Source: Escherichia phage vB_EcoM_CRJP21. Taken from it: a stretch of 64,000 bases of DNA. The notes beneath the pieces were generated by a model. The model saw only the letters and a list, made by a program, of their open reading frames with translations. It did not search any database and was not told where the DNA came from. The stretch lies in the sequence record OQ708376.1; one strand, 5' to 3'. The position numbers and the translations under genes were made by a program. This document shows, in pieces, positions 1 through 64,000 of the stretch (the stretch's first letter is position 1; the number at the start of each line of letters is the position of its first letter).

Positions 1-577
1 AGTAGGCAGAGGAAGTCTGCCGTACTTTGTAGTTTCCAAGCTCCTTTTCCATTTTTCAAATTACATCAAATGTAATCAAAAGTAATCACGCAATGATTAG
101 TACTGAATTATTACTTTCACCTTAATTACAATTACCCTTTTACCCTTCGGGGTAAAATTCAATTACCCCTTGAGGCTCCAGCAAAAAGTTGGTTAGTACT
201 CCATCCTAAATCTCGATCCTAAAAATTTTGGAGTACCTATGAAATAAAAGTTGGATCTTCGAAAGTTGAAATTTACGTTGGGACGTTTATGATTTGTGGG
301 ATATAATGATGTTTGTAGACGGGTAGTTCTCAAGAATATCAGTACTGAAAGATGAAAGAAAGTTATTGACTTTATGATTCAGTACTGTATAATGTTCTAC
401 ATAGGGTGATGAGTTGCTGCGAACAATTCATTTACTCTACCTCCTGTCGTGAGACAGTACAGAAAAGATAGTTCCTCCTGTGGTGGTACATCTTTTTGAA
501 CCTCATATGAAAATCGTAATAACAGTACTGATATTAACAGAATGGTGTCAGTACTGATTTTAATCTAAAGCATTATG

Positions 578-597
578 CCACCAGCACAAGCTGGTGG
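578..597. repeat. inverted pair of Chi-like octamers CCACCAGC-acaa-GCTGGTGG (8-bp stem hairpin)
   Basis: direct read of sequence. Confidence 0.6.
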
Positions 598-721
598 ATT
601 CCCTCTAACAGTATTCAGTACTACATGATGGTCTTCATCCTCCTAGGGTAACATAGTGAGGGCTATGATGGCAGTACTGAATACTCCCTTTCAAAAGATA
701 GATCTATGGTATAGTACTGAC

Positions 722-762
722 GGATTTTGGGCGTAGTTACCCTGGATGGATTTTGGGCGTAG
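722..762. repeat. 2x direct repeat GGATTTTGGGCGTAG
   Basis: two identical 15-mers separated by 11 bp. Confidence 0.6.
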
Positions 763-789
763 ATATGTCTAGCCCTCCAGAAGTCTGGA

Positions 790-910
790 AGTAAAGATGG
801 CTATCCATCTAGACGGCTAAACGGCTAGATTTCTGGATGGCTGGATGGCTAGACGTTTGGACGGCTAAACGGCTAGATGGTTACACGTCTGGAAGTATAG
901 ACGGCTAAAT
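790..910. repeat. iteron-like cluster (GACGGCTAAACGGCTAGAT x2, GGATGGCT x3, TCTGGAAGTA x2)
   Basis: short direct repeats in non-coding DNA. Confidence 0.6.
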
Positions 911-1080
911 CAAAATTTTATTTTGTTTTTTCCAATAGTTCCCCTACCGCGTGGGGATAGTTTCCCCGCAGTATCTGGTGTTAGATTTTTCTGAATCTGG
1001 AATCATTATCTTATAAACTGGGGGCAATGTCAACGGCCTGGCCGGATATTTTTAAAAATTTTTTCAGTACTGAATTTTGG

Positions 1081-1145
1081 GCGTAACTATGCACCCGGTG
1101 GGCTTGAGTCTTTCTCGACTTGATGGAACTATTATACAGTACTGG
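1081..1145. repeat. R1 element copy 1 (GCACCCGGTGGG...CTTGATG...CAGTACTGG)
   Basis: about 60-bp element recurring at 3246 and 4778. Confidence 0.5.
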
Positions 1146-1536
1146 AAAAATAAAGCAATACCCTGGAAGCAAAAAAGTTTTAATTAATTTGCTTGCTATC
1201 CTGGGCCGGACTATGGTACTATATTTCAGTACTGAGAAAGTGCGTTTACCTGCTAGGGTGCGGGAGTGTATCCTTTTTTTATATCTTGAATTTTGGACGG
1301 ATCTTCCCACCCCCTGGGGTATCCGCTTTCTCGCGTCTATGTAGTAATTATACGCTTTTTCAGGATCAAGTCAATACCTAAAAACAAAATAATTGAAAAT
1401 AATTTAACGCGTTTAAACGGCCTGTAAAGCCCTGGAATGATTGGAATGGTGCAAATGTATAGCTTATGTGTATTAATGCGTTAGAATGCGTCTGAGGACG
1501 TTTTACGGGGTATAGGGATGATTTAGTGGATTGATT

Positions 1537-1624
1537 CAGTACTGAATAATAGTACTCCTATATAGAAAGATAGTTCCCCTGGATGATTGCAGTACTGAAT
1601 AATAGTACTCCTATATAGAAAGAA
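1537..1624. repeat. tandem direct repeat of a 34-bp unit (CAGTACTGAATAATAGTACTCCTATATAGAAAGA)
   Basis: two copies spaced about 54 bp. Confidence 0.6.
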
Positions 1625-1654
1625 AACTATTTTAAAAGTATTTGTAGAAAGTAC

Positions 1655-1682
1655 TTGCACCGTACTGATAAAAGCGTATAAT
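1655..1682 (+). promoter_or_regulatory. sigma70-like promoter (TTGCAC, 16 bp, TATAAT)
   Basis: consensus-like -35/-10 upstream of first gene. Confidence 0.6.
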
Positions 1683-1696
1683 GTTTTACATCGAGA

Positions 1697-1713
1697 GCGG
1701 GAACACTTCCCGC
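1697..1713 (+). promoter_or_regulatory. palindromic leader hairpin/operator GCGGGAA-cac-TTCCCGC
   Basis: first of about 20 similar GGGGAA-nnn-TTCCCC palindromes placed just after promoters. Confidence 0.55.
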
Positions 1714-1737
1714 TACACATTAAGAGAGATTAAAACG

Positions 1738-2100
1738 ATGGCGACTCAAATCAATAAAATCATGCTTAACCTGGTAAACTTCCGCGATGAGATGAAAGGT
1801 CTTCCGGCTGAAACTGTAAAAATTCACATTGCAGCTTATCGGGAACTTATTGCAATGTTGCCGCTTAAGCGTGAACAATACGCCGCTACTTTGATGCTGG
1901 ATTCAATGATCCATATAATGATCTCAAATGATTTGACGATGGTTTATCAGTATATGGGCGAAAATTTCGCGGTGTGTAGTAAGCCAGTACCAGGGATGGC
2001 AACAACTGAGGAATTGCACGGCTTAAACTTAAAACAAGATGCATGGGATAATATGCCTCGTTTCCTGGTATGGGCTGACAGTGGCAAAATTTACAAATAA
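1738..2100 (+). CDS. hypothetical protein (120 aa)
   Basis: track ORF restarted at internal ATG downstream of promoter and hairpin. Confidence 0.6.
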   Translation: MATQINKIMLNLVNFRDEMKGLPAETVKIHIAAYRELIAMLPLKREQYAATLMLDSMIHIMISNDLTMVYQYMGENFAVCSKPVPGMATTEELHGLNLKQDAWDNMPRFLVWADSGKIYK

Positions 2101-2114
2101 GTTTAATAAAGTAC

Positions 2115-2142
2115 TTGCAAACTATGTTTAATGGCGTATAAT
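2115..2142 (+). promoter_or_regulatory. sigma70-like promoter (TTGCAA, 16 bp, TATAAT)
   Basis: AAAGTACTTGCAA...GCGTATAAT consensus of this region. Confidence 0.65.
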
Positions 2143-2193
2143 GTTTTACATCAGGTGGGGAATAGTTCCCCACTATATAAGAGGATTAAAAAA

Positions 2194-2433
2194 ATGGCTA
2201 AATCAAAAATGTTCTTAGGTCACAAAAACAAAACTCATTGGAATGTAAGCCTTTGGATTAATAACGATGAGGGATTGTATCGGTTGGCCCAGGACTTTAT
2301 TAACGATAGCACTAATCGCAATGATGCGGCCCGTCATATGATGTTATTTTTAGAACAGACTGGACAAGATAAAACACCGGACGGATTCAAATATAGCACT
2401 ACTGCGATCCGTGCGGCGATGGTTGGAATGTAA
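2194..2433 (+). CDS. hypothetical protein (79 aa)
   Basis: internal ATG after promoter, hairpin 2156-2173 and RBS. Confidence 0.6.
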   Translation: MAKSKMFLGHKNKTHWNVSLWINNDEGLYRLAQDFINDSTNRNDAARHMMLFLEQTGQDKTPDGFKYSTTAIRAAMVGM

Positions 2434-2519
2434 TAGAATTTATTTAAAGTACTATCATTTTTTTGCGATAGTACTTTATAATAGTGTTTTATTCATACAC
2501 CAACGATAAGGGCAACAGC

Positions 2520-2786
2520 ATGAAAATTAAGTATTTTGCGACGCGTGAACAAGCTCGGATCGCCGCACGCCAGGACGGGGCAACGTTTAAAGATATGGGC
2601 GTACAATCGGAACGTGGTAAACGTTGGGCCATTGTAAAGCGTAGTACCGCCAGATCATTACAGTACTGGTTAGCGGCCTTAAAAAGTCCCGATAGTGTAT
2701 CGCGTCGAGTGGTAGAAATAAAGCTCGACCGAAAGGGCAACCGCGTGACCGTGTACCGTACTAAAAAGATTGCAGTACTTGAATAA
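2520..2786 (+). CDS. hypothetical protein (88 aa), paralog of 14497..14892
   Basis: shared KYFATREQARIAAR and DRKGNRVTVY motifs; RBS TAAGGG. Confidence 0.6.
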   Translation: MKIKYFATREQARIAARQDGATFKDMGVQSERGKRWAIVKRSTARSLQYWLAALKSPDSVSRRVVEIKLDRKGNRVTVYRTKKIAVLE

Positions 2787-2793
2787 AAAGTAC

Positions 2794-2821
2794 TTGCAAA
2801 CTATGTTTAATGGCGTATAAT
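2794..2821 (+). promoter_or_regulatory. sigma70-like promoter (TTGCAA, 16 bp, TATAAT)
   Basis: near-identical to promoter at 2115. Confidence 0.65.
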
Positions 2822-2873
2822 GTTTTACATCGAGAGCGGGAACTCTTCCCGCCTATAACCTGGAGTAATGAAA

Positions 2874-3104
2874 ATGACTAATATGTATATGACTGAAGTT
2901 AAAACCGTAAAAGATACTACCACGAATAAAACTACTTACTTACAGCGGATCTGTGGTGTATGGCAACGTATCAGCAAATCAAAGTACTTTAAATTAACAT
3001 CATATGCAAACCGTTCGGATTCATTCAGTACTGAAATAAAAGGTAATAAAGTACACCAATACGGCACTTATTATTATTATAGCCTGGACGCGATTGCAGT
3101 ATAA
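2874..3104 (+). CDS. hypothetical protein (76 aa)
   Basis: ATG 8 nt after GGAG; hairpin 2836-2852. Confidence 0.55.
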   Translation: MTNMYMTEVKTVKDTTTNKTTYLQRICGVWQRISKSKYFKLTSYANRSDSFSTEIKGNKVHQYGTYYYYSLDAIAV

Positions 3105-3186
3105 GCAGTTTACAAATCTTTACAATTGCCGGTATTGACTTATTTTGTCAGTACTGGCATAATGTATTCATTGGCAGATAAGCCGT

Positions 3187-3214
3187 AGCCCATAGGGTGC
3201 GGGAGTGTATCTAT
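3187..3214. repeat. R2 motif copy (AGCCCATAGGGTGCGGGAGTGTATCTAT)
   Basis: about 28-bp motif recurring at about 9172, 13194, 16469, 18721. Confidence 0.55.
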
Positions 3215-3245
3215 AGAAAAATTAGTTTAGTATAGTTACAATTGT

Positions 3246-3303
3246 GCACCCGGTGGGTTAGCTGTTGTCATGGGGTATATTATACCAGTACTTGATAATG
3301 CTG
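3246..3303. repeat. R1 element copy 2
   Basis: matches 1081..1145 and 4778..4833. Confidence 0.5.
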
Positions 3304-3354
3304 TCAATACTTTTTTTTTACTATTCAGTACTGAAAACTATTTTTAAAAAGTAC

Positions 3355-3382
3355 TTGCAAACTATGTTTAAAGGCGTATAAT
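3355..3382 (+). promoter_or_regulatory. sigma70-like promoter (TTGCAA-TATAAT), upstream member of tandem pair
   Basis: consensus boxes. Confidence 0.6.
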
Positions 3383-3389
3383 GTTTTAC

Positions 3390-3465
3390 ATCAGGACGGG
3401 GAACGAAATAAGTAACTTCCCGTTAAGTAGCCCAGGAGTAAGGCACACGAAAAACTCCCCTGATA
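3390..3465 (+). ncRNA. candidate structured leader / small RNA (copy 1)
   Basis: about 75-nt element with two imperfect hairpins between tandem promoters; second copy at 13300..13375. Confidence 0.35.
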
Positions 3466-3472
3466 AAATAGT

Positions 3473-3500
3473 TTGACAAATGTTTTTAAAAGCGTATAAT
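3473..3500 (+). promoter_or_regulatory. sigma70-like promoter (TTGACA, 16 bp, TATAAT)
   Basis: consensus boxes, proximal to gene 3533. Confidence 0.6.
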
Positions 3501-3532
3501 ACTTACATCAACTACTGAATGAGGGTTACAAA

Positions 3533-4144
3533 ATGAAAACTATCACTACTACTACTTATGTTATGGCTTTTTCTGAATTGAACGCAGAACAACAAACGTC
3601 AGCTATCGAACTGGTTCGGGAACGTGAAAAAAACTCAAACGACAATTATTTTTCTGAAAGTGAAATTGAATACTATAAAGAAACAGTACTACCGGAATAT
3701 GGCATTAATGACGCTGAAATACAATTCAGTGGTTTTTGGTCCCAGGGTGACGGTGCATCAATCAGTACTGACCACGTTGACGCAGTGAAGTTTTTACGCA
3801 AGGTAAGAGCATTAACTAAGTATCGCTCAATCCGTCACTTGCTGAATGAAGATGATTTGGCGATGAGTGTAAAACGTTCGCACTCCCACTACTCGCATGA
3901 GAATACTGTAAGCGGGTACATTGAATCGGCTTACACTGATTTAACCGCAAAACAAGAAACGTTAGTTAATGAGCTTGAGGAACTACTCACTGAAACTATT
4001 CGTGAATTGTCCCGCAAGTTGTACCGTGATTTAGAGAATGCATATGAGGATCAATTCACTACTGAAAACATTACGGCACTGATTGAGGGTAACGAATATC
4101 AATTCAATGTTATTGATGGCGTAGTAGAATCAATCGAATATTAA
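3533..4144 (+). CDS. hypothetical protein (203 aa)
   Basis: track ORF; RBS GAGGG 7 nt upstream. Confidence 0.7.
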   Translation: MKTITTTTYVMAFSELNAEQQTSAIELVREREKNSNDNYFSESEIEYYKETVLPEYGINDAEIQFSGFWSQGDGASISTDHVDAVKFLRKVRALTKYRSIRHLLNEDDLAMSVKRSHSHYSHENTVSGYIESAYTDLTAKQETLVNELEELLTETIRELSRKLYRDLENAYEDQFTTENITALIEGNEYQFNVIDGVVESIEY

Positions 4145-4156
4145 TTTAAAAAGTAC

Positions 4157-4184
4157 TTGCAAACTAAGTTTAAAAGCGTATAAT
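4157..4184 (+). promoter_or_regulatory. sigma70-like promoter (TTGCAA, 16 bp, TATAAT)
   Basis: consensus boxes. Confidence 0.6.
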
Positions 4185-4236
4185 ACTTTATATCGAGAGC
4201 GGGAATAGTTCCCGCTACTAATGAGGAATACTACAA

Positions 4237-4401
4237 ATGAATACTTTTACCTTCGCTCAATTGAACGCCCTGGATGTATTGTCTGATGCTTTGCGGGATG
4301 CAACTGAAAGCGGTTTATTTGACAATGTTGACATTCACCCTGATGTAATTAATAATTTTTGTGATGCTATCGCAGAAGTACTGGAAGATCTAAAAAAATA
4401 A
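4237..4401 (+). CDS. hypothetical small protein (54 aa, not in ORF track)
   Basis: hand translation MNTFTFAQLNALDV...; promoter + hairpin + RBS upstream. Confidence 0.55.
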   Translation: MNTFTFAQLNALDVLSDALRDATESGLFDNVDIHPDVINNFCDAIAEVLEDLKK

Positions 4402-4411
4402 TAGAAAGTAC

Positions 4412-4439
4412 TTGCAATTAGTTTTCAGTACTGTATAAT
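4412..4439 (+). promoter_or_regulatory. sigma70-like promoter with extended -10 (TTGCAA ... TGTATAAT)
   Basis: consensus boxes. Confidence 0.65.
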
Positions 4440-4489
4440 GGTTTACATCAAAGGGAGAAATGGTTCTCCCTGGTAATGAGGAAAATACA

Positions 4490-4711
4490 ATGGCTAATAT
4501 CACTACTCTTTCCCAACTGGAAGCACTGGTTAAATCTATGCGGGAACATGCTGACAAAATCGGCGTACAAGATCCAGCCGTTTGCTTCTGCGACGAATTG
4601 AATGATGATACCCTGGTAATAGCAGAAGTCCAGGACGTTTCTAACTATTCCTCGCGTTACACTGGCGGCGTAGCAAATAAAGGTGACTTCTGTTTATACC
4701 TTACAAAATAA
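4490..4711 (+). CDS. hypothetical protein (73 aa)
   Basis: internal ATG after leader hairpin 4453-4470; track start lies inside the hairpin. Confidence 0.6.
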   Translation: MANITTLSQLEALVKSMREHADKIGVQDPAVCFCDELNDDTLVIAEVQDVSNYSSRYTGGVANKGDFCLYLTK

Positions 4712-4712
4712 C

Positions 4713-4748
4713 AACGCGGGGAGATAATAACTCCCCGTTACTTTTTCA
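4713..4748 (+). terminator. rho-independent terminator (GC stem + T-run)
   Basis: CGGGGAG-ataataa-CTCCCCG then CTTTTT. Confidence 0.6.
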
Positions 4749-4777
4749 GTACTGAATCATTTAATAGACGGATCTCG

Positions 4778-4833
4778 GCACCCGGTGGGTTAGTGACTGT
4801 TTCGTCTTGATGTAGTAATTATGCCAGTACTGG
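4778..4833. repeat. R1 element copy 3
   Basis: GCACCCGGTGGGTTAG...CTTGATGTAGTAATTATGCCAGTACTGG. Confidence 0.5.
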
Positions 4834-4954
4834 ATGCACTTGTCAACAATTATTTTCCAAATACTTTTTATTAAAATACTTGCAATTAGTTTTTAAACGC
4901 GTATAATGTTTTGCATAGGGGGAGCGGTTCCCCTGGTAACTAAGGAATAATAAA

Positions 4955-5191
4955 ATGCTTGAACAAATCAAATCAACGTCTTCGAATGTAACGGGAACGG
5001 TAGCACACTTTACTAGTGATGAATCGCGGGGCGTTCCCTATTGTGCTGTACATGTAAACACTGAGGGTAACTACTGGTTTACGGTTTACGGATCATATTC
5101 ATTTGGACGGCCTGGACATCAAAAAATTCTGGATAAAGTACAACCAACGGGTAAAAATATCACTGCCGAAATGTTTTATAAAAAATCATAA
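4955..5191 (+). CDS. hypothetical protein (78 aa)
   Basis: track ORF; promoter + GGGGAGCGGTTCCCC hairpin + RBS. Confidence 0.65.
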   Translation: MLEQIKSTSSNVTGTVAHFTSDESRGVPYCAVHVNTEGNYWFTVYGSYSFGRPGHQKILDKVQPTGKNITAEMFYKKS

Positions 5192-5275
5192 AGTACTTGC
5201 AATTAGTTTTTAGTACTGTATAATATTTTACATCGCAAGGGGAAACGGTTTCCCCTGGTAACTAAGGATAATCAA

Positions 5276-5575
5276 ATGAAAATTGCAATCATCGCCCTGG
5301 CTTTATCTGTTTCCTCTTTCGCTGTTAATGCGTCATTAGATGTAAGTAGTGAAAAATTCATTCAGTGCACTGTTGCAATGACCGATGAAAGAACTGGCGA
5401 GATTGTATTAAAGGATTTAGAGATCCAGCCGGAAGCATTTAAAAACGGCCCGTTCCATGAAGAAGACGAAAACGGTAGCACGACAATTTATTATGATGCC
5501 AGTACTAAACGCGGTTCGGTCACTGTAATGGATACCGAGAAAGTAACTCATACCGGCGTTATTAATTGCCGTTGA
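5276..5575 (+). CDS. small secreted/periplasmic protein (Sec-type signal peptide)
   Basis: N-terminus MKIAIIALALSVSSFAVNA with AxA-like cleavage site. Confidence 0.6.
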   Translation: MKIAIIALALSVSSFAVNASLDVSSEKFIQCTVAMTDERTGEIVLKDLEIQPEAFKNGPFHEEDENGSTTIYYDASTKRGSVTVMDTEKVTHTGVINCR

Positions 5576-5596
5576 TAGATACTACGGGGTAACATC

Positions 5597-5827
5597 ATGA
5601 CTAAGCGAATTGTTTTACTTAACGAAAGCAGTACTACACAACTACTTAACGCCGTGCATTATGATATTGAAACGAGCGTTAATCTTATCAGTACTGTAGT
5701 TCTGTTGGACACTGGAAAGGTAGCCAATGATAAAGCGATTGCAGGTATACTAACGGATCTTGTGCCTGGTAGCAGTGCACCAATAACGTTAAATGGTAAA
5801 GTGTTTAATATTTTACTCACTGATTAA
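5597..5827 (+). CDS. hypothetical protein (76 aa)
   Basis: track ORF followed by terminator. Confidence 0.55.
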   Translation: MTKRIVLLNESSTTQLLNAVHYDIETSVNLISTVVLLDTGKVANDKAIAGILTDLVPGSSAPITLNGKVFNILLTD

Positions 5828-5833
5828 GTACAT

Positions 5834-5857
5834 AGCCCACCTGGTGGGCTTTTTTGT
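5834..5857 (+). terminator. rho-independent terminator
   Basis: AGCCCAC-ctg-GTGGGCT + TTTTTTG. Confidence 0.7.
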
Positions 5858-6060
5858 TTTTGTAGTATCGTAGTACTGAGATACTTTGAAAATAGTTTTA
5901 AAAAAGTAGTTGACATTACCACAGAAAAGCGTAGAATGTATTACATCAAGACGGGGAGCACTAAGTAGACCGCCAGTAAGTCGAACGAAAAACTGGACAC
6001 GTCGAGAAAACTTTGATACACTAATAAACGTAAACTAAACTTTAATTGAGGATTTATAAA

Positions 6061-6543
6061 ATGGCTAATGTAAAATCATTCATCAAAGCACTGGTAGCAA
6101 ATGAAACTAACGTCGCGGCTGAGATCCTGGCTGAACTGGATAACGATACCATGAAAGCGGTACGCAACAATTTTAACATTGCGTACAGTGAAGCTAAAGA
6201 ACTGCAAGCCAAAAAGGTAGCAGAACTGGAAGAACAGAAAAAAGCCCGTGAAGCAGAACTACAAGCAACAATTGAAAGTATTCAGGCGGCAGTGTCTGGA
6301 TTGGATCTGGAAGTGGTTGTAGAAATGGCACATAAAGCCCTGGCGGTTAAGTACGGTGAAGATAAGCCGGAATCTAAACCTAAAAAATGGATTCAAGAAC
6401 GTGTTACTGTAGTACTTGATAACGGTGAAGAACATTTGATTCCTGTACGCGGTAACTGCATTGCGGTAGTACTGGACGCTATCAAAGAAAGCGGTATGAC
6501 TCGCGAGGAATGGATCGAAGCTCATCGCAAAGTTGAAGCATAA
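6061..6543 (+). CDS. hypothetical protein (160 aa)
   Basis: ATG 8 nt after GAGGA; promoter TTGACA/TAGAAT at about 5908-5936. Confidence 0.65.
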   Translation: MANVKSFIKALVANETNVAAEILAELDNDTMKAVRNNFNIAYSEAKELQAKKVAELEEQKKAREAELQATIESIQAAVSGLDLEVVVEMAHKALAVKYGEDKPESKPKKWIQERVTVVLDNGEEHLIPVRGNCIAVVLDAIKESGMTREEWIEAHRKVEA

Positions 6544-6564
6544 CAATTAAAGTACTGAATCACT

Positions 6565-6592
6565 AGCCCACCTTAAACAGTGGGCTTTTTTG
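6565..6592 (+). terminator. rho-independent terminator
   Basis: AGCCCAC-loop-GTGGGCT + TTTTTT. Confidence 0.7.
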
Positions 6593-6610
6593 TGTCTGTA
6601 GTATTCCAGT

Positions 6611-6680
6611 CCACCAGCACCGCCTAGAATCGATTCTAACGCATTAAACTGATTATCTGATACATCGCCCTAGCTGGTGG
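6611..6680. repeat. inverted Chi-like octamer pair (CCACCAGC ... GCTGGTGG) flanking inverted R4 motif
   Basis: direct read. Confidence 0.55.
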
Positions 6681-6828
6681 CGTTAAGGTCGTTAGAATGC
6701 GATTGAGAGCGTTTAAAGTATTTTGCAAAAAGTAATAAAAAGTACTTGCACGATTAAGAGATTAGCGTATAATGTTTTACATCGAGAGGGGGAAACGGTT
6801 CTCCTTCCAAATCAAAGGAATCAAAACA

Positions 6829-7056
6829 ATGGCTATTATCATTACTCGCGTATCTGGTACTACTGGCAACGAACAAGTAGTTGCAGTCATTACTAACAAG
6901 GCAGGTGCGGAATTGCAAAATGCAATGAATACCTGGGCCGTTAATGAGTTCGGTCAGTGGGCAAGTGTAGCATACATTGAAACCTATCAAGTGCCGTCGA
7001 TTAGTTTAACTGATTTGGGCGTTGAGCGTATCCTTTGCCTGGATGAATTAAATTAA
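6829..7056 (+). CDS. hypothetical protein (75 aa), MAII-start paralog group
   Basis: internal ATG after promoter and hairpin; N-terminus resembles 7143 and 10054 genes. Confidence 0.6.
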   Translation: MAIIITRVSGTTGNEQVVAVITNKAGAELQNAMNTWAVNEFGQWASVAYIETYQVPSISLTDLGVERILCLDELN

Positions 7057-7142
7057 AAAAAGTACTTGCAAAGTAAATCGAATAAAGTATAATACATTAC
7101 ATCAAGGGGAGAAATGATTCTCCCCACTACAAGGAAACTAAA

Positions 7143-7355
7143 ATGGCTATCATTACTAAAATCAAAGTTAACAAGACTATCGTTAAACTGGCAGAAGTGA
7201 AAGAAGGTTATAAAGTATCTTGGTGCGGTATGTATCGGACGTTCGCAGATATAGATGATGCGATCAATTATTACAGTGACACGGTTAAAAACTTTGTTCG
7301 TGCTGATGTGGTTATGGCAGTGGCAACATATAAAGCAGCGAAAGAAAGTAAGTAA
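7143..7355 (+). CDS. hypothetical protein (70 aa), MAII-start paralog group
   Basis: track ORF; promoter + GGGGAGAAATGATTCTCCCC hairpin. Confidence 0.65.
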   Translation: MAIITKIKVNKTIVKLAEVKEGYKVSWCGMYRTFADIDDAINYYSDTVKNFVRADVVMAVATYKAAKESK

Positions 7356-7374
7356 AAATATTATCACAGTACTA

Positions 7375-7403
7375 TTGACATAGTTTGATAGTACTGGCAT
7401 AAT
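7375..7403 (+). promoter_or_regulatory. class-II promoter (AGTACT-flanked TTGACA, 17 bp, CATAAT), no leader hairpin
   Basis: same architecture at about 9990, 10258, 18047. Confidence 0.6.
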
Positions 7404-7446
7404 AGATTTTATCAAGACGACACATATTAATTTAAGGAATACTAAA

Positions 7447-7770
7447 ATGGCTAAAACTATCATCAACACCGTTTCCCTGGCTGCAATCCATGCAATCAAT
7501 GTTGACGGTAAACGTTGGACTGATTCATATGGCAATACTTATCATTCTTGTCATGTAAGCGTTGAACTGGATAACGGCTTGAATGATCTGGCGGTTGAAT
7601 CATTTACTTATGGCTATGAGGATGCATATCAACAAACGGCGGTATCACTCTTAAAGGAATCAGTAGACGGGCTTGATACTGTTGAAACCTCCCTCTATCG
7701 TTTGTGCAATGATCTTAATATCCCGTTGCATTGTACTGTACAGGATGTAAAACGTAAAAAAGATCTTTAA
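7447..7770 (+). CDS. hypothetical protein (107 aa), paralog of 14078..14401
   Basis: shared RWTD..GNTYHSC..ETFTYGY..DVKRKKD motifs. Confidence 0.65.
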   Translation: MAKTIINTVSLAAIHAINVDGKRWTDSYGNTYHSCHVSVELDNGLNDLAVESFTYGYEDAYQQTAVSLLKESVDGLDTVETSLYRLCNDLNIPLHCTVQDVKRKKDL

Positions 7771-7850
7771 TTAGCTTTACTTTATGCAGATACTTTGATA
7801 TAGTGTCTGCATAGGGGAAAGAAATTAAATCAACTTAAGAGGAAAGTAAA

Positions 7851-8120
7851 ATGAAAAATATCAGTACTTTAATCGATGCAGGTACACATGTTCGTCGGTC
7901 TATGGTTGCAACCAGTTCTACAAAACAAGTAGCGAGCGGTTATCTTGTATTTGTGCACGATGGAAAACTCCTGGAACGTTCAATCAATTTTGATGTTAAA
8001 AACAATTGCCGTTTTATTATCTTTCGCCGTGAACAATATAAAATTGATTTGCCAGCGAAGCCCATTAGCGGGGCGTACAACGTGCAATCATTGTTTGAGC
8101 GTCAACCTTACACCTATTAA
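7851..8120 (+). CDS. hypothetical protein (89 aa)
   Basis: track ORF; RBS AAGAGGAAAG. Confidence 0.55.
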   Translation: MKNISTLIDAGTHVRRSMVATSSTKQVASGYLVFVHDGKLLERSINFDVKNNCRFIIFRREQYKIDLPAKPISGAYNVQSLFERQPYTY

Positions 8121-8171
8121 TCAAAACATCGTTAGCGGTCGATTTAGGCCGCTTATATTGGGGATTATACC

Positions 8172-8444
8172 ATGAACGTTAATCAAGTACTGAATGAGAT
8201 CGAAAGCATCATTAAACCGATGAAGCGTACTGATGCTATGTTAACACCGGAAGAATGCCGCCTTTATGAGCGTTACAGCGTCGAACAAGTCCAGGCAATG
8301 GCTATGGCTACCCCAGCCGTTTCACCGCCTGAGAATGCGTTACAGGACGTTACAGGGGATTATATCATTAATCCAGTACTAGGGAAGATGACTGCAATCA
8401 CCGAAGATCAAAAAGACTACTTAAGCCAGTACTTAAAAGGTTAA
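8172..8444 (+). CDS. hypothetical protein (90 aa)
   Basis: track ORF. Confidence 0.5.
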   Translation: MNVNQVLNEIESIIKPMKRTDAMLTPEECRLYERYSVEQVQAMAMATPAVSPPENALQDVTGDYIINPVLGKMTAITEDQKDYLSQYLKG

Positions 8445-8449
8445 TTAAT

Positions 8450-8659
8450 ATGCTTACTGTACAGGATAAGATCGACATCTTAAAGGTTAATATGTATGTG
8501 ATTGATGCCGTACCTGGTAAAGTATTTGCATACGATGATAGTACTGTAAGCGATTTCTACTATAGCCAGGACGTGGGGGATCTTTCTGTACAGTCGGTTA
8601 TTGAAAACGTAGTTAATGCAGCGTATGAGCATTTACTTTCAAATAGTACTTGCAATTAG
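8450..8659 (+). CDS. hypothetical protein (69 aa)
   Basis: track ORF; next promoter overlaps its 3' end. Confidence 0.5.
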   Translation: MLTVQDKIDILKVNMYVIDAVPGKVFAYDDSTVSDFYYSQDVGDLSVQSVIENVVNAAYEHLLSNSTCN

Positions 8660-8727
8660 TTTTTAAACGCGTATAATGTTTTACATGAAGGGGAGAAATG
8701 ATTCTCCCCAATAACAGGAGAAACAAA

Positions 8728-8880
8728 ATGAAACAATACAACGCTCGGTTTGATGTTACTATCGGTAACGGCAAAGGTCAATTCTCTTTCAGTACTCGCC
8801 GCAGTTATACAGAAAACTTCCTGCGTAATTGTGCACTGACCGCCGCTCAAATTAAACACTATTTTCAGGCTAAAAAATGA
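8728..8880 (+). CDS. hypothetical protein (50 aa)
   Basis: ATG 7 nt after CAGGAG; promoter + hairpin upstream. Confidence 0.55.
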   Translation: MKQYNARFDVTIGNGKGQFSFSTRRSYTENFLRNCALTAAQIKHYFQAKK

Positions 8881-8966
8881 AATCATTAGCTTATTACAGT
8901 TCGGCCCTGGTCGGTGCATTGATCGCGGCATTGTTAGTAACCTATCTATTCTTTATGGTGATTTAA
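8877..8966 (+). CDS. small hydrophobic peptide (29 aa, single predicted TM helix)
   Basis: ATGA overlap with upstream stop; MKSLAYYSSALVGALIAALLVTYLFFMVI. Confidence 0.4.
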   Translation: MKSLAYYSSALVGALIAALLVTYLFFMVI

Positions 8967-9110
8967 ATGAATCCAACAGGTTTAAACTATAAAAGTTGTT
9001 CTGCATTTACGAAAGCAAATAAAGCGAATGCACGTAAAGCGAAAGTACAGGAATACATCAAGCAAGGCATGACGCGAAAAGCGGCGATTATAAAAGCTAA
9101 AAATAAATGA
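8967..9110 (+). CDS. small basic protein (47 aa)
   Basis: TAAATG coupling; K/R-rich. Confidence 0.4.
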   Translation: MNPTGLNYKSCSAFTKANKANARKAKVQEYIKQGMTRKAAIIKAKNK

Positions 9111-9202
9111 AAAAAGTGGTTGACTTCGGTCAGCCATTTTGTTATTATATATTCATTGAGAGATAGCTCACTAGCCCACAGGGTGCAGGAGTGTATCTAT
9201 TG
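9111..9202 (+). repeat. intergenic cassette copy A: hairpin-embedded promoter (R3) + R2 28-mer
   Basis: TTGACT-17-TATTAT inside inverted repeat, then AGCCCACAGGGTGCAGGAGTGTATCTAT. Confidence 0.55.
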
Positions 9203-9320
9203 TATGAGTATTGAGTACTGAAAACTATTTTTAAAAAGTACTTGCAAACTATCTCAATAAGCGTATAATGTTTTACATCGAAAGGGGAAACGGTTTCCCC
9301 TGGTAATAAGGAAACAAATC

Positions 9321-9662
9321 ATGACTATCTCAATTGCTCAATCTAACTTTGAAAATGAAATCATCGCCCAGGCACTGCGTTTAAATGATGGTCGGGCCGA
9401 AATTAATTACGGTTTCAATTCAGGCGGTTGCGAAAAATATCAGTACTTTGTAACGGCTGATGGCGGTGTCCTGGGTATCAATACAGTTATTGTAAACATC
9501 CAAAAAATTAATTTCAATGATCCAGACGATAGCCAGTTTTACATCACTGGCGTAGACGTGAACTATGAGGATGACTCACTAACTGATGATCACACTGGCG
9601 AGCGGTTAGAAAGTGCATACGGTGAAGATGATTATCAGTCCGGTCCAGAAGATTTCGAATAA
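9321..9662 (+). CDS. hypothetical protein (113 aa)
   Basis: track ORF; promoter 9242-9269 + GGGGAAACGGTTTCCCC hairpin. Confidence 0.65.
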   Translation: MTISIAQSNFENEIIAQALRLNDGRAEINYGFNSGGCEKYQYFVTADGGVLGINTVIVNIQKINFNDPDDSQFYITGVDVNYEDDSLTDDHTGERLESAYGEDDYQSGPEDFE

Positions 9663-9758
9663 TATAAAAAAATAGTTTGACAATAGATTATAGTACTGTA
9701 TAATAGTTTACATCAAGGGGAGAAAAACTTCTCCCCACTAACAGAGAGAGAAAACAAA

Positions 9759-9971
9759 ATGGCTAATATCCGGTCGAAATTAAAAAATGCAAAACAAGTT
9801 TTATTTTCAGATCATGAATACTTTAATAAAGATATTACAGGAGTTACAAGTATCAAGGAAGTAAAAGAAAAAACCGGCGTTTTGTGTGATGTGCGATTAG
9901 TTGGAACATTTGGGAATAACGTGCTATATCGCTGCGGTGATTACAATTTTACACTGACTATCATTAACTAA
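9759..9971 (+). CDS. hypothetical protein (70 aa)
   Basis: track ORF; promoter TTGACA...TGTATAAT + hairpin. Confidence 0.6.
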   Translation: MANIRSKLKNAKQVLFSDHEYFNKDITGVTSIKEVKEKTGVLCDVRLVGTFGNNVLYRCGDYNFTLTIIN

Positions 9972-10053
9972 AAATATTATCACAGTACTATTGACATAGT
10001 TTGATAGTACTGACATAATAACTTTTATCAACTACACTATTAAGGAATTAAAA

Positions 10054-10233
10054 ATGGCTATCATCGCAAAAACTGAAATCGTTGGTCTGGATTCTATCAT
10101 CATGACGTTTGAAGATCAAAAAGGTATGTATGTAGTTTCATATGGTGATTATGTTCGGGAGTATGAAACGGTAGACGAAGCCTTTGAAAGTTACATTCGC
10201 CAGGTGAATAAAGCATACGACGATTACCGCTAA
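10054..10233 (+). CDS. hypothetical protein (59 aa, not in track), MAII-start paralog group
   Basis: hand translation MAIIAKTEIVGLDS...; class-II promoter upstream; replaces track minus ORF 10100..10300. Confidence 0.55.
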   Translation: MAIIAKTEIVGLDSIIMTFEDQKGMYVVSYGDYVREYETVDEAFESYIRQVNKAYDDYR

Positions 10234-10332
10234 AATATATTACCAGTACTATTAAAGATATTGACAACGTTTGATAGTACTGTATAATAAGTTTTATCAA
10301 CAGTAGTTAACTTAACCTAAGAGAGAAATAAA

Positions 10333-10476
10333 ATGATCGCACTGGATTCATTCATCGACGCAGTACTGGCAAAAACTGGCGAGGATCTGACCGCAGAACA
10401 ATACGCAATGATCGAGCAATGCCAGCAAGACGGTAAATCGGTGAAAGATACTGTTAAGATTATCCGCAAGATGTAA
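10333..10476 (+). CDS. hypothetical small protein (47 aa, not in track)
   Basis: class-II promoter + RBS AAGAGAGAAA; terminator follows. Confidence 0.5.
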   Translation: MIALDSFIDAVLAKTGEDLTAEQYAMIEQCQQDGKSVKDTVKIIRKM

Positions 10477-10482
10477 GATTAT

Positions 10483-10512
10483 AGCCCACTGGTTAACGCT
10501 GGTGGGCTTTAA
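10483..10512 (+). terminator. candidate terminator hairpin (contains Chi octamer GCTGGTGG at 10498-10505)
   Basis: AGCCCAC-loop-GTGGGCT, weak T-run. Confidence 0.4.
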
Positions 10513-10581
10513 TTCATTACCCTATACAATGCCAGTACTAAACCGTTTATCTCGTTAGAATGCGTTACAGGACGTTTAACA

Positions 10582-10779
10582 ATGATTAGCATGAAATCAG
10601 TACAAAAACAAATAGAAACATTATCAAAAATTAAACGTAAACAGTACTCCTTAGAATATACAATCAATGGTAACTATCATCTAATGAAAGAGAATAATTT
10701 TATAGTCATTGATGAATCATTGCAAATCATTAGTATAGTACTGAAAGCATTAATCAATGACAGAAAAAAATTAAAATAA
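10582..10779 (+). CDS. hypothetical protein (65 aa; alt start 10591)
   Basis: track ORF preceded by R4 motif. Confidence 0.45.
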   Translation: MISMKSVQKQIETLSKIKRKQYSLEYTINGNYHLMKENNFIVIDESLQIISIVLKALINDRKKLK

Positions 10780-10874
10780 ACTATTGACAATATCATCAAG
10801 TACTGGCATAATACTTACATCAAGACGAGAACGTCACTAACCCATAGGGTGCACAAATGTAACTGTATAATATT

Positions 10875-10905
10875 GATCAAAAAATGATCTGATCAATACT
10901 TGATC
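10875..10905. promoter_or_regulatory. cluster of four GATC sites (three TGATCA palindromes) in 31 bp
   Basis: direct read; intergenic. Confidence 0.5.
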
Positions 10906-11110
10906 AATTTGCGTAAAGTAGTATAATTCTATGCAGTTGGTTAGACGAAAGGTTATGATTAGTAGTGCAAGTGTATAAAAATTTTCATGGTGTATCGTTT
11001 CGCACATATGGGGATGAATATGTGGTATCATGTGGATTGGAAAAAGTAAGAACAAGTAATATTATTGTCGCATTACAGTACTATAGTATTTTTATAATGA
11101 GGTTAAAATA

Positions 11111-11368
11111 ATGGCTGTAGGATTCGCGAAAGATGGGGCCGAACAAGACGAGATTAACGCAGTGATTCAGGCCGCCGTTAACCACGCTAGAAAGCAAATT
11201 AACGCACAAATAGAATCACTGATACATTGCCTCGACTGCGGCGATATAATCCCTGAGAATCGACGCCAGGCCGTTAAGGGATGTAAGTACTGCATAACTT
11301 GCCAGGAGGATCATGATAGTACTTTTAAACGTCCCCCGCGTAATTGTTGGCATAGATCTATGAGATAA
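11111..11368 (+). CDS. TraR/DksA-family C4 zinc-finger protein
   Basis: CLDCGDIIPENRRQAVKGCKYCITC matches CxxCG-x3-IP-x2-RR-...-C-x2-C signature. Confidence 0.65.
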   Translation: MAVGFAKDGAEQDEINAVIQAAVNHARKQINAQIESLIHCLDCGDIIPENRRQAVKGCKYCITCQEDHDSTFKRPPRNCWHRSMR

Positions 11369-11431
11369 AAAGTATTGACAGTACTGAAAGATAGTGTATA
11401 ATGTTTTATATCTTAACTGAGGATAGAAATC

Positions 11432-11788
11432 ATGGGAATACAACATATCACGCGTACTACTGACAATGGCGAGATCACTGGTTATCAAGTACAGGGCAAA
11501 GTAGCACAATTGCAGTACTGGTTTGTTAAACGTGGAATCATTGCACCGGATCTTGATTATGACCGTGTAGCGTTTATTGATTCTCTTTATGTTGATCCTG
11601 ATAGTCGGGGCAATGGTGAAGGTAACGAATTAATGAATGCCTTTATTGATGCCGCCGATGATTCAGATTGTATCATTTTAGAATGCGATACGGGAGAAGA
11701 TAACGCCTTTAATCTTAAAGAATGGTACGAAGGTTTCGGATTCGAGGTACTGATCGATAGTGAATATCCTATCATGATTTTATCATAG
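11432..11788 (+). CDS. putative GNAT-like acetyltransferase (small)
   Basis: RGNGEGNELMNAFIDAA resembles GNAT motif A; assignment tentative. Confidence 0.4.
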   Translation: MGIQHITRTTDNGEITGYQVQGKVAQLQYWFVKRGIIAPDLDYDRVAFIDSLYVDPDSRGNGEGNELMNAFIDAADDSDCIILECDTGEDNAFNLKEWYEGFGFEVLIDSEYPIMILS

Positions 11789-11866
11789 TACTTGCATTTA
11801 GTTTTCAGTAGTGTTATAGTACTTACATCAAGGGGAAACATCTTCCCCTACTAAGAGGAAATGAAA

Positions 11867-12055
11867 ATGGAAAACTTATCAAGTATTTTAGTACAAGATG
11901 ATTTCGGTAATCCTGGAAGTGCTATCATTGTTCGGGGTAATAAAGCAACATTTGTTATTGCTGGTGGACCTGTACAGCGTAGCATTAAAAACAATGCCGT
12001 TACTATTAATAATGTACGCTATCGCTTAGATAAAGAATTGATTCATAAACTGTAA
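11867..12055 (+). CDS. hypothetical protein (62 aa)
   Basis: second ATG, 7 nt after AAGAGGA. Confidence 0.55.
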   Translation: MENLSSILVQDDFGNPGSAIIVRGNKATFVIAGGPVQRSIKNNAVTINNVRYRLDKELIHKL

Positions 12056-12082
12056 TATTAATTTAATAGAGGATAACAATAA

Positions 12083-12406
12083 ATGTACATTCATACTACT
12101 ATCACAAAGGAAGTCCGTTGCCAGTTCGAAAGTATTCCGGGCGTATGTTTCATCACTGGTACGTTTTCCCCTGGTGATCGTGATAATCCAGTACTGTTAC
12201 AATTACGCCATCCATCATGGGATAAAGCATTTGATCTACCGTTGAATGAATTCGCAACTACTGCTGAAAAGTACATTAAAAATATTCGCGAGAATGATCG
12301 ACTATTCATTAATGCTTTTAGTGATTCCGCGTTAAGCGAGATCCACGGTGTATTGGTTGCAATCATGGAATCAATGGAGAAAACTAAATTCAAACAAGGT
12401 GAATAA
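12083..12406 (+). CDS. hypothetical protein (107 aa)
   Basis: track ORF; RBS AGAGGA. Confidence 0.6.
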   Translation: MYIHTTITKEVRCQFESIPGVCFITGTFSPGDRDNPVLLQLRHPSWDKAFDLPLNEFATTAEKYIKNIRENDRLFINAFSDSALSEIHGVLVAIMESMEKTKFKQGE

Positions 12407-12412
12407 AAACTA

Positions 12413-12440
12413 TTGACAAGATAATCTAGTACTGTATAAT
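12413..12440 (+). promoter_or_regulatory. sigma70-like promoter with extended -10 (TTGACA, 16 bp, TGTATAAT)
   Basis: consensus boxes. Confidence 0.65.
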
Positions 12441-12489
12441 AAGTTACATGAAGGGGAGAAATGATTCTCCCCACTGAGAGGAAAGAAAA

Positions 12490-12702
12490 ATGCAAGGTCA
12501 ACTAATCGTTCGTAAATGGTCTGATACTAACGCTAAACCGTGGGATGTACAATACATCGGACCGGATGGGGTATCACGTTATCAGCCTGGCGTAACGCAT
12601 AGTACTGAGCAATATGCCGCCGCTCACCGCGAACGCCTGTTAGAATCCATGAAACAGGGATACGGTGAAAAATTCATTCAAGATCATTGGCTGAAAGATT
12701 AA
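12490..12702 (+). CDS. hypothetical protein (70 aa)
   Basis: track ORF; promoter + hairpin. Confidence 0.6.
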   Translation: MQGQLIVRKWSDTNAKPWDVQYIGPDGVSRYQPGVTHSTEQYAAAHRERLLESMKQGYGEKFIQDHWLKD

Positions 12703-12719
12703 TATAAGGAGTACAGCTT

Positions 12720-12812
12720 ATGCAAATGAATCCGATGATTATTGTTTTAGCTGTACTTATGATCATTCATGCAATAGTAGAAGTATTAACGCAATCAGGA
12801 GTAATAAAATGA
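12720..12812 (+). CDS. small hydrophobic peptide (30 aa, predicted TM)
   Basis: strong RBS TAAGGAG 8 nt upstream; MQMNPMIIVLAVLMIIHAIVEVL... Confidence 0.5.
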   Translation: MQMNPMIIVLAVLMIIHAIVEVLTQSGVIK

Positions 12813-12982
12813 TTCAAGTAGAATTATCAGTACTGAAAGATCTGTTTTATCGGTTAGGTACTACTGGCGAGTATCCTAAAAGTGATACCGCAAAACTTTT
12901 TGTATCACTCGACTTATGGCAACGCGAACAATTAGTAATGTCCTGGCGTAAAGGTAAAGCAGATAGCGAGGTGAAAGCATGA
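12809..12982 (+). CDS. hypothetical small protein (57 aa, not in track)
   Basis: ATGA coupling to upstream peptide. Confidence 0.45.
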   Translation: MIQVELSVLKDLFYRLGTTGEYPKSDTAKLFVSLDLWQREQLVMSWRKGKADSEVKA

Positions 12983-13128
12983 AAGAATTCTTATTCGAAG
13001 TAGTGTTTCAAGGTGTCGGTAGTAACCAACTGATTCGCTCAAGTGGTTACAATGTTAACCAGGCATGGAATAACATTAAACAAATGTACCCGAACGCTAT
13101 CACCTATCGCAACCCGAAACAAGTTTAA
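12979..13128 (+). CDS. hypothetical small protein (49 aa, not in track)
   Basis: ATGA coupling. Confidence 0.45.
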   Translation: MKEFLFEVVFQGVGSNQLIRSSGYNVNQAWNNIKQMYPNAITYRNPKQV

Positions 13129-13137
13129 AAATAATTG

Positions 13138-13234
13138 AAAAAGGGATTGACTCCGGTCAGTCCCTTTGCTATTATATACGCATAGAAACAAATCAGCCCA
13201 CAGGGTGCATAAATGTATCTATTGTTTGCTGGTG
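13138..13234 (+). repeat. intergenic cassette copy B (R3 hairpin-promoter + R2) followed by Chi octamer 13227-13234
   Basis: near-identical to copies at 9111, 16409, 18667. Confidence 0.55.
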
Positions 13235-13299
13235 GCTAGTACTGAAAACTATTTTTAAAAAAGTACTTGCATTGTACTTAGAATCAAGTATAATGTTTT

Positions 13300-13375
13300 A
13301 CATCAGGACGGGGAACGAAACAAGTAACCCCGTTAAGTAGTCCAGGAGTAAGACATAAGAAAACCTCCCCTGATA
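13300..13375 (+). ncRNA. candidate structured leader / small RNA (copy 2)
   Basis: about 90 percent identical by eye to 3390..3465; between tandem promoters. Confidence 0.35.
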
Positions 13376-13443
13376 AAATAGTTTGACAATAGAAAGTAAA
13401 CGAGTATAATACTTACATCAACCACTGATAAGGAAACATTAAA

Positions 13444-13719
13444 ATGCGGATTCTACTGACAGCTAACGAAATCGAACAAGTACTGACTACTAACCTGGAA
13501 GACTGGAAACGTGAAGCAGATATCCAGGCGGTTCAACGGCTTAACGATGAGTTAACGCCGGATGACTTAAGCAAGATTGTAGATCCTCAATTCTACGAAG
13601 ATATCCACGACACCGCGTTAAGCGTCGAGGATGTACTAGATAAGCACTACATTGATATTGATTTGCAGGTTTACGGTCGTAAAAACTTTATCACTATTCA
13701 CGACATTTACAATAATTAA
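13444..13719 (+). CDS. hypothetical protein (91 aa)
   Basis: track ORF; promoter TTGACA-16-TATAAT at 13382-13409. Confidence 0.65.
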   Translation: MRILLTANEIEQVLTTNLEDWKREADIQAVQRLNDELTPDDLSKIVDPQFYEDIHDTALSVEDVLDKHYIDIDLQVYGRKNFITIHDIYNN

Positions 13720-13805
13720 GTATTGACAAAGTATCTTAGTACTGTATAATAGTTTACATCGAGAGGGGGAATGGTTCCCCTCCTAACAAAGAGAGAGAAA
13801 TAAAA

Positions 13806-13988
13806 ATGGCTAAATGCACTATCTGTAAGAAAGAAATCGTATTAGTTCCAAGTGCCCGTGAACGTGCCGCTCGGTTCGGTGGCAAAGCGTCAGACTATAC
13901 AAAAATGTTTACTACCCATGCAGCTTGCCAGGTAGCAAAACGTTCACAAGAAAGCGTAGAATTAATGCGTAAACTTTCCAAAAAATAA
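13806..13988 (+). CDS. hypothetical protein (60 aa, Cys-containing)
   Basis: track ORF; promoter + GGGGGAATGGTTCCCCTCC hairpin. Confidence 0.6.
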   Translation: MAKCTICKKEIVLVPSARERAARFGGKASDYTKMFTTHAACQVAKRSQESVELMRKLSKK

Positions 13989-14077
13989 GTATTGACAAAG
14001 TATCTTAGTACTGTATAATAGTTTACATCAAGCGAGGGGAATGGTTCCCCTCCTAACTAAAAGAGAGAGAAATAAAA

Positions 14078-14401
14078 ATGGCTATGATCCTTACCCAGAA
14101 AGTAGAACTGAAAATTGTAACCTCCTTTGACATTAAAGTTAATCGCTGGACTGATCGGAACGGTAACACTTACCACTCTTGCTACGTGTCCGCGTTAATT
14201 GGCGACCGCTGGGAAGACTTGGGACATGAAACCTTTACTTACGGTTACGGTACACAAGGAGAATACACGGGCTTGGAGATCATTAAAGAAACCGTTATAG
14301 GTTTCAACCCGAAAGAAAAAGTTATTCACCGCATCGAAAAAGAGATTAACAAAGAAATAACAGTTCGCTACTACGATGTAAAACGTAAGAAAGACATGTA
14401 A
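14078..14401 (+). CDS. hypothetical protein (107 aa), paralog of 7447..7770
   Basis: promoter/leader duplicated from the 13727 copy. Confidence 0.65.
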   Translation: MAMILTQKVELKIVTSFDIKVNRWTDRNGNTYHSCYVSALIGDRWEDLGHETFTYGYGTQGEYTGLEIIKETVIGFNPKEKVIHRIEKEINKEITVRYYDVKRKKDM

Positions 14402-14496
14402 TAGAATCCATTTAAAGTACTATTTGACATTGCCCAGATAGTACTTTATAATAGACTCTAACTTGTAGTACTAACTCAACTAATAGGATGTATACC

Positions 14497-14892
14497 ATGA
14501 TTACTAAATTCTACGCTACCCGTGAAGCTGCCCGTATTGTTGCACGCGAGGAAGGAGCAGCATTTAAAGACATGGGCAAAGATGCACCGAAAGGTCAACG
14601 CTGGGCCGTACAGTTCAAAGAAATCTCTGATATCGTGAATTCACCGGAGCCAGTACTAACAGCAGCAGAACTAAAACGAGCGGATTTACTGGCGGCAGTA
14701 CTTAACGCACAAGATGAATTTATCGCTGATTCTGATATCAAAGTACAGACAAACCATACCGCTTGGACTCACGCGGATCACCTGGCAAACCTTAAGCGTC
14801 CAAGTGAACTGGTTCGCAACCAGAAAGAGATCCGACACGACCGTAAGGGTAATCGTGTAACAGTATACAGTAAACGCCGCCAGGTTATCTAA
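14497..14892 (+). CDS. hypothetical protein (131 aa), paralog of 2520..2786
   Basis: ATG 8 nt after TAGGA; shared motifs. Confidence 0.6.
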   Translation: MITKFYATREAARIVAREEGAAFKDMGKDAPKGQRWAVQFKEISDIVNSPEPVLTAAELKRADLLAAVLNAQDEFIADSDIKVQTNHTAWTHADHLANLKRPSELVRNQKEIRHDRKGNRVTVYSKRRQVI

Positions 14893-14914
14893 TAACTTGC
14901 AGTACTAACAACAC

Positions 14915-14940
14915 GGCGGGATCAGTTCCCGCCTTTTTTA
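14915..14940 (+). terminator. rho-independent terminator
   Basis: GGCGGGA-tcagt-TCCCGCC + TTTTTT. Confidence 0.75.
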
Positions 14941-14954
14941 TAGGATAAACTAAA

Positions 14955-15209
14955 ATGATTAAGGTACAACTATCTAAAGATAATATCTTGCGGGTACACT
15001 ATAAAGCACCACAGAGAATCATCACAAAGGCCGTACAGCTTGCTAATGAGTTTATTAATGGTAACCTATTACCAAGGAAGTTAAGCAACGGAAAACTGCG
15101 TGTAATCGATGTAGACACTAACAACAGAATAGTAATTGAGAACACAGGAAAGATAAACCTATATGAACACCAACAATATAATAAGAAAATAAAACTAATA
15201 TCACGTTGA
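14955..15209 (+). CDS. hypothetical protein (84 aa)
   Basis: track ORF. Confidence 0.55.
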   Translation: MIKVQLSKDNILRVHYKAPQRIITKAVQLANEFINGNLLPRKLSNGKLRVIDVDTNNRIVIENTGKINLYEHQQYNKKIKLISR

Positions 15210-15262
15210 CAGTACTCAATTGTTTTAGTACTATGTACATATACCAACACGGGAGAAACAAA

Positions 15263-15481
15263 ATGAAATTATCTAAAATCGAAAAGAAAACTATTGATGA
15301 AGCAGTTAAGCACGGTTATACCTTTCGTAATGATTCACATTTTACCAATTTTCAACAAGGGTATCGTACTATTAAAAAACTCATTGACAAAGGTTTATTA
15401 GTTGAAGTCAATAACGGCAATGGTATTGAGTATCAACCAACACAAGACGCATTTTATTTTAAGAAATATAATATTATCTAA
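15263..15481 (+). CDS. hypothetical protein (72 aa)
   Basis: internal ATG after promoter TTGACAGTACTCAA... Confidence 0.55.
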   Translation: MKLSKIEKKTIDEAVKHGYTFRNDSHFTNFQQGYRTIKKLIDKGLLVEVNNGNGIEYQPTQDAFYFKKYNII

Positions 15482-15539
15482 TTGACAGTACTCAAATGTT
15501 TTAGTACTATATGTACATACCAACACGGGGAAAAACAAA

Positions 15540-15782
15540 ATGATTACTTTAGAAAAACGTATCAAAGAAACTACATCGCTGGTGGAACTGTTAACAGTAC
15601 TGAAATGCCGTACTACTCGGTTTAGTACACCGGACTTTATTAATATGGTTGATGTTAATGGTCGCTATCGTATCACGGTCGAACAAGGAGCGGCGAAAGT
15701 ATTCAGTACTAAAAACACTAAGGAAGTGATTCACGCTGTAAGTGTTAAAAAAGTAGTTGCCATTGATAGTAAAGTACTGTAA
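15540..15782 (+). CDS. hypothetical protein (80 aa)
   Basis: track ORF; promoter duplicated from upstream gene. Confidence 0.55.
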   Translation: MITLEKRIKETTSLVELLTVLKCRTTRFSTPDFINMVDVNGRYRITVEQGAAKVFSTKNTKEVIHAVSVKKVVAIDSKVL

Positions 15783-15813
15783 GATAGTTTCATTAACTCA
15801 AGGAGAACATGCA

Positions 15814-16398
15814 ATGCGTAATTATACTAAATTCATCCGTACCCTGTCAGAAATGGAAACCAACAAAGAGATCCTTTCAGCTTGTCGGTTAGCTGGTCTG
15901 GAGATCATCGGTGCGGGTTCTTCCCGTATTGTATTCGCTTTAAATGATCGGTTAGTGATTAAGGTCGCGAATTGTGATGCGGGTGTAGAACAAAATGAAA
16001 CTGAATGTAAGGTATGGAATTTTTTAGATTATGACCGCCCTCAATTGAAACAGTACTTTGCAAAGGTGCATATGCATTTATGCGATCCTGATAATATGTT
16101 TATCGTTATGGATCGGTTGAGTACTGCAAGTAAAGGCAGTGTAAAGCACGTAAACGCGTGCAATGAATTAAAGTACAATATTAAACGTAATGCCATTGAA
16201 CGCCAGCACCGCTTTGCTGATGCACTACAACACGTTGATGATACATTATCAACACTAACGATAAGAGATATCAGAAAACAGAATATCGGCCAGGATCGTA
16301 ATGGCCTTATTAAAGTACTTGATTACGGTTTAACCCGCAATATCTGGAATCAGTACTATAAAAAGCGTGATGTAGAAGCAAGTAAGGTAACACGATAA
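15814..16398 (+). CDS. protein-kinase-like protein (ePK/RIO/Kdo-kinase-like fold)
   Basis: Gly-rich loop IGAGSSRIVF, Lys motif VIKV, catalytic-loop-like IRDIRKQNIG, DFG-like LDYG; RBS AGGAG. Confidence 0.5.
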   Translation: MRNYTKFIRTLSEMETNKEILSACRLAGLEIIGAGSSRIVFALNDRLVIKVANCDAGVEQNETECKVWNFLDYDRPQLKQYFAKVHMHLCDPDNMFIVMDRLSTASKGSVKHVNACNELKYNIKRNAIERQHRFADALQHVDDTLSTLTIRDIRKQNIGQDRNGLIKVLDYGLTRNIWNQYYKKRDVEASKVTR

Positions 16399-16408
16399 AA
16401 AAGATTAA

Positions 16409-16498
16409 AAAAGGGATTGACTCCGGTCAGTCCCTTTGCTATTATATATTCATTGAGAGATAACTCACTGACCCATAGGGTGCGGAAGTGTATCTATT
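16409..16498 (+). repeat. intergenic cassette copy C (R3 + R2)
   Basis: near-identical to other copies. Confidence 0.55.
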
Positions 16499-16619
16499 AT
16501 ATAAGTATTCAGTACTGAAAACTATTTTTAAAAAAGTACTTGCATTGTACTTAGAATCAAGTATAATGTTTTACATAGAGAGGGGGAAATGGTTCTCCCT
16601 GGTAATAAGGAATAAAATC

Positions 16620-16841
16620 ATGACTACAATGACTTGCATTTACGCTTCCAATCTTCTGAATGATGCGGCCTTTAATGTTGATTCAGAATATCAATGTTAT
16701 CGGGATGAAAATAAAAAAGTTTTTGTAGTTGATAATAATGGTTTCCATATTGAATTACAATCCGGTTTCACTGGTGTTGATGGTAAATCAGTGTGGGGCG
16801 TACAGGATGATAAAGGCACATATCATTTTAAACGTAATTAA
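16620..16841 (+). CDS. hypothetical protein (73 aa)
   Basis: internal ATG after promoter and hairpin. Confidence 0.6.
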   Translation: MTTMTCIYASNLLNDAAFNVDSEYQCYRDENKKVFVVDNNGFHIELQSGFTGVDGKSVWGVQDDKGTYHFKRN

Positions 16842-16925
16842 GTATTGACAAAGTATATCAGTACTGTATAATAGTTTACATCAAGGGGAGAATAGTTCTC
16901 CCCGATACTAAAAGGAAACAAAATT

Positions 16926-17198
16926 ATGTCCAGCTACTCCGCTACTATGATCATTAAAGATATGAACGGTAATCCTACTTCTGCTGGTGGATCATTTGGA
17001 AACATTAATTTAGATGGTCGGTTATCCATGCAATCAGCCATCGATGCAGCGAAAGAAGTTTTTAAGAATGAATGTACTGTTAGTAAGATGGATTATATGG
17101 GATTCGCTATCGAGAAAACTAATCGTTTTGTGAACTACAAAAATCCACTGATGATTGATACTAACCTGAAAGCTAACGAAGTGGGGTACTTATTATGA
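16926..17198 (+). CDS. hypothetical protein (90 aa)
   Basis: track ORF; promoter TTGACA...TGTATAAT + hairpin. Confidence 0.6.
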   Translation: MSSYSATMIIKDMNGNPTSAGGSFGNINLDGRLSMQSAIDAAKEVFKNECTVSKMDYMGFAIEKTNRFVNYKNPLMIDTNLKANEVGYLL

Positions 17199-17386
17199 CA
17201 GTAGAAGAAGTTAAAAAAGTACTGGCAGTACTACGCTATCATAATCATTGCAAGGTGAAGAATGATCCTGATTATGTTGATTCATCCCTGGAGGAAGACA
17301 CATTAAACGCAATAAGCCATATGCAAACATTAGCAAAGCGTATGACCGAAAAGAATAGACCGGACTATATCGGAAATAAAATTTAA
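17195..17386 (+). CDS. hypothetical protein (63 aa)
   Basis: ATGA translational coupling. Confidence 0.55.
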   Translation: MTVEEVKKVLAVLRYHNHCKVKNDPDYVDSSLEEDTLNAISHMQTLAKRMTEKNRPDYIGNKI

Positions 17387-17472
17387 AAAGTACTTGCATT
17401 GTAGTTAGATTAACGTATAATGTTTTACATAGAGCGGGGGAATAGTTCTCCCGCCAGTCCAGGAGATACACC

Positions 17473-17736
17473 ATGAACACTATCGAAATCACTATCAATG
17501 CACACGTATACGACAACGTAGTACTGCAAACTACTATGACCGCTAATGATACCAGTACTTTGCGGAATACCGTTGTAAGTGCTGTATGTGCTGCAATCGG
17601 TGATGTAGCCCTGGAAAATGCAGAACACATCAACAACGGTTTCACTATGTGCAAACGTGATAACGCAAAACATATCATCTTAGAAGGTTACGGCGGTGTA
17701 GAATATAATCTTTATATGAAAAAAGTACTTGCATAA
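17473..17736 (+). CDS. hypothetical protein (87 aa)
   Basis: track ORF; promoter + hairpin; RBS AGGAGA. Confidence 0.65.
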   Translation: MNTIEITINAHVYDNVVLQTTMTANDTSTLRNTVVSAVCAAIGDVALENAEHINNGFTMCKRDNAKHIILEGYGGVEYNLYMKKVLA

Positions 17737-17803
17737 TAACTAAAACAAAGTATAATGTTTTGCATAGGGGGAGATATCCTCCCCCACTAAAAGGAGTAAT
17801 AAA

Positions 17804-18028
17804 ATGGCTAACTTTGATGAACTGATGCGGGAAGTAGCTAACCTGGCAGAAGAGAAGAAATCATTCGATTCTATCTATAACACCGCTCACCGTGATTCAG
17901 TACTGGCATGTACTCAGGATCAAAAAGATGAACTAATCGCCACCTATCATGAAGCATGGAAGTACTACCGACAATGGGAGAAAGAAGAAAGTGAGTCTAC
18001 CATTGACGGCCTCAATAATCTAATCTAA
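17804..18028 (+). CDS. hypothetical protein (74 aa)
   Basis: track ORF; promoter overlaps stop of upstream gene. Confidence 0.6.
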   Translation: MANFDELMREVANLAEEKKSFDSIYNTAHRDSVLACTQDQKDELIATYHEAWKYYRQWEKEESESTIDGLNNLI

Positions 18029-18104
18029 AAGTTTTATTTCAGTACTATTGACATAGCTTGATAGTACTGATGTAATAACTTTACTAACTACAAGGGGAAA
18101 CATA

Positions 18105-18362
18105 ATGGAACAGTTCACACAATATCGGGTAAATCCTCAAGCTATGGCCTACGTAGAAGACCATAAAACATTACCAGTACTGCAACCAGTTAAAGGCCAT
18201 ATCTATCGTGCTATGTCGTGGAGTACTGCACAGGATGGATATAAAACCGTTGCCGTGGGTATGTATTGCGGGAATGGTGAATGGTTTGATCCAAATAATC
18301 CGGTAGCCATTGACAGTACTGAAAAAATGAAATGGGCCGACTACATCGAAGATATTTCATAA
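18105..18362 (+). CDS. hypothetical protein (85 aa)
   Basis: track ORF; class-II promoter. Confidence 0.6.
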   Translation: MEQFTQYRVNPQAMAYVEDHKTLPVLQPVKGHIYRAMSWSTAQDGYKTVAVGMYCGNGEWFDPNNPVAIDSTEKMKWADYIEDIS

Positions 18363-18451
18363 AACTATTTGACAGTACTAACCAGTAATGTATAATGTTT
18401 TACATAGAGCGGGGGAATAGTTCTCCCGTCAATAGTTTGGAGTAAAACATT

Positions 18452-18652
18452 ATGTCTATCGCTATCGCCCTGGTTGAAGTACTGAAAGAAGCTAAAGCCA
18501 ACCTTATCGATGTACAGATTAAGGAATTACAAAATGGTTTAATCGGCTGTACTTGTACCGCTGGTGGAGCGGCAGACTATCGGGAATTCGAATCACTTGA
18601 ATCGATGGTCCGTTATCTTACCATGATCGTAGAAGATTGGAGAATCATCTAA
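18452..18652 (+). CDS. hypothetical protein (66 aa)
   Basis: track ORF; promoter + hairpin. Confidence 0.6.
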   Translation: MSIAIALVEVLKEAKANLIDVQIKELQNGLIGCTCTAGGAADYREFESLESMVRYLTMIVEDWRII

Positions 18653-18666
18653 CAAAAAAGAATAAA

Positions 18667-18790
18667 AAAAGGGATTGACTCCGGTCAGTCCCTTTGCTAT
18701 TATATACTCATAGACAAAAACTAGCCCACTGGGTGCAGGAGTGTATCTAAAATATATAGTTAATAACGGTGAGTAACTATCTGCTGGTGG
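18667..18790 (+). repeat. intergenic cassette copy D (R3 + R2) followed by Chi octamer 18783-18790
   Basis: direct read. Confidence 0.55.
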
Positions 18791-18898
18791 GGTGAAAACT
18801 ATTAATAAAAAAAGTATTGACAAAGTATATCAGTACTGCAATAATGTATCTCGTAGGGCGGCAATGGTGCGACGGCCCACAAAGTTAGGAGATTCAAA

Positions 18899-19231
18899 AT
18901 GAGTACTTCAATCGCTATCGTTAAAGCTTTCATCCGTACCAATGTTTCATCTGTATTCATCGACGGTCTGGATCGGGAAGTAGAATACTCAATCATTATC
19001 GCACAGACTGCAAACGGTGCTCGGTATATCCTTAATGATAGTGAAGCAAATCACTACTACTTCACTAAAGCTACTGGCTTTAAACGCATCGATGCTGACG
19101 TAGTATACACTAAGATGAATAAGCTGGTAGACAAGATTAACGCGAAAGGTACTATCGATTTACAGTACTGGACCGAAACCGATCCAGAATATGGATCTCA
19201 CCGCTACCTGAATCCAGGTATTAAAATGTAA
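18899..19231 (+). CDS. hypothetical protein (110 aa)
   Basis: track ORF; RBS AGGAG. Confidence 0.65.
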   Translation: MSTSIAIVKAFIRTNVSSVFIDGLDREVEYSIIIAQTANGARYILNDSEANHYYFTKATGFKRIDADVVYTKMNKLVDKINAKGTIDLQYWTETDPEYGSHRYLNPGIKM

Positions 19232-19320
19232 AAAGTACTTGCATAGTACTTAGAATCAAGTATAATGTTTTACATAGAGAGGGGGAAATGGTTCTCCCTC
19301 CTAAATTAAGGAGTTTTATC

Positions 19321-19722
19321 ATGACCTTCTCAATCAATTCCTTCGCTGACGTTTTAGTACTGGCTCGGACTTTCGGTAAAGATGCACTGGAGTACGCTGT
19401 AAGTAATGGTACTATCCAACCGGAACAGTGCCGCATCATTGGAAACTGCAAACGTTGGGCGGTATCCAATACTATTGCACTGGAAAACTTCCACGATGGC
19501 AACAATGAATATTCTGTTGATGTAGTATTCGAAGCCGTTGATCTCGGCGGTATCTATAATACTAACCTGAATGATGTGCGTATCGTTCGCACGGGGTTCG
19601 GTGCTTATGATGTATCTATTCGTGAAGCTATGAACACCGGATACATTAGCAAGGACTTACTTGCTCACATCATGCAGCTGTGTACGGAACGTAACGAAGC
19701 ACGCACTATCTTAGGACTGTAA
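19321..19722 (+). CDS. hypothetical protein (133 aa)
   Basis: internal ATG 7 nt after AAGGAG. Confidence 0.65.
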   Translation: MTFSINSFADVLVLARTFGKDALEYAVSNGTIQPEQCRIIGNCKRWAVSNTIALENFHDGNNEYSVDVVFEAVDLGGIYNTNLNDVRIVRTGFGAYDVSIREAMNTGYISKDLLAHIMQLCTERNEARTILGL

Positions 19723-19747
19723 GCGTTACACATCACCAAACATCATA

Positions 19748-19767
19748 GGCCGCCTTGTAGCGGCCTT
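19748..19767 (+). terminator. candidate terminator hairpin
   Basis: AGGCCGC-cttgta-GCGGCCT, weak U-run. Confidence 0.35.
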
Positions 19768-19790
19768 AACTATATCAGGAGGGCATACAT

Positions 19791-20000
19791 ATGTTCTATA
19801 CAGTATACAGCGTTCTAGGTACTATTGCAGGCGTACATGATAACGTCAATGATGCTATGCGTACAGTACTGCAACAGGTTCCACTAAAGCCTAAGACCAT
19901 TAAGCAGATGACAGCACGACTAACCAGGGCGACCGATGGCGTGGAAGTATGGCAGGACTACGGGGATACACAGATAATCGTTAGCGTAACGAAGGATTAA
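19791..20000 (+). CDS. hypothetical protein (69 aa)
   Basis: track ORF; RBS AGGAGGG. Confidence 0.55.
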   Translation: MFYTVYSVLGTIAGVHDNVNDAMRTVLQQVPLKPKTIKQMTARLTRATDGVEVWQDYGDTQIIVSVTKD

Positions 20001-20028
20001 TGCGTAAAGGGATCTAGTACTGATTCAG

Positions 20029-20094
20029 AAAAAAGTCAAGGCGTTTTTAAAATTATGCGTTAAAAAAATGCATAGGTAATCCCTTGACTTTTTT
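20029..20094. promoter_or_regulatory. large inverted repeat (13-bp arms AAAAAAGTCAAGG / CCTTGACTTTTTT) at boundary to paralog array
   Basis: direct read; loop about 40 nt. Confidence 0.45.
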
Positions 20095-20192
20095 GAAATA
20101 AAAGGGATTGGACTATGGCAAAATGCGTAGGGGGCTAAAGGGCGGGTAACCTTAGCGACTTCGATAAAGGGGTATTACGAATAAAATGTTAT

Positions 20193-20221
20193 TGACTTTT
20201 TATACAATTCATATATTATAT
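20193..20221 (+). promoter_or_regulatory. candidate promoter of family-1 array (TTGACT + AT-rich -10)
   Basis: TTGACT then TATTAT/TTATAT; exact -10 uncertain. Confidence 0.4.
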
Positions 20222-20249
20222 GATTGATATTATTTTCAAGGGAGTCCCT

Positions 20250-20447
20250 ATGCGTATTTTAACTCAAGCAGAACACCACGAAAGACTTATCAATAACATG
20301 GCTATGATAATGTATAAGTCACATGAACGTGGTATTTCCTATAAGCGTGAATTAATTATGGCACTATTCATTGGAACTAACTTTCAGGAAAGGTATGTCA
20401 AGGATTGGATTTGGTATTTAATTGAAGATGTAACGAGTAAACTATGA
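20250..20447 (+). CDS. family-1 small protein (LGTNYQ-core family)
   Basis: core FIGTNFQERYV; ATG 7 nt after AGGGAG. Confidence 0.6.
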   Translation: MRILTQAEHHERLINNMAMIMYKSHERGISYKRELIMALFIGTNFQERYVKDWIWYLIEDVTSKL

Positions 20448-20644
20448 AAATGCGTAAATTAACCGAAAAAGAATATCAAGCACTGTTACGTAAAAACTTC
20501 ACAAAGATTTATAATACAGACACACACGTAGAACGAATGGAGTTATACCTTTTGATTACATTGGGAACAAACTATCAGGGTAGATGGGTGTGGCAATATA
20601 TGGATACATTGAAAAATAAAATATTGTCCACGAGGAAACAATGA
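20444..20644 (+). CDS. family-1 small protein
   Basis: core LGTNYQGRWV; ATGA coupling. Confidence 0.6.
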   Translation: MKMRKLTEKEYQALLRKNFTKIYNTDTHVERMELYLLITLGTNYQGRWVWQYMDTLKNKILSTRKQ

Positions 20645-20850
20645 AAACTATAACACGAACCCAATCATACGGTCTTATCTTGAAATACATGGACTTAATG
20701 GTGGATATCAGCAAAGACCTTCCTAAAACTGAAATTGAAGTTGCAAGAGCAGAGATCCGCATGTTGGCTGTACTGAACACAAACCATCAGGAAGATTATG
20801 TTGAAGAATGGATTCGATTTTTAATAGAAGATATAAAGAGTAAACTATGA
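20641..20850 (+). CDS. family-1 small protein
   Basis: core LNTNHQEDYV; coupled. Confidence 0.6.
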   Translation: MKTITRTQSYGLILKYMDLMVDISKDLPKTEIEVARAEIRMLAVLNTNHQEDYVEEWIRFLIEDIKSKL

Positions 20851-21062
20851 TTATTATAGAAAACTCATATCAATATACTGAACGCATCGCTGCCAGACAA
20901 CTTGAAATCCTCATAATATACGAAGAGACTTCTGATTTAAACTTAGCCGAGGTATTGGAAAATGAAATACTTTTGGGTGCATTCTTAGGAACAGACTATC
21001 AGAAGTATTATGAGGAAAAGTATTTGTCATCTCTTGAGAAATATATCAGGAGCAAATTATGA
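20847..21062 (+). CDS. family-1 small protein
   Basis: core LGTDYQKYY; coupled. Confidence 0.6.
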   Translation: MIIIENSYQYTERIAARQLEILIIYEETSDLNLAEVLENEILLGAFLGTDYQKYYEEKYLSSLEKYIRSKL

Positions 21063-21271
21063 TTTTTTTAACACCAGAAGAATATAAGAAACGTTTCAAT
21101 TCCGCACAGGGTGAAATCTTACTTATATACCTTTCAAATGCAGACCTTAACTTATCAAGGGTATTAGAAAAAGATTTACTTATGGGTGCATTCCTTGATA
21201 CAGACTTTCAGGTGTATTATGTAGGGGAATACTTAATTGCACTTCAGAATTATATCAGGAGTAAACTATGA
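21059..21271 (+). CDS. family-1 small protein
   Basis: core LDTDFQVYYV; coupled. Confidence 0.6.
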   Translation: MIFLTPEEYKKRFNSAQGEILLIYLSNADLNLSRVLEKDLLMGAFLDTDFQVYYVGEYLIALQNYIRSKL

Positions 21272-21495
21272 AACATTTAAGTAATATTGAGAAGATGAGA
21301 ATTATCATTGATGCATTAAACAAATACGATACCCTTTTACAAATAAAAGGTTTAACTCGATTGGAACACAAGATAAACACCACCGATGTACGCATGATGG
21401 CTGTACTGGGGACGAACTTCCAGGAAGAGTATGTTATTGCACACATAGTTGCACTCAAGAATTACATTATGGACAAATGTAATGAACATCATTAA
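21268..21495 (+). CDS. family-1 small protein
   Basis: core LGTNFQEEYV; coupled. Confidence 0.6.
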   Translation: MKHLSNIEKMRIIIDALNKYDTLLQIKGLTRLEHKINTTDVRMMAVLGTNFQEEYVIAHIVALKNYIMDKCNEHH

Positions 21496-21706
21496 TAACT
21501 TTGAATACGAGGCCCGTGCTAAGAGTGCCAGAAAAAAAGAGAACACCATTTACTTCACTATGATGTACTTACAATGGACTGAAATTGAAGAAAAGGTTGC
21601 TGAAGTATGGATGTTGGAATTCATGGGGACGCAGTATCAGAATAGGTTTGCGGGTGAGTATATCAATGTTCTTATGAAACAAATAGAAAGAAAGGAAAAG
21701 AACTAA
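21482..21706 (+). CDS. family-1 small protein
   Basis: core MGTQYQNRF; internal ATG chosen. Confidence 0.5.
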   Translation: MNIINNFEYEARAKSARKKENTIYFTMMYLQWTEIEEKVAEVWMLEFMGTQYQNRFAGEYINVLMKQIERKEKN

Positions 21707-21864
21707 TGGTTTTCATTAACATATCTGACCAACTCGATACTAAACTAGAAGTCGAGCAGAGTGAGGGATGGATGCTGTACTTTCTTGGAACTTCTCATCA
21801 AAATTTTTATATCCATGAACACATAGTTGCACTCACAAATCTAATAAGGGATAAATGTAAATGA
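21706..21864 (+). CDS. family-1 small protein (52 aa, not in track)
   Basis: core LGTSHQNFY; TAATG coupling. Confidence 0.5.
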   Translation: MVFINISDQLDTKLEVEQSEGWMLYFLGTSHQNFYIHEHIVALTNLIRDKCK

Positions 21865-22118
21865 AACACTTGACGAACGATGAATATTCACTTAGAATTC
21901 GAAAGCTCACCCCAGAAGCAAGAGTAATCTACGATGACGGTGAACTTTCATGGAACGAGATGAAAGTTAAAGTTCATGAGCTATGGTTGCTGTACTTTGT
22001 GGGAACCCAATATCAAGAGAAATATTGTACCGATTATCTTGAACAACTAATGGATCTTATACAGATAAAACTAAATGAACGAATTGTGGAAAAATATGAA
22101 GACTTTATCAAGCACTGA
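21861..22118 (+). CDS. family-1 small protein
   Basis: core VGTQYQEKY. Confidence 0.55.
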   Translation: MKHLTNDEYSLRIRKLTPEARVIYDDGELSWNEMKVKVHELWLLYFVGTQYQEKYCTDYLEQLMDLIQIKLNERIVEKYEDFIKH

Positions 22119-22347
22119 GTATCAGACTGCCCTCTTCTCCCTTCTAAACACTCTCCGCACGAACAATAAACTTTATAATTCCCGTGAAGCTGATATCGTC
22201 AACGGTGATGTTTATCTTATGAAATTCATTGGAACAAACTATCAAGAACTGTTCACTCAACGATATATCTCTGCACTGAGAAACGAAATATCAGATAAAA
22301 CCCGCCAAGCCAGAAGAGAATGGAAGAGACAATGCAACAAAGACTAA
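22096..22347 (+). CDS. family-1 small protein
   Basis: core IGTNYQELF; N-term MKTLSSTEYQ. Confidence 0.55.
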   Translation: MKTLSSTEYQTALFSLLNTLRTNNKLYNSREADIVNGDVYLMKFIGTNYQELFTQRYISALRNEISDKTRQARREWKRQCNKD

Positions 22348-22583
22348 ATCACAAAATGTATTTTAAACTATTACAGAATCTGGGACAAAAACACTATGAT
22401 ACAGTATCTGAAATATTACCCTATGATATCATGCGTTTAATTCATAGTGAGGCAGAGATGCTTGTACTGATGACAGGCACTGATAAAACAGCAATTACCA
22501 AATCTATAGATATGTTCATCGATGCACACTGCCAACACATTAGAACCGAGATATGGAGACGTGAGAATGAAAATCCTGACTGA
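22320..22583 (+). CDS. family-1-like small protein (divergent core)
   Basis: core LVLMTGTDKTAIT; start uncertain. Confidence 0.45.
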   Translation: MEETMQQRLNHKMYFKLLQNLGQKHYDTVSEILPYDIMRLIHSEAEMLVLMTGTDKTAITKSIDMFIDAHCQHIRTEIWRRENENPD

Positions 22584-22782
22584 GCATGAGTATTACAATA
22601 GGTTAAGAACTATACAAGGAAAAGTCTCGTGGACTTTTTTAGATAATTCTATTGCAGAAGCGGACCGATGTGTTATAATAGCTGAAATGAAGCTATTACT
22701 CTTCATTGGGACAAACTATCAAAGTATCTACATAGACGCATGGTTAAGCAGCTTACGTCTGAAGTCGGTGAGTTTAAAATGA
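22567..22782 (+). CDS. family-1 small protein
   Basis: core IGTNYQSIYI; N-term MKILTEHEY. Confidence 0.55.
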   Translation: MKILTEHEYYNRLRTIQGKVSWTFLDNSIAEADRCVIIAEMKLLLFIGTNYQSIYIDAWLSSLRLKSVSLK

Positions 22783-22997
22783 GAAAATTAATAGGTTTCG
22801 AATATGTTAAGCTTCTACAAACCTGTGGAATCAGAAGGAGAATGATTCAAAAGGATAAAAGAATTGCCGAAGAACGAAAGTATATAATGATAACTGAACT
22901 TTATGTCTTAACACTCTTAGGCACAAACTATCAACACACTTATGTAGACCTATGGATCGATGCACTACAGAAAGAGGTTAAAAGTAAATGCAAATGA
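22779..22997 (+). CDS. family-1 small protein
   Basis: core LGTNYQHTYV; ATGA coupling. Confidence 0.55.
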   Translation: MRKLIGFEYVKLLQTCGIRRRMIQKDKRIAEERKYIMITELYVLTLLGTNYQHTYVDLWIDALQKEVKSKCK

Positions 22998-23206
22998 TTA
23001 ATTTAAGTAAAGACGAATTTTATGTTATACTGGCGAAAACTTATCCAGCACGTAAGGCCGTTTATGATAGTAACATTATTGAACCCTCAAAGAAGTTGAT
23101 TTTAGTAAATGAGATAAAGATGCTTTCAGTCTTAGGGACAAACTATCAAGAGAATGCTGTACTGATGTTAATTGATGCCCTCCAGCGAGAGGTTAAACGT
23201 AAATGA
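22988..23206 (+). CDS. family-1 small protein
   Basis: core LGTNYQENAV. Confidence 0.6.
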   Translation: MQMINLSKDEFYVILAKTYPARKAVYDSNIIEPSKKLILVNEIKMLSVLGTNYQENAVLMLIDALQREVKRK

Positions 23207-23433
23207 AAATGATTCATTTAACTTACCATGAATATCAAAAACGTTTAAATGCATCCAGAGATATAAGGATTCAAATATTCAATAACAAAAGATTGAAGCC
23301 TGATATCAGAAAAATCAAAATTATAGAAGCAGAGTTATGCAACTTTCTAGGGACCAACTATCAGGCAGGTAAGGTAAAAAACTATCTTAGAGAACTAATG
23401 AATAGTATTGAAAATAAATGTAAGGGTAATTAA
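23203..23433 (+). CDS. family-1 small protein
   Basis: core LGTNYQAGKV. Confidence 0.6.
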   Translation: MKMIHLTYHEYQKRLNASRDIRIQIFNNKRLKPDIRKIKIIEAELCNFLGTNYQAGKVKNYLRELMNSIENKCKGN

Positions 23434-23434
23434 C

Positions 23435-23674
23435 ATGAAAATGATTAAATTATCTCAAGCAAAATATAAAGAACGCCTGGTGAAAATTGCACCTGGACTT
23501 AATGAAATCCATCACGGAGAAGTCATTAAACACGGAAATAAGATGATTATGAAACTTGAGTTAAAGGTGGGTGCATTCATAGGAACAAACTATCAGGAGT
23601 ATTATGTAGATGAATACATAATCGCACTTAAGAGATACATTGGAAGAAAACTATATCTACAAACTAAAGAATAG
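23435..23674 (+). CDS. family-1 small protein
   Basis: core IGTNYQEYYV; N-term MKMIKLSQAKY. Confidence 0.55.
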   Translation: MKMIKLSQAKYKERLVKIAPGLNEIHHGEVIKHGNKMIMKLELKVGAFIGTNYQEYYVDEYIIALKRYIGRKLYLQTKE

Positions 23675-23703
23675 TATTGAAAATAAATGTGAGGTTGATG
23701 AAC

Positions 23704-23967
23704 ATGCAAATGATCAATTTAAGTAAAGATGAATATACCGAGCGTATGACAAAAATTACGCACAAACGTAATACAATCTATCACAACCCAGAAATTCAAC
23801 ACAGTAAGAAAATGATTATGATGCGTGAGTTAAAGATGGGTGTATTCTTAGGAACAAACTATCAAGATACAGAAGTAAATCGCTTAATCGCGGAGTTACT
23901 ACTGGAAATCAGAGGTAAGCTGTACTTTCATCAAATGACCCAACCACTGAGGTGTACTGATCGATGA
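23704..23967 (+). CDS. family-1 small protein (tandem duplicate of 23435 gene)
   Basis: core LGTNYQDTEV; duplicated junction upstream. Confidence 0.55.
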   Translation: MQMINLSKDEYTERMTKITHKRNTIYHNPEIQHSKKMIMMRELKMGVFLGTNYQDTEVNRLIAELLLEIRGKLYFHQMTQPLRCTDR

Positions 23968-24215
23968 ATACTATGAATAAAATTAATAAAATCGACTTAG
24001 CAGAAAGTTTTGCCAGAATGGGGGAAGCTCTGAAAAGATACGAAAAGGAATATGGTCATTTAAGCTTTTCTATAGAAAAGAGATATGAACTGGAAACAGA
24101 GTTTAAAATGCAGAGTCTCTTAGGAACACAATATCAAACAAGATATGTTCAAACTTGGATTGATTGTTTAATCCAGACAATTCATGTAAGGAACATTAAA
24201 TGCAAAATGAAATGA
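23964..24215 (+). CDS. family-1 small protein
   Basis: core LGTQYQTRYV. Confidence 0.6.
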   Translation: MNTMNKINKIDLAESFARMGEALKRYEKEYGHLSFSIEKRYELETEFKMQSLLGTQYQTRYVQTWIDCLIQTIHVRNIKCKMK

Positions 24216-24454
24216 TATACTTAACCTATAATGAATACGTCGAGAGATTAGTTCGTGCCAAGAGATATACCAATAAACGTCCAATTGACCTAAACCAAAC
24301 CCCAGCAGAAAGGAGTGCAGAAGTATTATTCCAATCACTACCATATCTTCTGGGAACTGATAGACAAGAGGAATATGTTGCACGTATGATTAGATATCTT
24401 AAAATCACTATTAAGGAAAAAGTAAATGCAAATGAAATACTTAACAGACGATGA
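24200..24454 (+). CDS. family-1 small protein
   Basis: core LGTDRQEEYV. Confidence 0.55.
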   Translation: MQNEMIYLTYNEYVERLVRAKRYTNKRPIDLNQTPAERSAEVLFQSLPYLLGTDRQEEYVARMIRYLKITIKEKVNANEILNRR

Positions 24455-24677
24455 GTTAAAAGAACGACTAATTAAATCAAGAAAACATACAAATCAACTT
24501 CCAAACGACACAAACAAGTCTCCAGCGGAAAGGAGTGCAGAAGTTTTATACATTCAACTCATGTACTTTCTTGGCACTGACAGACAAGAGTATTACATTG
24601 AAAGTATGCTTCGATATCTTAAATTCTCTATAAAGGAAAAGATACATGATCAAGTATTTAAAAATCCTAACAGTTAA
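24426..24677 (+). CDS. family-1 small protein
   Basis: core LGTDRQEYYI. Confidence 0.55.
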   Translation: MQMKYLTDDELKERLIKSRKHTNQLPNDTNKSPAERSAEVLYIQLMYFLGTDRQEYYIESMLRYLKFSIKEKIHDQVFKNPNS

Positions 24678-24888
24678 TGAATATCATAAGATTGTAATGA
24701 AAACTAATAGTGATTACGCTAAAAAATCAAACCCAAAGTACATACTGGAACACACATTTGAAGAACGTCAATTAGCTTTAGTTGAAGCAAAACTTCTTGC
24801 ACTATTAGGAACAAACTATCAGGAAGAATACAATAGAAAACTAATATACCTTTTAACTAAACATATAAGAAAAAGAAAAAATGCATGA
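24646..24888 (+). CDS. family-1 small protein
   Basis: core LGTNYQEEY. Confidence 0.55.
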   Translation: MIKYLKILTVNEYHKIVMKTNSDYAKKSNPKYILEHTFEERQLALVEAKLLALLGTNYQEEYNRKLIYLLTKHIRKRKNA

Positions 24889-25115
24889 AACACTTGACAG
24901 ATGATGAACATGGGCTTATAGTAATGGATGTAATCAACATCGAATACAAAAAGTTGATACGCTATCGTTGTTATGAAGATAAGCAACTCGTTCTAGCAGA
25001 ACAGAAGTTGTTTCGACTCTTAAACACAAACTACCAAGCACAATACGAAGAATCGTATATGTACCTTTTGGCGAGGAAAGCAAAAAGAGATTATGAAAAT
25101 TTTAAGCAAAGGTGA
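24885..25115 (+). CDS. family-1 small protein
   Basis: core LNTNYQAQY. Confidence 0.6.
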   Translation: MKHLTDDEHGLIVMDVINIEYKKLIRYRCYEDKQLVLAEQKLFRLLNTNYQAQYEESYMYLLARKAKRDYENFKQR

Positions 25116-25314
25116 TTCAGTAATATTACTTATAGAGAGTTCAAGTAAATTCTTAAACATAACACTGTCTGATATAGATGAAGATGACAAAGAAGTACTG
25201 AGAGCAGATTTAAGAGTACTGTTACATATCGGAACAAACCTACAAGAAGAATATGTAGAGTGCTACATCAATGAACTTAAAGAATCAGTACTGAGAAAAT
25301 GCAAATGCAAATGA
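25093..25314 (+). CDS. family-1 small protein
   Basis: core IGTNLQEEYV. Confidence 0.55.
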   Translation: MKILSKGDSVILLIESSSKFLNITLSDIDEDDKEVLRADLRVLLHIGTNLQEEYVECYINELKESVLRKCKCK

Positions 25315-25532
25315 AAATCATTACCGATGTAGAATACCTAACAATCATAAATGGACTGTTTTTGAAGCTCTTCGTCATTAACACATCAGATATACCAGAT
25401 ATGGATAAAATTATTAAGAGAAATGAAGTCTATGTTCTAGCTACCCTTGGAACGAACTATCAAGAACACGACATTAAAGATTATATTAATACACTTAAAC
25501 GAGCGATTGAACTAAAATGCCAAAACCACTAG
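25299..25532 (+). CDS. family-1 small protein
   Basis: core LGTNYQEHDI. Confidence 0.55.
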   Translation: MQMQMKIITDVEYLTIINGLFLKLFVINTSDIPDMDKIIKRNEVYVLATLGTNYQEHDIKDYINTLKRAIELKCQNH

Positions 25533-25732
25533 GAACAGCAGAATACATTGAACTCATGGGATTACACTTCTCATCCTTTCAGAAACTTATGCGAGAATCA
25601 AAGAATGATTTAGAATATACCATCAGAGGTTCCGATTTAAGAATGCTTCTCACCCTAGACACAGATTCCCAAGAGCGATTTGTCAATGAGCATATTAGAG
25701 CACTTTTAATGGAAATTAAAAGTAAACTATGA
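25517..25732 (+). CDS. family-1 small protein
   Basis: core LDTDSQERFV. Confidence 0.55.
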   Translation: MPKPLGTAEYIELMGLHFSSFQKLMRESKNDLEYTIRGSDLRMLLTLDTDSQERFVNEHIRALLMEIKSKL

Positions 25733-25944
25733 AGATAATATCAAACCAAGAGTACTTGGCACTATTCAGGAAGAATAATCACAAATATATGGCACTTGAT
25801 TCAAGAACTGATATAAGTGAACTTGAAAAAAATCTTTTGCGTTCAGATATGATAGTACTGACACTCTTAGGAACACAGCATCAAGAGAGAACTGTTAATT
25901 CACACATAGGTATTCTTATACAGATTGTACAGGAAAAGATATGA
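25729..25944 (+). CDS. family-1 small protein
   Basis: core LGTQHQERTV. Confidence 0.6.
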   Translation: MKIISNQEYLALFRKNNHKYMALDSRTDISELEKNLLRSDMIVLTLLGTQHQERTVNSHIGILIQIVQEKI

Positions 25945-26162
25945 GAATCATATCACAACAAGATATTCTTAAGTTCACAAGGGTTCATGCATCTGAATTT
26001 GATGCTATATTATCAAAAAGTTACAACAACCCTTATACACAAGATGTACATTACAGTGAATTATGGATGTATATACTTTTAGGTACAAATAAGCAAGAGC
26101 AAGCCGTACAGAAGTATTTGACAGCTTTACGTGATGCTACAGCTAATGGAGTATGTGTTTAA
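25941..26162 (+). CDS. family-1 small protein
   Basis: core LGTNKQEQAV. Confidence 0.6.
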   Translation: MRIISQQDILKFTRVHASEFDAILSKSYNNPYTQDVHYSELWMYILLGTNKQEQAVQKYLTALRDATANGVCV

Positions 26163-26163
26163 T

Positions 26164-26406
26164 ATGAAAGTACTATCTGAATTAGAAATGTATCATAGAT
26201 TTAATAAGTACTATCATTTACTTAAGCCTATACAGAGGATTAAATGTCCATTTGAAGAGAAACAGGTATTAATTTATGAGCATAAGTTATTTGTATCATT
26301 AGGTACGAATGAACAAGAGTATTATTTGAAGTTGTACTTGATTACATTAATAGATTTAATTCACTATAAAACCAAACAAGCTAATAAAGAGAAATATGAA
26401 AACTAA
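26164..26406 (+). CDS. family-1 small protein
   Basis: core LGTNEQEYYL; N-term MKVLSELEMY. Confidence 0.55.
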   Translation: MKVLSELEMYHRFNKYYHLLKPIQRIKCPFEEKQVLIYEHKLFVSLGTNEQEYYLKLYLITLIDLIHYKTKQANKEKYEN

Positions 26407-26740
26407 TATACAACTCAAGGTATATAAATCATTTGAACATACATATATCAAAAGTAGTCTATGTAGAGATGTAATGGATTACAAGGGTAAGCCATTCACA
26501 ATTACCTATGATTCTTATGTTAGTGATTTATATATATCATTTGTTAATTACGAAAATAAAATATACAAGCACGTTGATATTAAAGATTTAAGTACTTTAT
26601 CACCAGAGGAATACTTTCAGGAATCATTAGTATGGGATTTAGAGTTCCCTATGCCATTAGTACATAAGATGATAGTACTAATGAAAGAATCTAAACAGGA
26701 GCCTAATAGTGGTTATGAAGAACACACAGTTGAGTATTAA
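26396..26740 (+). CDS. family-2 protein (EEYFQxSLV-core family)
   Basis: core EEYFQESLVWD. Confidence 0.6.
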   Translation: MKTNIQLKVYKSFEHTYIKSSLCRDVMDYKGKPFTITYDSYVSDLYISFVNYENKIYKHVDIKDLSTLSPEEYFQESLVWDLEFPMPLVHKMIVLMKESKQEPNSGYEEHTVEY

Positions 26741-27110
26741 AAGTACTGATAATACTAAGAGTTATACAAGCTCAAGTACTGTGACAATCGAAGTGAATTC
26801 TATTAATGCTGGTAATGCAGTAGATAAGTTCTTTATTGCTCAAGGGTACAGGAAAGATATTCATCAATACTGTTCAGTATATGGGGAGTACAATTCTACT
26901 GAAGATATAATTTATTGGTCAACACATCAAGATTATATAACTAAAATTGGCGTTCCAGATGTTAGTACTTTATCTGAAGAAGAATACTTTCAGTACAGCT
27001 TAGTACATGATGTACCTATACCTTTAGGGTTAATCAAGGGTATGCAGGAAGAGGTTCATAAGCTTAAATCCATGAGTTCAGGTACTTTCATTAGAACAGT
27101 GCAATACTAG
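26709..27110 (+). CDS. family-2 protein
   Basis: core EEYFQYSLVHD. Confidence 0.6.
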   Translation: MVMKNTQLSIKSTDNTKSYTSSSTVTIEVNSINAGNAVDKFFIAQGYRKDIHQYCSVYGEYNSTEDIIYWSTHQDYITKIGVPDVSTLSEEEYFQYSLVHDVPIPLGLIKGMQEEVHKLKSMSSGTFIRTVQY

Positions 27111-27111
27111 C

Positions 27112-27140
27112 TTGACAGTACTTTTTATTACTGATATAGT
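27112..27140 (+). promoter_or_regulatory. internal sigma70-like promoter (TTGACA, 17 bp, TATAGT)
   Basis: consensus boxes. Confidence 0.55.
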
Positions 27141-27169
27141 GCACCAACGTTAATCATAGGGTACAGATT

Positions 27170-27415
27170 ATGTTAAAATTTTTAAATTTCCTTATCGTCT
27201 TGTGTATTGTTCTTGGAATTGCACCGTTTGTATTAGCGTATCTGGATTCAGATGAAATGCAGAAGATGAATTGCACAAAGACAGGACAGAGTAGAGAAGA
27301 GACGGTTATGATGCCTGTAACGGTTATTGTGAATAACATACCAATTACGAACATGATTCCTACCCTAACGACAACGTACCAGTACTCTTGTGCAGACGGA
27401 GAGAGGTGGAGATGA
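27170..27415 (+). CDS. small membrane protein (N-terminal TM helix)
   Basis: MLKFLNFLIVLCIVLGIAPFVLAYL hydrophobic N-terminus. Confidence 0.5.
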   Translation: MLKFLNFLIVLCIVLGIAPFVLAYLDSDEMQKMNCTKTGQSREETVMMPVTVIVNNIPITNMIPTLTTTYQYSCADGERWR

Positions 27416-27732
27416 AATTTAATATAGCAAAAACATCGAATGTATGTATATTTGGTTATGCAGATGAGTTAGGTGATATTGACATTCTTTTGTACAAAAA
27501 GGATGGTGTTATGCATTTCAAGTACCAGGATGAAGAGGCAGACAATTATCCTTTACCTAATTTAGTACAAATGCAGGAAGAGGAATTATTCCAGTACAGC
27601 TTAGTATATGACATTGATATTTGCACGATGCCAGTACTAATTAATATTCAAAAAGTGATGCTCGATGTGTTTGATAGGCTAATACAAGGCACACAAGGAA
27701 GAACCATATATGTCAATGTACAAGACAATTAA
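27412..27732 (+). CDS. family-2 protein
   Basis: core EELFQYSLVYD; ATGA coupling, RBS GGAGG. Confidence 0.6.
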   Translation: MKFNIAKTSNVCIFGYADELGDIDILLYKKDGVMHFKYQDEEADNYPLPNLVQMQEEELFQYSLVYDIDICTMPVLINIQKVMLDVFDRLIQGTQGRTIYVNVQDN

Positions 27733-27925
27733 TCAAGAATGGAAGACCCAAAAGTACAGGGAATTCAGTACTAGTTTAACAAAAGATGCATTGAATTTAA
27801 AAAGAACAGAGTTTGATATGTTTATTTTTCTTGGAACACGTTCACAGGAACAATACATTCATTATTATATAAGTTCATTGCGAACGGAGATCGTATACAA
27901 AACACAGGGTATTATAAAAAAGTAA
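27710..27925 (+). CDS. family-1 small protein (outlying copy)
   Basis: core LGTRSQEQYI. Confidence 0.5.
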   Translation: MSMYKTINQEWKTQKYREFSTSLTKDALNLKRTEFDMFIFLGTRSQEQYIHYYISSLRTEIVYKTQGIIKK

Positions 27926-27933
27926 ACCAATAT

Positions 27934-28161
27934 TTGTACGCTACAAAGTACAGGGATTTTTGTTTAAAGGGTGGTGATGAAGATTTTTCTTTGCGATTAT
28001 CAGAATTTAATCTGTTATTTTATCTTGGTACATCGGAACAAGAAGAAATGGCACAGAAATTTATCAAGCACCTTGAACAAAAAATTCATATGCAAATTTT
28101 GATGCTTAAGGTACATAATGAGATAAACAAATATGAACCCAACAATAGTACAGGATCTTAA
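27934..28161 (+). CDS. family-1 small protein (outlying copy, TTG start)
   Basis: core LGTSEQEEMA; no in-frame ATG. Confidence 0.4.
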   Translation: MYATKYRDFCLKGGDEDFSLRLSEFNLLFYLGTSEQEEMAQKFIKHLEQKIHMQILMLKVHNEINKYEPNNSTGS

Positions 28162-28522
28162 ACAAGTAATATTCCTTTTGAATACAAGAAGTGAAATGTA
28201 TACAGAGTTTAAAGAGATTAATGCATTTTATCAGAATTTTGTAATTCAAGAGTTCAGTGATTTAATTACAGATGCATTATTTGAATTATCGGAAAAATAC
28301 AAAGGAACAGAGTTCAGTGTTAAGAATGTATTACGTTCTTTATCAAAGCGTATAATAAAATTAGATCATTTTACATTTGACAATAAAGATTTATTCAGTC
28401 ATAATCCAAGTACAGCTTTATATTTTATTCCTGATTCAGACAAAAATCATCCTATTCATTACGGATGGATTTTGTCGTACATAGTACAAGGAAAGGAGTA
28501 TCCTATTAAATGGAACGATTAG
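28133..28522 (+). CDS. hypothetical protein (129 aa)
   Basis: track ORF; no family motif. Confidence 0.45.
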   Translation: MNPTIVQDLKQVIFLLNTRSEMYTEFKEINAFYQNFVIQEFSDLITDALFELSEKYKGTEFSVKNVLRSLSKRIIKLDHFTFDNKDLFSHNPSTALYFIPDSDKNHPIHYGWILSYIVQGKEYPIKWND

Positions 28523-28670
28523 GGCGATTAGATTATTACACAATTAATACAAATTATTTGTTGCGTAATATAAAATCCGATTACAAAATATGGATAAAGA
28601 ACAGAGATAGTATGTGTTATGAATTTTATTTAGATTATGCCATCAAACGCTTTTTAAGAGAAGAACATTA

Positions 28671-28853
28671 ATGCACACACCGCACAAAAATACAAAAACG
28701 ATAAATGTTTTAAATGATTCTTTATTGGTGAGTATAAATTTATATTATAAAATTCATTTAAATGGTGGTATTGAAAATTTTAGTTATTATTTGAGTGCAA
28801 TATCGCAAGAGCATTTAATATACCAAGATCATTTATTGCACCCGAATCCATAA
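28671..28853 (+). CDS. hypothetical small protein (60 aa)
   Basis: track ORF only. Confidence 0.3.
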   Translation: MHTPHKNTKTINVLNDSLLVSINLYYKIHLNGGIENFSYYLSAISQEHLIYQDHLLHPNP

Positions 28854-28861
28854 GGCAAATT

Positions 28862-29407
28862 ATGAATGATATAGAATTATTAGCACACAAGATTAGTACA
28901 ATAATGCTTATCCTCAATAACAACCATCCTATATCGCAGATAGATGGAATCCTGAGTCAGAGGACAGGTGGTAGTTTATATTTGACATTAACAGAGGTTA
29001 TCGCAAGGAATTACATTGATATTGAAATCGAGAACAGTGATGCATCAGGAAAGGTTGATGTAGGTGCATTAATCAGTTCAAATCCAGTATCAGCATCCCC
29101 ATTGACCAAAGGTGTTAGTACAGGATTCGAAGGGTATTTGTGGTACAATACCAATGATGATTATTTTATATATCAGCATTCCAATACAAATTATGATGAA
29201 GACAAATTTCAGTTCATAGACCCTTATGATGAAGCTGAAGTATTTCAAAAATCATTAATCACAAAACCGCATGAGATGATGTATCTAATGTTATTCAGTA
29301 CAATGCATTTGAATCGATTAATTAAAGGTTTAAAATTTTATATTCAATTGAATTTAGTCCATGTAGTTTATGATTTATTAATGCAAGGATATAGTTATGA
29401 AGTATAA
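28862..29407 (+). CDS. family-2 protein
   Basis: core AEVFQKSLIT. Confidence 0.55.
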   Translation: MNDIELLAHKISTIMLILNNNHPISQIDGILSQRTGGSLYLTLTEVIARNYIDIEIENSDASGKVDVGALISSNPVSASPLTKGVSTGFEGYLWYNTNDDYFIYQHSNTNYDEDKFQFIDPYDEAEVFQKSLITKPHEMMYLMLFSTMHLNRLIKGLKFYIQLNLVHVVYDLLMQGYSYEV

Positions 29408-29708
29408 AATGATGTATACCCCAGATATGATTTATGTTGAATTAGAAGATGATGACGATGGGTGGAATTTGATTTATTCAAGAAGTTCAGGTTGGTACAT
29501 GGCACATTTAAATGATTCGATAGTTACAGATTATTTTGTAGATTTCAATACATTATCCGATGAAGAATTGTTCCAACAGCAATTAGTAATTGACACGGGT
29601 GGTTATGATGTTTTATTATTAAAAAAGATACAGAAAGCTGTTATTGATTTTAAGCCCATGATATGGCAAAGGAAATATTATGACCTCGAAGTACCGTACC
29701 AGCAATGA
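29397..29708 (+). CDS. family-2 protein
   Basis: core EELFQQQLVID. Confidence 0.55.
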   Translation: MKYKMMYTPDMIYVELEDDDDGWNLIYSRSSGWYMAHLNDSIVTDYFVDFNTLSDEELFQQQLVIDTGGYDVLLLKKIQKAVIDFKPMIWQRKYYDLEVPYQQ

Positions 29709-30246
29709 AATTCAGTACACCTACGCTAATGCAATCCTTATGGGACAAAAGTTAGCTTGTATTGTTGCAGCCTTATATAATGCACAGAAAGATTACAAGC
29801 GTCACATCCACAAATGTATTGGTATTATTCCATCGAAGTACAATACATATATTGCGTGCACGAGTCATTTTGATAAACGATTCAATACACCTGATACCCC
29901 AAATGCCAGTAGTGTTATTGGTCTTTTGGATTTCGCACCTGGTGCTGTTATTGGAAAGAATGATTTAGAGTACACATGGTATAATAAAAATGCCCCGTTA
30001 GTAATGGTAAAATATGATACAGAAACGAATAAAACAATAGAGTACAATACATATAAATCAGAGGAAGAATTTTTCCAAGGTTCATTGCTTGTGCCAGTGC
30101 GTTTGTTGTTTTATAATGTCCTTATTAGTACAGTACACAATAGTCCATTACACAAGAATCACAAAATTAATTTCAATTTTTGTGCTTATGCGATTGATGG
30201 TGTGTATGAGTGTTTAATGGAGGTATTGAGTTATGAAGCTGAATAA
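29680..30246 (+). CDS. family-2 protein
   Basis: core EEFFQGSLLV. Confidence 0.55.
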   Translation: MTSKYRTSNEIQYTYANAILMGQKLACIVAALYNAQKDYKRHIHKCIGIIPSKYNTYIACTSHFDKRFNTPDTPNASSVIGLLDFAPGAVIGKNDLEYTWYNKNAPLVMVKYDTETNKTIEYNTYKSEEEFFQGSLLVPVRLLFYNVLISTVHNSPLHKNHKINFNFCAYAIDGVYECLMEVLSYEAE

Positions 30247-30574
30247 TACATTTGATATTAATAAGTTAAGAGAATGGTTTTATAGTATTGAAATTGAAGC
30301 CATCCCGTATCATAGATATGAACAATATAATTTAACCAGTATTGATATCAGTGAGTTGTACGCGTATTATCAAAGTGCATTAGAGATGCATAAGTTATTT
30401 TTGAGTACAGATTTTGTTCTAAATTACAATTTTGAGGAATTTAATAATTATAATTTAGTACAGAAATATGTAGTAGCAAAGTACATGTACAATCAAGGTA
30501 TCAAAGGTTGCCTCGAATTCAATACCGTTCTTATTTTAGTTGAGGTAATTTTATGCACCGCATGTCTGATTTAG
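30233..30574 (+). CDS. hypothetical protein (possibly divergent family-2)
   Basis: degenerate ELYAYYQSALEM. Confidence 0.4.
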   Translation: MKLNNTFDINKLREWFYSIEIEAIPYHRYEQYNLTSIDISELYAYYQSALEMHKLFLSTDFVLNYNFEEFNNYNLVQKYVVAKYMYNQGIKGCLEFNTVLILVEVILCTACLI

Positions 30575-31050
30575 AGTTCAGTTTAGATGCAGCCTTTAAA
30601 TTTGTTCACAAAATAGAAACAATATATCGTACATTATGTGCAATAACATCAGTATCAAAAGAGTTTGATGTTGGTGAAAGGTATCAGGTGTGGAATAATT
30701 CATTTTATAATAAAGAACATTCTGCGACGGCATTTTATATTTTAGCATTTAATCCCAGCAATTGTTACCCAGAGAAGCATGAACGTTATCCAAATGACGA
30801 CATGTGGTTTGAGTACAAAGAAGATGCTGATATGTCGTCAATTGTAGTTCCTGATGATTTTAATGCACAAGATTTAACAGAAGAGTGGTGGTTCCAGCAG
30901 AATTTAGTACATGATGATATTGATTTATTTTTCTATATTGCATTTAAAATGCTTTATCACAACAATATAGTTAAAGAAAGTTTATCGTTTTCATGTCTAT
31001 ATATTGATGATTTGTACAATGAAATTCAAATAAACATGCCTGTATCGTAA
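30553..31050 (+). CDS. family-2 protein
   Basis: core EWWFQQNLVHD. Confidence 0.55.
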   Translation: MHRMSDLEFSLDAAFKFVHKIETIYRTLCAITSVSKEFDVGERYQVWNNSFYNKEHSATAFYILAFNPSNCYPEKHERYPNDDMWFEYKEDADMSSIVVPDDFNAQDLTEEWWFQQNLVHDDIDLFFYIAFKMLYHNNIVKESLSFSCLYIDDLYNEIQINMPVS

Positions 31051-31075
31051 GATATGGGCTTTTTTCGTTTTGGTA

Positions 31076-31104
31076 TTGACAAAGAAGTGCAAAGCTGTTA
31101 TCAT
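31076..31104 (+). promoter_or_regulatory. internal promoter (TTGACA, 17 bp, TATCAT)
   Basis: consensus boxes; RBS AAGGAGA follows. Confidence 0.55.
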
Positions 31105-31132
31105 GTGTAATCATTTTAAAGGAGAACATATA

Positions 31133-31645
31133 GTGAGTTTCATAATCCCAAGTACATACGAAGATGCATCAAGTGCAGTTCATAAGATTCATTATATTTT
31201 TAATTTAATTATTAGATCTGCAAAAATTAAAATGTATGCACCTCTTGTGACAAATAATCGAAATGAAGAAATTTTTATTAGCACAGACAAAATTATTTTT
31301 CCATATTTCAATGAAGATAGATTGTGGTTCATACATTTAGCTGCATTACAAAAATATAAGATGTCAATTCGTAATAATTTGGATATACCGTTATATCATC
31401 CTGATATTGGAGAGGATGAATATTTTCAGTACAGTACAGTACACCGCCATGAAGATATCTTTGTTGCTATGCTTATTGCTAAATTGAATACCGTTGATTT
31501 GGAGCAGTACAAATACAATAATAAATCATGTAAGATCATAATCCCTGCATTCATAGCTCTTTATGATTATGTGGTGCATAACAAAAAAGATGATACATAT
31601 GCTTTCAATGAAGAGTATTTGAATTTTTTTAAGGAGAACATATGA
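31133..31645 (+). CDS. family-2 protein (GTG start)
   Basis: core DEYFQYSTVH; GTG 8 nt after AAGGAGA, same RBS context as next gene. Confidence 0.55.
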   Translation: MSFIIPSTYEDASSAVHKIHYIFNLIIRSAKIKMYAPLVTNNRNEEIFISTDKIIFPYFNEDRLWFIHLAALQKYKMSIRNNLDIPLYHPDIGEDEYFQYSTVHRHEDIFVAMLIAKLNTVDLEQYKYNNKSCKIIIPAFIALYDYVVHNKKDDTYAFNEEYLNFFKENI

Positions 31646-32169
31646 GCAGTGAAGTGCTGAAATCAATGACATTCAATGAAATTGGTACATTTAAAGATAA
31701 GATCATTGATTGCATTGAATACATGATTTGTAGTAATATCGAAAGTATCGAGATATTTAACAAGACAAATCGCTCTTACCATATGATGTACATTGCAAAC
31801 AATAATGGTATCATTCCATTTATTTCGGATAGTACAATATGGTACGCATGTGATACGAAAAAAACCACAATAGGTTTACATTCATTTGAGACACATTATG
31901 ATCTAATTATTCCTGAACATTGTATGCAAGAAGAAGAATATTTTCAAATGCAATGTATACATTCACCATTAGTGTTGTTTAGTTTATATATTATACCTTA
32001 TATCACCAAATGTGTTCATGAGAATAAAGCTCCGTGGAATCATGAATTTGTATCGTTGAAGTTATTGTATAATGTATTAGTAGAATATTATGATTACAGG
32101 CACAATGGTACAATCAGTGATGTATGGGATTTTGAATCGCTAAGGGTGAAAACATACACAGGTGAATGA
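31642..32169 (+). CDS. family-2 protein
   Basis: core EEYFQMQCIH; RBS AAGGAGAACAT. Confidence 0.6.
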   Translation: MSSEVLKSMTFNEIGTFKDKIIDCIEYMICSNIESIEIFNKTNRSYHMMYIANNNGIIPFISDSTIWYACDTKKTTIGLHSFETHYDLIIPEHCMQEEEYFQMQCIHSPLVLFSLYIIPYITKCVHENKAPWNHEFVSLKLLYNVLVEYYDYRHNGTISDVWDFESLRVKTYTGE

Positions 32170-32785
32170 TATGACCAGAATTAAAATGTATGATTTGATG
32201 CAGTACAGTAAAATTGCCATTCCAGTGCTTAATAAAGTGCTGGATGCATTCATTGCCAAATACCCTGAGAATTCAGTGTTATGTATTCCATTTAGTGTTC
32301 CAGATAAAGATGATATATTCCAAGTGAATGTCAGTACACGTGGTATTACATTACAGCAGAAATACATGGATACGGAATATTATGGAATAAAGTTGGATTC
32401 AGTACAGGGTTCAAAATCAGCCTATGATTTTTTTGTTCCTAATAATATAGAGTCATGGGAAACAAACATTTCAAAGAAAGATGAAAATGATGTTCCTATT
32501 AGTGGTGTGTTCAACAATAAAGTTTTTTATTATTACGAAACCGACAAATTCCCTGAAGAGTTATATTACAATTCAGAAATGAATGAAGATGTAGATGCAT
32601 TCATGTTTCAATTATCTTTAGTACATGATATCATTGATGTTCAAGAGTTAAGAGCAGAAATCAATTTAGCTAAAGAGTTATCGGACATGCTGCCACCGTT
32701 TAGTATGCTTTTTTGTGAAGGTGGTTATTTTTCAAAAGAAGTGTTTGAACATTTCGTAGATGTTGTAAAAGGGTTGGATATATAG
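32162..32785 (+). CDS. family-2 protein (alt start 32171)
   Basis: core AFMFQLSLVHD. Confidence 0.55.
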   Translation: MNDMTRIKMYDLMQYSKIAIPVLNKVLDAFIAKYPENSVLCIPFSVPDKDDIFQVNVSTRGITLQQKYMDTEYYGIKLDSVQGSKSAYDFFVPNNIESWETNISKKDENDVPISGVFNNKVFYYYETDKFPEELYYNSEMNEDVDAFMFQLSLVHDIIDVQELRAEINLAKELSDMLPPFSMLFCEGGYFSKEVFEHFVDVVKGLDI

Positions 32786-32786
32786 T

Positions 32787-32981
32787 ATGCTTACAGTTGA
32801 TGTTAAACAAAAATACCGTAAGTTTGATTGGTTCACCGACAGTTTCCAGCTTGAATTATTACATTTGAATATCTGTGAAACATTATGTGCAGAAACACAA
32901 GATGAATTTGATGATAGAGTGATGAACATAGTAATGCTTTCTTGCTTTAAACATTTTGGTTATTTTTTCGGACAGAATTGA
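32787..32981 (+). CDS. short family-2-like protein (64 aa)
   Basis: DSFQLELLH. Confidence 0.4.
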   Translation: MLTVDVKQKYRKFDWFTDSFQLELLHLNICETLCAETQDEFDDRVMNIVMLSCFKHFGYFFGQN

Positions 32982-32989
32982 GGTAAAAA

Positions 32990-33505
32990 ATGCATCAACA
33001 CAAGCATCATTCATATGATTTTGCAATTAACATTATGAAGTTTATTCGAGCGTTGGAGGATGGGAAGCTTAGTCATAAGTACAGGAAAGAGGGTAACAAT
33101 TGGTTCAGAAATGATTCCGAGTTCAGTTGTCATAAAATCGTGTATAGTAATCAGTACAGTGCCAATTACCTACAAGATGTAGTGATGTGTTTTGAATACG
33201 TGTTGCAGTTCAGGGGTTCAATCCAAGATGAGTTGATGGAGAACATGTACATCCGATACCTTCCAATGCTCAAAGATGAAAATGTATTATTAAATTCAAT
33301 ATACCAACGAGTTCGTGAAATTGAGTGCAGGGATATATTAGATACAGAAGAATCGTATTTCCAGCAATCCCTGATTTATGCACCTGATTTATTACAGGTA
33401 CATAATTTGTTTAATACATTACGTCAAAACATCAGTACAGACATATTTTTGTCATTATCGGATTATGATACATTTGTCAAAGATTTAGAGGAAATAGGTT
33501 TATGA
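32990..33505 (+). CDS. family-2 protein
   Basis: core ESYFQQSLIY. Confidence 0.6.
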   Translation: MHQHKHHSYDFAINIMKFIRALEDGKLSHKYRKEGNNWFRNDSEFSCHKIVYSNQYSANYLQDVVMCFEYVLQFRGSIQDELMENMYIRYLPMLKDENVLLNSIYQRVREIECRDILDTEESYFQQSLIYAPDLLQVHNLFNTLRQNISTDIFLSLSDYDTFVKDLEEIGL

Positions 33506-33846
33506 GTCGATTTTCGGTTTATATAGTAAACGTCAGTAAAGATGGTAGTTTAATTGAATTTGATGTAGTTGATAACAATGATAATTCATATGGTATTAAG
33601 GTACAGGACAATGATGTACAGTTCAGTACAAGGACAAATTTTGAGAATCCAGTCCAAGTTCCGAATTTCATAGAAGATGAAGCTGCACGATTCCAATACG
33701 AAACGGCATATGACAATGTACATATGCATATTATTATGCAAACGAGTTTAGTTCAATTAGTTCCTTTGTTCAGACAAAATATATATGTACATGAAGTGTC
33801 GATTAATGGCATTCAAAGTTCCGTTTTGTTCGGTACAAATATGTAA
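33502..33846 (+). CDS. family-2 protein (variant core)
   Basis: core AARFQYETAYD. Confidence 0.5.
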   Translation: MSRFSVYIVNVSKDGSLIEFDVVDNNDNSYGIKVQDNDVQFSTRTNFENPVQVPNFIEDEAARFQYETAYDNVHMHIIMQTSLVQLVPLFRQNIYVHEVSINGIQSSVLFGTNM

Positions 33847-33856
33847 GGAAAGTACA

Positions 33857-34399
33857 ATGAGTTTATTAGATACATTAGAAAAAGACAGAAGTGCAATTAA
33901 GCGTTTAAAAGAGCAAGTACAAAAGATTGTATACAACGTTGATAAGTTTGAAGTCCCAGGAAGATTTGGTGATATTTCCCATACGGAGATCAAATCCCTT
34001 AAGTCAGATTTGTTGATTAAAAATAAAAATGGGTTGATTTTAGTTTTGAGTTCAGATATGATGGGGGCAACACATAGTTATAATGCAGTATCGGTGCGTT
34101 CAGAGTGTGAAGGTATATATCTATCACAGGGTTTCAATAGCGAGACACAGGTTTGTTTTTGTGATGCAGTACATGACCCTATGAAGTTCACGAGAAGTGA
34201 AGCCCAAGCGTTATTAGAGCTATCAGACGAGAGTTTGTTTCAGTACAGTACAATGTATGACAATGATAAGCTTCGTTGTATGTACGCTGTAAAGCATTAT
34301 ACACAGGAGTTCTCTGGATTTGCATACCTTTTAGTTAGAACCAATACCATATATATTGATATGTTAGAAGATTACATCGATAAAGTTGTTAATGTATGA
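33857..34399 (+). CDS. family-2 protein
   Basis: core ESLFQYSTMYD; RBS AAGGA. Confidence 0.55.
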   Translation: MSLLDTLEKDRSAIKRLKEQVQKIVYNVDKFEVPGRFGDISHTEIKSLKSDLLIKNKNGLILVLSSDMMGATHSYNAVSVRSECEGIYLSQGFNSETQVCFCDAVHDPMKFTRSEAQALLELSDESLFQYSTMYDNDKLRCMYAVKHYTQEFSGFAYLLVRTNTIYIDMLEDYIDKVVNV

Positions 34400-34411
34400 T
34401 TTTGTGATGGG

Positions 34412-34585
34412 ATGATGCTAATGAAAGAGTTATTTGAAGATCAGTTCAATACATATGTGGATAATATTCTTTATTCCAGTCGTGCCAGTCAACGAGGAAA
34501 TCGTGCTTACAATATTGATTACCTATTGGTGGTGCTGAGTTCACAGTACACCAATGCGGTACAAAGGGTTTATTATGAAAAGTGA
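34412..34585 (+). CDS. hypothetical small protein (57 aa, not in track)
   Basis: hand-translated ORF. Confidence 0.3.
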   Translation: MMLMKELFEDQFNTYVDNILYSSRASQRGNRAYNIDYLLVVLSSQYTNAVQRVYYEK

Positions 34586-34784
34586 AAGTAATAGTGATAT
34601 TGCAAAGGAGAAGTTTAAGTGCAGTTTAGATTACGGTTTAAATAATTTTCTTACATGCACAATGTACAGGGATGAGGATTATGAACAATCCGTAATTTCG
34701 TTGCATCGATATTTCGAAATAATTTACGCAAGATATCTTAGAAGGTTAGAGGGAATAGGGGATTGGTATAATGATTACGTTTGA
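34575..34784 (+). CDS. hypothetical protein (69 aa)
   Basis: track ORF restarted at internal ATG. Confidence 0.4.
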   Translation: MKSESNSDIAKEKFKCSLDYGLNNFLTCTMYRDEDYEQSVISLHRYFEIIYARYLRRLEGIGDWYNDYV

Positions 34785-35007
34785 AGAACCAGAAACAATG
34801 AGTCCATATACGATGAAAGGTTTTGAATTCATGATGGATTCGATTTTGAAGAGTTCGTGTTTAGTACACAATCCTGAGCGTGCAACAGTGAGGGAATATC
34901 AGGACAATGCATTACAGCGTGTAATGAATATGTACAGGAATACGAGTCGCAAGCTTTGTGCGTTGAAAAGGATTGAAGAAATCAAGGTTTCTAGGCTGAA
35001 TAAATAG
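34771..35007 (+). CDS. hypothetical protein (78 aa)
   Basis: track ORF. Confidence 0.45.
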   Translation: MITFEEPETMSPYTMKGFEFMMDSILKSSCLVHNPERATVREYQDNALQRVMNMYRNTSRKLCALKRIEEIKVSRLNK

Positions 35008-35205
35008 AGACGTTTCATTTTGACAGGCCGCAGGGGGGTCAAAAAAATTTCCGCTGAAAAACATGCTAAGGTATATGTTTAATATAAAGTTTTATATTGT
35101 GTTTTTCAGAGTACAGTTCATGTTTCCTTAAACAAAAAAAATACCCCGCCACCGAACGTGCTCCTTATATTGGAGTTTACCTTATTAATTAAAGTTGAGG
35201 ATTAC

Positions 35206-35583
35206 ATGGAAATAAAATATAATCAATATTGTGTAAGGACATGGATGTACACGGGTGAGTTAGTTACGCACTGTAACTTATACAAAGGTGATTTAAACTA
35301 CGCCAGGGACAAGATTTTAAAGTACTGGAATGCTGACTTTTATTTGATGGATTTTAGTACTGGGTTTAGGGGTAAAGCAACCGAGATGTTGGACTATACA
35401 GTACTTGATGATGCTGCACTGTTTCAGGAGGCATTAGTATTTGACAAGAAGTACATCTGTACATTAGAAGAGATGATTGAATTACAGCGTAGAATTAAAT
35501 GTATTCACAGGGAATGTATAGATATCTGGTGCAGTACTGGTGAAGATGATTTTTGTAATCATTTCAATCTAGGGGAAGTGTGA
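35206..35583 (+). CDS. family-2 protein (subfamily B)
   Basis: core AALFQEALVFDKKY; RBS GAGGA. Confidence 0.6.
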   Translation: MEIKYNQYCVRTWMYTGELVTHCNLYKGDLNYARDKILKYWNADFYLMDFSTGFRGKATEMLDYTVLDDAALFQEALVFDKKYICTLEEMIELQRRIKCIHRECIDIWCSTGEDDFCNHFNLGEV

Positions 35584-35744
35584 TGGAATTTGATTTTTTA
35601 ATATCAGTACATACGGTCAAGGGTGCACCTCAGTACCTTTGTAATTTAAACAAAGGTGATTTGATTATGGATACAGATACAGAGGCTGTATACAGTTCTA
35701 ATATTCTGTACAAATTCAGTACTAATCTGAAGGAGATTTTATGA
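35583..35744 (+). pseudogene. truncated family-2 paralog (53 aa N-terminal fragment)
   Basis: MEFDFLISVHT..CNLNKGDL matches N-terminus of 36112 gene but lacks core. Confidence 0.5.
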
Positions 35745-36112
35745 AAAAAGAAATTAGAATTCAATTCGGTATGAGGAAAAAAGAGGTCATCTGTACACTG
35801 AATCATGCGGTCGTGGAAAGCCTTGGTGGTGCATTACAAAAATTCTCCCATTTTGTTCTTGTACTATATGAAAATGGGTCTTTTAAAATCTTCACATATG
35901 ATGATTCAAAAAATTACCGTAATGATTTTGTAAATCTGACAGTACTGTCAGAAGAGGAATTCTTTCAGGAAAGTACTGTCTGGAATTTACCAGGAGCACC
36001 AATTGAATACGTCCGTGCTACACAGGCAGAAATGATCAAAGTAATGCAGAACTATCCAGAAGATTATATGACTAAGTTTCCTGAATCTATTTATGTAGAG
36101 GTTGAGTACTGA
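35741..36112 (+). CDS. family-2 protein
   Basis: core EEFFQESTVWN. Confidence 0.6.
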   Translation: MKKEIRIQFGMRKKEVICTLNHAVVESLGGALQKFSHFVLVLYENGSFKIFTYDDSKNYRNDFVNLTVLSEEEFFQESTVWNLPGAPIEYVRATQAEMIKVMQNYPEDYMTKFPESIYVEVEY

Positions 36113-36468
36113 TGGAATTTGATTTTTTAATATCAGTACATACTTTCAAGCACAGTTATCAGTACTTTTGTAATTTAAACAAAGGTGATTTAATGCACAG
36201 TGCAAATGAGTATATTCATTACACTCAGGGTAAATTTACATTCATTGATTACAGTTCATTACAGTATCCACACCAAGATATGCCGGACTATACATTAATG
36301 GATACCGCAGAACTATTCCAAGAATCATTAGTATTTGATAAGAAGTACTTGTGTACATTTGAAGAAGTTATTGCAATACAAAATGAAATGAAAGAGTATG
36401 CTGCTTTGCATAAACCCAATGCAAGTATTAATCAAGAATACAAATTCAATTTAGGAATTCAAGAATGA
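36112..36468 (+). CDS. family-2 protein (subfamily B)
   Basis: core AELFQESLVFDKKY. Confidence 0.6.
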   Translation: MEFDFLISVHTFKHSYQYFCNLNKGDLMHSANEYIHYTQGKFTFIDYSSLQYPHQDMPDYTLMDTAELFQESLVFDKKYLCTFEEVIAIQNEMKEYAALHKPNASINQEYKFNLGIQE

Positions 36469-36824
36469 CATATGATTATTCTATGTACTATTATAAGTTA
36501 CCTAAAGGATGGGACTTGTGCTGTAATCTTATTAAGGGCGACTCGGAACATGAGTTGAGTTTATATATGCATTACAAAGATTCTTGTTTTAAATTTATTC
36601 ATGTATCACATGACGACTATGACTATGAATCTGAGAGTCTTATAGATTATACAGTACTGGACGATGGTGAACTATTTCAGGCTGCATTAGTGTTTGATAA
36701 GAATAAGTACTCCTGTACATTTGAAGAAATGGTTTCTTTGCAAAATGAAATGAAGAGATTTGAAAAAGAAAACGTATTTAATCCATCCCCATCAAGAACG
36801 AATAATTATTATTTCAATATATGA
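36465..36824 (+). CDS. family-2 protein (subfamily B)
   Basis: core GELFQAALVFDKNKY. Confidence 0.6.
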   Translation: MTYDYSMYYYKLPKGWDLCCNLIKGDSEHELSLYMHYKDSCFKFIHVSHDDYDYESESLIDYTVLDDGELFQAALVFDKNKYSCTFEEMVSLQNEMKRFEKENVFNPSPSRTNNYYFNI

Positions 36825-36833
36825 GATTATAAA

Positions 36834-37328
36834 ATGACATTACAGAGTTCATTGGAAAAAGCAAAGAAGATTCATGAGTACATGAATATGGCAAAAGAAG
36901 GTTCAGTTTACGGTGTTTTCAAAGACACAAGTACTCAATATTATGTGCCGGATAACCTCCTTTATAATGACTGCTCAGATACAGAAACGTGCGTACTGGA
37001 TACAGAAACATGCATACTAGATACCGACCCTAATGATTATGAATGCTTCATTAATATGCATAATGAGTACATGGTCTATATTAATGATGCAGATATTACC
37101 ATATACAGTACTGACAGCGATTCCGATGACATTATAATTCCGAGTGAAGTACTAGAAGGTCCGTGGGATAGTGAAGAGTATTACTTCCAACAAAGTACTG
37201 TATACGATGATGAAGTACTTGAAGTATTAGTTATTATGTGGTACTTTAAAAGTATTGGTTCTGGGAACTTCTATTTCGATTACAGATACGTAACGAAAAC
37301 TGTAGATAACGGTATTAACAGGGGTTGA
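36834..37328 (+). CDS. family-2 protein (subfamily A)
   Basis: MTLQSSLEKAKKIHEY..., core EEYYFQQSTVYD...VIMWYFKS. Confidence 0.65.
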   Translation: MTLQSSLEKAKKIHEYMNMAKEGSVYGVFKDTSTQYYVPDNLLYNDCSDTETCVLDTETCILDTDPNDYECFINMHNEYMVYINDADITIYSTDSDSDDIIIPSEVLEGPWDSEEYYFQQSTVYDDEVLEVLVIMWYFKSIGSGNFYFDYRYVTKTVDNGINRG

Positions 37329-37329
37329 A

Positions 37330-37800
37330 ATGAGTTTAGAAAGAGCATTAGAGATTGCGAAGTTAATTGATTTATGCAGCAAAGAAATTGTAGCAAATTG
37401 TCTCAATGGATATCTATTCAAGGAAGGTAAATCTTATTGTCGAATGAGATACGATGACAGTAGTGAGTACATTCACATGTACGATGAAAACTTAGATTCT
37501 TCTGAAACAACACTCAATGGGTGTGATGTTAATTTGGAAGATAATTACATGTACTTCTGTCGTGATGCTGATATTTTAATACAAGATTCTGACATTCTAA
37601 CTGGTGGTGAAGAGAAACATCTTCCGTATTCAGTACTGGATAATGACTGGGGAAGTGAAGAGTACTACTTCCAGCAGAATACTATCTACGAGGAAGATGT
37701 ACTTGACAAGCTTGTCATTCTGTGGTACTTTAATAATACAGATTGTCCTAGCTTCTATTTGGACTTGGATCTACTACGAGTTATTAAAGAGGATATATGA
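37330..37800 (+). CDS. family-2 protein (subfamily A)
   Basis: core EEYYFQQNTIYE...VILWYF. Confidence 0.65.
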   Translation: MSLERALEIAKLIDLCSKEIVANCLNGYLFKEGKSYCRMRYDDSSEYIHMYDENLDSSETTLNGCDVNLEDNYMYFCRDADILIQDSDILTGGEEKHLPYSVLDNDWGSEEYYFQQNTIYEEDVLDKLVILWYFNNTDCPSFYLDLDLLRVIKEDI

Positions 37801-38240
37801 GTTTAGCAAGTGCACTTGAACTAGCACACAGAATACATCACTTCCACGATAACATAAAAAGTGGGTTCTATGGTGATAAAGTAAGTGCATTTGGTGATGA
37901 GTATTATCTATCAGGTATAAAGACATACTCTGATGATATTTTACTTATGGGACAGGATAAAGACAATACTATACAGTACTCTTCATGTAGTCAATATACT
38001 AATTTTTTTGTATATATTCCAGGTACTAAGATTACTTTTGACACAACAAATACACCTGTTGACTTCGGGGTACTTGATGGCCCGTGGGGTACTGAAGAGT
38101 ATTACTTCCAACAGAGTCTCATTTTTAACCAAGAAATTCTTGATTCCTTGGTTGTGTTGTGGTACTTTAAGGAATTGAATTTTGAACCATTCTTTCTTGA
38201 CTGGGGAGCATGTGAATATTTAAGTACAGGGGATTTGTAA
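37797..38240 (+). CDS. family-2 protein (subfamily A)
   Basis: core EEYYFQQSLIFN...VVLWYFK. Confidence 0.65.
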   Translation: MSLASALELAHRIHHFHDNIKSGFYGDKVSAFGDEYYLSGIKTYSDDILLMGQDKDNTIQYSSCSQYTNFFVYIPGTKITFDTTNTPVDFGVLDGPWGTEEYYFQQSLIFNQEILDSLVVLWYFKELNFEPFFLDWGACEYLSTGDL

Positions 38241-38728
38241 TGTCATTACAAAGTGCATTGAAAGAAGCAAAGAAGATTCATGAGTACATGATTATGGTAC
38301 AGGAAGGTTCAGTACCAGGTGTATATAAAACATCTGATACTGAATTTTTTGTAAAAGACCGTGACGATTATGACGAGTCCGAGATATGTGCAGAAACATT
38401 AGTACTGCACACTGATACTGGTGACAGTGATAACTGTGAATATCATATGTACAATCAGTACATTAGTTATTGCCGTAATGAAGATATTACCATCTACAAC
38501 ACAGATAGTGATGCTGATGACACTATCATTCCTTATTCAGTACTGGAAGGACCGTGGGATAGTGAAGAATATTACTTCCAGAATAGTACGTTGTACAATG
38601 AAGAAGAATTAGATGTTATTGTAATTATGTGGTATTTCAAAAGTATTGACTCCAGTAGTTTCTATTTTGATTATGAATATGTAGAGAATACTGTAGGAGA
38701 AGGTAATGTCATTACAAAGTGCTCTTGA
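38240..38728 (+). CDS. family-2 protein (subfamily A)
   Basis: core EEYYFQNSTLYN...VIMWYFKS. Confidence 0.65.
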   Translation: MSLQSALKEAKKIHEYMIMVQEGSVPGVYKTSDTEFFVKDRDDYDESEICAETLVLHTDTGDSDNCEYHMYNQYISYCRNEDITIYNTDSDADDTIIPYSVLEGPWDSEEYYFQNSTLYNEEELDVIVIMWYFKSIDSSSFYFDYEYVENTVGEGNVITKCS

Positions 38729-39158
38729 AAAAGCAAAAGAACTACATGGATACTTTGACGATATAAAGGCAGGAAAGTTCAAAGAAGTGTACAAAGCCGA
38801 GAACGGCAACTACTACAAGGATGAAATGTATAATAACTCCGTTGGTGTAAGGGTTATTCTTGGGTTGAATTCCAATAGTCCTATATCGTTTTCTGAATAC
38901 AATAGAGATGCAGAATTTATTAGTTATGTTGAAAATGGTAGCATTCGTTTTATTAATCGCAAAAAACCATTAATTTTGAATTATGAAGTACTGGAAGGTC
39001 CGTGGGATAGTGAAGAGTATTACTTCCAAAACAGTACTGTTTACGATGATGAAGTACTTGAAGCATTAGTTATTATGTGGTACTTAAAGAGTGTTAACTG
39101 TCCTCGATTTTATTTGGATTTCGAAGAACTTCGTAAAGATCCAGAAGGTATAGAATGA
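38706..39158 (+). CDS. family-2 protein (subfamily A)
   Basis: core EEYYFQNSTVYD...VIMWYLKS. Confidence 0.65.
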   Translation: MSLQSALEKAKELHGYFDDIKAGKFKEVYKAENGNYYKDEMYNNSVGVRVILGLNSNSPISFSEYNRDAEFISYVENGSIRFINRKKPLILNYEVLEGPWDSEEYYFQNSTVYDDEVLEALVIMWYLKSVNCPRFYLDFEELRKDPEGIE

Positions 39159-39469
39159 AAAACTTATTCAGTGTTCAGTACGTTCCTGGTGAAATTAGTT
39201 TATTGTATCTGTTTGATCATGATAATTCATTATTACTAGTAGTAAAGAAATGCCAAGCTAGTTCGTTTGTTGAATACATTCACGATAGTGAATATATACC
39301 TGATTTTTTAGAGTGTGATTATTACGATGAACATGAATCATTTATTTTCCAGGAATCGCTCGTATGGGATAAATCGATCAACTTCTTTACGTTAATTGAA
39401 TTACAAAAGCAGGTGAAGTATCATTGGAATTACTTAATCACACAGGATTACATTGAGATAGAAATATAA
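39155..39469 (+). CDS. family-2 protein
   Basis: core SFIFQESLVWD. Confidence 0.55.
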   Translation: MKNLFSVQYVPGEISLLYLFDHDNSLLLVVKKCQASSFVEYIHDSEYIPDFLECDYYDEHESFIFQESLVWDKSINFFTLIELQKQVKYHWNYLITQDYIEIEI

Positions 39470-39777
39470 TGACTAAAAATGAATTTGATTCACTTTGTAC
39501 GGTTTATAATTCATTGACAGAAATACCTGACTTTATTAATTACATTTCAGCTTTAAATCAAATTATGCATAGTTTTGAACAATCGTTTGAAGAGAAATAT
39601 GCTGGTAGAAAAGTTCTATGTCATATGTCAATGTACTTAGGAGATGGTGAGCCTTACACTACAAGTACTACATGTGAAATAAAAAAATATAATATATTAT
39701 TGGGGACAATAGAATTCACAGTATCCAATGGTGGTAGTTATATGTACTTTAGAGATGGAGTGGTTGAATTATTATGA
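39469..39777 (+). CDS. hypothetical protein (102 aa)
   Basis: track ORF; no family motif. Confidence 0.45.
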   Translation: MTKNEFDSLCTVYNSLTEIPDFINYISALNQIMHSFEQSFEEKYAGRKVLCHMSMYLGDGEPYTTSTTCEIKKYNILLGTIEFTVSNGGSYMYFRDGVVELL

Positions 39778-40223
39778 GTTACGAAAGTGCAATCAAGAAA
39801 GCAAATGATATTCTACGCGTCGTTAAATTCTTCAAAGAAAATCCTGAATACTTAGCTGATGAAAACCATGATCACGATGAGAGATTGAGACGAAAAATTG
39901 TCGCTTTATTTGACACTAATGCGGATAATTATAGTCTAATTGAGTTAGCATACGATTATATTTCATTGAACCGAAACGGCAATATAGTTAATATAGAAAG
40001 ACATGCAACTGAAGAATCTTTTAAAATTTCAGATATTTTATCCCTGAGTACTGAAGAAGGGTACTTCCAGGGTAGTACTGTTTATGAACAAGGGACACTT
40101 GACAATCTATGCACATTCAGTGTAATATATCAGAAATCTGTACTAGATGTATTTTATCTTGACACTGCTGAACTGGATACACTAACCAATTTTGTTACTA
40201 CTGAAGAGGCTACATTCGAGTGA
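39774..40223 (+). CDS. family-2 protein
   Basis: core EEGYFQGSTVYE. Confidence 0.6.
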   Translation: MSYESAIKKANDILRVVKFFKENPEYLADENHDHDERLRRKIVALFDTNADNYSLIELAYDYISLNRNGNIVNIERHATEESFKISDILSLSTEEGYFQGSTVYEQGTLDNLCTFSVIYQKSVLDVFYLDTAELDTLTNFVTTEEATFE

Positions 40224-40756
40224 TGAAAGTTAACATCAATGACTTTGATGCATTACAAGATTTATCAAAAAAGATTCGCACCATTGTACCAGTACTCAAA
40301 AAATGCAGTACTGGTTTAATCGATCCTAGTACTGTTGTTAATGAGAAGTACAATTTTCATTATGTATTACAGGGTACTGGGGCATTCCAGAAGTGTGAGG
40401 TGCGTGAGACACACGTAATTGATACATCATTGTTTTCTATTGGTGCACCTGTGTCGAATAATACTATTTTCCTAGACAACGCTGGAAATATTCAACAATT
40501 AACATTTAAGAAAAGGAAAAAGAACAATAACATTGGTGTGTATGCGATGAAGTGGGGTCAACCTGATTTGAAGCGTGAAATTCACATCCCTAAGTACAAT
40601 TACAATGCATTTGACGAACAGTGTTTTCAACTATCGTGTACTGACCCTGACTATGCTATCATTCAGTTCTATATGGAATTGCAGATAGCATTTAACAGTA
40701 ATTTGTATATTAACTTATTGGCGATGAACATCGATGAAGTATTCAAAAACATTTAA
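40220..40756 (+). CDS. family-2 protein (variant)
   Basis: core EQCFQLSCTD. Confidence 0.5.
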   Translation: MMKVNINDFDALQDLSKKIRTIVPVLKKCSTGLIDPSTVVNEKYNFHYVLQGTGAFQKCEVRETHVIDTSLFSIGAPVSNNTIFLDNAGNIQQLTFKKRKKNNNIGVYAMKWGQPDLKREIHIPKYNYNAFDEQCFQLSCTDPDYAIIQFYMELQIAFNSNLYINLLAMNIDEVFKNI

Positions 40757-40952
40757 TCGAATTGAATACATGAGAACTGTGAGTGCAGTGTGGGACATAT
40801 GGTTCACTACTAAACCAAAAATGGATTACCATGACTTTAAGCTCTTGTTCTTCGTTGGCTCTAACAAACAGGATGTTGCAATGAAGGGTTATATTCAGCA
40901 CTTACAGGAACTAATCCAGAAGAGAATATATGAAAATAATAGACCAAAATGA
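40734..40952 (+). CDS. family-1-like small protein (outlying copy)
   Basis: core VGSNKQDVAM. Confidence 0.45.
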   Translation: MKYSKTFNRIEYMRTVSAVWDIWFTTKPKMDYHDFKLLFFVGSNKQDVAMKGYIQHLQELIQKRIYENNRPK

Positions 40953-41121
40953 CATTGCTAAACTATTCAATATATATTCTACTAGAATGATGCAAACAGA
41001 CTCATATAGTACTGAATTCAAAGAGTTGAAAGTACTGATGTACTTGGGAACCCAATATCAGGAACAAGTTATTTTGGAATATATTAATTCGCTGAAGAAG
41101 GATATCCGTTATGTACGATGA
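40930..41121 (+). CDS. family-1 small protein (outlying copy)
   Basis: core LGTQYQEQVI. Confidence 0.5.
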   Translation: MKIIDQNDIAKLFNIYSTRMMQTDSYSTEFKELKVLMYLGTQYQEQVILEYINSLKKDIRYVR

Positions 41122-41671
41122 TTTAGATCTTGCGTTTGAACGTATGGTAATTTTAATGCAATGTGCAGAAATGCATGAAACAATCCGTCGCACCAAAGGG
41201 ATTGAATATACAAGTAAACTATTCTCATACGAAAGTCGTCGAGGGATGGATCATTTTTACTGCACTGATTGTTCAAAGTTTTCAGTACTGAAATATTATC
41301 ATCCTACTGTTTCCAATAATAGTTTAATATCCACATATGACGGTGATCTGTTTAGTGTAATGTATGACACATTACATCCATCAATTTCAATCTATAAAGA
41401 TTGCGATAGTAGTTTATCGTATATAATTGAAGATTACTTATCTCCTAATACTGAAGAGAATATTTTTCAGAACAGTGTGTTGCATGATGAATTAAGTATA
41501 AAATGCATCTATATGTTCAATAAGTTAAAAGAGTACGCCGATAATAATTACTTAATTGATAAGTTAGCAGTATTGTCTGTTTCCGTTTTTAATACAAATG
41601 ACATTGATATGAAATACTATAATGAGATTTGTAAAGTACATCATATGTATAAGGAACTATTATGTCAATAA
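41111..41671 (+). CDS. family-2 protein
   Basis: core ENIFQNSVLHD. Confidence 0.55.
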   Translation: MYDDLDLAFERMVILMQCAEMHETIRRTKGIEYTSKLFSYESRRGMDHFYCTDCSKFSVLKYYHPTVSNNSLISTYDGDLFSVMYDTLHPSISIYKDCDSSLSYIIEDYLSPNTEENIFQNSVLHDELSIKCIYMFNKLKEYADNNYLIDKLAVLSVSVFNTNDIDMKYYNEICKVHHMYKELLCQ

Positions 41672-42264
41672 ATGCAAATAAATGTTGTAGTGCAGATGTG
41701 CATTTGTTTTTTAAGAAATTAGCAAATGATATTATATATATGCAGGAAATGATTTATCACAAACGAGCGGATTTAGAAAAAGCATTAGTACAGTTCTCAT
41801 TTATGCTTGATGGTGATATATTTCTAGAGAGTGATGCATTGCGAATAGTATTAGACAAAAATGCTAAAAGATTTTTATTTCATATAGATAATAAATTATG
41901 TTCCTCCGTATGTCGTACTTTTTATAATCGTGATTCGGACTTATATCAATTCCTTTATGCTAAAGGTGCAGTAGAAGCATCATATGGTGATGGTTATGCC
42001 CTAGGAAATAGTATTCCATTTATGAAATCATTTAAAATAGAACACATCAGTACTGATGAAGATGCAATGTTCACAAATGATATAACTATGGGACGTGAAG
42101 ATGCAATGCGATATATTACAAATTCTATGCATACATTCTTTCAACGATCAGAATTTGATAATGTATATATATCAAATGTAAATATTTTCACTGACCTGTG
42201 TCAGTACTTGAGAAGTGTTTGTGATTTTGATGAAAGCTATTGTAAGCTTTATACTGAGGTATAA
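41662..42264 (+). CDS. hypothetical protein (possibly divergent family-2)
   Basis: track ORF; weak motif. Confidence 0.45.
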   Translation: MSINANKCCSADVHLFFKKLANDIIYMQEMIYHKRADLEKALVQFSFMLDGDIFLESDALRIVLDKNAKRFLFHIDNKLCSSVCRTFYNRDSDLYQFLYAKGAVEASYGDGYALGNSIPFMKSFKIEHISTDEDAMFTNDITMGREDAMRYITNSMHTFFQRSEFDNVYISNVNIFTDLCQYLRSVCDFDESYCKLYTEV

Positions 42265-42269
42265 AACAA

Positions 42270-42632
42270 ATGAACACATTAAGTATTACATACTATACAA
42301 CTAAAAAATTAGTTACTTGTTTAATATCATTGAAGACAAACCATGATGATATGTTTGATATGGCGGCATATGAATTAGAATTATCAGAAGATGGCTTCAA
42401 GAGCTATGAAGTATATAGCTATGTTCGTGAAGATGTAATTGACACTACACTAATGCAAGAGGATGAGTTATTCCAAGAAAGTTTAGTATGGGATAATAAG
42501 TACGATTGTAACTTTGATTTCTTATGTTTAATCCAGAAAGAAATGAAAAGAATCTTTGATAATTATCCAGTGAAGAGATTGAGTACTGGACCGGAGCAGT
42601 ACAGGAGAATTTTATTCCGTTATGAAGACTGA
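42270..42632 (+). CDS. family-2 protein (subfamily B)
   Basis: core DELFQESLVWDNKY. Confidence 0.6.
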   Translation: MNTLSITYYTTKKLVTCLISLKTNHDDMFDMAAYELELSEDGFKSYEVYSYVREDVIDTTLMQEDELFQESLVWDNKYDCNFDFLCLIQKEMKRIFDNYPVKRLSTGPEQYRRILFRYED

Positions 42633-42957
42633 ATTAGTGAAAGTAATGTACGCTACTCATATTAAACTACTACTTGTGAAATTTGATTATAATAAAAAAC
42701 ATAATGATTTCTATACTTTAATTCGTGATGAAAATACATTCTCCTTGCGATGCAACAATATACCGTTGAAGATAAATGATTTTACTTCACTTGACGAGGG
42801 TGAATTATTTCAAGAATCATTAGTTTTTAATAGTAATATAAAAATTGATATAGAAGTTATTAAAAAATACCAGATTTTATTGAACAAAATTATGAATTGT
42901 TATCCATGTGAAATAGGAGGTCATATGCAGTTCAAATCAAAAATGTATGAATTATGA
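42622..42957 (+). CDS. family-2 protein (subfamily B)
   Basis: core GELFQESLVFN. Confidence 0.55.
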   Translation: MKTELVKVMYATHIKLLLVKFDYNKKHNDFYTLIRDENTFSLRCNNIPLKINDFTSLDEGELFQESLVFNSNIKIDIEVIKKYQILLNKIMNCYPCEIGGHMQFKSKMYEL

Positions 42958-42964
42958 GGTTTAT

Positions 42965-43501
42965 ATGTTAGATGAAAAAATGAACAATGGAACACAATAT
43001 AATCATCTTAAGTTGGATACATTCGAATCAGCTATCAGTACTGCACAAGATATAATTGATATTATCAAGTTCATTAAAGAAAATAAGTTCAAATGTTTGA
43101 AAATACTAAATCGTTCAATGTACCGTGATAACAATATTCATGTATCAGTACGTAGACCGAAAGATAAAGAAAGTGGGAGAGATTTCTATAACAACAGTGA
43201 GCAGTTCGAATGTGAATATGATCCAGAATTCAGAGGCGGTTTCATGTGTTACAGTATAAAGGATACCTCACACATTGAGATACGTTCATCGAAAGGTGGC
43301 ATACGTACATTAGAGTTCATTGATATAGTTTTAAATCAGGAATACTACTTTCAACTATCATTATTGTTTCCTGCATACGATTTAGGAGTTCTATTCATGT
43401 ATAAGTACTTTTATGAGCACTGGAATGAAGACTTCTATCTGGACTTAGAAGATTACCAATTAGTTTGGAAAGAAATGGTAGAACTTCGCAATCCCTCTTG
43501 A
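42965..43501 (+). CDS. family-2 protein
   Basis: core QEYYFQLSLLF; ATG after GAGG. Confidence 0.55.
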   Translation: MLDEKMNNGTQYNHLKLDTFESAISTAQDIIDIIKFIKENKFKCLKILNRSMYRDNNIHVSVRRPKDKESGRDFYNNSEQFECEYDPEFRGGFMCYSIKDTSHIEIRSSKGGIRTLEFIDIVLNQEYYFQLSLLFPAYDLGVLFMYKYFYEHWNEDFYLDLEDYQLVWKEMVELRNPS

Positions 43502-43518
43502 CACCCACCGATTCTTTG

Positions 43519-43527
43519 TGATATAAT
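43519..43527 (+). promoter_or_regulatory. extended -10 promoter element (TGaTATAAT) followed by leader hairpin 43528-43550
   Basis: no clear -35. Confidence 0.4.
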
Positions 43528-43560
43528 CCCTTTATATTAATTGTAAAGGGTTATAACACA

Positions 43561-44037
43561 ATGTCCAAAGACCTATCATTTAGCAATGCACAAAAAATAG
43601 CAAAAGACATTATCAGGGTTTATAAATTCCTTGCGAATGTTACTGAAGATTTTTCCGTGGGGGAACATAAAGTTATTAAACGAAATGGATACCTTTCATT
43701 TATGGATGGGTTACTCTATAGTTCAGATGAATCAACTTGTAGCATTAGAGTACTTGATGAAGTACCAAGTGGTGATTTTATTTCATACCATTTTCCAAGT
43801 TCAGATAATTTCAAATACTACAATCATCTTCTTATAAATGAAGCATTTAATACGATTGTAATTAACACTGAAGAAGAGTTCTTCCAGTACAGTACTGTGT
43901 ATCCAGAGAGGATTGTTTTCAGTTCAGTGATTTTAACAGCCCTTAAAAATGAACTAAATTCCGATAGTGATCATTTCTACTTGGACCTGAACAATGTCGA
44001 TTGTATTATTGAGTACCTGGAGAAAAATGGTTTATGA
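43561..44037 (+). CDS. family-2 protein
   Basis: core EEFFQYSTVY. Confidence 0.6.
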   Translation: MSKDLSFSNAQKIAKDIIRVYKFLANVTEDFSVGEHKVIKRNGYLSFMDGLLYSSDESTCSIRVLDEVPSGDFISYHFPSSDNFKYYNHLLINEAFNTIVINTEEEFFQYSTVYPERIVFSSVILTALKNELNSDSDHFYLDLNNVDCIIEYLEKNGL

Positions 44038-44519
44038 TTACTACAGAATATGATTACTATGGTGTTTTAGAATTTACAGAAAATATCTATCGCATTGCAA
44101 AGGAGTTCAGAAGTCCTAAGCCTTTTGGTGGAATGCCTTTTGGTGGTATGTTTCAATACGATGAGTTCAGTTCATCTAAAGGAAGACTAGCATTTACTAA
44201 TGGTAGAGGTAATCAAATCTACGCGGAGTACTTTGATGATAATGACTTTCATTACAAAGCCGAATACATTTCATATTGCCCTGGGTCTGATTTGAAGATT
44301 AATATTGATACATTTAGAGAAGCAGTATTTGTTCCGTATAATGATTTAGTCTTCATGTCAGAGGAAATGTACTTTCAGGGTTCTTGTATTCATGATGTAA
44401 AAGTACTTAATGCTATGTTATTTTATGGTGCACTACTTAATCATTACAAATACAATCAACGATTCTTTTTAGATTTAGCAGTCTACTATAAATGCGTGGA
44501 TTATTTGAATGCAAAATAA
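44034..44519 (+). CDS. family-2 protein
   Basis: core EEMYFQGSCIHD. Confidence 0.6.
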   Translation: MITTEYDYYGVLEFTENIYRIAKEFRSPKPFGGMPFGGMFQYDEFSSSKGRLAFTNGRGNQIYAEYFDDNDFHYKAEYISYCPGSDLKINIDTFREAVFVPYNDLVFMSEEMYFQGSCIHDVKVLNAMLFYGALLNHYKYNQRFFLDLAVYYKCVDYLNAK

Positions 44520-44871
44520 GAAAACAATTCAGTACATGACGGATGGCAATGAATGCTTTGCTTCAAGATATGAATTCAACAAGAACCATTTCGTAACCTA
44601 TATCCCTGAATATAATCAGTTTTATCTACAGATTTACCAAAATGATTCATATATGAATGAGATATATTCTGAAATAAAAATCCCGGATTATAGTACTTTA
44701 TCAGAAGAGGAATTGTTTCAGCAGAGCACTATCAGTACTGAAGATGTGTATGAAATAATGGAATACCAGAAGGTACTTAAATATTTCCATGAAGTTCAGG
44801 ATATACAAATGGATAGTGTTAAAGCGTGGAATTATAACACATACGAGGTAAATTATGTTCGAAATGATTAA
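44509..44871 (+). CDS. family-2 protein
   Basis: core EELFQQSTIS. Confidence 0.55.
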   Translation: MQNKKTIQYMTDGNECFASRYEFNKNHFVTYIPEYNQFYLQIYQNDSYMNEIYSEIKIPDYSTLSEEELFQQSTISTEDVYEIMEYQKVLKYFHEVQDIQMDSVKAWNYNTYEVNYVRND

Positions 44872-45268
44872 AATTATGCAACGATGTATTGTAGACCAAC
44901 ACGGGATATATGGATATCGTTTAAGTGCTCCTATTGACAAAAATAAAACAACCTATGTAAGCTATAATGCTGTACAAGGATTTGATATATTCATTGATGC
45001 CAACAATAAAATCAAACAAGCTAAGGATGTGTCTATAATGACCCCTGACGAGCTATTTCAGTACAGCTTAGTTCTGCCTACCTGTATTGATTTACAACGT
45101 CTAGGAGCTATACAGAAGGTTTTACGCGAACATAAAGTACAACCCAATAAAGTCACACACATTCCAGAAACAATCTTCAAAACCATAGAAGTAGAAACTC
45201 CTGATTATATGTTAAGTGATGATGAGTACTACGAGAAACACTTCCCTGGTAAAGTTTGGAGAGACTAA
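44855..45268 (+). CDS. family-2 protein
   Basis: core DELFQYSLVL. Confidence 0.55.
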   Translation: MFEMIKIMQRCIVDQHGIYGYRLSAPIDKNKTTYVSYNAVQGFDIFIDANNKIKQAKDVSIMTPDELFQYSLVLPTCIDLQRLGAIQKVLREHKVQPNKVTHIPETIFKTIEVETPDYMLSDDEYYEKHFPGKVWRD

Positions 45269-45750
45269 TGAACCGAAAGTACAGAGAAACTATGAAGTTC
45301 GCTAAGGAGTGTTTAGAGACAGTTGATTTCATTTTCGATAACAAAGACTCACTGGGTCATCACTTCGTAATTACAAAGAAAGAAGATAAGAGATACAAGT
45401 GTGAAAGATTAGGATACAGTATTGAGTTCTCCTTAATGATTGATGGAATGATAAACTCCTTATATGAATGTGGTAAGACTGATTACCTTTCATTTAGATC
45501 ATGGAGTGAAGGTATCATGTTCTTGAGAACAAATGGAGTTTTATATCCGTTTCTTGATGATTTATCAGAAGAAAGTTACTTTCAAAATAGTTTAATTTAC
45601 ACAGAAAAAGAACTCAAGATGCTATTCATTATGTCGTACTTTAAAAAGTACTGCAAATTTAATACATTATCTTTTGAGATTTCTGCAATGAAAGTATTCA
45701 TTAAAAATGTAAAAGAATTAAAGAGGGCTTTTAATGTACATAGAAAATGA
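45256..45750 (+). CDS. family-2 protein
   Basis: core ESYFQNSLIY. Confidence 0.6.
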   Translation: MERLMNRKYRETMKFAKECLETVDFIFDNKDSLGHHFVITKKEDKRYKCERLGYSIEFSLMIDGMINSLYECGKTDYLSFRSWSEGIMFLRTNGVLYPFLDDLSEESYFQNSLIYTEKELKMLFIMSYFKKYCKFNTLSFEISAMKVFIKNVKELKRAFNVHRK

Positions 45751-46276
45751 GAATGTAAAATGCATTACTGACATTTGTATAAAATTAATGAAAATTTTCA
45801 TTAACCCAAAATACAAGACTCGTTCTTTACATCATAATATTGATGAGCATTGTACCATTAATATACTAGGTAGTATTCTTGATGTAAAATATGATGGTAA
45901 AATGTTATTCGGTATAAGAGAAGAGAAGATAGATGATGCATTCTTTTCTTCTAAAGATAAATTTGAACCTTCTGATTATAAAGTGATTATTCGTGATGAT
46001 AGCATCTATATTAGTAGTGATTATTCAAATTACTTCGATAAAATATACACTGAAAACGTTGACTACCATTATGAAATGATTGATTTACCAGTAACAGACA
46101 TTGATATGGAGAGAATCAAATTTTCATTATCAGATAATGAGTACTTAGGTATACAAACATATTATTCACTACAAGGAAAGATTCCACCTGCTATGTATAT
46201 AAGGATTGAGATTGGTAATGTATTCAATGATAAGGTTATATCAATTGCTGATAAAATATTGAGGGTTGAATTATGA
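45734..46276 (+). CDS. hypothetical protein (possibly divergent family-2)
   Basis: track ORF; degenerate motif. Confidence 0.45.
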   Translation: MYIENENVKCITDICIKLMKIFINPKYKTRSLHHNIDEHCTINILGSILDVKYDGKMLFGIREEKIDDAFFSSKDKFEPSDYKVIIRDDSIYISSDYSNYFDKIYTENVDYHYEMIDLPVTDIDMERIKFSLSDNEYLGIQTYYSLQGKIPPAMYIRIEIGNVFNDKVISIADKILRVEL

Positions 46277-46836
46277 ATATCAATGATTACCAATTTCATA
46301 GGCTTGAATTTCGTCATTGTGTTGCATTTGCAAAAACATTGATGTGCATCATTGACACTCTTTCATCCAAACAATTTCGTAAGGATAATGATTTATTTCT
46401 GAAAAAAGGTCGTGTAACATCATCCGATATCAGTGTTGAACTATTTGTTGATATCAGTGTTGATACCGGAGACAGTACAAGGGTTGGTTGTATAGGTCAT
46501 ATTGGTACACATTGCTTCACATGGAATCCAAATACAAGTCAAGTACGAATTGATTATAGAAATTCACGTTGGGTTGATCTTAGTACTGAATCCGATTTAG
46601 AATCAGCTATGTTCCAGCTAAGTTTAATTCACAATCCTAATGAACTTCTTTACATTATTACTTTCAGTTATCTGTTACAAAACTACGATAATCCATCAGG
46701 GTTTTTCATAGAATCGGATATAGAAGAAATTATGGAAGAGTTTCCTAGTTTAAAGGATATTCTGGAAGAAAAAGATTTCTATGAAGACTTCAGAGATTTA
46801 TACGACATGCACTTGGAGTTATTTAAGAATGGATAA
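46273..46836 (+). CDS. family-2 protein
   Basis: core SAMFQLSLIHN. Confidence 0.55.
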   Translation: MNINDYQFHRLEFRHCVAFAKTLMCIIDTLSSKQFRKDNDLFLKKGRVTSSDISVELFVDISVDTGDSTRVGCIGHIGTHCFTWNPNTSQVRIDYRNSRWVDLSTESDLESAMFQLSLIHNPNELLYIITFSYLLQNYDNPSGFFIESDIEEIMEEFPSLKDILEEKDFYEDFRDLYDMHLELFKNG

Positions 46837-47347
46837 AGATGATATTCTAATTAGACTAATTAAGAGTTTAATAAAGTTCTCAAATAATGATGTCGATACA
46901 TACAAAGTAGGGGATATTGAATTCAAATCATTTGGTATGTACGGTGAGGACAAAACATATTATGCGTCAATGAAATTTCAAGATTTTCACGAGATGTTAA
47001 TATCGTTATCATATGAAGATGTTGATCCAAGATGGAGTTCCAGTATTTCACTATCGAGAATGGTAATTCGTAGTAAGCATCGTTACATTTCGTCAAAGAA
47101 TACTCCTAACTTGATTAATATTGTGTTGAATGAAAATACCAATCCTATATCTAAACTTGATATCGTACCGTTAACCGATGAAGTACTTTTTCAATTGAGT
47201 ACCATTTGTGATGAAGATGTGATATCATGTATGAAAATTTATGAGAAGGTTGGGAGTGATATTCCCATGAACTATTACCTAACTATAGATGGAACGTACC
47301 TTCGAGATGAGGTTCTAGCGTACATTGACAGTGTTTTACCAAAATAA
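46829..47347 (+). CDS. family-2 protein
   Basis: core EVLFQLSTICD; internal ATG chosen. Confidence 0.55.
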   Translation: MDKDDILIRLIKSLIKFSNNDVDTYKVGDIEFKSFGMYGEDKTYYASMKFQDFHEMLISLSYEDVDPRWSSSISLSRMVIRSKHRYISSKNTPNLINIVLNENTNPISKLDIVPLTDEVLFQLSTICDEDVISCMKIYEKVGSDIPMNYYLTIDGTYLRDEVLAYIDSVLPK

Positions 47348-47370
47348 AGACCCGTATGGGTCTTTTTGTG
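47346..47370 (+). terminator. rho-independent terminator
   Basis: AAAGACCC-gtat-GGGTCTTT + TTT. Confidence 0.7.
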
Positions 47371-47378
47371 TTTATGGC

Positions 47379-47407
47379 TTTACAAGAGCATTCAGGTGTG
47401 TTATACT
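47379..47407 (+). promoter_or_regulatory. internal promoter (TTTACA, 17 bp, TATACT)
   Basis: consensus-like boxes after terminator. Confidence 0.5.
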
Positions 47408-47434
47408 TGATTTTAAATAGAGTTGGAGGAATCT

Positions 47435-48001
47435 ATGAGTACTGAATTAATTAAAGAAGTCACATTACTTCTGAAGCATTGTTTTAAGTTCATTCCTGAT
47501 ACTGGTTCCCGCCAGTACATTAAAGTCAATGAGAAATATAACATCAATATCCTTGCATCCGAAACTGCAAGCAGTTATGCTAACATTGAGTTGGATTCTG
47601 AAGAAAAATATACAGTATTACAAATCATATCAGATGTACAACGTAAACAAGATTATCGTTCTTCATTTTACAACGATCATCTGTGTGTTTGCTCAAACTT
47701 CAGTGAGAATAAAATTGTGTATAAGAATTTATACACACATGAAGTGATTGATACATATAATTATAAAATTTCATCTGATGAATACAATGTGCTAATGTTC
47801 AACGCAAACCTTTTGTATGATGCCAGTACTGTACGCTGTTTAGAGTTAGCATATAAAATTCCAAAGATCATGGAAAGAAAAGATTTGATTCACTTTAAAA
47901 CTATTTTAAAATACAGTACAAAAGAATTAGAGGATTTAGTACAGGCTCTTAAGAATTTCATTAATGAACATGTACCTGTTAAATTCGAGGATGCACAATG
48001 A
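47435..48001 (+). CDS. hypothetical protein (possibly divergent family-2)
   Basis: ATG after GGAGG; degenerate motif. Confidence 0.5.
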   Translation: MSTELIKEVTLLLKHCFKFIPDTGSRQYIKVNEKYNINILASETASSYANIELDSEEKYTVLQIISDVQRKQDYRSSFYNDHLCVCSNFSENKIVYKNLYTHEVIDTYNYKISSDEYNVLMFNANLLYDASTVRCLELAYKIPKIMERKDLIHFKTILKYSTKELEDLVQALKNFINEHVPVKFEDAQ

Positions 48002-48582
48002 ACCATATCAGAACTAAAATTTTGAGACTCATGCATGACATTGCAGAACTTTCAGAGATTCATGACATTACAGAAATTGTTGAATTTGATGATTATCGAC
48101 TGAAAATTGAAAACAAATCCAAACATCGTTTTGGATCAGTTCAGTTGGATGTATATAAAACTTATGAATTTTCTAAAAAAATTAAAAGTTCATGGGATAC
48201 GATTACTATGTACATTCGCACATCCAGAAATCGTGAACGTATTGGTTCTATTTCTTCTAATATGGTATTTGCGAATGCATTACATGAAAAAATGAATAAA
48301 ATTGTAGAATCTGATTTCAGTGAAGATGATGGTTTTATTGGGTTGGATGTTCCACCAGAATTAGACCAAAGTGAAGATATTCGAGATGCATTCATTTTCC
48401 AGAAATCATTGTTGGACAATTACAAAGAATTCGAGTACTTAATGCTTTGTTACGATACTGCAAAAGTTCTTGATTGTGGTGAACTAGTTATGTACAATGA
48501 TTTTATCAATTACAAGACTGATGTTCTGAATACACTACTTCAAAATATAGAATCGGTTAAGGAAAAATATGAACGCTTATAG
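47998..48582 (+). CDS. family-2 protein
   Basis: core AFIFQKSLLDN. Confidence 0.55.
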   Translation: MNHIRTKILRLMHDIAELSEIHDITEIVEFDDYRLKIENKSKHRFGSVQLDVYKTYEFSKKIKSSWDTITMYIRTSRNRERIGSISSNMVFANALHEKMNKIVESDFSEDDGFIGLDVPPELDQSEDIRDAFIFQKSLLDNYKEFEYLMLCYDTAKVLDCGELVMYNDFINYKTDVLNTLLQNIESVKEKYERL

Positions 48583-49147
48583 TTATATGACAGAACGCCA
48601 TCAGTTATTATATGATATCAGTACAAAAATGTTATCAATTGTTAGTAGTGCAAAAGAAATTGAAAAACAATACCTCATCCGTGATGTAGCAATTTCATCT
48701 AAATGTTGGTCCAATGAATATTACGATCACGGTATTCTTACTATTTCTGGGGCTAGAAATATTTGTATTGTAAAAAATAAAAATAAAAGTAATGAAGAGT
48801 GTGAGATTATAACCGATATACAAATTAAGGATGATGGAAGTTTTTCACACCACCCATTCCATATTAGTACTATTGGTGTTTTATATAATATTAAAGTACT
48901 ATTCGGTGATGAAGAGTATGTGTTAAAAGCCATCAATCCAGATTCAAGTACAGTTGAAGAAGAACTGTTCCAGATGAGCACTGTTATACCTGAAGAGGTT
49001 CTTAGTACTGTTATTTTTTGTAGTTTAATTTATCATGAATACAAAAAGTACCAGTTCGATTTCCACATGTTAGGAACATACATCTTCAATAATTTGAATG
49101 TAGATCGTTTAACAGCATTAAATGCAGCAATGGATAAGGTGCTATAA
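48569..49147 (+). CDS. family-2 protein
   Basis: core EELFQMSTVI. Confidence 0.55.
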   Translation: MNAYSYMTERHQLLYDISTKMLSIVSSAKEIEKQYLIRDVAISSKCWSNEYYDHGILTISGARNICIVKNKNKSNEECEIITDIQIKDDGSFSHHPFHISTIGVLYNIKVLFGDEEYVLKAINPDSSTVEEELFQMSTVIPEEVLSTVIFCSLIYHEYKKYQFDFHMLGTYIFNNLNVDRLTALNAAMDKVL

Positions 49148-49575
49148 TGACAAGAGATGATTGTTTGTACATATGGGATATAATTGAAACTACACTTTCA
49201 AATCCAGAAAATTATAAAACAAAAAAAAGACAACGACACAAAATATGGATAGATTTGTTCGTTGAGGGCATACACGCAGTGACTATCTGGGATTCACCGA
49301 GGGCATCATCATCTACTCTGTTGGACAATGAATGCATTGATTGCATTAATTCCACTTTTCATCTCTACGGTACTACAATTTTTGGTACATTTCTGGATAT
49401 TGAAAGTAAAGATGATATTGATTCACTTGCGTTACAATACCAAGTACTATATAATACTAAATTAATTTACGATTTAGTACTAGCTTCTTATGTGTATAAA
49501 TTAATGATGAAATATAATCATATTTCTGTTTCAGTTTATACTAAGGATATTCTTTCATTAAGAGACAAAACATGA
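49147..49575 (+). CDS. hypothetical protein (possibly divergent family-2)
   Basis: LALQYQVLYN variant. Confidence 0.45.
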   Translation: MTRDDCLYIWDIIETTLSNPENYKTKKRQRHKIWIDLFVEGIHAVTIWDSPRASSSTLLDNECIDCINSTFHLYGTTIFGTFLDIESKDDIDSLALQYQVLYNTKLIYDLVLASYVYKLMMKYNHISVSVYTKDILSLRDKT

Positions 49576-50081
49576 GTTTATTAAATGCACGCGAATTGGT
49601 TGAGATGTATGAGATTTTGTCTTCATATAAAAATTCTCATGGAGATGTGATTCTCGACAAAAAGTTCCATGTCAGTGTTGAACATATATCAAATATAGAT
49701 ATGATTTCTTTGGTGGAAAGTAATAAGTCAGGTCTTGAACGCGATATCATGCGTTTGATTTATATTCCCAAACCATCATATACTAATGATAGTTCAATTA
49801 GTAATGAGACATTCATGTATAGTCCCGGTACGGATTCTACTATAGTATCGCTGTCCAATAAATCAATGGATACTTTCCAATTCATATATACCAGTACTGA
49901 TAACATTGAAGAAATTGAATTTCAAAACAATACATTAAGTCCATGTAGTAGTGTTATAACCTTTATGTCATATCTATGGTCAACTAAAACAAGTGCTGTT
50001 GTATATAGTTCAAATTATACACAAGATAGTATTGTTGAATCATATAAAGTTCTAAAGGAATACTATGAAAATAACAAATGA
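49572..50081 (+). CDS. family-2 protein
   Basis: core EIEFQNNTLS. Confidence 0.5.
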   Translation: MSLLNARELVEMYEILSSYKNSHGDVILDKKFHVSVEHISNIDMISLVESNKSGLERDIMRLIYIPKPSYTNDSSISNETFMYSPGTDSTIVSLSNKSMDTFQFIYTSTDNIEEIEFQNNTLSPCSSVITFMSYLWSTKTSAVVYSSNYTQDSIVESYKVLKEYYENNK

Positions 50082-50646
50082 TTTTATTAAAAGTGTAGTA
50101 CACCCTATGCTTAGTATTATGAAAAAAATACAGAATCTACCGGAAGATAACGATTACAAGTTTAATCGTTTTGATTCAGATGTGTTTTGTATTGAAATTG
50201 AAATTAATAACAATCGCAATTTACATTTAAAATTCAAAGAATCTTCGAGTCCGTACTACAACTTTGATATGAATTTTAAAATAGATACTGACATTGAAGA
50301 AAACATAATATCAAATCATACTAGCAAAAATGGTTTTATGCATAGAACTACTATGTACAATAATAAAAATAGTATTATATCTAAATGGAATCAACAATTC
50401 ACTAAAATTTGTGAAATTGAATATAATGATTTTGGTGAAGAACATTACTTTCAGTTAAGTACAATTCATGAACTTCCACCATATGATTATGTTAAAACAT
50501 GGTTTGATATTCATAATATAATTGATGATGCAATCAAACTTCCATTTGGTGTGTCAATATCATATACTGCTCCTAAAACATTTGTTTTTACTGAAGATAT
50601 GATTATGAAAAAGATATGGGCAATCATCCCACTTATGATGGATTAA
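50065..50646 (+). CDS. family-2 protein
   Basis: core EHYFQLSTIHE. Confidence 0.55.
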   Translation: MKITNDFIKSVVHPMLSIMKKIQNLPEDNDYKFNRFDSDVFCIEIEINNNRNLHLKFKESSSPYYNFDMNFKIDTDIEENIISNHTSKNGFMHRTTMYNNKNSIISKWNQQFTKICEIEYNDFGEEHYFQLSTIHELPPYDYVKTWFDIHNIIDDAIKLPFGVSISYTAPKTFVFTEDMIMKKIWAIIPLMMD

Positions 50647-50660
50647 ATTTGTACCAGGGG

Positions 50661-50689
50661 TTGACTCTGGTTTTTTTGTATGATACATT
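50661..50689 (+). promoter_or_regulatory. candidate internal promoter (TTGACT + weak -10)
   Basis: follows short hairpin and T-run; RBS AAGGAG before 50708. Confidence 0.35.
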
Positions 50690-50707
50690 GTTCTCAAGGA
50701 GAATTTT

Positions 50708-51259
50708 ATGAACTACAATCATGATCTTTTTACATTATGTGCATCCAAATGTGTTGAAGGATGGGCAGATAAAATCAATACCATAATTCATCGATATCTC
50801 GTCTTTAGTTCCCGTGCACGAAGTGAGGGGGCTATGGATTTCAAATATACACTATCTATTGATGGTGTAACTATCCATGCAGACGAAGAACGTCTGAACA
50901 TTAATTTGTATGATTCCTGTGTATTTGCTATTCACCAAAAGATGGGGAAAGGATGGGGTTGTAATAACATTAACTCCAAAGCTATCTTTTGGGTTGGTCA
51001 CCATCAGACAGTACTTGATCCTTCAATCAAATCTAATCTTTTATCCGATAATATGGTTTATGATTTATTGTACTCCGAAGAACAACATTTTCAGTTAAGT
51101 ACATTGCATGTTCTGGCACAGTACGAGGATTGTTACAAAACATTAGAACTATGCCATTCCCTTGAACTTAAAGATAAATTAATACAAGTTTACCCTTCAT
51201 TCTTTCATGAAGAAGTCCAAAGTACACTAGATCATATTTTATATGGATACGATAAATGA
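50708..51259 (+). CDS. family-2 protein
   Basis: core EQHFQLSTLH. Confidence 0.6.
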   Translation: MNYNHDLFTLCASKCVEGWADKINTIIHRYLVFSSRARSEGAMDFKYTLSIDGVTIHADEERLNINLYDSCVFAIHQKMGKGWGCNNINSKAIFWVGHHQTVLDPSIKSNLLSDNMVYDLLYSEEQHFQLSTLHVLAQYEDCYKTLELCHSLELKDKLIQVYPSFFHEEVQSTLDHILYGYDK

Positions 51260-51858
51260 GAAAAAGTTATCAAGAAGCTATTGACTTAATTCGTGAAGTT
51301 ATCAAGGTGGCTCCTGCTGCTATTGAGTTCAAGAAGTCCATATACAAGAAGTATGGGTCAATGTCGAGTATGTGCTTTCAAAAGAAACGTAGAGCATTCA
51401 CTACCCAGTACTGGAATGATTCTATCATCCTGAGCAATGAGACTCAGCGTATTTTAACACTAGAATCTGAACCTAATGAGTACGGGGAAGGAAACATTTG
51501 TGTACCTGATTATGATGAAATTAACTTCAACTGCGGTGATTTTGAAACAACATTATTACTTCATGAGGGTTATCCAGAAGGTGATGTATTAGCTGAATAC
51601 AATCCAAAAACTAAAATTCTCAAAAGAGGAATTCAGTTCACTATTAATAACAAAGATGATGTTGAAGCAGCACTGATGCAACTGAGTACAAGTGAACCTA
51701 TCACTATTAGTGTAGAAGAGTTATGGGGAATTATTTCAGTACTCAATGAGTGCTACAAAGTAAAATCATTGCGTAAACACAGCATTATATTACATACCAA
51801 TATGGCAAATATAAAATGTAAGCACATTCAAGAAATGGTGGTTCCAGATGGACTTTAA
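51256..51858 (+). CDS. family-2 protein (variant)
   Basis: core AALMQLSTSE. Confidence 0.5.
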   Translation: MRKSYQEAIDLIREVIKVAPAAIEFKKSIYKKYGSMSSMCFQKKRRAFTTQYWNDSIILSNETQRILTLESEPNEYGEGNICVPDYDEINFNCGDFETTLLLHEGYPEGDVLAEYNPKTKILKRGIQFTINNKDDVEAALMQLSTSEPITISVEELWGIISVLNECYKVKSLRKHSIILHTNMANIKCKHIQEMVVPDGL

Positions 51859-52432
51859 AGAAATTGAAAGTAAATTAAAGTACTTCAAAGATATCAAACT
51901 TCTTTGGAAAAAGTATAAAGTTGATTACAATTTCAGTGATGATGAGACAATAAAATACATTGAGATTAATATCAAAATCAAGTTCAAGAATAATAATTAT
52001 GGTGAAGTAACCTTAAATCATACTGGTATATCACTCAAGGACTATGATGGTACAACACTCGCATATTTTGACTTCACACCAGAACCAGGTGAAACACTAC
52101 TTAGTGAGATAAATTCCTATGACATGGAAGTGTTCGGCGGGAATCCGTTACTGTTCCGACTTTCTGAAGAGTGGAGTGAAGAGTACTACACTTACAAAGA
52201 TGGTGTAGTACTTGACATTCATGGAGAAGTTGTGAATGACTTGGAAGAACGTTTGTTCCAAGAATTGTGTGTTTCAAATACTTCATATGCATACAATCAT
52301 ATCCTTGACATGTTTGATTTATATAGTAAAATAGATGCTGAAATGAAGGCACATGGTATTCATTACCTTACAATTAACGACTATGCTCAACTCGAAACCG
52401 CTGTGAAAGCATTGACTAAAGTACTGAAATAG
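51848..52432 (+). CDS. family-2 protein (variant)
   Basis: core ERLFQELCVS. Confidence 0.5.
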   Translation: MDFKEIESKLKYFKDIKLLWKKYKVDYNFSDDETIKYIEINIKIKFKNNNYGEVTLNHTGISLKDYDGTTLAYFDFTPEPGETLLSEINSYDMEVFGGNPLLFRLSEEWSEEYYTYKDGVVLDIHGEVVNDLEERLFQELCVSNTSYAYNHILDMFDLYSKIDAEMKAHGIHYLTINDYAQLETAVKALTKVLK

Positions 52433-52441
52433 GAATGAAAT

Positions 52442-52855
52442 ATGAAACTGTATCATGCGAGTACTGTAAAAATTGATAACTTTTATATCCCGTATGGTGG
52501 TCTTCATATGGGAGGTAAACACAGTGCTTTGGAAGCTGCATTACGCAAGCTGAGAAGCCCACTGAACGTAGTAGACGCATGTACAGTATACTTGCATACC
52601 TTAGAAGTTGATGTTGATAACGTGCTTCTGTGTGAAGATTTAGGCAGTGATGATGAGTGGCGTTCACTTATTGAGAATTGCACTGCTCAAGGTTATGATG
52701 CTGTTCAGTACAAAAATGATTACGAGCCAGACAATGTTCCTAGCTTTATGATTTGGGATGCATCTAAAGTTCGCATCATTGAAGTTGATGCTATGCATAT
52801 GGATGAAGCTGAAATGATTATCGAAGATTTTCTTGATGAATATGAAGGTGTATAA
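52442..52855 (+). CDS. hypothetical protein with possible ADP-ribosyltransferase-like motif
   Basis: N-terminal KLYHASTV...GGLHMG recalls the H-containing strand of H-Y-E ART folds; speculative. Confidence 0.3.
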   Translation: MKLYHASTVKIDNFYIPYGGLHMGGKHSALEAALRKLRSPLNVVDACTVYLHTLEVDVDNVLLCEDLGSDDEWRSLIENCTAQGYDAVQYKNDYEPDNVPSFMIWDASKVRIIEVDAMHMDEAEMIIEDFLDEYEGV

Positions 52856-53391
52856 TGACTGACCCGATGGTAGCACTGGCACGTACTAAGTTACTATTAA
52901 AGATTGGTGAGATTTTTACGGTTCTTCTGTCCAATAATATTGATATTACTGAGCTAGATATTAAGCAACCGTGGGAAGTGACTATGTTCTCGGCGTTCCA
53001 CCGATTGTCATATAAAGGTGAAAGTGTTCTTGATTTTAACCCTAAAGCAAAATTCATAGATTATGCTGCGTTGTACAGAGAGTTGCACCGAAATATTTAT
53101 TCCGGTTGTATAACCAATAACTTCAAAGAAATTAAAGTTCAAACTGCATCACATGAGTTCAATGATTTACTTTATCCAGAATTTAATCTAACGGAAGAAT
53201 TACTCTTTCAGTACTCGTTAATTCTCACAAATCTCGAAACGCTAGAGTACTACAAAGAGTTAGTAGATATTTTTATGAATACACGACTTTCAAAAGATAT
53301 TGTGATATTCTGGTATACAGAGCATGTTACGGAGGAATTGCTTACTGAATTTCTTCTAAATATGACAGCTATAAAGGAGAAGTTATGTTAG
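52855..53391 (+). CDS. family-2 protein
   Basis: core ELLFQYSLIL. Confidence 0.55.
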   Translation: MTDPMVALARTKLLLKIGEIFTVLLSNNIDITELDIKQPWEVTMFSAFHRLSYKGESVLDFNPKAKFIDYAALYRELHRNIYSGCITNNFKEIKVQTASHEFNDLLYPEFNLTEELLFQYSLILTNLETLEYYKELVDIFMNTRLSKDIVIFWYTEHVTEELLTEFLLNMTAIKEKLC

Positions 53392-53858
53392 ATATTTTAG
53401 GAAACATCGATACTGCAAATTATTTTATCCAGGACGCACTGTTCAATACAGTTCAACAAGGATTAGAAGTTCGTCATAACGTTTACCAAGGTGATGGTTA
53501 TTTCGTTGATATTGTTGAGGCACGAAAGAATACGTTTAATGTTAACATTACAACACTGGGTAGACAGAACATTGCACGAATTTTAGTAAGTAAAGATGAA
53601 ATTGTATTGAGATACAGTGCTAAGTTTATGTTGACTTATAAGAAAAAAACTGATATGTTCAGTACTAATTTATTTGATGAGCCATTTGACCTTGAAGATA
53701 TTGAAGCTACTTTCTTTACTCAAAGTACTATGGTAAAATACACTGATGTTCAATTTTCTGCTGATGTAATGTCGGAAACATTACAAATGATCAAGGTATT
53801 ATTTTATGCATTTGAGCAATTTAGAGAAGAAAGAAACAAGGTTAACAACCACAGATGA
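53385..53858 (+). CDS. family-2 protein (variant)
   Basis: core ATFFTQSTMV. Confidence 0.5.
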   Translation: MLDILGNIDTANYFIQDALFNTVQQGLEVRHNVYQGDGYFVDIVEARKNTFNVNITTLGRQNIARILVSKDEIVLRYSAKFMLTYKKKTDMFSTNLFDEPFDLEDIEATFFTQSTMVKYTDVQFSADVMSETLQMIKVLFYAFEQFREERNKVNNHR

Positions 53859-54219
53859 ACTAATAGAGGCGATCACTAAGGAGTCAAAATACCACAAAGG
53901 GATTCGTCTATATTTTATAGATATTGGTTCAATGGAAGGCATATACATTTATGGTTCACAATCTTTATCTTATGATGTAATGCCAAAAAAACATGTAAAA
54001 ATCTTTTTAGGTTCAGATAAAAAAACTTTCTTGACAATTAATGATAAAAACGTTATTATGAATTCGTTGGGTCATGATAAGGTGGAAATTGATCTAAACA
54101 CACTGGAGGATATTGATTTTTTTCAATACGAGTGTTTAGGTGTTGACTTACATGGCATTAGTAGCGATATGATAAAATCATTAATCAAATATTTCGAAGG
54201 TGTTCATAAATGTATCTAA
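53806..54219 (+). CDS. family-2 protein (variant; start uncertain)
   Basis: core IDFFQYECLG. Confidence 0.45.
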   Translation: MHLSNLEKKETRLTTTDELIEAITKESKYHKGIRLYFIDIGSMEGIYIYGSQSLSYDVMPKKHVKIFLGSDKKTFLTINDKNVIMNSLGHDKVEIDLNTLEDIDFFQYECLGVDLHGISSDMIKSLIKYFEGVHKCI

Positions 54220-54707
54220 CTAAATCAATGAAAAATTCATTTGATAAAATCAAGAGTTGTCTTGATGGGGAAAATATTACAAGTGTTACACAAACTGCTG
54301 ACCAAATTCAAAGCAGTTCAAGTGATTGTACTGTTATTTTAGGTTTACATAGTCTACGTTTATCAATAGTAAATAATATTGACAACACTGCTATTGTAAT
54401 CACACCATGCCATATTCAAAATGAGAATGGTGTATATCTTCATCACATGGGAACAGTATTTCATATTTTCAATACAAACGAAAACATTGTTAAGGAATAC
54501 AAATCTCTTAATATTGATTCAGGTGAATTATTTCAAATGAGTACTTTGTACTCATGTAATTTTACAGATACTTCATGTATTTTGCCATTTTTCTTGGAAA
54601 TTATTAAGAAAATGGAAAATTTAAAACGTGAATACAATAAAGAAATGGTTCCTGAAGCTATATTAAATATTACTAATGCTATAGAGAAGTATAATGCAGT
54701 GACTTAA
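54210..54707 (+). CDS. family-2 protein
   Basis: core GELFQMSTLY. Confidence 0.55.
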   Translation: MYLTKSMKNSFDKIKSCLDGENITSVTQTADQIQSSSSDCTVILGLHSLRLSIVNNIDNTAIVITPCHIQNENGVYLHHMGTVFHIFNTNENIVKEYKSLNIDSGELFQMSTLYSCNFTDTSCILPFFLEIIKKMENLKREYNKEMVPEAILNITNAIEKYNAVT

Positions 54708-54749
54708 TAAAAACGCACATGGAGTGCATTAGAAGATCAAGGATAGATC

Positions 54750-55223
54750 ATGGAGATTAAAACTGTTGAAAATGGGAAAATTGATGACATTTTAGAGTTG
54801 GACGCATTCAAAGTTCATGATATAATGTTTAATGTGAAGGACATTATTCAATGTCTATTTTTGTGTAGCAAGACAATGCATGATTTTTTTCACAACCCAA
54901 ATACTAACGTTTTTATACTAACAATCAGTACTGAAAACTCGTTTATCATGGGTATGCCTATGAGTACAAATGAACAATATATTGATTGTGTTATTCGTAA
55001 TAACGATAGTATTACGCCACAATCTGAAGTACGTAAAAAGAAAAACACCTACACAATCAAAGATGATAAAATTATGATGTGCTGTAGTAAAGGGTTTATA
55101 TTAGATAATTTTATCGTCAAAGACAGTTATCACGACTTTAAAGTGTCTGAAAATCAATCCAATGTAGTTCTTTATGCGAGTGACATAGAAAGTCTAACAG
55201 TTAAAGATCCCAGTTTGGAGTAA
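54750..55223 (+). CDS. hypothetical protein (157 aa)
   Basis: track ORF; no family motif. Confidence 0.5.
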   Translation: MEIKTVENGKIDDILELDAFKVHDIMFNVKDIIQCLFLCSKTMHDFFHNPNTNVFILTISTENSFIMGMPMSTNEQYIDCVIRNNDSITPQSEVRKKKNTYTIKDDKIMMCCSKGFILDNFIVKDSYHDFKVSENQSNVVLYASDIESLTVKDPSLE

Positions 55224-55225
55224 GT

Positions 55226-55357
55226 ATGGCTAAGAAAGTAAACAATTTCGTACAGAAACACATGAATGAGTTTAACAAGCCTCAGACACATGTGGACCGT
55301 AAAAAAGCAATGAAGAATGGTAAAGTAAAACACAAGTCGAGATTTATTCTCGACTAA
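55226..55357 (+). CDS. small basic protein (43 aa, not in track)
   Basis: ATG 6 nt after GGAG; K/R-rich; terminator overlaps 3' end. Confidence 0.45.
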   Translation: MAKKVNNFVQKHMNEFNKPQTHVDRKKAMKNGKVKHKSRFILD

Positions 55358-55365
55358 TTTTTTGT
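55336..55365 (+). terminator. rho-independent terminator
   Basis: GTCGAGA-tttat-TCTCGAC + TTTTTTG. Confidence 0.6.
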
Positions 55366-55390
55366 CCGAAATTTAGGAGATTGTATTACT

Positions 55391-56239
55391 ATGGATACAA
55401 CAGATTTTCGTAATTTCAAAAAGTATTCAGTACTTGAACATATCAACGAATTTCTGAATTCCCCAACACCATTTGGTATCAGTACATCAGATACATACGA
55501 TGGATATAGAATCTTCCCATGCAATGACTTTCAAATTTCTGTCAAAAAAGGTACTTCAAAAGAAGTTGCAATTCGTGATGTAGTACTGTATAGCGATTCT
55601 TCTATTTCTTACTGTCATGATGTGAACAATTTTGAATCTCTTTCAACACCTAATTGTTCATACTACAAATCCAATGACACAATGATGTACAAAGAAGAAC
55701 ACATCAATGGGGTTTCGTTTTATAAAACCGCCAGCGATAAATCATATACATCTAGAGATGATTTTGGAAAATATACATGCACTATGTATACGGATGATGA
55801 AAAATCAAATCGTATTCATTCATTCGAATCCAAATTCAAAGAGAGTGAAGTTTCAAATATCACTATACAAGAAAAGGTTACAGAAGATGGTGTTGTGTAT
55901 CGTAGTACTGCATTCTTCCGAATGAAAGATATTGCAACTGGTCGCCCAATGATGTATAATATTGACATATCCATGAAAGGTGAATCATCGGAAGTGGTGA
56001 TTAGTACTGGTTATCGTGCCAACTACACATTTACAATGGAATCACCTGATGCATCGTTGGTACATCTATTCAACAATTTATATACTTTCCAATTCGAACT
56101 TAGTTTCGAAACAAATGAATATCAAATATTTGAGATATTAAAAAGTAATATTATTAATAAATTGGAATATTACTTCAAGTTAGGCGGGAAGATGAACATA
56201 GTTAATACTATGTTACATAACATAAAAGAAACATTATAA
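55391..56239 (+). CDS. hypothetical protein (282 aa)
   Basis: track ORF; RBS AGGAGA. Confidence 0.6.
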   Translation: MDTTDFRNFKKYSVLEHINEFLNSPTPFGISTSDTYDGYRIFPCNDFQISVKKGTSKEVAIRDVVLYSDSSISYCHDVNNFESLSTPNCSYYKSNDTMMYKEEHINGVSFYKTASDKSYTSRDDFGKYTCTMYTDDEKSNRIHSFESKFKESEVSNITIQEKVTEDGVVYRSTAFFRMKDIATGRPMMYNIDISMKGESSEVVISTGYRANYTFTMESPDASLVHLFNNLYTFQFELSFETNEYQIFEILKSNIINKLEYYFKLGGKMNIVNTMLHNIKETL

Positions 56240-56255
56240 ATCTGGAGGATTTGGT

Positions 56256-56549
56256 ATGGATACTAAATTCAAAATTATTTTTAAAACTAAGCCGTATATT
56301 CCACATACAGCAGAACGTTTTATACCACATGGTGCTGAGGAAATTATTCACCAAGATGGTACTAAGTTATACCTTGTTCCTTGTTCTTATGAACGTGCAG
56401 TAGAAATGTTACTAATGAATGCTAGACTATGCAAAAACAAGTACATTAGTTACCTATACAATGAACATATTTTAGATTTCAATGATGAAAATATGTTCAT
56501 TCTAGCAATTGAGGATTTTGATAACTGGTACAATATTATTAAAATCTAA
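56256..56549 (+). CDS. hypothetical protein (97 aa)
   Basis: track ORF; RBS GGAGGA. Confidence 0.55.
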   Translation: MDTKFKIIFKTKPYIPHTAERFIPHGAEEIIHQDGTKLYLVPCSYERAVEMLLMNARLCKNKYISYLYNEHILDFNDENMFILAIEDFDNWYNIIKI

Positions 56550-56556
56550 TGAAAAT

Positions 56557-56604
56557 AATGTGAACATATTAGATTCTTGTGATATAATGTTCACATCTTT
56601 TTTT
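56557..56604 (+). promoter_or_regulatory. hairpin (10-bp arms ATGTGAACAT / ATGTTCACAT) with -10-like TGATATAAT in loop, then T-run
   Basis: direct read; terminator and/or operator. Confidence 0.4.
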
Positions 56605-56620
56605 GATAACGGAGATATAG

Positions 56621-57007
56621 ATGAATACAAGTTCAATCCTAAAAGCAATTGGTGGTGTTTTACTCATTGAAGTAAAAGGTGAACCAAAGCTATGCTGTTT
56701 AGAAGATATGAAGAATACAAAACACTTCAGTACTGGTCAGATTTTCAATGCCATTCGTATTCTAAATGACAAATCCATTGCTGATTATGGAAAAGTTTGG
56801 CCTGTATATCAAAATGCTGATGGTGATATCAGTACTGATTGGAAAACAATTGAGGCGGTACGACAAAGTTGTGAGAGTGATTGGGACTTCATTGTTGAAG
56901 TTTGTGATCAACTACAAGAAGATGTTCCAGAAATTGTTGAACGAAAAGAAGTTCTAGCACGACTTGAAAAATTCCGTCACGGAACACTACAGTATGACAC
57001 AATCTAA
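56621..57007 (+). CDS. hypothetical protein (128 aa)
   Basis: track ORF; RBS GGAGA. Confidence 0.55.
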   Translation: MNTSSILKAIGGVLLIEVKGEPKLCCLEDMKNTKHFSTGQIFNAIRILNDKSIADYGKVWPVYQNADGDISTDWKTIEAVRQSCESDWDFIVEVCDQLQEDVPEIVERKEVLARLEKFRHGTLQYDTI

Positions 57008-57056
57008 TCTGCTTATTAAAAATATCTAATTAACATTATATAAAAGGAATTTAAAA

Positions 57057-57362
57057 ATGGAAGACAATGGAATGAAATTTGATATGTTTGAAGGTGTACC
57101 AGAGTTCGATTTCAACAAACTTGAAGAAGGTGAGGAATCAGAACTAGTTAGTGTTACACTTAAAGCAGATTCTAAAAAGAAATATTCATCATCAGTACGT
57201 TCACGTTCACAAGAAGAATACGAATCATTTATTGAAAGTATTCATTATGAAACATTCCATCACGCAGATGGAACTCCATATGAAGTACGTGTAACAGTAC
57301 TGAAGCCTGAAGTAAATCCAATGGAAAATCTACGTCCTGTTTACTGCTGGGCAAGTCACTAA
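57057..57362 (+). CDS. hypothetical protein (101 aa)
   Basis: track ORF; RBS AAGGAA. Confidence 0.55.
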   Translation: MEDNGMKFDMFEGVPEFDFNKLEEGEESELVSVTLKADSKKKYSSSVRSRSQEEYESFIESIHYETFHHADGTPYEVRVTVLKPEVNPMENLRPVYCWASH

Positions 57363-57370
57363 TAAACCAA

Positions 57371-57402
57371 AGGACGGGATTTGTTATCTCGTCCTTTTTT
57401 TG
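57371..57402 (+). terminator. rho-independent terminator
   Basis: AGGACGGGAT-ttgtt-ATCTCGTCCT + TTTTTTT. Confidence 0.7.
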
Positions 57403-57413
57403 TCTGGAGATGT

Positions 57414-58268
57414 ATGAAACTTTATCTAATCGTTGACTACAATAAGGATTATGCTGGTAACTTCACCGAAGATTCGGATGGATATTGCACATCGACTAAT
57501 GTCAATGTACGTATCAGTAATGCTCATGAACATGAATCTTGTAAAAATCTAAAAGATTTTATCACATACCGAGCATTTGAAAAGAACTTCTGCCGCAGTA
57601 GATATTCGAAGTTTGAGTACCCGTTAATTGATGTTCCTGATGATTTAATGTTCCAGTTAATGCTAACTGGAGTTCAAGATTATGATTACATAGCATATAA
57701 TCATATTACTAAGAAAATTTATATTGGTACATCATCACATGACACTTCTATGTATGCATCATGCCCAGATGATCGAATGAATGATAGAAAATCATACTAT
57801 AGTGGATCAGTTGGTTTAAATGATTCATTAAATGAAAATTTATTCTTTGAGTATGTTTATGATTACCATCATGAGAAAAAAGAACGTGAAGATTACTGTA
57901 TAGCAATTGATAGTACTAATGGGTATGAAGACGTGAAAGAAGCACTTATGCCGTACATTATTGAAAAGTACTACAAAGATTTTCAGTACTGTAGTAATTT
58001 TCTAATCAGAAATTCTATTATAATCGGTCGCCAATCTAGTGCATACTCTCAGTACTATAATGATTCACCAGTAGCATCGGCAAATGAAATGTGTGATATT
58101 TTACAAATTCCACGTGAAGATATGGCATTCATTTTTACATCTTTTATTGAAGATGATGAGTTGTATATTAAAAATAAACACCGTTTCATGCCAAGCAAGA
58201 TTGAGGTTATTCGAAGTTTTAGTGTTGATATACTAACAAATTTCACAGAAAAAACCGAATATAACTGA
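57414..58268 (+). CDS. large divergent family-2-like protein (284 aa)
   Basis: core DLMFQLMLTG; track start inside terminator, so restarted at internal ATG. Confidence 0.5.
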   Translation: MKLYLIVDYNKDYAGNFTEDSDGYCTSTNVNVRISNAHEHESCKNLKDFITYRAFEKNFCRSRYSKFEYPLIDVPDDLMFQLMLTGVQDYDYIAYNHITKKIYIGTSSHDTSMYASCPDDRMNDRKSYYSGSVGLNDSLNENLFFEYVYDYHHEKKEREDYCIAIDSTNGYEDVKEALMPYIIEKYYKDFQYCSNFLIRNSIIIGRQSSAYSQYYNDSPVASANEMCDILQIPREDMAFIFTSFIEDDELYIKNKHRFMPSKIEVIRSFSVDILTNFTEKTEYN

Positions 58269-58296
58269 GACAAATGATAAGTTAATGATATAATAT

Positions 58297-58331
58297 AAGG
58301 TGACAACATAATATGTTAGTCACCTTTTTTT
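58297..58331 (+). terminator. rho-independent terminator
   Basis: GGTGACAACATA-at-TATGTTAGTCACC + TTTTTTT. Confidence 0.7.
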
Positions 58332-58860
58332 AATCCTGAAAGGTTCCCATAAGGAAATGATTAAAAGCCTAATCCACTCGAAAATGTAGAGGGTAGATGA
58401 GTAGTCCTTTCAGTACGAACAGCAGATGAAACCCGTTAGATGATGGCATAGTTTGAACCACTCACGGCAATGCGGCTGTATAAAGAACTCCAATAGGATA
58501 AAGAGAGTTCCTCGATAGACATATAAGGATCGCACCTTACCAATTATCTAAGGGAGATTTCATAAGAAATATGCGGTCGGAATTATACAATATAGTTGCG
58601 TCCAAATTTTGTGAAATCAAATACAAGTACTGGTCATATGGTATTTGTATTATGTGTCGGGATGTTTAAGACCGACGACCGTTGCTACAAGAACCGCGAT
58701 AGAGAGAAACAGAGCAACCCGCTTTCGTCTCGTAAGAGAATTCGTGATATGAACTATGTGAAGGCCACCAGCGTCAAACTTTTTTGTTCTTTCCCCTGCG
58801 GGGGGATGAAATATGCTCAAGCAAACCCCGTCAATATTAATTAAAAGAAAATAGTACTTG
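58332..58860. other. non-coding GC-richer island (candidate structured RNA or decayed gene)
   Basis: no convincing ORF; several GC-rich hairpins (GTCGGGatgtttaagaCCGAC, CCCCTGCGGGG). Confidence 0.3.
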
Positions 58861-58871
58861 TAGAATTAGAC

Positions 58872-59492
58872 ATGCGTAGCATGATAATTCTACTGATGTT
58901 GATGCAATCAACGTCACGTATATTCATTGATGTTTCCATAGGAATAATGATGGCATTTATTAGAAAAGAAAAAACTGTTACTTATAAAACTTTGAATTTT
59001 GATGATTGCATTAATCAATCACAAGACGAAGATATCTTTACTGGATATGTGGTTATTAAAGAAAAAGGATGCATTTCTTATATAAAGGAATTGCAAAATG
59101 GAATTGAAGTAACTTCAGTTAAATTACTTCCTACTCAAAAACCAACAATATCAAAAGCCCAGTATGGTAATTATTTTGAAGAAAGATATAGTAATAATTC
59201 AATAAGTGTTAAGGCTCATATTATTAAAGGAGAACTAGAAGGAGAATATAGAAAATACAACCCACAAGGAAAATGTGTTTGGGTTAAATACTTCAATTCA
59301 GGATATGATGTAACATCTGAAATTATAGAGTTCTTAGGTTTAAAATGTACCCCTGAGACTATTCACGATTACAAGTTCAATACTGAAGAAGAGTTTAATC
59401 TGATGATGCGTTACGGTTCACATTTTAAATTTTTATATGAATATAACATTGACAGTAGTACTTTTGATAAGATAGTACACAACTGTCTCTAA
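58872..59492 (+). CDS. hypothetical protein (alt start 58950)
   Basis: track ORF; hydrophobic N-terminal extension may not be translated. Confidence 0.5.
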   Translation: MRSMIILLMLMQSTSRIFIDVSIGIMMAFIRKEKTVTYKTLNFDDCINQSQDEDIFTGYVVIKEKGCISYIKELQNGIEVTSVKLLPTQKPTISKAQYGNYFEERYSNNSISVKAHIIKGELEGEYRKYNPQGKCVWVKYFNSGYDVTSEIIEFLGLKCTPETIHDYKFNTEEEFNLMMRYGSHFKFLYEYNIDSSTFDKIVHNCL

Positions 59493-59508
59493 CAAAAGGA
59501 ATTATATA

Positions 59509-60030
59509 ATGTCGAAGAAGGATGCTTCGAAAAAACATTCAGTACATTTTAGTACTGGAAAAGATAACTGGACAACTCCAAAGGATTTCTTTGAAGATTT
59601 GGATGAACTCTGGGAATTTACACTAGATGCAGCATGTGTCAAAGAAACTGCATTGTGTGATAATTTTTTCACTCCAGAAGATGATTCACTGTCACAGGAT
59701 TGGGGAAATAATATAGTTTGGTTGAATCCACCATATAGTGACTTGAAAACTTGGTTATCCAAAGCAGTAGATGCATATAATAACGGGGCAACTGTAGTTA
59801 TTCTTGTACCCTCAAGAACCGATACAATTGCTTTTCAGGATTATGCTGCTAAAATATGTGATTGTATTTGTTTTATTAAGGGAAGATTGAGATTTGGTAT
59901 ACCAGAAGAACCCGATAAGAAAACAGATTCAGCACCATTTCCTTCGTGTCTGATAGTACTGGATAAGTACTTAACCACTGCTAAAATCAATTATCTTAAA
60001 TCTCTTGGGTTGGTGATGAAGAATTTATGA
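59509..60030 (+). CDS. phage-type DNA N6-adenine methyltransferase (Dam-like)
   Basis: WTTPKDFFEDL N-terminal motif and NPPY catalytic motif. Confidence 0.7.
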   Translation: MSKKDASKKHSVHFSTGKDNWTTPKDFFEDLDELWEFTLDAACVKETALCDNFFTPEDDSLSQDWGNNIVWLNPPYSDLKTWLSKAVDAYNNGATVVILVPSRTDTIAFQDYAAKICDCICFIKGRLRFGIPEEPDKKTDSAPFPSCLIVLDKYLTTAKINYLKSLGLVMKNL

Positions 60031-60560
60031 AAGAAACATGCGTATTAACTTTTGGACGTGTTAATCCCGTACATCGTGGACATGGTTTAGTTTTTGAAAA
60101 GGCCAAAACATTACAAGAACAGTACAATGCTGATTTAAAAATATATCTAAGCACCAGTACTGACAATATAAAAAACCCACTCCCACCTGAACTAAAAATG
60201 TATTATACAGAGGGATTCTATCCTTCAGTGCAAGAGAACATCTACACAGAAGACAATCTATTTGATATAATGAGAGAACTGGATGGAAAGTACTTAGATG
60301 TTCTTTTCATATGTGGTTCTGACCGTATTGATTCTTTTCAAAAAACTCTTGACATGTACAATGGTAAGTTGTATAATTTTTGTAGTATAAAAGCAATTCA
60401 AGCAGGTATTGACCGTAATGTAAGTCAATATAGCTCAACACAAATGCGTAACTTCGCAAAAAATGAAGATTTTGATAGTTTTCGTGAGTTTTTACCTGGA
60501 AATGACGAGGACTTAAAAATACAATTATTTGAAGACGTTATAAAATACATGAGGAAATAA
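60027..60560 (+). CDS. HxGH-motif nucleotidyltransferase (NMN adenylyltransferase-like)
   Basis: TFGRVNPVHRGH resembles GxFxPxHxGH; SSTQMR resembles the ISSTxxR motif. Confidence 0.5.
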   Translation: MKETCVLTFGRVNPVHRGHGLVFEKAKTLQEQYNADLKIYLSTSTDNIKNPLPPELKMYYTEGFYPSVQENIYTEDNLFDIMRELDGKYLDVLFICGSDRIDSFQKTLDMYNGKLYNFCSIKAIQAGIDRNVSQYSSTQMRNFAKNEDFDSFREFLPGNDEDLKIQLFEDVIKYMRK

Positions 60561-60562
60561 TT

Positions 60563-60856
60563 ATGTCAGTACTGTTCAAAACCAATCCAGTACTTTGGGA
60601 TCAAAATGAGCAATCAGGATTTCGTTCCATCCATGTTGAATACAAAGGTAATACTGTAGTTGCAATTATTGCTAACAAAACTCTAGGAAACTGGACTGCA
60701 CAGGTTGTTCCTATGGGATATTCTTACACATCTGATGAGGTTCAATTCCTGGCTGAACTATATCGTCAAGTGCCGTTTATCATTAATGTACTAGAAGGTA
60801 ATGATACATTATCACATGCAGATGTGATTAATTTTCTTGGAAACTTGCATGTGTGA
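60563..60856 (+). CDS. hypothetical protein (97 aa)
   Basis: track ORF; coupled. Confidence 0.5.
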   Translation: MSVLFKTNPVLWDQNEQSGFRSIHVEYKGNTVVAIIANKTLGNWTAQVVPMGYSYTSDEVQFLAELYRQVPFIINVLEGNDTLSHADVINFLGNLHV

Positions 60857-61136
60857 TGAAATAAATCTTACAGGATATTTTTTACAAGAATCAATGATTA
60901 AATTTAGTGATAAATTTTCAGTACTGGATGGTATCGAAATGTGGCATGTCAAACCACTGTTCCACACTTTCAGTAAAGAGCACAAAATGTTATTGACTGA
61001 AGCCAGTAAATCAAATAACATATGTGAAATCAAAATTGGTGTAAATGTCTATAAAGGGATGGTTATCTTTTTTGACAATAACAGCAACTACTTTTATATT
61101 GTTAAGGAGCATTACGTTGACAAATACAAATACTAA
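60837..61136 (+). CDS. hypothetical protein (99 aa)
   Basis: track ORF; overlaps neighbours. Confidence 0.45.
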   Translation: METCMCDEINLTGYFLQESMIKFSDKFSVLDGIEMWHVKPLFHTFSKEHKMLLTEASKSNNICEIKIGVNVYKGMVIFFDNNSNYFYIVKEHYVDKYKY

Positions 61137-61731
61137 TACATATTTCCGTTATCTTCGCTTAGGTCTTTCCCTACGTCCGATCCGTGGAAAGTGCGATTCA
61201 CTCGCTGACCTTGACTATGCATATGCATTACATCATGAAGGTGTACAGTATGTATTGGGTGATTATGGTGAATTTGAAGAAACAAATGACAGTACTGGAA
61301 TTAATGCTGGTGTAGAAAATCTTAACAACATTGCTAACAGTTCTCGCCATGACATTGTGTTACAGATTCAAAACTTTATTGAGCAGCACACAGGTAAACG
61401 TGTTTGGTGCTATGTCGGTACGGATGCACAAATGTCAATTTCATTCGGTAACGATGAAGGATATGTTGCACAGCTTATTATGGATTTTGAATCTGAAGAG
61501 AAGTTTTTAGAATTCAAAGAAAAGATTATTCAGTCACTTGTTGATATGGGTATCCCCGAAGATAAAATGCCAGAAGTCCAAAACATTGATGAATTTGTTT
61601 TGATTCCATCTGATGAGAAATATGATGCAATGTTTACTGCTCTTAATATTCCAGGAGTTATTGTGGAGTACTTTGATGATGGTGATGATAGTATCTATAT
61701 CGATCTAGATGACGATGACGACGATGAATAA
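61045..61731 (+). CDS. hypothetical acidic protein (C-terminal D/E tail; start uncertain)
   Basis: long ORF ending DLDDDDDDE; first 92 nt overlap upstream ORF in another frame. Confidence 0.45.
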   Translation: MSIKGWLSFLTITATTFILLRSITLTNTNTNTYFRYLRLGLSLRPIRGKCDSLADLDYAYALHHEGVQYVLGDYGEFEETNDSTGINAGVENLNNIANSSRHDIVLQIQNFIEQHTGKRVWCYVGTDAQMSISFGNDEGYVAQLIMDFESEEKFLEFKEKIIQSLVDMGIPEDKMPEVQNIDEFVLIPSDEKYDAMFTALNIPGVIVEYFDDGDDSIYIDLDDDDDDE

Positions 61732-61737
61732 TGTACA

Positions 61738-61766
61738 TAGCCCGACATAAGTTCGGGCTATTTTTG
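61738..61766 (+). terminator. rho-independent terminator
   Basis: TAGCCCGA-cataag-TTCGGGCTA + TTTTT. Confidence 0.75.
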
Positions 61767-61777
61767 TAAGGGGATAT

Positions 61778-62053
61778 ATGAATTATAAAGTTCTACAATA
61801 TACATACAGTGTTTTGTTTGATTTACATCACAATGGAAGATATCTCAATACAATACGAGAAAACACATTCACTCATACTATCTGGATTAATCACTTAATA
61901 ATGATACGTGAATATTTTGTTAATAGTGAGATAATCATTCGTGGTAAAAAACAGAAGATAGAACAAGTTAATAGTTTTGGTGGTAAATTAGTACTATCAT
62001 TTATAGATAGTAATACTAATGAAAGATATAGTATAGATTTGGTGGACATATGA
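61778..62053 (+). CDS. family-3 small protein
   Basis: N-terminal MNYKVLQYTYSVLFDL; tandem paralogs follow. Confidence 0.55.
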   Translation: MNYKVLQYTYSVLFDLHHNGRYLNTIRENTFTHTIWINHLIMIREYFVNSEIIIRGKKQKIEQVNSFGGKLVLSFIDSNTNERYSIDLVDI

Positions 62054-62316
62054 ATTATAAAGATTTCCTACTAACATACAAGATTATTCGAGATTTAGCA
62101 CACGACAATGATAGCCCTAGTCTAGAAGACACATGCACTGAAATGATTCATACGATTCGTGGTAAGATTAAAAAAAAATTCAGTACTGTTATTATTGGTG
62201 ATGACCATGCAGAATTTTCTGATATAATCATTAGACGTGATGGTAAAGTTGAGGTTCAGTACTACACTGATTTTGGATTTACCAGTATTCCGTTGGAGAT
62301 ATTCCCTTGGGATTAA
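62050..62316 (+). CDS. family-3 small protein
   Basis: MNYKDFLLTYKIIRDL; ATGA coupling. Confidence 0.55.
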   Translation: MNYKDFLLTYKIIRDLAHDNDSPSLEDTCTEMIHTIRGKIKKKFSTVIIGDDHAEFSDIIIRRDGKVEVQYYTDFGFTSIPLEIFPWD

Positions 62317-62618
62317 ATTTAAATGATATACAATTCACTTATAAGATCCTATATGATTTGTATGATGTATACCTTGTTAGTAACAACATAGGTTCACATA
62401 ACCGATCCAAAGAACAACCATTTATTGATTTATATATTGAGTACTTAGATTCAGTAGGTGAATATATAAAAAAGAATTACAGTACTTTTATCGATGGAAA
62501 TGATAAATTCGATTTCTATGGTGTGCAATCATATAATGGTATAATCCATGTTCAATTTCAGGAAATAACCGATAGGGGATTTATCGAGATTAAAGTTGTG
62601 AAGTTGGTGAATTTATAA
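62307..62618 (+). CDS. family-3 small protein (TTG start)
   Basis: LNDIQFTYKILYDL; no in-frame ATG. Confidence 0.45.
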   Translation: MGLNLNDIQFTYKILYDLYDVYLVSNNIGSHNRSKEQPFIDLYIEYLDSVGEYIKKNYSTFIDGNDKFDFYGVQSYNGIIHVQFQEITDRGFIEIKVVKLVNL

Positions 62619-62628
62619 GAGGTTACAT

Positions 62629-62940
62629 ATGTTATTAAATGATATACAATTCACATACAAATTTTTGTATATCCAATACGCTACGGTTGATGCTGGAGAA
62701 TATCTCTACAGTGAAATCTATCGTTCGGTATGGATAAAGTTTTTGGATGAATTACATGAATATTACCATGATTTGTGTATAGTTCGTGATAATAAAATAT
62801 ACAAATTCCGCGATATTGTTAGTCATAGCGGTAAGCTACGATTGGAATTAAGTACTGATAGTGATGTTGATTGGATTGGTGTAAATTTACTGGAATTGAA
62901 GAATGAAAAACAACTTAAAGGAAATACAAGTATTTTATAA
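62629..62940 (+). CDS. family-3 small protein
   Basis: LNDIQFTYKFLYIQY. Confidence 0.55.
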   Translation: MLLNDIQFTYKFLYIQYATVDAGEYLYSEIYRSVWIKFLDELHEYYHDLCIVRDNKIYKFRDIVSHSGKLRLELSTDSDVDWIGVNLLELKNEKQLKGNTSIL

Positions 62941-63187
62941 ATTCTTATACTTATCATATGTAAAAGATGAGTACTATGAAAGTGTGTATTATTTTTTATG
63001 GCAACATTACCGTACTATAGTAAGAGATTTATATATAGGAAAATCTATCATATCCAATGGTGAAAAATGTATCTGTACGGATGTAGTTAGTTTTAATGGT
63101 TCTTTAACACTGTGTTTCAGATGCGATAATAATAGTGGGTCATTTTCATTAAACGTATATCAGTTAGAAGGAATAAATTTTGAATAA
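62903..63187 (+). CDS. family-3 small protein
   Basis: LKEIQVFYKFLYLSY. Confidence 0.5.
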   Translation: MKNNLKEIQVFYKFLYLSYVKDEYYESVYYFLWQHYRTIVRDLYIGKSIISNGEKCICTDVVSFNGSLTLCFRCDNNSGSFSLNVYQLEGINFE

Positions 63188-63380
63188 ATGTCCATATTGT
63201 AACAGTACTCAATTAGCTCGTTTCCGTTTAGATTCAGACTGGGCGACTGGTGCTGGTGATTTCTTCCCTATTAATGATGATGCGGAATACACCGAAGAAC
63301 AACACAAAGATTTTGATAAATCATGGCGACCTGACATTGAGTGCATTTATTGCCTTAATTGTGAGCGTGTTCATGACTAA
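63180..63380 (+). CDS. zinc-ribbon-like small protein (two CxxC pairs; TTG start)
   Basis: CPYCNS ... CIYCLNC. Confidence 0.4.
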   Translation: MNKCPYCNSTQLARFRLDSDWATGAGDFFPINDDAEYTEEQHKDFDKSWRPDIECIYCLNCERVHD

Positions 63381-63407
63381 AGCTGAACTAATAGTTCATA
63401 CATATAA

Positions 63408-63636
63408 AATGATATCAAGTACTGAGTTATCATATAGTGCAGATAATCCAGTACTGGATTATTTTGTTGAATTATTGAAAGAGCATTATATTGGTAAATC
63501 ACTGATTCTTAATAATATTAATTTCACGGTAAAGGATGTAGCACCTGGAAAAAACGTACTAATAGTATGTGTTACTTCATCTGATAACCCAGTATACCCA
63601 ATATCAATAATTTTTGAGATATTAGGAGATTTATGA
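63408..63636 (+). CDS. hypothetical small protein (possible family-3)
   Basis: internal ATG of track ORF 63250..63636. Confidence 0.4.
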
Positions 63637-63923
63637 ATATCATTTTAATGCAGAAAACATATGCTATATTGGTGAAAGATTATTCCATTACTTTCGATTC
63701 ACAAGAAAGTGCTCTACATAACCTATACAAAAACGTAACACAAGAATACAGAAATATGTTTTCTGACTTAGTAGTAGGAAGGTATTTCAGTACTAGAAAA
63801 TACCCAAAACTTCAAATAGTTGATGTTTCTTTTTATTTCAATGGTCATATTACTATTCATAGTTTAGACCAAGATTCAACAACGTACTTAAACTTTTCAT
63901 TTGATGAGGTAACATTTTTATGA
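63633..63923 (+). CDS. family-3 small protein
   Basis: MNIILMQKTYAILVKDY; coupled. Confidence 0.5.
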   Translation: MNIILMQKTYAILVKDYSITFDSQESALHNLYKNVTQEYRNMFSDLVVGRYFSTRKYPKLQIVDVSFYFNGHITIHSLDQDSTTYLNFSFDEVTFL

Positions 63924-64000
63924 GAACAGTATTTTTTATCTGGAGTCTTTTTTCATTGGCAGTACTGACAGTATGTGGGATTTGTTTCCTTTCATCAATT

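Follow-up and report, generated by a model that had tools for sequence, protein, structure and literature searches.

Enteric Chi octamers concentrated in the direct terminal repeat of an Asteriusvirus jumbo coliphage and their probable recognition by host RecBCD

The first 20 kb of the 64-kb window analysed here, a continuous stretch of the Escherichia phage vB_EcoM_CRJP21 genome, hold a dense cluster of the enteric Chi octamer, GCTGGTGG, that ends with the direct terminal repeat (DTR). At Chi the RecBCD nuclease of the host turns from degrading DNA to repairing it. We consider it fairly probable that these octamers are functional Chi sites for host RecBCD, selected specifically within the 20-kb DTR. 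We infer such a function from the enrichment of the octamer, its confinement to the DTR, its bias in orientation and position, and its independent recurrence in other phages.

The terminal repeat and its Chi sites

By sequence comparison, bases 1-20,152 of the window are the DTR of an Asteriusvirus jumbo coliphage (121Q/PBECO4/G17 group), with homology and boundaries shared with experimentally mapped Asteriusvirus DTRs. Base 1 of the window aligns with base 1 of both fEgEco12 and vB_Ec-M-J, whose DTRs are 20,993 bp and 21,525 bp long, and bases 1-400 are 99% identical to bases 1-400 of fEgEco12. The right boundary falls at 20,152 by the end of the G17 record as well as by the end of the fEgEco12 DTR. 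The fEgEco12 termini had been mapped by PhageTerm and restriction digests (fEgEco12 paper); Chi is mentioned neither there nor in the Sharanji paper. The GC content is 38% in the DTR versus 32% beyond it in the window, which includes the left DTR copy while the second copy falls outside. All closest relatives are E. coli phages, and the enterobacterial host suggested by the first-pass annotation is supported.

On both strands together the window contains 12 exact matches to the enteric octamer, compared with 0.37 expected from dinucleotide shuffles. The first-pass annotation had assumed about one per 65 kb per strand, which is too high because the DNA has only 32-39% GC. Eleven sites (9 + and 2 -) lie in bases 1-20,152, all of them between 578 and 18,790, at a density of 1 per 1.83 kb; the remaining 44 kb hold one. 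On the + strand, Markov models predict 0.16-0.29 sites within the first 20 kb versus 9 observed (Poisson P for at least 9 sites, 1e-13 to 1e-8). The 24 one-mismatch variants of Chi are not enriched (3 copies summed, about 4.15-4.2 expected), no other arrangement of its letters is present more than 3 times, and other G-rich octamers of like composition are not comparably enriched. All nine + strand GCTGGTG heptamers continue with G, and the sequences flanking the window sites have no common consensus. The enrichment is specific to the exact enteric Chi octamer, and it exceeds what the first-pass annotation described.

The repeat and the individual sites, in window coordinates, are as follows.

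1..20152, left copy of the DTR: about 50 small + strand early ORFs and 11 of the 12 window Chi sites
578..597, inverted Chi pair (CCACCAGC-ACAA-GCTGGTGG): 8-bp arms in perfect inverted repeat around a 4-nt loop; 577 bp separate it from the left terminus, and it lies in a 1.7-kb non-coding leader
578..585, - strand, Chi: would be read first by RecBCD coming in from the left end
590..597, + strand, Chi: intergenic; the + site lying farthest inward in the right-hand copy of the repeat
6611..6618, - strand, Chi: intergenic; a terminator hairpin lies 25 nt before it
6673..6680, + strand, Chi: intergenic; 54 bp separate it from the 6611 site
10498..10505, + strand, Chi: intergenic; right arm of a terminator-like hairpin
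11960..11967, + strand, Chi: within ORF 11861-12055, in-frame Ala-Gly-Gly
13228..13235, + strand, Chi: intergenic
15578..15585, + strand, Chi: within ORF 15540-15782, Leu-Val (CTG GTG)
16983..16990, + strand, Chi: within ORF 16926-17198, in-frame Ala-Gly-Gly
18560..18567, + strand, Chi: within ORF 18452-18652, in-frame Ala-Gly-Gly; missing in 121Q
18783..18790, + strand, Chi: intergenic; outermost + site
58765..58772, - strand, Chi: the sole Chi in the 44 kb beyond the repeat; background comparator outside the cluster

All seven sites reported in the first-pass annotation exist, one of them displaced by a base (13227-13234 instead of 13228-13235), and five had been overlooked: the + sites at 11960, 15578, 16983 and 18560 and the - site at 58765. 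The description of all sites as intergenic holds for the seven but fails for the four overlooked + sites, which lie in + strand ORFs. Both inverted pairs are real, with 54 rather than 55 bp between 6611 and 6673.

The pair at 578..597 is kept in all five Asteriusvirus genomes compared, and fENko-Kae01 also has an inverted pair, at 484/496, with the loop TTAA and diverged flanks. The 6611 site is degraded in 121Q (CCGTCAGC) and in G17 (CCACTAGC). At 10498 the hairpin requires three G-U wobble pairs to fit the octamer. In the right-hand repeat copy, 1,362 bp separate the 18783 site from the right terminus.

Whole-genome counts, the check suggested in the first-pass annotation, were made in fEgEco12, the closest complete relative, and here too Chi exceeds expectation. 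Each 20,993-bp DTR copy carries 12 sites (10 + and 2 -; 1 per 1.75 kb), compared with 24 sites (14 + and 10 -; 1 per 13.9 kb) in the 332,747-bp unique region, a 7.9-fold difference in density (binomial p = 6e-7). The octamer is over-represented relative to composition in the DTRs of both the window and fEgEco12; the latter has 10 + sites against at most 0.53 predicted by DTR-built Markov models of orders 1-4. The unique region is mildly enriched, at about 2.3 times the order-3 expectation. In 121Q, G17 and the window, Chi is absent from about 6 kb of sequence bordering each side of the DTR. The cluster is not the left-end feature described previously: it spans the whole 20-kb DTR and is present at the right end too.

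Orientation, coding context and recurrence in other lineages

In DTRs pooled from three genera (Asteriusvirus, fENko-Kae01 and CBB only), 28 Chi sites are on the + and 6 on the - strand (p = 2e-4). In the same pool - sites lie closer to the left DTR boundary and + sites to the right (medians 0.33 versus 0.66; Mann-Whitney p = 0.003). RecBCD coming from the right end responds to GCTGGTGG in the top strand (PMC12315714). The polarity of the window sites, 9 + and 2 -, matches this direction of entry; since nine of the eleven are + oriented, the main cluster would serve the right end via the second repeat copy. The earlier proposal of terminal Chi in both orientations is correct in that both occur, but the two are unequal, and only the - sites at 578 and 6611 face the left terminus. 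RecBCD recognizes a given Chi with a probability of about 30-40%. With two facing sites recognized at this rate, the left end would be only weakly protected.

Seven of the eleven window DTR sites are intergenic, though just one third of the DTR is. The other four lie within small + strand ORFs, where three encode Ala-Gly-Gly and one Leu-Val. Ala-Gly-Gly occurs 14 times in DTR ORFs when five lineages are taken together, and 13 times it is written GCT-GGT-GGN (2.2 expected; p = 5e-10); where a Leu-Val context permits Chi, CTG-GTG is used in 11 of 15 cases. Codon choice together with the intergenic excess indicates selection on the DNA and not on the protein. The unique region likewise has 10 of its 14 Ala-Gly-Gly Chi-encoded (3.2 expected), so the synonymous preference for Chi is not specific to the DTR.

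How widely is this arrangement distributed? Five lineages with unalignable DTRs share the Chi cluster, its + bias and its restriction to the DTR. Besides the window phage these are fENko-Kae01 (12 + and 2 - in the DTR; 2 in the next 30 kb), CBB (7 + and 2 -; 3 in the next 27.5 kb), Muenster (7 + and 1 -; none in the next 25 kb) and XbC2 (7 + and 2 -; none in the next 12 kb). Their DTRs can be aligned with that of the window only at short promoter/terminator cassettes, and the Chi positions are not orthologous. Among close Asteriusvirus relatives most Chi sites are orthologous, and in five of them purifying selection on octamers relative to flanks was undetected (variable columns 8/88 versus 256/2144, p = 0.27).

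The same pattern is found in Klebsiella and Pectobacterium phages, and the Chi octamer is conserved across Enterobacteriaceae. The cluster is present also in XbC2, whose isolation host, Xanthomonas vesicatoria, is not known to use enteric Chi.

RecBCD as the probable reader and the alternatives

The packaged genome would be linear with an identical DTR at both ends. RecBCD loading at the right terminus would move leftwards and, over 20 kb, meet nine + Chi sites beginning 1.4 kb in, while RecBCD from the left terminus would encounter two - sites, the first after 0.6 kb. Recognition of Chi would halt degradation inside repeated DNA and load RecA on the 3' tail, whose homologous partner would be the other DTR copy in the same molecule or in a sister molecule or concatemer. 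The rescued end could then yield a circle or a concatemer junction, sparing the unique genome from destruction, and free concatemer ends later in infection may be guarded by the same sites. If the sites are functional, their confinement to the repeat is understandable because a homologous partner exists nowhere else. From the comparisons above we infer RecBCD as the reader, and protection of the ends or DTR-DTR recombination as the outcome.

This group has its own recombination proteins: RecA/UvsX, UvsY, gp32, gp46/47-like and UvsW-like. In fEgEco12 RecA/UvsX (PF00154), UvsY (PF11056), gp32, Mre11-like and Rad50-like proteins are all encoded with scores above Pfam cut-offs, and CBB has homologues of T4 UvsX and gp46/47. 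Known RecBCD-inhibitor families gave no match among the approximately 50 DTR ORFs, where small, fast-evolving inhibitors could be hidden among unannotated early genes; a gp2-type end protector is absent from the list of T4-core homologues of CBB. Because the group owns UvsX, UvsY and gp46/47, and because XbC2 came from Xanthomonas, we rate reading by RecBCD as likely only.

These same facts would be accounted for if the octamer were read by a phage factor and its identity with enteric Chi were coincidental or secondary. The candidates are the terminase, the machinery that duplicates the DTR and the gp46/47-UvsX recombination system. A signal of this kind would explain why a phage with UvsX keeps the sites and why XbC2, with nine independently placed DTR copies, retained them on Xanthomonas. 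The T4-type recombination system is complete in the group, and the palindromic pair, perfectly conserved in two genera at a fixed distance of about 0.5 kb from the left end, resembles a dimeric protein-binding site and would become a loading or boundary site. We nevertheless regard a phage reader as improbable, since the exact enteric octamer is present with no tolerance of one-mismatch variants, the known hosts of these phages are nearly all Enterobacterales, and density and orientation bias are like those of published RecBCD-dependent phages. Packaging signals are usually single and end-proximal, whereas here a dozen lie in coding and intergenic DNA. As for XbC2, it has 37.5% GC compared with about 65% in its host, only xanthomonads were tested and its natural host may differ. 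That the octamer signals to phage end-processing or recombination machinery, gp46/47-UvsX or a repeat-duplicating packaging complex, in addition to RecBCD or in its place, is improbable to the same degree.

We give little credence to the view that the octamers have no function and are a by-product of local composition, GCT-GGT codon-pair preference and shared ancestry within a higher-GC, highly expressed early region. It is true that the GC content of the DTR is above that of the rest of the genome and that Ala-Gly-Gly is preferentially written as GCTGGTGG genome-wide; the - sites of the unique region sit in a - strand gene array, where Chi tracks the coding strand, and the mostly orthologous octamers of close relatives are no more conserved than their flanks. 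Against this, the DTR-built models of order up to 4 fall far short of the 10 + sites seen, most window sites are intergenic, and one-mismatch neighbours of like composition are not enriched. The five unalignable DTRs, moreover, have independently placed clusters which end at the DTR boundary. The octamers might instead be read by RecBCD with immune evasion and not genome joining as the benefit. Chi limits RecBCD-dependent spacer acquisition, and RecBCD halted near the ends would leave fewer fragments for CRISPR and other end-sensing defences. The sequence evidence fits this purpose equally and the present data do not separate it from genome joining, but it leaves unexplained why the sites stop exactly at the repeat boundary, which the need for a homologous partner explains; we judge it unlikely. 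The preferred reading remains that of Chi sites which host RecBCD would use in rescuing the ends.

Comparison with known Chi-rich phages and significance

Attenuation of RecBCD by terminal Chi, as the first-pass annotation proposed, has published precedent in LLS, P1 and T5-like phages; in the present phage such a function is likely from statistics and comparison. The arrangement is a new variant of the strategy known from P1, T5 and lambdoid LLS, unusual in that the phages possess a UvsX-type recombination system of their own. In published surveys Chi-rich phages are those without recombinases (PMC3784561; PMC12315714). Like the 'no Rec module, high Chi' phages, the phages described here have terminal clustering in the right-entry orientation, whereas fEgEco12 and CBB encode recombinases and high Chi density does not extend to the fEgEco12 unique region. 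LLS, a lambdoid of this kind (Zheng et al. 2025, PMC12315714), carries the same octamer at 1 per 1.86 kb, clustered near a genome end and strongly biased to the right-entry top strand as in the window phage. LLS itself lacks a recombinase; its genome, of temperate lambdoid type, measures about 43 kb, has cos ends and carries Chi throughout, with half of the sites in the rightmost 22%. The window phage, in contrast, belongs to the virulent jumbo myoviruses of about 350 kb with UvsX/UvsY/gp46-47, and its cluster occupies only the 20-kb DTR.

P1, with 50 Chi in 94.8 kb (1 per 1.90 kb), equals the window DTR in density and likewise has a linear packaged genome with long terminal redundancy, which it cyclises by RecA/RecBCD recombination; the same use is proposed here. 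The P1 redundancy is circularly permuted by headful packaging, so Chi is needed genome-wide, whereas here the ends are fixed and Chi is concentrated just in the fixed repeat. P1 also lacks a general recombinase. T5-like phages (virulent, DTR of about 10 kb) have a Chi observed/expected ratio of 2.6 (Bobay et al. 2013, PMC3784561) and resemble the window phage as virulent coliphages with over-represented Chi and long DTRs containing early genes. The first 30 kb of T5 contain only two Chi, both + and within the DTR by its right boundary, as opposed to 11 per DTR here, and T5-like phages were scored as recombinase-free (PMC3784561). Localisation of Chi to the DTR is not reported in that paper, from whose text 'terminal', 'orientation' and 'clustered' are absent. 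In the E. coli chromosome the same octamer is over-represented and strand-polarised at 1 per 4.6 kb; the DTR is 2.5-fold denser in 38% GC DNA, and polarity follows the genome termini here and the direction of replication there.

Surveys have linked Chi-rich phages to the lack of a recombinase, and here jumbo phages with T4-type recombination concentrate Chi in the DTR. Since the pattern recurs in relatives, these phages probably rely on the host enzyme to rescue the ends of their genomes and join them. If this is true, the long repeat would be a buffer in which the main anti-linear-DNA nuclease of the host stops and becomes an end-joining enzyme. It would also give a testable account of genome establishment by Rak2-like jumbo phages, whose early infection has barely been studied. 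Such phages are under development for therapy, and the recBCD status of the host could influence their efficacy.

Terminal repeat and the Chi sites within it

By its sequence, the window comes from an Asteriusvirus jumbo coliphage (121Q/PBECO4/G17 group) and forms the left end of its genome. Its first 17 kb share 95-96% identity with the Escherichia phages fEgEco12 and vB_Ec-M-J, from base 1 of each record, and positions 40-62 kb share 97-98% identity with many members of the genus. The vB_Ec-M-J record carries an annotated direct terminal repeat (DTR) of 21,525 bp starting at base 1, and the fEgEco12 DTR of 20,993 bp was set by PhageTerm and confirmed with restriction digests (fEgEco12 paper). 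Since the fEgEco12 DTR end and the G17 record end both map to 20,152, window 1-20,152 is the left DTR copy.

The DTR opens with a non-coding leader of 1.7 kb, rich in repeats, followed by about 50 small, separately spaced ORFs on the + strand. Nearly all lack a known function, apart from genes for a kinase-like protein, an acetyltransferase and a DksA-like protein. At the boundary (20.2 kb) the ORFs become tightly overlapping and GC content falls from 38% to 32% (30-34% beyond). Sigma-70-like promoters (AGTACTTGCA ... TATAAT) lie within the DTR, and its terminators reuse the stem AGCCCAC/GTGGGCT. No RNA family scored above gathering thresholds in the DTR. Host-derived DNA was ruled out by the 38% GC and by a Chi density greater than that of E. 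coli itself.

An exact search of the window found 12 copies of the Chi octamer (GCTGGTGG; a - strand site appears as CCACCAGC on the + strand) against 0.37 expected from dinucleotide-preserving shuffles, and none of 100 shuffled windows had more than two. Eleven are clustered within the DTR and one lies in the 44 kb past it.

Chi sites (start positions, exact search) and other features of the window
578, - strand, Chi
590, + strand, Chi
6611, - strand, Chi
6673, + strand, Chi
10498, + strand, Chi
11960, + strand, Chi
13228, + strand, Chi
15578, + strand, Chi
16983, + strand, Chi
18560, + strand, Chi
18783, + strand, Chi
58765, - strand, Chi past the DTR
808-907, leader, array of imperfect 8-bp units CT[AG]GA[CT]GG (TRF periods 8, 16, 24, 48)
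15814-16398, kinase-like early gene

The seven Chi positions of the first-pass annotation are all genuine, with 13227 corrected to 13228, yet its list was incomplete: four + strand sites within its own interval and the isolated 58765 had been overlooked. Its chance rate of one per 65 kb per strand was several-fold too high because this DNA has 32-39% GC. An intergenic location, which it gave for all its sites, holds for the seven it listed (in about 6.6 kb of DTR intergenic DNA); the other four of the 11 clustered sites (11960, 15578, 16983 and 18560) fall inside small + strand ORFs, three in frame as Ala-Gly-Gly and one as Leu-Val. Both inverted pairs it described are present. At 578-597 the two octamers make a perfect 8-bp palindrome around a loop of 4 nt; those at 6611 and 6673 are separated by 54 bp. 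The array at 808-907 resembles iterons and could serve as a signal for replication or packaging.

The enriched word is the exact octamer itself. On the + strand of the DTR there are nine Chi against 0.16 expected, and the 24 one-mismatch variants sum to three against 4.15 expected. All nine + strand GCTGGTG heptamers are followed by G, and among the 168 permutations of its letters Chi alone exceeds three copies. The flanks have no common consensus, and the contexts vary (coding, terminator arm, promoter-proximal, leader). A longer repeat unit bearing Chi was ruled out by these flanks and by the differing coding and intergenic contexts. At 10498, Chi makes up the right arm of a terminator-like hairpin, which can fit the octamer only with three G-U wobbles; the same bases look to be under two constraints.

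Other strongly over-represented DTR words, the palindrome CAGTACTG and the promoter-like AGTACTTGCA, are features unrelated to Chi. A tie of Chi to the abundant palindrome or to promoters was ruled out, as the distances range between 17 and 984 bp. No word of the window is more over-represented than CAGTACTG, with 62 copies (340-64000) against about 0.7 expected, 33 of them in 1-20152. About half of its copies fall in coding and half in intergenic DNA, at times in promoter spacers directly 5′ of TATAAT. It is as extreme in the DTR of every relative examined (Muenster 61, XbC2 28, CBB 21, fENko-Kae01 13). Phages do not usually carry a palindrome in such numbers, which hints at a site of phage-specific binding or modification.

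Confinement, orientation and codon use

As the first-pass annotation had proposed, Chi was counted over a complete genome, that of fEgEco12 (374,733 bp, as assembled here), and the excess is present there. Each DTR copy has 10 + and 2 - Chi (1 per 1.75 kb), and the unique region of 332,747 bp has 14 + and 10 - (1 per 13.9 kb), about 2.3 times the order-3 Markov expectation. Chi density in the DTR is 7.9-fold that of the unique region (binomial p = 6e-7). With the DTR itself as training sequence, Markov models (orders 1 to 4) predict no more than 0.53 + strand Chi. No Chi occurs in the 6 kb directly left of the DTR in 121Q and G17, or in the 6 kb right of it in the window. Enrichment is real genome-wide, yet belongs overwhelmingly to the terminal repeat.

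Within the fEgEco12 unique region, a secondary group of five + Chi spans 16 kb (217.9-234.0 kb) over terminase, gp32, RecA and helicase genes, and six of the ten - Chi lie at 333.8-347.3 kb in a - strand array of RCC1-like paralogues. In this phage, Chi beyond the repeat follows the coding strand.

Pooled over the window, fENko-Kae01 and CBB, the DTR sites number 28 + and 6 - (p = 2e-4). In these three repeats the - sites lie closer to the left boundary, at a median relative position of 0.33, and the + sites closer to the right, at 0.66 (Mann-Whitney p = 0.003). Because the two DTR copies are identical, one sequence must serve both ends, and in this layout Chi tends to point towards whichever terminus is closer. 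An enzyme coming in at the right terminus would meet its first active Chi after 1,362 bp (repeat of the window), 375 bp (fENko-Kae01) or 1,429 bp (CBB). For the repeat of the window, nine sites are active from the right terminus within 20 kb; from the left the first is at 577 bp and there are two in all. RecBCD recognizes each Chi with a probability of about 30-40%. Assuming this rate, the calculated chance that the enzyme crosses the whole repeat unrecognised is about 1-4% from the right versus 36-49% from the left. The 9:2 asymmetry may have to do with the order in which the ends enter the cell, or with the end that packaging leaves free, as in lambda and LLS.

In DTR ORFs of five lineages, Ala-Gly-Gly is encoded as GCT-GGT-GGN in 13 of 14 cases, where local codon usage would give 2.2 (p = 5e-10), and Leu-Val as CTG-GTG in 11 of 15 permissive contexts. 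The control, the fEgEco12 unique region, gave 10 of 14 Chi-encoded Ala-Gly-Gly against 3.2 expected. The same codon choice there means that the preference is genome-wide, which weakens the inference for the DTR, and Chi-forming synonymous codons were dropped as a DTR-specific signal. The preference is real and supports selection on the word, not DTR specificity; the DTR-specific feature is Chi density. Ala-Gly-Gly itself is four times commoner in the DTR than in the unique region.

Chi clusters in related phages

The five Asteriusvirus DTRs compared have 9-10 + and 1-2 - Chi apiece, mostly orthologous, with some turnover. The 6611 site (-) has decayed in 121Q and G17, 121Q has one private Chi and is without 18560, and fEgEco12 has a private Chi where its relatives have GCTGATGG or GCTGGGGA. 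Comparison of octamer with flank columns for purifying selection in these five genomes gave p = 0.27, and genomes so close lack power. The distant relatives are the informative comparison, the close ones being too similar.

Chi in the DTRs of distant relatives
fENko-Kae01 (Klebsiella aerogenes; about 29% ANI to fEgEco12), DTR 19,736 bp: Chi 12 + / 2 -; following 30 kb, 2
CBB (Pectobacterium; Mimasvirus), DTR 22,456 bp: Chi 7 + / 2 -; following 27.5 kb, 3
Muenster (Klebsiella pneumoniae; Alcyoneusvirus), DTR 20,030 bp: Chi 7 + / 1 -; following 25 kb, 0
XbC2 (reported on Xanthomonas), DTR 17,581 bp: Chi 7 + / 2 -; following 12 kb, 0

Short repeated promoter/terminator cassettes excepted, the DTR of the window aligns with neither that of fENko-Kae01 nor that of CBB, and those two do not align with each other. 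Only one of nine XbC2 sites is orthologous to a CBB Chi; the clusters have therefore been upheld independently. In each lineage compared they stop at the repeat boundary. XbC2 failed as a negative control, its own DTR being rich in Chi.

The inverted pair recurs in fENko-Kae01 at 484/496 with both octamers whole, a loop of TTAA versus ACAA in the window, and diverged flanks. In 121Q the loop (586-589 in the window) reads TTGT, the reverse complement of ACAA; the palindrome centre has apparently flipped between these close relatives. An IMG/VR scan for CCACCAGC-N4-GCTGGTGG returned 46 contigs, mostly GC-rich and all unrelated save 121Q, a count that fits chance or ordinary hairpins. In the window (6611), fENko-Kae01 (7013) and Muenster (6454), three genera with otherwise unalignable repeats, the distance of the second - Chi from the left terminus is 6.5-7.0 kb (relative position 0.32-0.36).

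The kinase-like gene is among the very few DTR genes kept across these genera. Its place is roughly constant (about 16-17 kb) in the repeats of Asteriusvirus, fENko-Kae01, CBB and Muenster, and in XbC2 it lies at about 6 kb. Its relatives come from tblastn against an annotated phage collection; an alignment-based locus search gave no confirmed loci.

Possible role of the Chi sites

The specificity, localisation, polarity and recurrence of Chi are direct observations; that RecBCD is the reader, and with what outcome, we infer. On the best-supported reading, the octamers are probably functional Chi sites, read by host RecBCD and retained within the terminal repeat, where the ends would be rescued and joined. 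RecBCD would be stopped at Chi inside the repeat, sparing the unique genome; the resected, RecA-loaded end would pair with the other repeat copy, and the DTR-DTR recombination so promoted would yield circles or concatemers. Chi would be kept in the repeat because only there does a RecA-loaded end have a homologous partner in a linear genome. The fEgEco12 authors assumed circularisation via the repeats and did not mention Chi. With one Chi per 1.83 kb, the DTR is as dense in Chi as phages LLS and P1, which depend on RecBCD (PMC12315714). None of the known RecBCD-inhibitor families was detectable among the DTR genes, nor is a gp2-type end protector among the listed T4-core homologues of CBB.

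Against a reading by RecBCD stands the fact that the group encodes RecA/UvsX, UvsY, gp32, Mre11/Rad50-like and UvsW-like proteins. In surveys, Chi-rich genomes go with recombinase-less phages, and T4-like UvsX phages have an observed/expected ratio of 1.26 (PMC3784561). A phage-encoded factor might read the octamer instead, as these recombination proteins and the XbC2 cluster would allow; we consider this unlikely. XbC2 was isolated on Xanthomonas vesicatoria, its isolation and host-range testing covered Xanthomonas only, and its DTR (1-17581) has nine enteric-type Chi, eight of them not orthologous to those of CBB. Xanthomonas is not known as a user of enteric Chi; the Chi motif of Pseudomonas is GCTGGCGC, and Yersinia has no detectable Chi. 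The natural host of XbC2 is uncertain, because its GC content is 37.5% versus about 65% in Xanthomonas and its kin are phages of Enterobacterales. Either Enterobacterales are among its natural hosts, or something other than enteric RecBCD reads the octamer.

It is very unlikely that the octamers have no function and are a by-product of composition, an origin hard to square with the intergenic sites, the one-mismatch variants without enrichment and the independent clusters stopping at repeat boundaries. The selected benefit could also be immune evasion through the same RecBCD-Chi interaction. The sequence data fit this and end rescue alike, and we hold it to be quite improbable.

Chi over-representation in phages is established for P1 and T5-like phages (PMC3784561) and for LLS-type lambdoids, whose terminal clusters are oriented for the right end (PMC12315714). 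T5 offers a faint version, the sole two Chi of its first 30 kb being both + and close to the DTR right edge. The Asteriusvirus case would work like the Chi-rich class, but its phages have recombinases and lack the high genome-wide Chi density of that class. In the openly accessible literature searched, we found no report of Chi in Rak2-like or Asteriusvirus terminal repeats. What is new is the strict confinement to a long fixed terminal repeat, the outward-facing polarity and the conserved inverted pair by the left terminus. The RecBCD-Chi hypothesis for these repeats is directly testable.

Follow-up and report, generated by a model that had tools for sequence, protein, structure and literature searches.

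The analysed stretch of DNA (64 kb, here called the window) was the left end of an Asteriusvirus genome and was 99% identical to phage fEgEco12, for which PhageTerm and restriction digests confirmed a direct terminal repeat of 20,993 bp (PMC13070987). An exact 12-mer, GCACCCGGTGGG, was found on its plus strand at 1091–1102, 3246–3257 and 4778–4789. Allowing up to two mismatches, 12 matches were detected in the window against 0.40 expected, and 12 were obtained in none of 100 shuffles. Searching with a covariance model identified 11 family members, 10 full copies (38.6–60.5 bits) and a diverged one (20.6 bits) on the plus strand at 1221–1277. As shown in Table 1, copies occurred on both strands, with four minus-strand cores (1102, 1318, 3257 and 4789) and six full-copy cores on the plus strand (3189, 9175, 10841, 13197, 16472 and 18725). 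All 11 were located within the first 19 kb, and no covariance-model match above 15.4 bits or with an E-value below 0.4 was found from 19 to 64 kb. No further copy lay between the 18725 copy and the point, at ~21 kb, where the terminal repeat is inferred to end. Truncated relics were seen at the left end, namely tail-only fragments at 722–764 and the diverged copy.

Table 1. Members of the repeat family in the window and the terminator next to copy c (window positions; copies a–d are the R1 copies; +1, predicted start)
Feature	Position	Strand	Model match or basis	Promoter	P1 or leader	Core	Tail
Copy a (1081 copy)	1080..1158	-	1075-1129, 40.1 bits	-35 TTGCTT 1158..1153; -10 TATAAT 1136..1131; +1 A ~1124	AGUC/GACU (1120-1117 / 1110-1107), loop GAGAAA	CCCACCGGGTGC 1102..1091	ATAGTTACGCC 1090..1080
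Diverged eleventh copy	1193..1280	+	1221-1277, 20.6 bits, E = 0.017	-35 TTGCTA 1193-1198; -10 TACTAT 1217-1222	GUAC/GUGC 1229-1243	CCU-GCUA-GGG-UGC 1249-1261	GGGAGTGTATC 1262-1272; then C, T7 run 1274-1280
Copy d (copy near 1296)	1296..1374	-	1291-1345, 38.6 bits	-35 TTGACT 1374..1369; -10 TATAAT 1352..1347; +1 ~1340; score 11/12	CGC/GCG, loop GAGAAA	CCCAGGGGGTGG 1318..1307	GAAGATCCGTC 1306..1296
3189 copy	3135..3211	+	3163-3216, 43.1 bits	-35 TTGACT 3135-3140, within hairpin CCGGTATTGAC/GTCAGTACTGG; TGn, CATAAT 3158-3163; +1 A 3170	(U)GGC/GCC(G), loop AGAUAA	CCCATAGGGTGC 3189-3200	3201-3211
Copy b (3246 copy)	3235..3307	-	3230-3284, 39.7 bits	-35 TTGACA 3307..3302; 17-nt spacer; TGn, TATAAT 3284..3279; +1 ~3272; score 12/12	A-rich leader CAUGACAACAGCUAA, no P1	CCCACCGGGTGC 3257..3246	ACAATTGTAAC 3245..3235
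Bidirectional intrinsic terminator (minus face: CGGGGAGUUAUUAUCUCCCCG then CGUUGUUAUUUUG)	4705..4738	-	terminator scan, both strands				
Copy c (4778 copy)	4767..4846	-	4762-4816, 49.3 bits	-35 TTGACA 4846..4841; 17-nt spacer; TGn, CATAAT 4823..4818; +1 A 4811; score 11/12	GAC/GUC, loop GAAACA	CCCACCGGGTGC 4789..4778	CGAGATCCGTC 4777..4767
9175 copy	9120..9197	+	54.1 bits	-35 TTGACT 9120-9125, within terminator hairpin 9113-9140; TGn, TATTAT 9143-9148; +1 A 9155	UGAG/CUCA	CCCACAGGGTGC 9175-9186	9187-9197
10841 copy	10784..10863	+	43.9 bits; fold gives P1 and P2	-35 TTGACA 10784-10789; TGn, CATAAT 10807-10812; +1 10819	GACG/CGUC, loop AGAA	CCCATAGGGTGC 10841-10852	10853-10863
13197 copy (subclass without P1)	13147..13219	+	53 bits	-35 TTGACT within terminator hairpin 13140-13167; -10 TATTAT 13170-13175; +1 13182	leader AUAGAAACAAAUCAG	CCCACAGGGTGC 13197-13208	13209-13219
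16472 copy (top scorer of the window)	16417..16494	+	60.5 bits	-35 within terminator hairpin 16410-16437; -10 TATTAT 16440-16445; +1 16452	UGAG/CUCA	CCCATAGGGTGC 16472-16483	16484-16494
18725 copy (subclass without P1)	18675..18747	+	49.7 bits	-35 within terminator hairpin 18668-18695; -10 TATTAT 18698-18703; +1 18710		CCCACTGGGTGC 18725-18736	18737-18747

A 60-bp repeat (R1) had been described on the plus strand in a first-pass annotation, with copies at 1081, 3246 and 4778 and a degenerate one near 1296. The first three all contained the exact 12-mer, and the fourth was recognised by the family model. Multiple alignment showed that the copies align well past the AGTACT and -10 portions, so their likeness is not limited to these two segments. 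The unit measured ~80 bp from the -35 box through the tail, and the “three to four copies” became 11; the 3189 copy had not been noted there. Judged by its sequence, R1 corresponds to the reverse strand of an 11-copy family, each member being a promoter followed by a predicted ~48-nt structured RNA with a near-invariant 12-nt core.

Read on the minus strand, each R1 copy comprised a sigma-70 promoter, a +1 A, a hairpin (P1), an nUAR linker, a mini-hairpin/core and a tail. The “-10-like box” of the annotation proved to be a genuine -10 box, and the link of the element to a promoter holds, but the promoter is directed leftward: ATTATAC and ATTATGC on the plus strand are the reverse complements of (G)TATAAT and (G)CATAAT, and a TTGACA, TTGACT or TTGCTT -35 box lies 16–17 bp further right. 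AGTACTG sits in the promoter spacer, and in the AGTACTGG copies (cores 3257 and 4789) its TG forms an extended -10. The GC-rich 12-mer, with which the element was said to begin, falls around +16 to +35 in the predicted transcript. The consensus was TTGACA/T, a 16–17-nt spacer and TATAAT or CATAAT, in most cases with TGn ahead of it. A promoter scan in the window gave 12/12 and 11/12 for minus-strand copies, and most copies of the family there had TG before the -10 box. Among 86 copies from eight genomes, 79 scored at least 9/12, 67 had a TTGAC(A/T) -35 box and 66 a 17-nt spacer. By this consensus the promoter is an ordinary sigma-70 promoter and not the new class that had been suggested.

Using the covariance model, these 86 copies were detected in eight genomes and 39 further copies in IMG/VR loci. 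There were 7–13 modules per terminal repeat in phages of Asterius-, Alcyoneus-, Mimas- and Eneladusvirus. A complete 352-kb relative carried nine full copies and a weak one, all in one 19-kb block, and the module was not found by the model in the rest of that genome. A pattern scan of IMG/VR matched only RaK2-like jumbo contigs and five shorter metagenomic contigs (6–109 kb). A 61-nt query from the 16472 copy retrieved all RaK2-like genera, and Erwinia and Serratia phages were ~92% identical to it over the core and tail only. According to these sequence searches, the family occurs only in the terminal repeat of RaK2-like jumbo phages, across whose genera it is conserved. By analogy with related phages, the terminal repeat was assumed to be an early region.

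The module RNA was the first ~48 nt of the predicted transcript. P1 is a 4-bp 5′ hairpin with an A-rich loop, replaced in one subclass by an A-rich single strand. After the linker follow the mini-hairpin (P2) and core, CCC-AYA-GGG-UGC, in which R-CCC pairs with GGG-U around a loop of AYA or UAUA and an invariant GC comes next; the 11-nt tail, nnAnnUnYRYC, ends in YRYC. All four P1 pairs had 24–37 compensatory cells, and the P1 covariation score was 0.419 against 0.162 for shuffles (none of 500 reached 0.419) and at most 0.138 for slid controls. At the inner pair of P2, C-G was found in 117 copies and U-A in three, with no mismatch, giving three compensatory changes. The closing position (-1) was always a purine (A in 74, G in 46) facing an invariant U. 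Folded singly, the sequences had unremarkable energies (z-scores between -0.2 and -2.3); the value of -2.3 was that of copy a, which folded into P1 and a GGGUG/CGCCC hairpin. P2 has only 4 bp and competes with an alternative helix, P3, formed by GGUG(C) with (G)YRYC, which was 90% pairable but varied on one side only; the core may therefore adopt either fold. The palindrome-like CCC-N3-GGG could also be a DNA site. The module matched no Rfam family, and across genera its transcribed core was better conserved than the promoter.

The two orientations differed in their surroundings. In 46 of the 58 plus-strand copies the -35 box was embedded in a stable hairpin, vs none of the 28 on the minus strand; on the plus strand, the module begins within the hairpin that terminates the preceding gene. 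An ORF was present within 400 nt in 36 of 43 plus-strand copies, usually with a stronger promoter of its own between it and the module. Downstream of the 9175 copy, for example, a second promoter (TTGCAA..TATAAT, 9242–9269) was followed by an ORF. No terminator was found within ~170 nt of the module end in 39 of 43 lone plus-strand copies, so the RNA made from these would either have to be processed or serve as a leader. Lone (unpaired) minus-strand copies had no ORF downstream in 12 of 13 cases and a terminator 11–30 nt past the module in 10 of 13. Copy a, directed at the left genome end, is one of these lone copies. Past copy c, the bidirectional terminator begins 29 nt beyond the module, and promoter and terminator together predict a ~105-nt non-coding RNA from 4811 to ~4705, antisense to the 3′ end of the plus-strand gene at 4460–4711; the region 4700–4811 (minus strand) was folded as this RNA.

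Other copies formed convergent pairs that held a core-to-core spacing of 45 nt. In the window these were the diverged copy with copy d (core 1318) and the 3189 copy with copy b, and the predicted start sites were ~110 bp apart in both (1228 and 1340; 3170 and 3272). GGGUGC..GUAUCC and the following U run in the diverged copy look like an intrinsic terminator, and the terminator scan gave a match at 1255–1274 plus TTTTTTT. Face-to-face promoters with transcriptional interference are also found in coliphage 186, where pR and pL drive alternative gene sets in a developmental switch. The convergent module pairs likewise set two strong promoters head-on, but no obvious gene belongs to either partner, and the RNA motif is the same in both.

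On balance these features probably reflect multi-copy, immediate-early short RNAs whose core is the recognition site of a putative trans-acting factor. The promoter consensus, repeat family, clade-wide conservation, restriction to the terminal repeat, P1 covariation and context rules were read directly from the sequences, and from them we infer actual transcription, RNA ends and a binding partner. Upon entry of the DNA into the cell, host RNA polymerase would fire all ~11 copies in both terminal repeats, each from a strong host sigma-70 promoter and with a transcript starting with A. The four R1 copies would yield short non-coding RNAs and not mRNAs. The copy c transcript would stop at the back face of the bidirectional terminator after ~105 nt, and copies b and d would be transcribed head-on into their partner modules; for copy a there is neither a downstream ORF nor a predicted terminator. 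From plus-strand copies, a new transcript would begin with the module RNA, upstream of the second promoter. The core would most likely be recognised on the RNA by a factor conserved across Enterobacterales hosts or the phage clade, and the modules might then be decoy or effector RNAs, if the core binds such a factor.

Abundant non-coding RNAs of a terminal repeat are known from PA5oct, a distant, host-polymerase-dependent relative with an early-transcribed 39-kb terminal repeat, in which the highly transcribed ncRNA001 and ncRNA002 account for 2.4–5% of phage reads (Lood et al. 2020, PMC7318152). These are, however, single loci of 236 and 451 nt (PMC7318152). The family model found nothing in the PA5oct terminal repeat (top score 13.9 bits, E = 0.68), and the resemblance is an analogy only, not homology.

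A cis-acting leader, which would modify the transcribing polymerase by remaining with it, for readthrough of the many early-region terminators, or else would simply protect the transcript 5′ end, is an unlikely alternative, although several observations agree with it. HK022 putL and putR and lambda nutL and nutR are promoter-proximal RNA elements for processive antitermination. Like them, the modules are promoter-proximal elements with two small hairpins, lie just after presumed early host-polymerase promoters and occur in both transcription directions of the early region. The loops of P1, rich in A (GAGAAA, GCGAAA), bear a loose resemblance to boxB loops. The plus-strand copies, starting right at a terminator, mostly lacking their own and mostly having an ORF nearby, fit as well. 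The minus-strand copies do not: nearly all lone ones have no gene to express, and most run into a terminator-like hairpin, which is contrary to the needs of an antiterminator. A stronger promoter usually lies between the module and the downstream gene, no boxA-like sequence was seen, and there are ~11 copies per repeat rather than two. No module was found in HK022 by the covariance model, whose sole match (10.7 bits) lay inside a coding region and not at put, and no likeness to HK022 in sequence or structure was apparent.

The first-pass annotation had also proposed a protein-binding module, which is possible for the core. On this reading the 12-mer would be an operator or roadblock in duplex DNA, where a bound phage or host protein shuts off the promoter or stops elongation, and P1 would serve as a 5′ stabiliser hairpin unrelated to it. 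The sequence around the near-invariant 12-mer drifts, CCC-N3-GGG is a short dyad, and the three C-G to T-A double changes would keep this dyad too. Against this, the core is asymmetric, with UGC and the tail conserved on one side only, and its orientation relative to the promoter is constant. Its distance from the -10 box varies by ~7 nt, so it has no fixed helical phase with the promoter, and an RNA element fits better than a phased DNA site. The purine at -1 and the YRYC tail are explained by A-U/G-U pairing with the invariant U and Gs; together with the covarying P1, this variation points to the transcript rather than duplex DNA. A DNA site has a small chance of being the correct explanation.

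The plus-strand architecture agrees with published promoter-early stem-loops (PeSLs) of T4-type phages, in which a strong sigma-70 promoter overlaps a stem-loop terminator and small ORFans of a plastic region lie alongside (Arbiol et al. 2010, PMC2839356; Comeau et al. 2014, PMC4122927). PeSLs and modules alike recur as intergenic units of ~100 bp where the early region of a large myovirus is plastic and rich in ORFans, and each has a near-consensus sigma-70 promoter whose -35 box can overlap the terminator. A mobile cassette of this type, expressing small early genes and shuffled by recombination, with functionless transcribed sequence, would also account for the truncated relics at the left end. 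It is the least probable reading, because a PeSL runs up to the Shine-Dalgarno sequence and start codon of the gene that follows, and its transcribed part lacks a conserved motif (PMC2839356), whereas the modules end in a conserved ~48-nt non-coding motif whose core is better conserved across genera than the promoter, and 28 of the 86 copies are directed away from any gene. One third of the modules lie on the non-coding strand; unlike PeSLs, they also form fixed-spacing convergent pairs and are restricted to the terminal repeat, with a motif conserved in four genera. A role in recombination may well coexist with an RNA function, yet it leaves the core unexplained.

The repeated element of the first-pass annotation (R1, 60 bp) was real. 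Its 12-mer GCACCCGGTGGG occurred exactly at 1091, 3246 and 4778, and with up to two mismatches 12 matches were found in the window against 0.40 expected, a number that no shuffled sequence reached. Independently, a repeat finder grouped 1080–1135, 1296–1351 and 4767–4822 as one family (D7). The copies could be aligned over ~80 bp, beyond the AGTACT and −10-like portions, and the concern that they share these portions only therefore falls away. A family covariance model built from 72 copies and run over all 64 kb with filters off detected 10 full copies (38.6–60.5 bits) and a diverged plus-strand copy at 1221–1277 (20.6 bits); the next best match had 15.4 bits (E = 0.4), and the remaining matches overlapped no module (a σ70 promoter and a presumably transcribed RNA motif of ~48 nt). 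All 11 copies lay within the first 19 kb (see Table). The four copies at most that had been counted are exactly the four full minus-strand members (copies a–d), and the R1 family, with 11 members in the window, is considerably richer than first noted.

Table. Coordinates of modules and associated sequence features
Feature	Position	Strand	Remarks
Copy a	core 1102	−	
Copy b	core 3257; promoter 3307..3279	−	12/12 in consensus scan, TG before −10
Copy c	core 4789; promoter 4846..4818; predicted +1 4811; terminator 4737..4717	−	11/12 in consensus scan, TG before −10; predicted RNA ~105 nt
Copy d	core 1318; promoter 1374..1347	−	11/12 in consensus scan, without TG before −10
Plus-strand full copies	cores 3189, 9175, 10841, 13197, 16472, 18725	+	
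Main-cassette examples	2095–2160, 2774–2839, 3335–3400, 4137–4202		
Chi	590, 6673, 10498, 11960, 13228, 15578, 16983, 18560, 18783	+	
Chi	578, 6611	−	
Fur box-like palindromes	L005 (RaK2) ~6945–6975; L006 ~2415–2450; L003 ~1030–1050; L007 ~1030–1060		loci of other genomes

On the minus strand the elements were ordered as a −35 box TTGACA or TTGACT (TTGCTT in copy a), a spacer of 16–17 nt ending in AGTACTG(G), TATAAT or CATAAT, 5–6 nt, CAT..., ~20 nt, CCCACCGGGTGC and an 11-nt tail. Since the minus-strand promoters scored 11/12 to 12/12 in a consensus scan, the “−10-like box” is, by sequence, a true −10 of leftward σ70 promoters; the earlier suggestion of a promoter was correct as to kind, though not as to strand and layout, and the GC-rich 12-mer then placed at the start of the element lies within the predicted transcript. 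The sequence AGTACTGG in copies b and c was the source of an extended −10 TG, which was present at −15/−14 in all but two (a and d) of the 10 full window copies. By sequence, the modules had a TTGACA-like −35, a 17 ± 1 bp spacer and a TATAAT-like −10. Window copies matched 9–12 of the 12 consensus positions, and among 86 copies from eight genomes (58 plus-strand, 28 minus-strand) at least 9/12 was found in 79 and a 17-nt spacer in 66. The predicted +1 was A in 9/10 full window copies.

The anatomy of the transcribed motif was determined from 120 distinct copies. The family core reads CCC-AYA-GGG-UGC. The 5′ hairpin P1 had 4 bp of freely changing sequence (GCCA/UGGC, GGAG/CUCC, UCCA/UGGA, AGCA/UGCU, CAAA/UUUG and others) and an A-rich loop (GAGAAA, GCGAAA, AGAACAA or AGAUAA). 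Each of its four pairs was changed on both sides in 24–37 sequences, and its covariation score was 0.419 against 0.162 ± 0.012 for shuffled alignments (0/500 equalled it) and at most 0.138 for a slid partner. In a subclass including copy b and the modules at 13197 and 18725, an A-rich single strand took the place of P1; the As at −10 and −9 relative to the core were kept in ~90% of copies of both subclasses. A linker nUAR joined P1 to P2, the putative mini-hairpin of the core, which consisted of R-CCC, a loop AYA (UAUA/UAGA in Eneladusvirus) and GGG-U. The inner pair of P2 was C-G in 117 copies and U-A in three, with no mismatches, and its closing position was always a purine (A 74, G 46) facing an invariant U. 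An invariant G followed P2, then C in 106/120 copies and a tail nnAnnUnYRYC, usually with UAU next.

A third helix, P3, formed by GGUG(C) with (G)YRYC, was pairable in 90% of cells, with one-sided variation; as it is mutually exclusive with P2, it is kept as a putative alternative helix. In the diverged copy (1221–1280) the P3 hairpin was followed by a U run and was terminator-like, and GAP32 17321 also had a U run after the tail. A long-range helix between 5′ leader and tail was predicted for several single sequences, but covariation between tail and upstream sequence was lacking and it was rejected as a family feature. In a mutual-information scan of the 120 copies, signal came only from P1, the inner P2 pair and subtype correlations within the tail. 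Folding stabilities of single sequences were ordinary (z = −0.2 to −2.3); the case for RNA structure rests on covariation rather than on folding energy.

The genomic contexts of the modules differed between strands. The −35 TTGAC lay within a stable hairpin (−8 kcal/mol or stronger), which terminates the gene upstream, in 46/58 plus-strand and 0/28 minus-strand copies. Lone plus-strand copies (those without a convergent partner) had no terminator of their own in 39/43 cases and an ORF within 400 nt in 36/43; a second promoter of the main type of the phage (AGTACTTGCAA, N16, TATAAT) and an RBS-preceded ORF usually stood 3′ of them. Among 13 lone minus-strand copies, 12 had no downstream ORF and 10 were followed, 11–30 nt past the module, by a terminator-like hairpin with a U tract, which where checked (in the window) was the reverse side of a bidirectional terminator belonging to a plus-strand gene. 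Copy c, which has a promoter to itself and a terminator within ~150 nt and lacks an ORF, has the predicted layout of an independent small-RNA gene, as have 10/13 lone minus-strand copies across genomes and the diverged copy 1221–1280; 39/43 lone plus-strand copies do not have it. Copy a, also lone, points toward the genome end 1.1 kb off and has no predicted terminator.

Copies b and d were the minus-strand members of two convergent (head-on) pairs in the window, 1256+/1318− and 3189+/3257−, both with 45 nt between cores. This geometry, equal to 14 nt between model ends, recurred among pairs of CBB, GAP32, BF and Yen9-03; 25–36 nt was measured in others. In the window as in CBB, Serratia BF, Muenster and fENko-Kae01, one convergent pair was situated ~1 kb from the left end of the genome. 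Pair spacers of RaK2, Muenster, Serratia BF, Yen9-03 and fENko-Kae01 contained palindromes (e.g. AATGAGAATGATAATGATTCTCATT) resembling the Fur box consensus; these were absent from the convergent pairs of the window. The hypothetical CDS CBB_7 (L001 3793–3966, minus strand) lay directly over a convergent pair with cores at 3818 and 3886 and was probably called as a gene in error.

Among described entities the PeSL comes closest, a promoter/terminator cassette whose copies recombine with each other, shuffling the flanked genes and forming mini-circles. The modules may in addition act as such cassettes: the plus-strand architecture is as described for T4-type phages (PMC2839356, PMC4122927), a strong σ70-like promoter with an overlapping or abutting stem-loop terminator being found in 46/58 copies. 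However, no minus-strand copy (0/28), including all four of R1, had an overlapping stem-loop. At its 3′ end a PeSL has the Shine-Dalgarno sequence and the start codon of the ORF that follows (PMC2839356), whereas the module promoter is followed by a conserved non-coding motif, and on the plus strand an ORF comes only past a second promoter. A pure PeSL also gives no account of a transcribed non-coding core that is better conserved than its promoter. A cis-acting antiterminator like put or nut, or a 5′ stabiliser, is plausible for the plus-strand copies, which have genes and terminators downstream, but the lone minus-strand copies are mostly geneless with a terminator close by. Homology to put was not found either, the family model giving only a 10.7-bit noise match within coding sequence of HK022, and the module consensus contained nothing like boxA of lambda nut.

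The invariance of the core and its short dyad would also fit an operator in duplex DNA. At odds with such an operator are the strand-specific purine/pyrimidine constraints and the distance from −10 box to core, which varied by ~7 nt. The purine and YRY constraints fit A-U or G-U pairing in the promoter-strand RNA and thus RNA rather than duplex DNA, and the variable spacing was counted in the same direction. We consider a promoter followed by an RNA motif the very probable anatomy of the module.

Other candidates were rejected. Mechanical ORFs overlapped the copies, but the motif was kept in both orientations with changes in P1 length, and no RBS-preceded ORF was found for the minus-strand copies, which disposes of a coding explanation. 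A solitary CRISPR-repeat-like RNA had no Rfam CRISPR-DR match (E ≤ 5, 1–20 kb); the type I-F repeat matched copy 16472 at 15/28 positions, in P1 and linker, which vary between copies, and the conserved core differs from it in stem and loop. By eye, only the ACC-loop variant reached 6/8 of Chi, a DnaA box was matched at 7/9 with its conserved T missing and the CATA variants unfit, and the 3′ strand was too short for a GAAA tetraloop receptor.

The segment 900–5000 was 99.2% identical to 908–5008 of Escherichia phage fEgEco12 and 87–98% identical to other Asteriusvirus jumbo phages (e.g. 121Q, PBECO4, phAPEC6 and G17). fEgEco12 has direct terminal repeats of 20,993 bp, which PhageTerm and restriction mapping confirmed, and the record of this phage begins at the physical left end (PMC13070987); from the alignment offset, the window thus begins ~8 bp into the left end of the genome. 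As judged from sequence, the module family fills the terminal repeat. The first 21 kb had a GC content of 38.1%, the rest of the window one of 32.3%. The complete 352-kb genome of ECO103 4-12-1, with the repeat assembled once, had nine full copies and a weak one in a single 19-kb block, and in its remaining ~333 kb the covariance model gave just one 20-bit match (E = 0.15). Seven terminal-repeat regions contained 7–13 copies each by the same model; the terminal repeat of the distant relative PA5oct contained none. PA5oct shows that terminal repeats of related jumbo phages can yield abundant non-coding RNAs (PMC7318152); those of PA5oct had no homology to the module.

A 61-nt query (copy 16472) matched 70 phage records, including Asteriusvirus, Alcyoneusvirus (RaK2, K64-1, Muenster), Mimasvirus (CBB, GAP32), Eneladusvirus (Serratia BF, Yersinia fHe-Yen9-03/04, Erwinia pEa_SNUABM), Salmonella Munch/7t3 and Klebsiella fENko-Kae01. 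Several matches fell under annotated terminal-repeat features, and in the most distant genera they were limited to core and tail (~92% identity). A pattern scan of 2.9 million IMG/VR contigs matched only 12, seven of jumbo size (346–378 kb) and five shorter metagenomic ones (6–109 kb), with 39 further copies. Rfam 15 gave no gathering-score match in the 64 kb and, at E ≤ 5 in 1–20 kb, nothing overlapping the transcribed motif; the window had no tRNA or tmRNA genes. Full-text searches with core 12-mers returned only unrelated primer-type matches, and the genome papers of CBB and fEgEco12 (the latter PMC13070987) describe RpoD-like promoters and the terminal repeat, not the module motif.

These sequence comparisons support a repeated, strongly conserved unit of promoter and structured leader that is limited to the terminal-repeat block. 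Early transcription of this block is assumed by analogy with CBB and PA5oct. Host RNA polymerase would fire all copies directly on DNA entry, the minus-strand R1 copies would produce short non-coding RNAs, and the invariant core may be an RNA recognition site for a conserved partner. That copies are many and promoters strong suggests either that the RNA acts stoichiometrically, for instance as a decoy or sponge, or that it has to accumulate quickly. The motif is invariant in phages of Escherichia, Klebsiella, Salmonella, Cronobacter, Pectobacterium, Serratia, Yersinia and Erwinia, suggesting that the partner itself is conserved; the keeping of 12 nt between genomes otherwise no longer alignable would imply a specific molecular partner. 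A trans target inside the window was rejected, as the core was found in reverse complement only at partner modules.

We interpret the module as a phage early regulatory cassette with a new, clade-specific structured RNA motif, and slightly favour the explanation as a whole, anatomy and function together. A trans-acting small-RNA function is proposed only tentatively. More doubtful still is a clade-wide, multi-copy, immediate-early effector RNA (~20 genes per genome) whose core titrates a host factor, for example a defence sensor, ribonuclease or RNA chaperone, or reprograms the transcribing polymerase; if true, this would amount to an RNA-based means of taking over the host or countering its defences, for which no counterpart has been described in terminal-repeat early regions. 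RaK2-like jumbo phages (121Q, PBECO4, RaK2, GAP32, CBB, fEgEco12 and others) are under development for therapy, their genes are mostly annotated as hypothetical, and literature searches found neither transcript data for any of them nor a study of their early program. The conserved motif, with predicted starts and ~10 copies in the region assumed to be expressed first, offers a handle on that program, and finding the partner of the core could uncover a new step, based on RNA, in taking over the host or evading its defences. The covariance model would also correct current annotations, in which probably spurious small ORFs such as CBB_7 lie over modules.

Further features were seen in the window. 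Two tandem fragments at 712–764 (GGATTTTGGGCGTAGTTAC and GGATTTTGGGCGTAGATAT), without core or promoter, were the reverse complement of the tail-plus-CAAAAT end of copy a (ACGCCCAAAATTC). They look like remnants left by the turnover of modules at the left end; the truncated relics 722–764 and 1221–1277 hint at such turnover. AGTACT occurred 254 times against ~22 expected (129 against ~6.5 in the first 21 kb), and the 8-bp palindrome CAGTACTG 62 times against ~0.7. Sites of the palindrome were in the spacers of promoters, fused to the −35 box in the main promoter class, and often 10–25 nt past modules of the R1 family, with TTCAGTACTGAA as a frequent form; the palindrome resembles a binding site or a motif selected for its own sake. 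The main early promoter cassette was a second and larger repeat family (1635–7111 and onward; D1 of the repeat finder, of which the first 8 kb contained 11 copies). It consisted of AAAGTACTTGCAA, N16, TATAAT, GTTTTACATCGAGAG, a GC-rich hairpin (e.g. GCGGGAAC..TTCCCGC), an RBS and a small ORF, and was PeSL-like.

E. coli Chi on the plus strand (GCTGGTGG) was found nine times in the first 21 kb against ~0.1 expected and not in the remaining 43 kb. An inverted Chi pair at 578–597 (CCACCAGC acaa GCTGGTGG) formed a hairpin ~0.6 kb from the genome end. Both observations suggest protection of linear genome ends from RecBCD. Sequence 937–959 (plus strand; AGTTCCCC, N8, GGGGATA) shared its outer 15 nt and spacing with the E. 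coli type I-E CRISPR repeat, which may be coincidence; its minus strand resembled a leader-type hairpin downstream of a promoter at 1033..1005. GATC was under-represented in the window (133 against ~194 expected), and four of these sites were clustered in ~35 bp at ~10870–10905 (TTGATCAAAAAATGATCTGATCAATACTTGATCAA), directly past module 10841. In the gene-free first 1.5 kb by the genome end, 779–906 contained direct repeats of 8-bp period (GGATGGCT, AGACGGCT, AAACGGCT), an iteron-like block that could be a packaging, injection or replication signal.

What the first reader, a model, noticed from the sequence alone, without database searches (positions are those of the whole stretch)
1461..10585. 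Recurrent motif CGTTAGAATGCG...GACGTTTAA (four copies, one inverted)
Copies are at about 1461-1500, 6686-6720 and 10551-10585 (+) and inverted at about 6630-6650. The last + copy lies directly upstream of ORF 10582. It contains a TAGAAT -10-like hexamer but no matching -35, so it may be a factor-dependent promoter or a binding site.
Basis: seen in the sequence. Interest (0 to 1): 0.35.

Follow-up and report, generated by a model that had tools for sequence, protein, structure and literature searches.

The report
Conserved non-coding motif of mobile DNA
The repeated sequence is real, and it is not private to this phage: the same ~36-base non-coding element occurs in many unrelated enterobacterial phages and in more than a thousand IncX-type plasmids, and it looks more like a DNA-level signal near replication origins and early regions than like a promoter.

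Summary
CGTTAGAATGCG occurs three times exactly (1479, 6690, 10553, + strand; 0 expected). A full inverted copy with a 1-nt deletion lies at 6641-6614. Two degenerate copies lie at 8130 and 8328. All six are in the first 11 kb of an Asteriusvirus (121Q-like jumbo coliphage), inside its ~21-kb direct terminal repeat.

The same element has the consensus TAAAaCcCS-TTAGAATGCG-WTWB-AGR-n-CGTTTtA. It recurs in non-coding DNA of:
- T5-like phages (three copies in the first-step-transfer repeat regions, next to LexA and DnaA boxes);
- T1-like, rV5-like, Kuravirus and RaK2 phages;
- an E. coli prophage;
- about 1,400 IncX-type (Rep_3) plasmids, just beyond the origin iterons.

No neighbouring gene is shared between these families. 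There was no Rfam match, and no paper containing the sequence was found.

A promoter reading is weak. No family has a -35 or a TG element. The -10-like hexamer is broken in many homologous copies (TAGAAA, TAGAAC, CAGAAA, TGTGAT). Orientation is opposite to the genes in T1-like phages and RaK2.

The element is an imperfect inverted repeat, TTAGAAYGC-N8-GCGTTTTAR. My best guess, held at moderate to low confidence, is a DNA-level cis-acting site for establishing or replicating incoming DNA: a priming-type hairpin or a protein-binding site. The function remains untested.

The parts
1479..1508 (+). Copy 1: CGTTAGAATGCGTCTGAGGACGTTTTACGG. It lies about 170 nt upstream of the first early sigma70 promoter (TTGCAC 1655-1660, TATAAT 1677-1682).
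   Evidence: Conserved in vB_Ec-M-J, E9.1 and 121Q, varying only at the N4 positions and position 20.
6614..6641 (-). Inverted copy with a 1-nt deletion: CGTTAGAAT-CGATTCTAGGCGGTGCTGG. Its box-1 start is 49 nt from that of copy 2. Together they form a divergent inverted pair, just after the terminator at 6565-6592.
   Evidence: The 131-nt segment 6595-6725 folds as a long hairpin as single-stranded DNA (z = -2.56). An IncX plasmid has the same inverted-pair layout with a 55-nt spacer.
6690..6719 (+). Copy 2: CGTTAGAATGCGATTGAGAGCGTTTAAAGT. It lies 27 nt upstream of the -35 of an early promoter (TTGCAC 6746-6751, TATAAT 6768-6773).
   Evidence: Box 1 has decayed in phage E9.1 (TGTAAGAACGCG). 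It is present in 121Q (L379).
8130..8159 (+). Degenerate copy: CGTTAGCGGTCGATTTAGGCCGCTTATATT. It is intergenic, upstream of ORF 8172. Its 3' half closely matches the T5 copy at 6289 (AGGCCGCTTAT(T/A)TTGGG).
8328..8357 (+). Copy embedded in the variable C-terminal part of ORF 8172-8444: CCTGAGAATGCGTTACAGGACGTTACAGGG. It shares a 19-nt identity with copy 3.
   Evidence: From about window 8303 onward, 121Q has a shorter, unrelated 3' end of the gene.
10553..10581 (+). Copy 3: CGTTAGAATGCGTTACAGGACGTTTAACA. It ends directly before the ATG of ORF 10582 and follows the hairpin at 10483-10512.
   Evidence: It is 95-100% identical over 40 nt in about 35 Asteriusvirus records.
10582..10779 (+). ORF of 65 aa immediately downstream of copy 3. 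It has no Pfam family. It is annotated as a hypothetical protein in related phages.
6565..6592 (+). Intrinsic terminator-like hairpin (AGCCCAC...GTGGGCT followed by a T-run) preceding the inverted pair.
   Evidence: A terminator 45-55 nt upstream of the motif is also seen in T5 (copy at 9350), Kuravirus SGF2 and rV5-like phages.
10483..10512 (+). Hairpin (AGCCCAC...GTGGGCT with a short T-run) that contains a Chi site, about 40 nt upstream of copy 3.

Best explanation
The copies belong to a widespread family of ~36-40-bp conserved non-coding elements carried by mobile DNA of Enterobacterales, which the searches made here found undescribed. These include phage early and terminal-repeat regions, a prophage, and the origin-proximal region of Rep_3/IncX plasmids.

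Shown here:
- The element has the consensus TAAAaCcCS-TTAGAATGCG-WTWB-AGR-n-CGTTTtA-nn-G.
- It is an imperfect inverted repeat, TTAGAAYGC-(8 nt)-GCGTTTTAR.
- Its orientation is independent of the neighbouring genes.
- It sometimes occurs as a divergent inverted pair about 50 nt apart.

Inferred: it acts in cis at the DNA level, through machinery common to all these hosts, during establishment or replication of incoming DNA. The most likely form is a strand-specific hairpin that serves as a priming or single-strand-initiation-type signal, comparable in logic to plasmid ssi signals. The alternative is a docking site for a host DNA-binding protein, like the DnaA and LexA boxes that sit beside it in T5. 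In this phage the six copies lie in the terminal repeat, which is present at both genome ends and is packed with early sigma70 promoters. They would therefore serve the early-expressed terminal-repeat DNA rather than drive individual genes.
For: - The family is real and goes beyond the window. There are three copies in the T5 left terminal repeat: at 5282 (+), 6289 (-) and 9350 (+) of NC_005859, the last inside the annotated injection-stop-signal region. Other carriers are T1-like phages, rV5-like phages, Kuravirus, RaK2-size and 122-248-kb contigs, an E. coli prophage in hicB, 1,267 of 5,426 E. coli genomes and 1,332-1,419 plasmids.
- No protein is shared between families within the sampled flanks, from under 1 kb to several kb per family (BLASTP). 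What is conserved is therefore the DNA itself.
- It sits near origins. In IncX1 and IncX4 plasmids, a third iteron-bearing Rep_3 plasmid (L419, untyped, matching the IncX plasmids by BLAST) and the 2-kb Rep_3 plasmid pRGI01177, it lies 0.25-0.9 kb beyond the 22-bp iterons. In all four replicons it has the same orientation relative to rep. In T5, two copies are each followed by a near-perfect LexA box and by DnaA boxes.
- Inverted pairs occur in the window (49 nt between box-1 starts) and in an IncX-type plasmid (55-nt spacer).
- It has hairpin potential. 67% of cells pair in the proposed register, against 25-54% when the partner is slid. The core pairs are 77-90% paired. The three consensus arm mismatches not explained by A/A are all G.T on the motif strand. 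Single-strand folds give z = -2.2 to -2.9 for the T1-like copy, the E. coli chromosomal copy and the window's inverted pair.
- Within Asteriusviruses, substitutions fall at the same positions that vary between families (N4 and position 20), which argues for constraint on the rest.
Against: - No function has been tested anywhere. The T5 literature states that the roles of these repeat regions are unknown.
- The hairpin has no covariation support: shuffles reach the observed values.
- The three main window copies do not fold better than shuffled sequence (z = -1.0 to +1.0).
- No origin is known in the Asteriusvirus terminal repeat, and there are no DnaA or LexA boxes near the window copies.
- Copy 3 abuts a start codon, and in four families an ATG lies 10-11 nt after the AGG, which fits an expression signal.
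- I could not name a host protein or primase with this specificity. Resemblances to the DeoR, Lrp, Cra and H-NS consensus sequences rest on my memory only and are partial.
Confidence: 0.4

Rival explanations
1. It is a -35-less promoter core. TAGAAT would be the -10, GCG the discriminator, and the invariant A of AGR the start site 7 nt downstream. Recognition would be by host RNA polymerase with an unknown helper. In the window, copy 3 would drive ORF 10582, and copies 1 and 2 would add transcription ahead of early promoters.
For: In the principal copies of many families the hexamer varies as TAnnAT: TAGAAT, TACAAT in RaK2, TATGAT with a TG extension in a metagenomic family, TAGGAT, and TAAAAT. 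A purine follows 7 nt after the hexamer, with G at +2. The motif often lies 45-55 nt after a terminator. Copy 3 resembles the core of the phage's own early promoters: TAGAATGCGTTACA compared with TATAATGTTTTACA. The AGGA then sits at the 5' end of a 13-nt leader before the ATG.
Against: The best -35 match in any of the 13 families with enough upstream sequence to score is 3/6 or worse, and the only TG extension is in one metagenomic family. The T at -7 or the A at -11 is lost in many homologous copies: TAGAAA in most T5-like B copies, TAGAAC in IncX plasmids and an E. coli island, CAGAAA and TCTAGG in the T5-like partners, TGTGAT in Kuravirus, TAGCGG at 8130. Sequence identity extends well beyond what sigma70 reads. 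The motif points against the surrounding operon in T1-like phages and RaK2, and into a convergent gene in rV5-like phages. The T5 copies face untranslated DNA.
Confidence: 0.2
2. It is a short interspersed, selfish or recombination-borne repeat that spreads between mobile elements sharing a host. Comparable cases are MITE-like or REP-like elements, a homing or transposition target, or a relic of a promoter-leader cassette. On this reading it has little or no function for the carrier.
For: The distribution is patchy but the sequences are nearly identical across unrelated phages and plasmids. Copy number changes between close relatives: copy 2 has decayed in E9.1, and the 8328 copy lies in a gene segment that 121Q lacks. 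One copy lies inside an ORF. In T5 an HNH endonuclease gene lies between two inverted copies. IS3 and IS110 elements flank it in one plasmid. Copies occur as inverted pairs.
Against: The position is syntenic and conserved across T5-like genera, across Asteriusvirus and RaK2, and across IncX1 and IncX4, which implies long-term retention. No common element with terminal repeats or target duplications could be defined, and the spacers of the inverted pairs are unrelated. Breakpoints between Asteriusvirus genomes fall at the early-promoter cassettes, not at this motif.
Confidence: 0.15
3. It is an RNA element: a hairpin UUAGAAYGC-(GWUWBAGR)-GCGUUUUAR on the motif-sense transcript. It would act as a protein-binding or antisense-type stem-loop, or as a short leader or mini-ORF (M-R-[FLY]-R...).
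For: All arm mismatches are G.U-compatible on the sense strand only. The loop often contains a YUNR-like UUNA. The variable positions 11, 14 and 17 fall at the third position of an ATG-CGW-xxx-AGR frame, and both Arg codons vary only synonymously.
Against: There is no Rfam match and no covariation. The sense strand is antisense to the local operon in T1-like phages and RaK2, with no promoter in sight. There is no Shine-Dalgarno sequence before the ATG. The frame is broken by a 2-nt insertion in one likely member (L199) and by a 1-nt deletion in the window's inverted copy. The downstream peptides are unrelated.
Confidence: 0.1

Closest known systems
Untranslated repeat regions of the phage T5 first-step-transfer DNA (repeat regions 1-3, including the injection stop signal; Davison, bioRxiv 10.1101/866236, and the annotation of NC_005859)
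   Same: The sequence element is the same. T5 carries it at 5282 (+), 6289 (-) and 9350 (+), the last inside the annotated iss region. In both phages the copies lie in a long direct terminal repeat that carries early genes. One copy is inverted, and copies follow terminators. Homology between copy 3 and the T5 copy at 6289 extends to about 75 nt, including ATTACCCTATA.
   Different: In T5 the copies are flanked by LexA and DnaA boxes and by palindromes. The window has none within 22 kb. The T5 papers describe the repeats only by name, and their function is stated to be unknown. My equation of two copies with 'IRB/IRB'' is inferred from coordinates, not read from the paper.
Single-strand initiation (ssi) or priming signals of plasmids, for example the oppositely oriented ssiA/ssiB of RSF1010 and the G4-type signals of R6K and R100 (from my own knowledge; no sequences could be compared here)
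   Same: Both are short, strand-specific, hairpin-forming conserved sequences. Both lie a few hundred bp from the origin on a defined strand. Both sometimes occur as an inverted pair on opposite strands. Both are recognised by replication machinery rather than by a neighbouring gene product.
   Different: No sequence similarity to any described ssi could be tested. The hairpin is short and weak in the window copies. Dependence on a primase or primosome is untested. A role for such a signal in double-stranded DNA phages with their own replication genes is unproven.
-35-independent promoters (extended -10 promoters; T4 middle and late promoters)
   Same: There is a -10-like hexamer without a -35. 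The position is after terminators and before genes. The start-site region is conserved.
   Different: There is no TG extension. There is no MotA box or TATAAATA. The hexamer is not conserved across homologues. The element is shared by phages with unrelated transcription strategies and by plasmids.
PeSL-type mobile promoter-stem-loop cassettes of T4-type phages (from my own knowledge)
   Same: Both are repeated regulatory-looking intergenic sequences in an early region full of small genes.
   Different: The window does contain PeSL-like cassettes (sigma70 promoter, stem-loop, SD; at least 16 copies), and these mark the mosaic breakpoints. The motif studied here is a different, much rarer repeat. 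It is also not confined to one phage lineage.

Membership tests
sigma70 promoter | -35 hexamer (TTGACA-like) 16-18 bp upstream of the -10 | tested here: not met
   The best match is 2/6 in the three window copies and 3/6 or worse in the 13 of 15 family representatives that had enough upstream sequence to score.
sigma70 promoter | -10 hexamer that keeps A at -11 and T at -7 across functional copies | tested here: inconclusive
   The positions are kept in window copies 1-3 and in many principal copies (TAGAAT, TACAAT, TATGAT, TAGGAT). They are lost in TAGAAA, TAGAAC, CAGAAA, TGTGAT, TCTAGG and TAGCGG copies.
sigma70 promoter | extended -10 (TGn) that can replace the -35 | tested here: not met
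   The upstream triplet is CGT, or TCT in RaK2 and L334. TGT occurs in only one metagenomic family.
sigma70 promoter | a mapped transcription start | not testable with these tools
   No transcript data exist for this phage. The T5 and Kuravirus papers read here do not map a start at the motif.
T5 first-step-transfer repeat elements | sequence homology to the T5 terminal-repeat copies | tested here: met
   PWM scores are 29-36 bits for T5 positions 5282, 6289 and 9350. The alignment with copy 3 and the 8130 copy extends beyond the core.
T5 first-step-transfer repeat elements | association with DnaA boxes, the LexA-box palindrome and the injection stop region | tested here: not met
   There is no DnaA box in window 1-22,000 and no LexA box in the 64 kb.
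ssi / priming signal | stable strand-specific hairpin in single-stranded DNA | tested here: inconclusive
   z = -2.2 to -2.9 for the T1-like copy, the E. coli chromosomal copy and the window inverted pair. z = -1.0 to +1.0 for window copies 1-3 taken singly. 67% of cells are paired with no covariation.
ssi / priming signal | fixed position and strand relative to a replication origin | tested here: inconclusive
   This is met in four Rep_3 replicons: the motif lies beyond the iterons, with its sense strand opposite to the rep coding strand. No origin is known in the phage terminal repeat.
ssi / priming signal | primase- or primosome-dependent priming | not testable with these tools
   This needs an M13-delta-ori or in vitro priming assay.
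described RNA families (Rfam 15) | covariance-model match | tested here: not met
   No match overlaps any copy in the window or in the T5, Kuravirus, rV5-like, plasmid or E. coli loci, even at E <= 1-5.
intrinsic terminator | G+C-rich hairpin followed by a T-run | tested here: not met
   The terminator scan lists none at the copies. The 3' arm is followed by AGG, not by T.
MITE / REP-like mobile repeat | a common unit with terminal inverted repeats and target duplications | tested here: not met
   Inverted pairs exist, but their spacers are unrelated (window vs IncX), and most copies are solitary.
leader peptide / mini-ORF | a ribosome-binding site and a preserved reading frame | tested here: not met
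   There is no SD before the ATG. Indels of 1 and 2 nt occur in otherwise intact copies, and the downstream peptides are unrelated.

The most novel reading that the evidence does not exclude
The element is a new class of universal cis-acting 'establishment' signal. Unrelated phages (T5-like, T1-like, rV5-like, Kuravirus, Asteriusvirus/RaK2) and conjugative or small Rep_3 plasmids would all have converged on it or exchanged it, because one conserved host machine reads it on newly entered or newly unwound DNA. That machine could be a primase or primosome, or an unidentified DNA-binding protein. If so, a single host factor would be a shared dependency, and a possible vulnerability, of a large part of the enterobacterial mobilome.
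Probability: 0.25. Interest if true: 0.8.

Novelty: new variant of a known kind. Interest (0 to 1): 0.6.

Why it matters
A 36-nt non-coding sequence kept nearly identical in phages that share no genes, and in over a thousand resistance plasmids (including IncX4, the type in which the match was confirmed), must be read by something common to their hosts. It would add a component to IncX/Rep_3 origin regions. It might also reveal a shared requirement of incoming mobile DNA. For this phage, it shows that the terminal repeat contains at least one signal that is not a promoter of the standard early class.

Tried and rejected
- **Host-derived sequence.** BLAST of copy 3 against 5,426 E. coli genomes found only chance-level hits. 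The later consensus search hits mobile elements, not core genes.
- **tRNA fragment, CRISPR repeat, dif/Xer site, boxA, attC site.** I considered each by eye from remembered consensus sequences. Only partial resemblances appeared, and none was consistent across families.
- **Known transcription-factor sites.** I compared DeoR (TGTTAGAA), Lrp, Cra, ArgR, Fis, IHF, H-NS, CsrA, OmpR-family direct repeats and the marbox from memory. No consensus fitted the conserved positions. The comparisons were not tested formally.
- **T5 nick site.** The annotated nick at 9748/9749 is about 400 bp away and has a different sequence (GCGC).
- **Shared neighbouring protein.** All-against-all BLASTP of ORFs flanking the motif in 13 loci (from under 1 kb to several kb each) gave no cross-family hit.
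- **Genome-collection scan.** The 120 genome-contig hits for a pattern with 15 specified bases were consistent with chance in 596 Gb and were not used.
- **Class F (three contigs, inside a metallophosphoesterase-like gene) and several singletons (L020, L037, L050, L052, L055).** I treated these as probable chance matches.
- **10-bp tandem-repeat ('iteron') reading.** It is striking in some copies (GCGTTTTAGA twice), but the TTAGA units are not in phase.
- **Literature.** Exact-sequence searches for nine sub-strings found nothing relevant.

Full report
**What the window is.** The first 12 kb match Asteriusvirus jumbo coliphages (121Q, PBECO4, E9.1, fEgEco12, vB_Ec-M-J) at 88-98% identity. Window position 1 aligns with position 1 of fEgEco12 and E9.1. 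The fEgEco12 termini were verified experimentally, with 20,993-bp direct terminal repeats (PMC13070987). vB_Ec-M-J is annotated with a 21.5-kb repeat. The finding therefore lies inside the terminal repeat. This region is packed with small + strand genes, most preceded by a strong sigma70 promoter, a 5' stem-loop and an SD.

**The observation.**
- CGTTAGAATGCG occurs exactly three times, at 1479, 6690 and 10553, where 0 are expected.
- The similarity extends to about 30 nt.
- The inverted copy at 6641-6614 is a full copy lacking one G.
- A weight matrix gives 33-38 bits for the three + copies, against 10 bits or less in shuffles.
- The matrix also finds a degenerate intergenic copy at 8130 and a copy at 8328 inside ORF 8172-8444.
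- Nothing is found between 11 and 64 kb.
- In the complete 348.5-kb 121Q genome, four anchored patterns hit only the equivalents of copies 1, 2 and 3.
- The gene segment holding the 8328 copy is replaced in 121Q, and box 1 of copy 2 has decayed in E9.1.

**The element is not private to this phage.**
- A 40-nt query from copy 3 hit unrelated phages.
- Pattern scans of IMG/VR and BLAST then recovered about 40 mutually distinct versions.
- Among phages these include T5 and its relatives, T1-like Drexlerviridae (Tls gp22/gp23 intergenic region), rV5-like phages, Kuravirus SGF2, a 345,809-bp contig of RaK2 size, and contigs of 122-248 kb.
- They also include an E. coli prophage inserted in hicB.
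- With a consensus query, the element was found in 1,267 of 5,426 complete E. coli genomes and in 1,332-1,419 PLSDB plasmids, mostly conjugative; both plasmids checked were typed IncX1/IncX4.
- The background of chance hits was judged from the flanks. Real members share unconstrained positions, while environmental chance hits do not.
- From 37 representatives the consensus is TAAAaCcCS-TTAGAATGCG-WTWB-AGR-n-CGTTTtA-nn-G.
- ORFs flanking the motif in 13 loci share no homologue across families.
- No Rfam family matches, and no paper in the library contains the sequence.

**Context in other carriers.**
- T5 (NC_005859) has copies at 5282 (+), 6289 (-) and 9350 (+). All lie in the untranslated repeat regions of the left terminal repeat, and the last lies in the annotated injection-stop-signal region.
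- The 6289 and 9350 copies are each followed within 60 nt by a near-perfect LexA box (CTGTATAAATATACAG) and then by DnaA boxes.
- Davison's analysis describes these regions as highly conserved and of unknown function. The BF23 paper says experiments are lacking.
- In Kuravirus the motif follows a terminator near the right genome end and precedes the early promoters.
- In rV5-like phages it sits between convergent gene blocks, after a terminator.
- In T1-like phages and RaK2 it lies inside an operon, pointing against the genes.
- In four Rep_3 replicons it lies beyond the 22-bp iterons, always with its sense strand opposite to the rep coding strand. The four are an IncX1 plasmid, an IncX4 plasmid, a third iteron-bearing Rep_3 plasmid (L419, not typed here) and the 2-kb plasmid pRGI01177, which has room for little beyond rep and the origin.
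- The L419 plasmid carries a divergent inverted pair with a 55-nt spacer. This is the same layout as 6641/6690 in the window.

**Promoter reading.** These points favour it:
- Principal copies keep TAnnAT.
- A conserved A followed by G lies 7 nt downstream of the hexamer.
- Terminators often precede the motif.
- Copy 3 resembles the core of the phage's own early promoters and abuts ORF 10582.

These points count against it:
- No family has a -35, and a TG extension occurs in only one metagenomic family.
- The hexamer's critical bases are lost in many homologous copies.
- The conserved block is far longer than what sigma70 reads.
- Orientation relative to genes is inconsistent.

I give this reading 0.2.

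**Structure.** The element is an imperfect inverted repeat, TTAGAAYGC-N8-GCGTTTTAR. In the proposed register 67% of cells pair, against 25-54% when the partner is slid by 1-3 columns. The arm mismatches are G.T on the sense strand. Shuffles reach the same values, so there is no covariation evidence. Single-strand folding is convincing only for some members and for the window's inverted pair. An RNA role conflicts with the orientation data. A mini-ORF (M-R-x-R...) is suggested by third-position variation, but it lacks an SD and is broken by indels.

**Conclusion.** The best-supported statement is descriptive. This is a widespread, apparently undescribed, conserved non-coding element of enterobacterial mobile DNA. 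Here it is present six times in the terminal repeat. For mechanism I favour a DNA-level cis-acting site read by host machinery during establishment or replication of incoming DNA. That site would be either an ssi-like strand-specific hairpin or a protein docking site. The grounds are its origin-proximal, strand-consistent position in plasmids, its company in T5 (LexA and DnaA boxes), the inverted pairs, and its independence from neighbouring genes. This step is inference, and I rate it 0.4. Rivals are a -35-less promoter (0.2), a selfish or recombination-borne repeat (0.15) and an RNA element (0.1). The remaining probability is unassigned.

Noticed in passing
window 779-906: Sixteen head-to-tail 8-bp units (AGACGGCT, AAACGGCT, GGATGGCT, AGACGTTT, ACACGTCT and others). 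On average they match about 5.8 of 8 positions of the MetJ met-box consensus AGACGTCT (consensus from memory). Natural met operators have 2-5 boxes. The array lies in the 1.4-kb non-coding left end of the terminal repeat.
   Followed up: partly
window 578-18790: Chi sites (GCTGGTGG) are clustered in the terminal repeat: 11 of the 12 in the window lie in the first 19 kb. Nine are on the + strand, and two inverted pairs lie at 585/590 and 6618/6673. Three of the four main motif copies have a Chi within 60 nt. By my reasoning this orientation would attenuate RecBCD entering from the right genome end.
   Followed up: partly
window, whole 64 kb: AGTACT occurs 254 times where about 16 are expected, mostly as CAGTACTG. 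It is densest in the first 16 kb, where it forms part of the early promoters (AGTACTTGCAA; AGTACTGTATAAT).
   Followed up: no
window 350-13800: At least 16 copies of an early cassette: sigma70 promoter (TTGCAA or TTGACA, 16 nt, TATAAT), GTTTTACATC, a G+C-rich stem-loop, then SD and ATG. Alignment breakpoints with vB_Ec-M-J, E9.1 and 121Q fall on these cassettes, as with the PeSL elements of T4-type phages.
   Followed up: partly
L061 (T5, NC_005859) 6213-6228 and 9411-9426: Two near-perfect LexA (SOS) boxes, CTGTATAAATATACAG, lie in the T5 first-step-transfer repeat regions, each between a motif copy and a pair of DnaA boxes. LexA is not mentioned in the sections of the T5 paper read here.
   Followed up: partly
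L004 (Kuravirus SGF2) 1480-2560: A 1.6-kb stretch without annotated genes holds strong sigma70 promoters, each followed by a boxA-like sequence (GCTCTTTAAAAA or GCTCTTTAACAA; four strict copies plus one weaker). This suggests rrn-type antitermination of early transcripts. The 7-11 paper says an antitermination strategy remains to be defined. T5 also has boxA-like sequences at 4988 (-) and 6359 (+).
   Followed up: no
window 8172-8444: The C-terminal third of this 90-aa ORF (from about 8303) is replaced by unrelated sequence and an earlier stop in 121Q. The replaced part contains a motif copy with a tandem CGTTACAGG(A/G) duplication.
   Followed up: partly
window about 20,000: G+C content drops from about 0.38 to about 0.33 near 20 kb, close to the expected inner end of the ~21-kb terminal repeat.
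   Followed up: no
L422 and L424 (Lactobacillaceae plasmids), position 2501-2536 of each locus: AAAACCGCTTAGAAAGGATTTTGCAGCCTTTTAGG shares the 14-nt left part and the TTTTAGG right part of the motif. Its central stem is different but still complementary (AAAGG/CCTTT). It lies about 210 nt from a RelB/DinJ antitoxin gene. The E-values are borderline (0.1), so membership is uncertain.
   Followed up: partly
L419, L420, L426 (E. coli plasmids): In the enterobacterial plasmids the motif region lies 250-300 nt upstream of a type II toxin-antitoxin operon of varying family (RelE/ParE with an HTH protein, Phd/YefM-RelE, stbDE). In L420 an IS110-family element is inserted between them.
   Followed up: no
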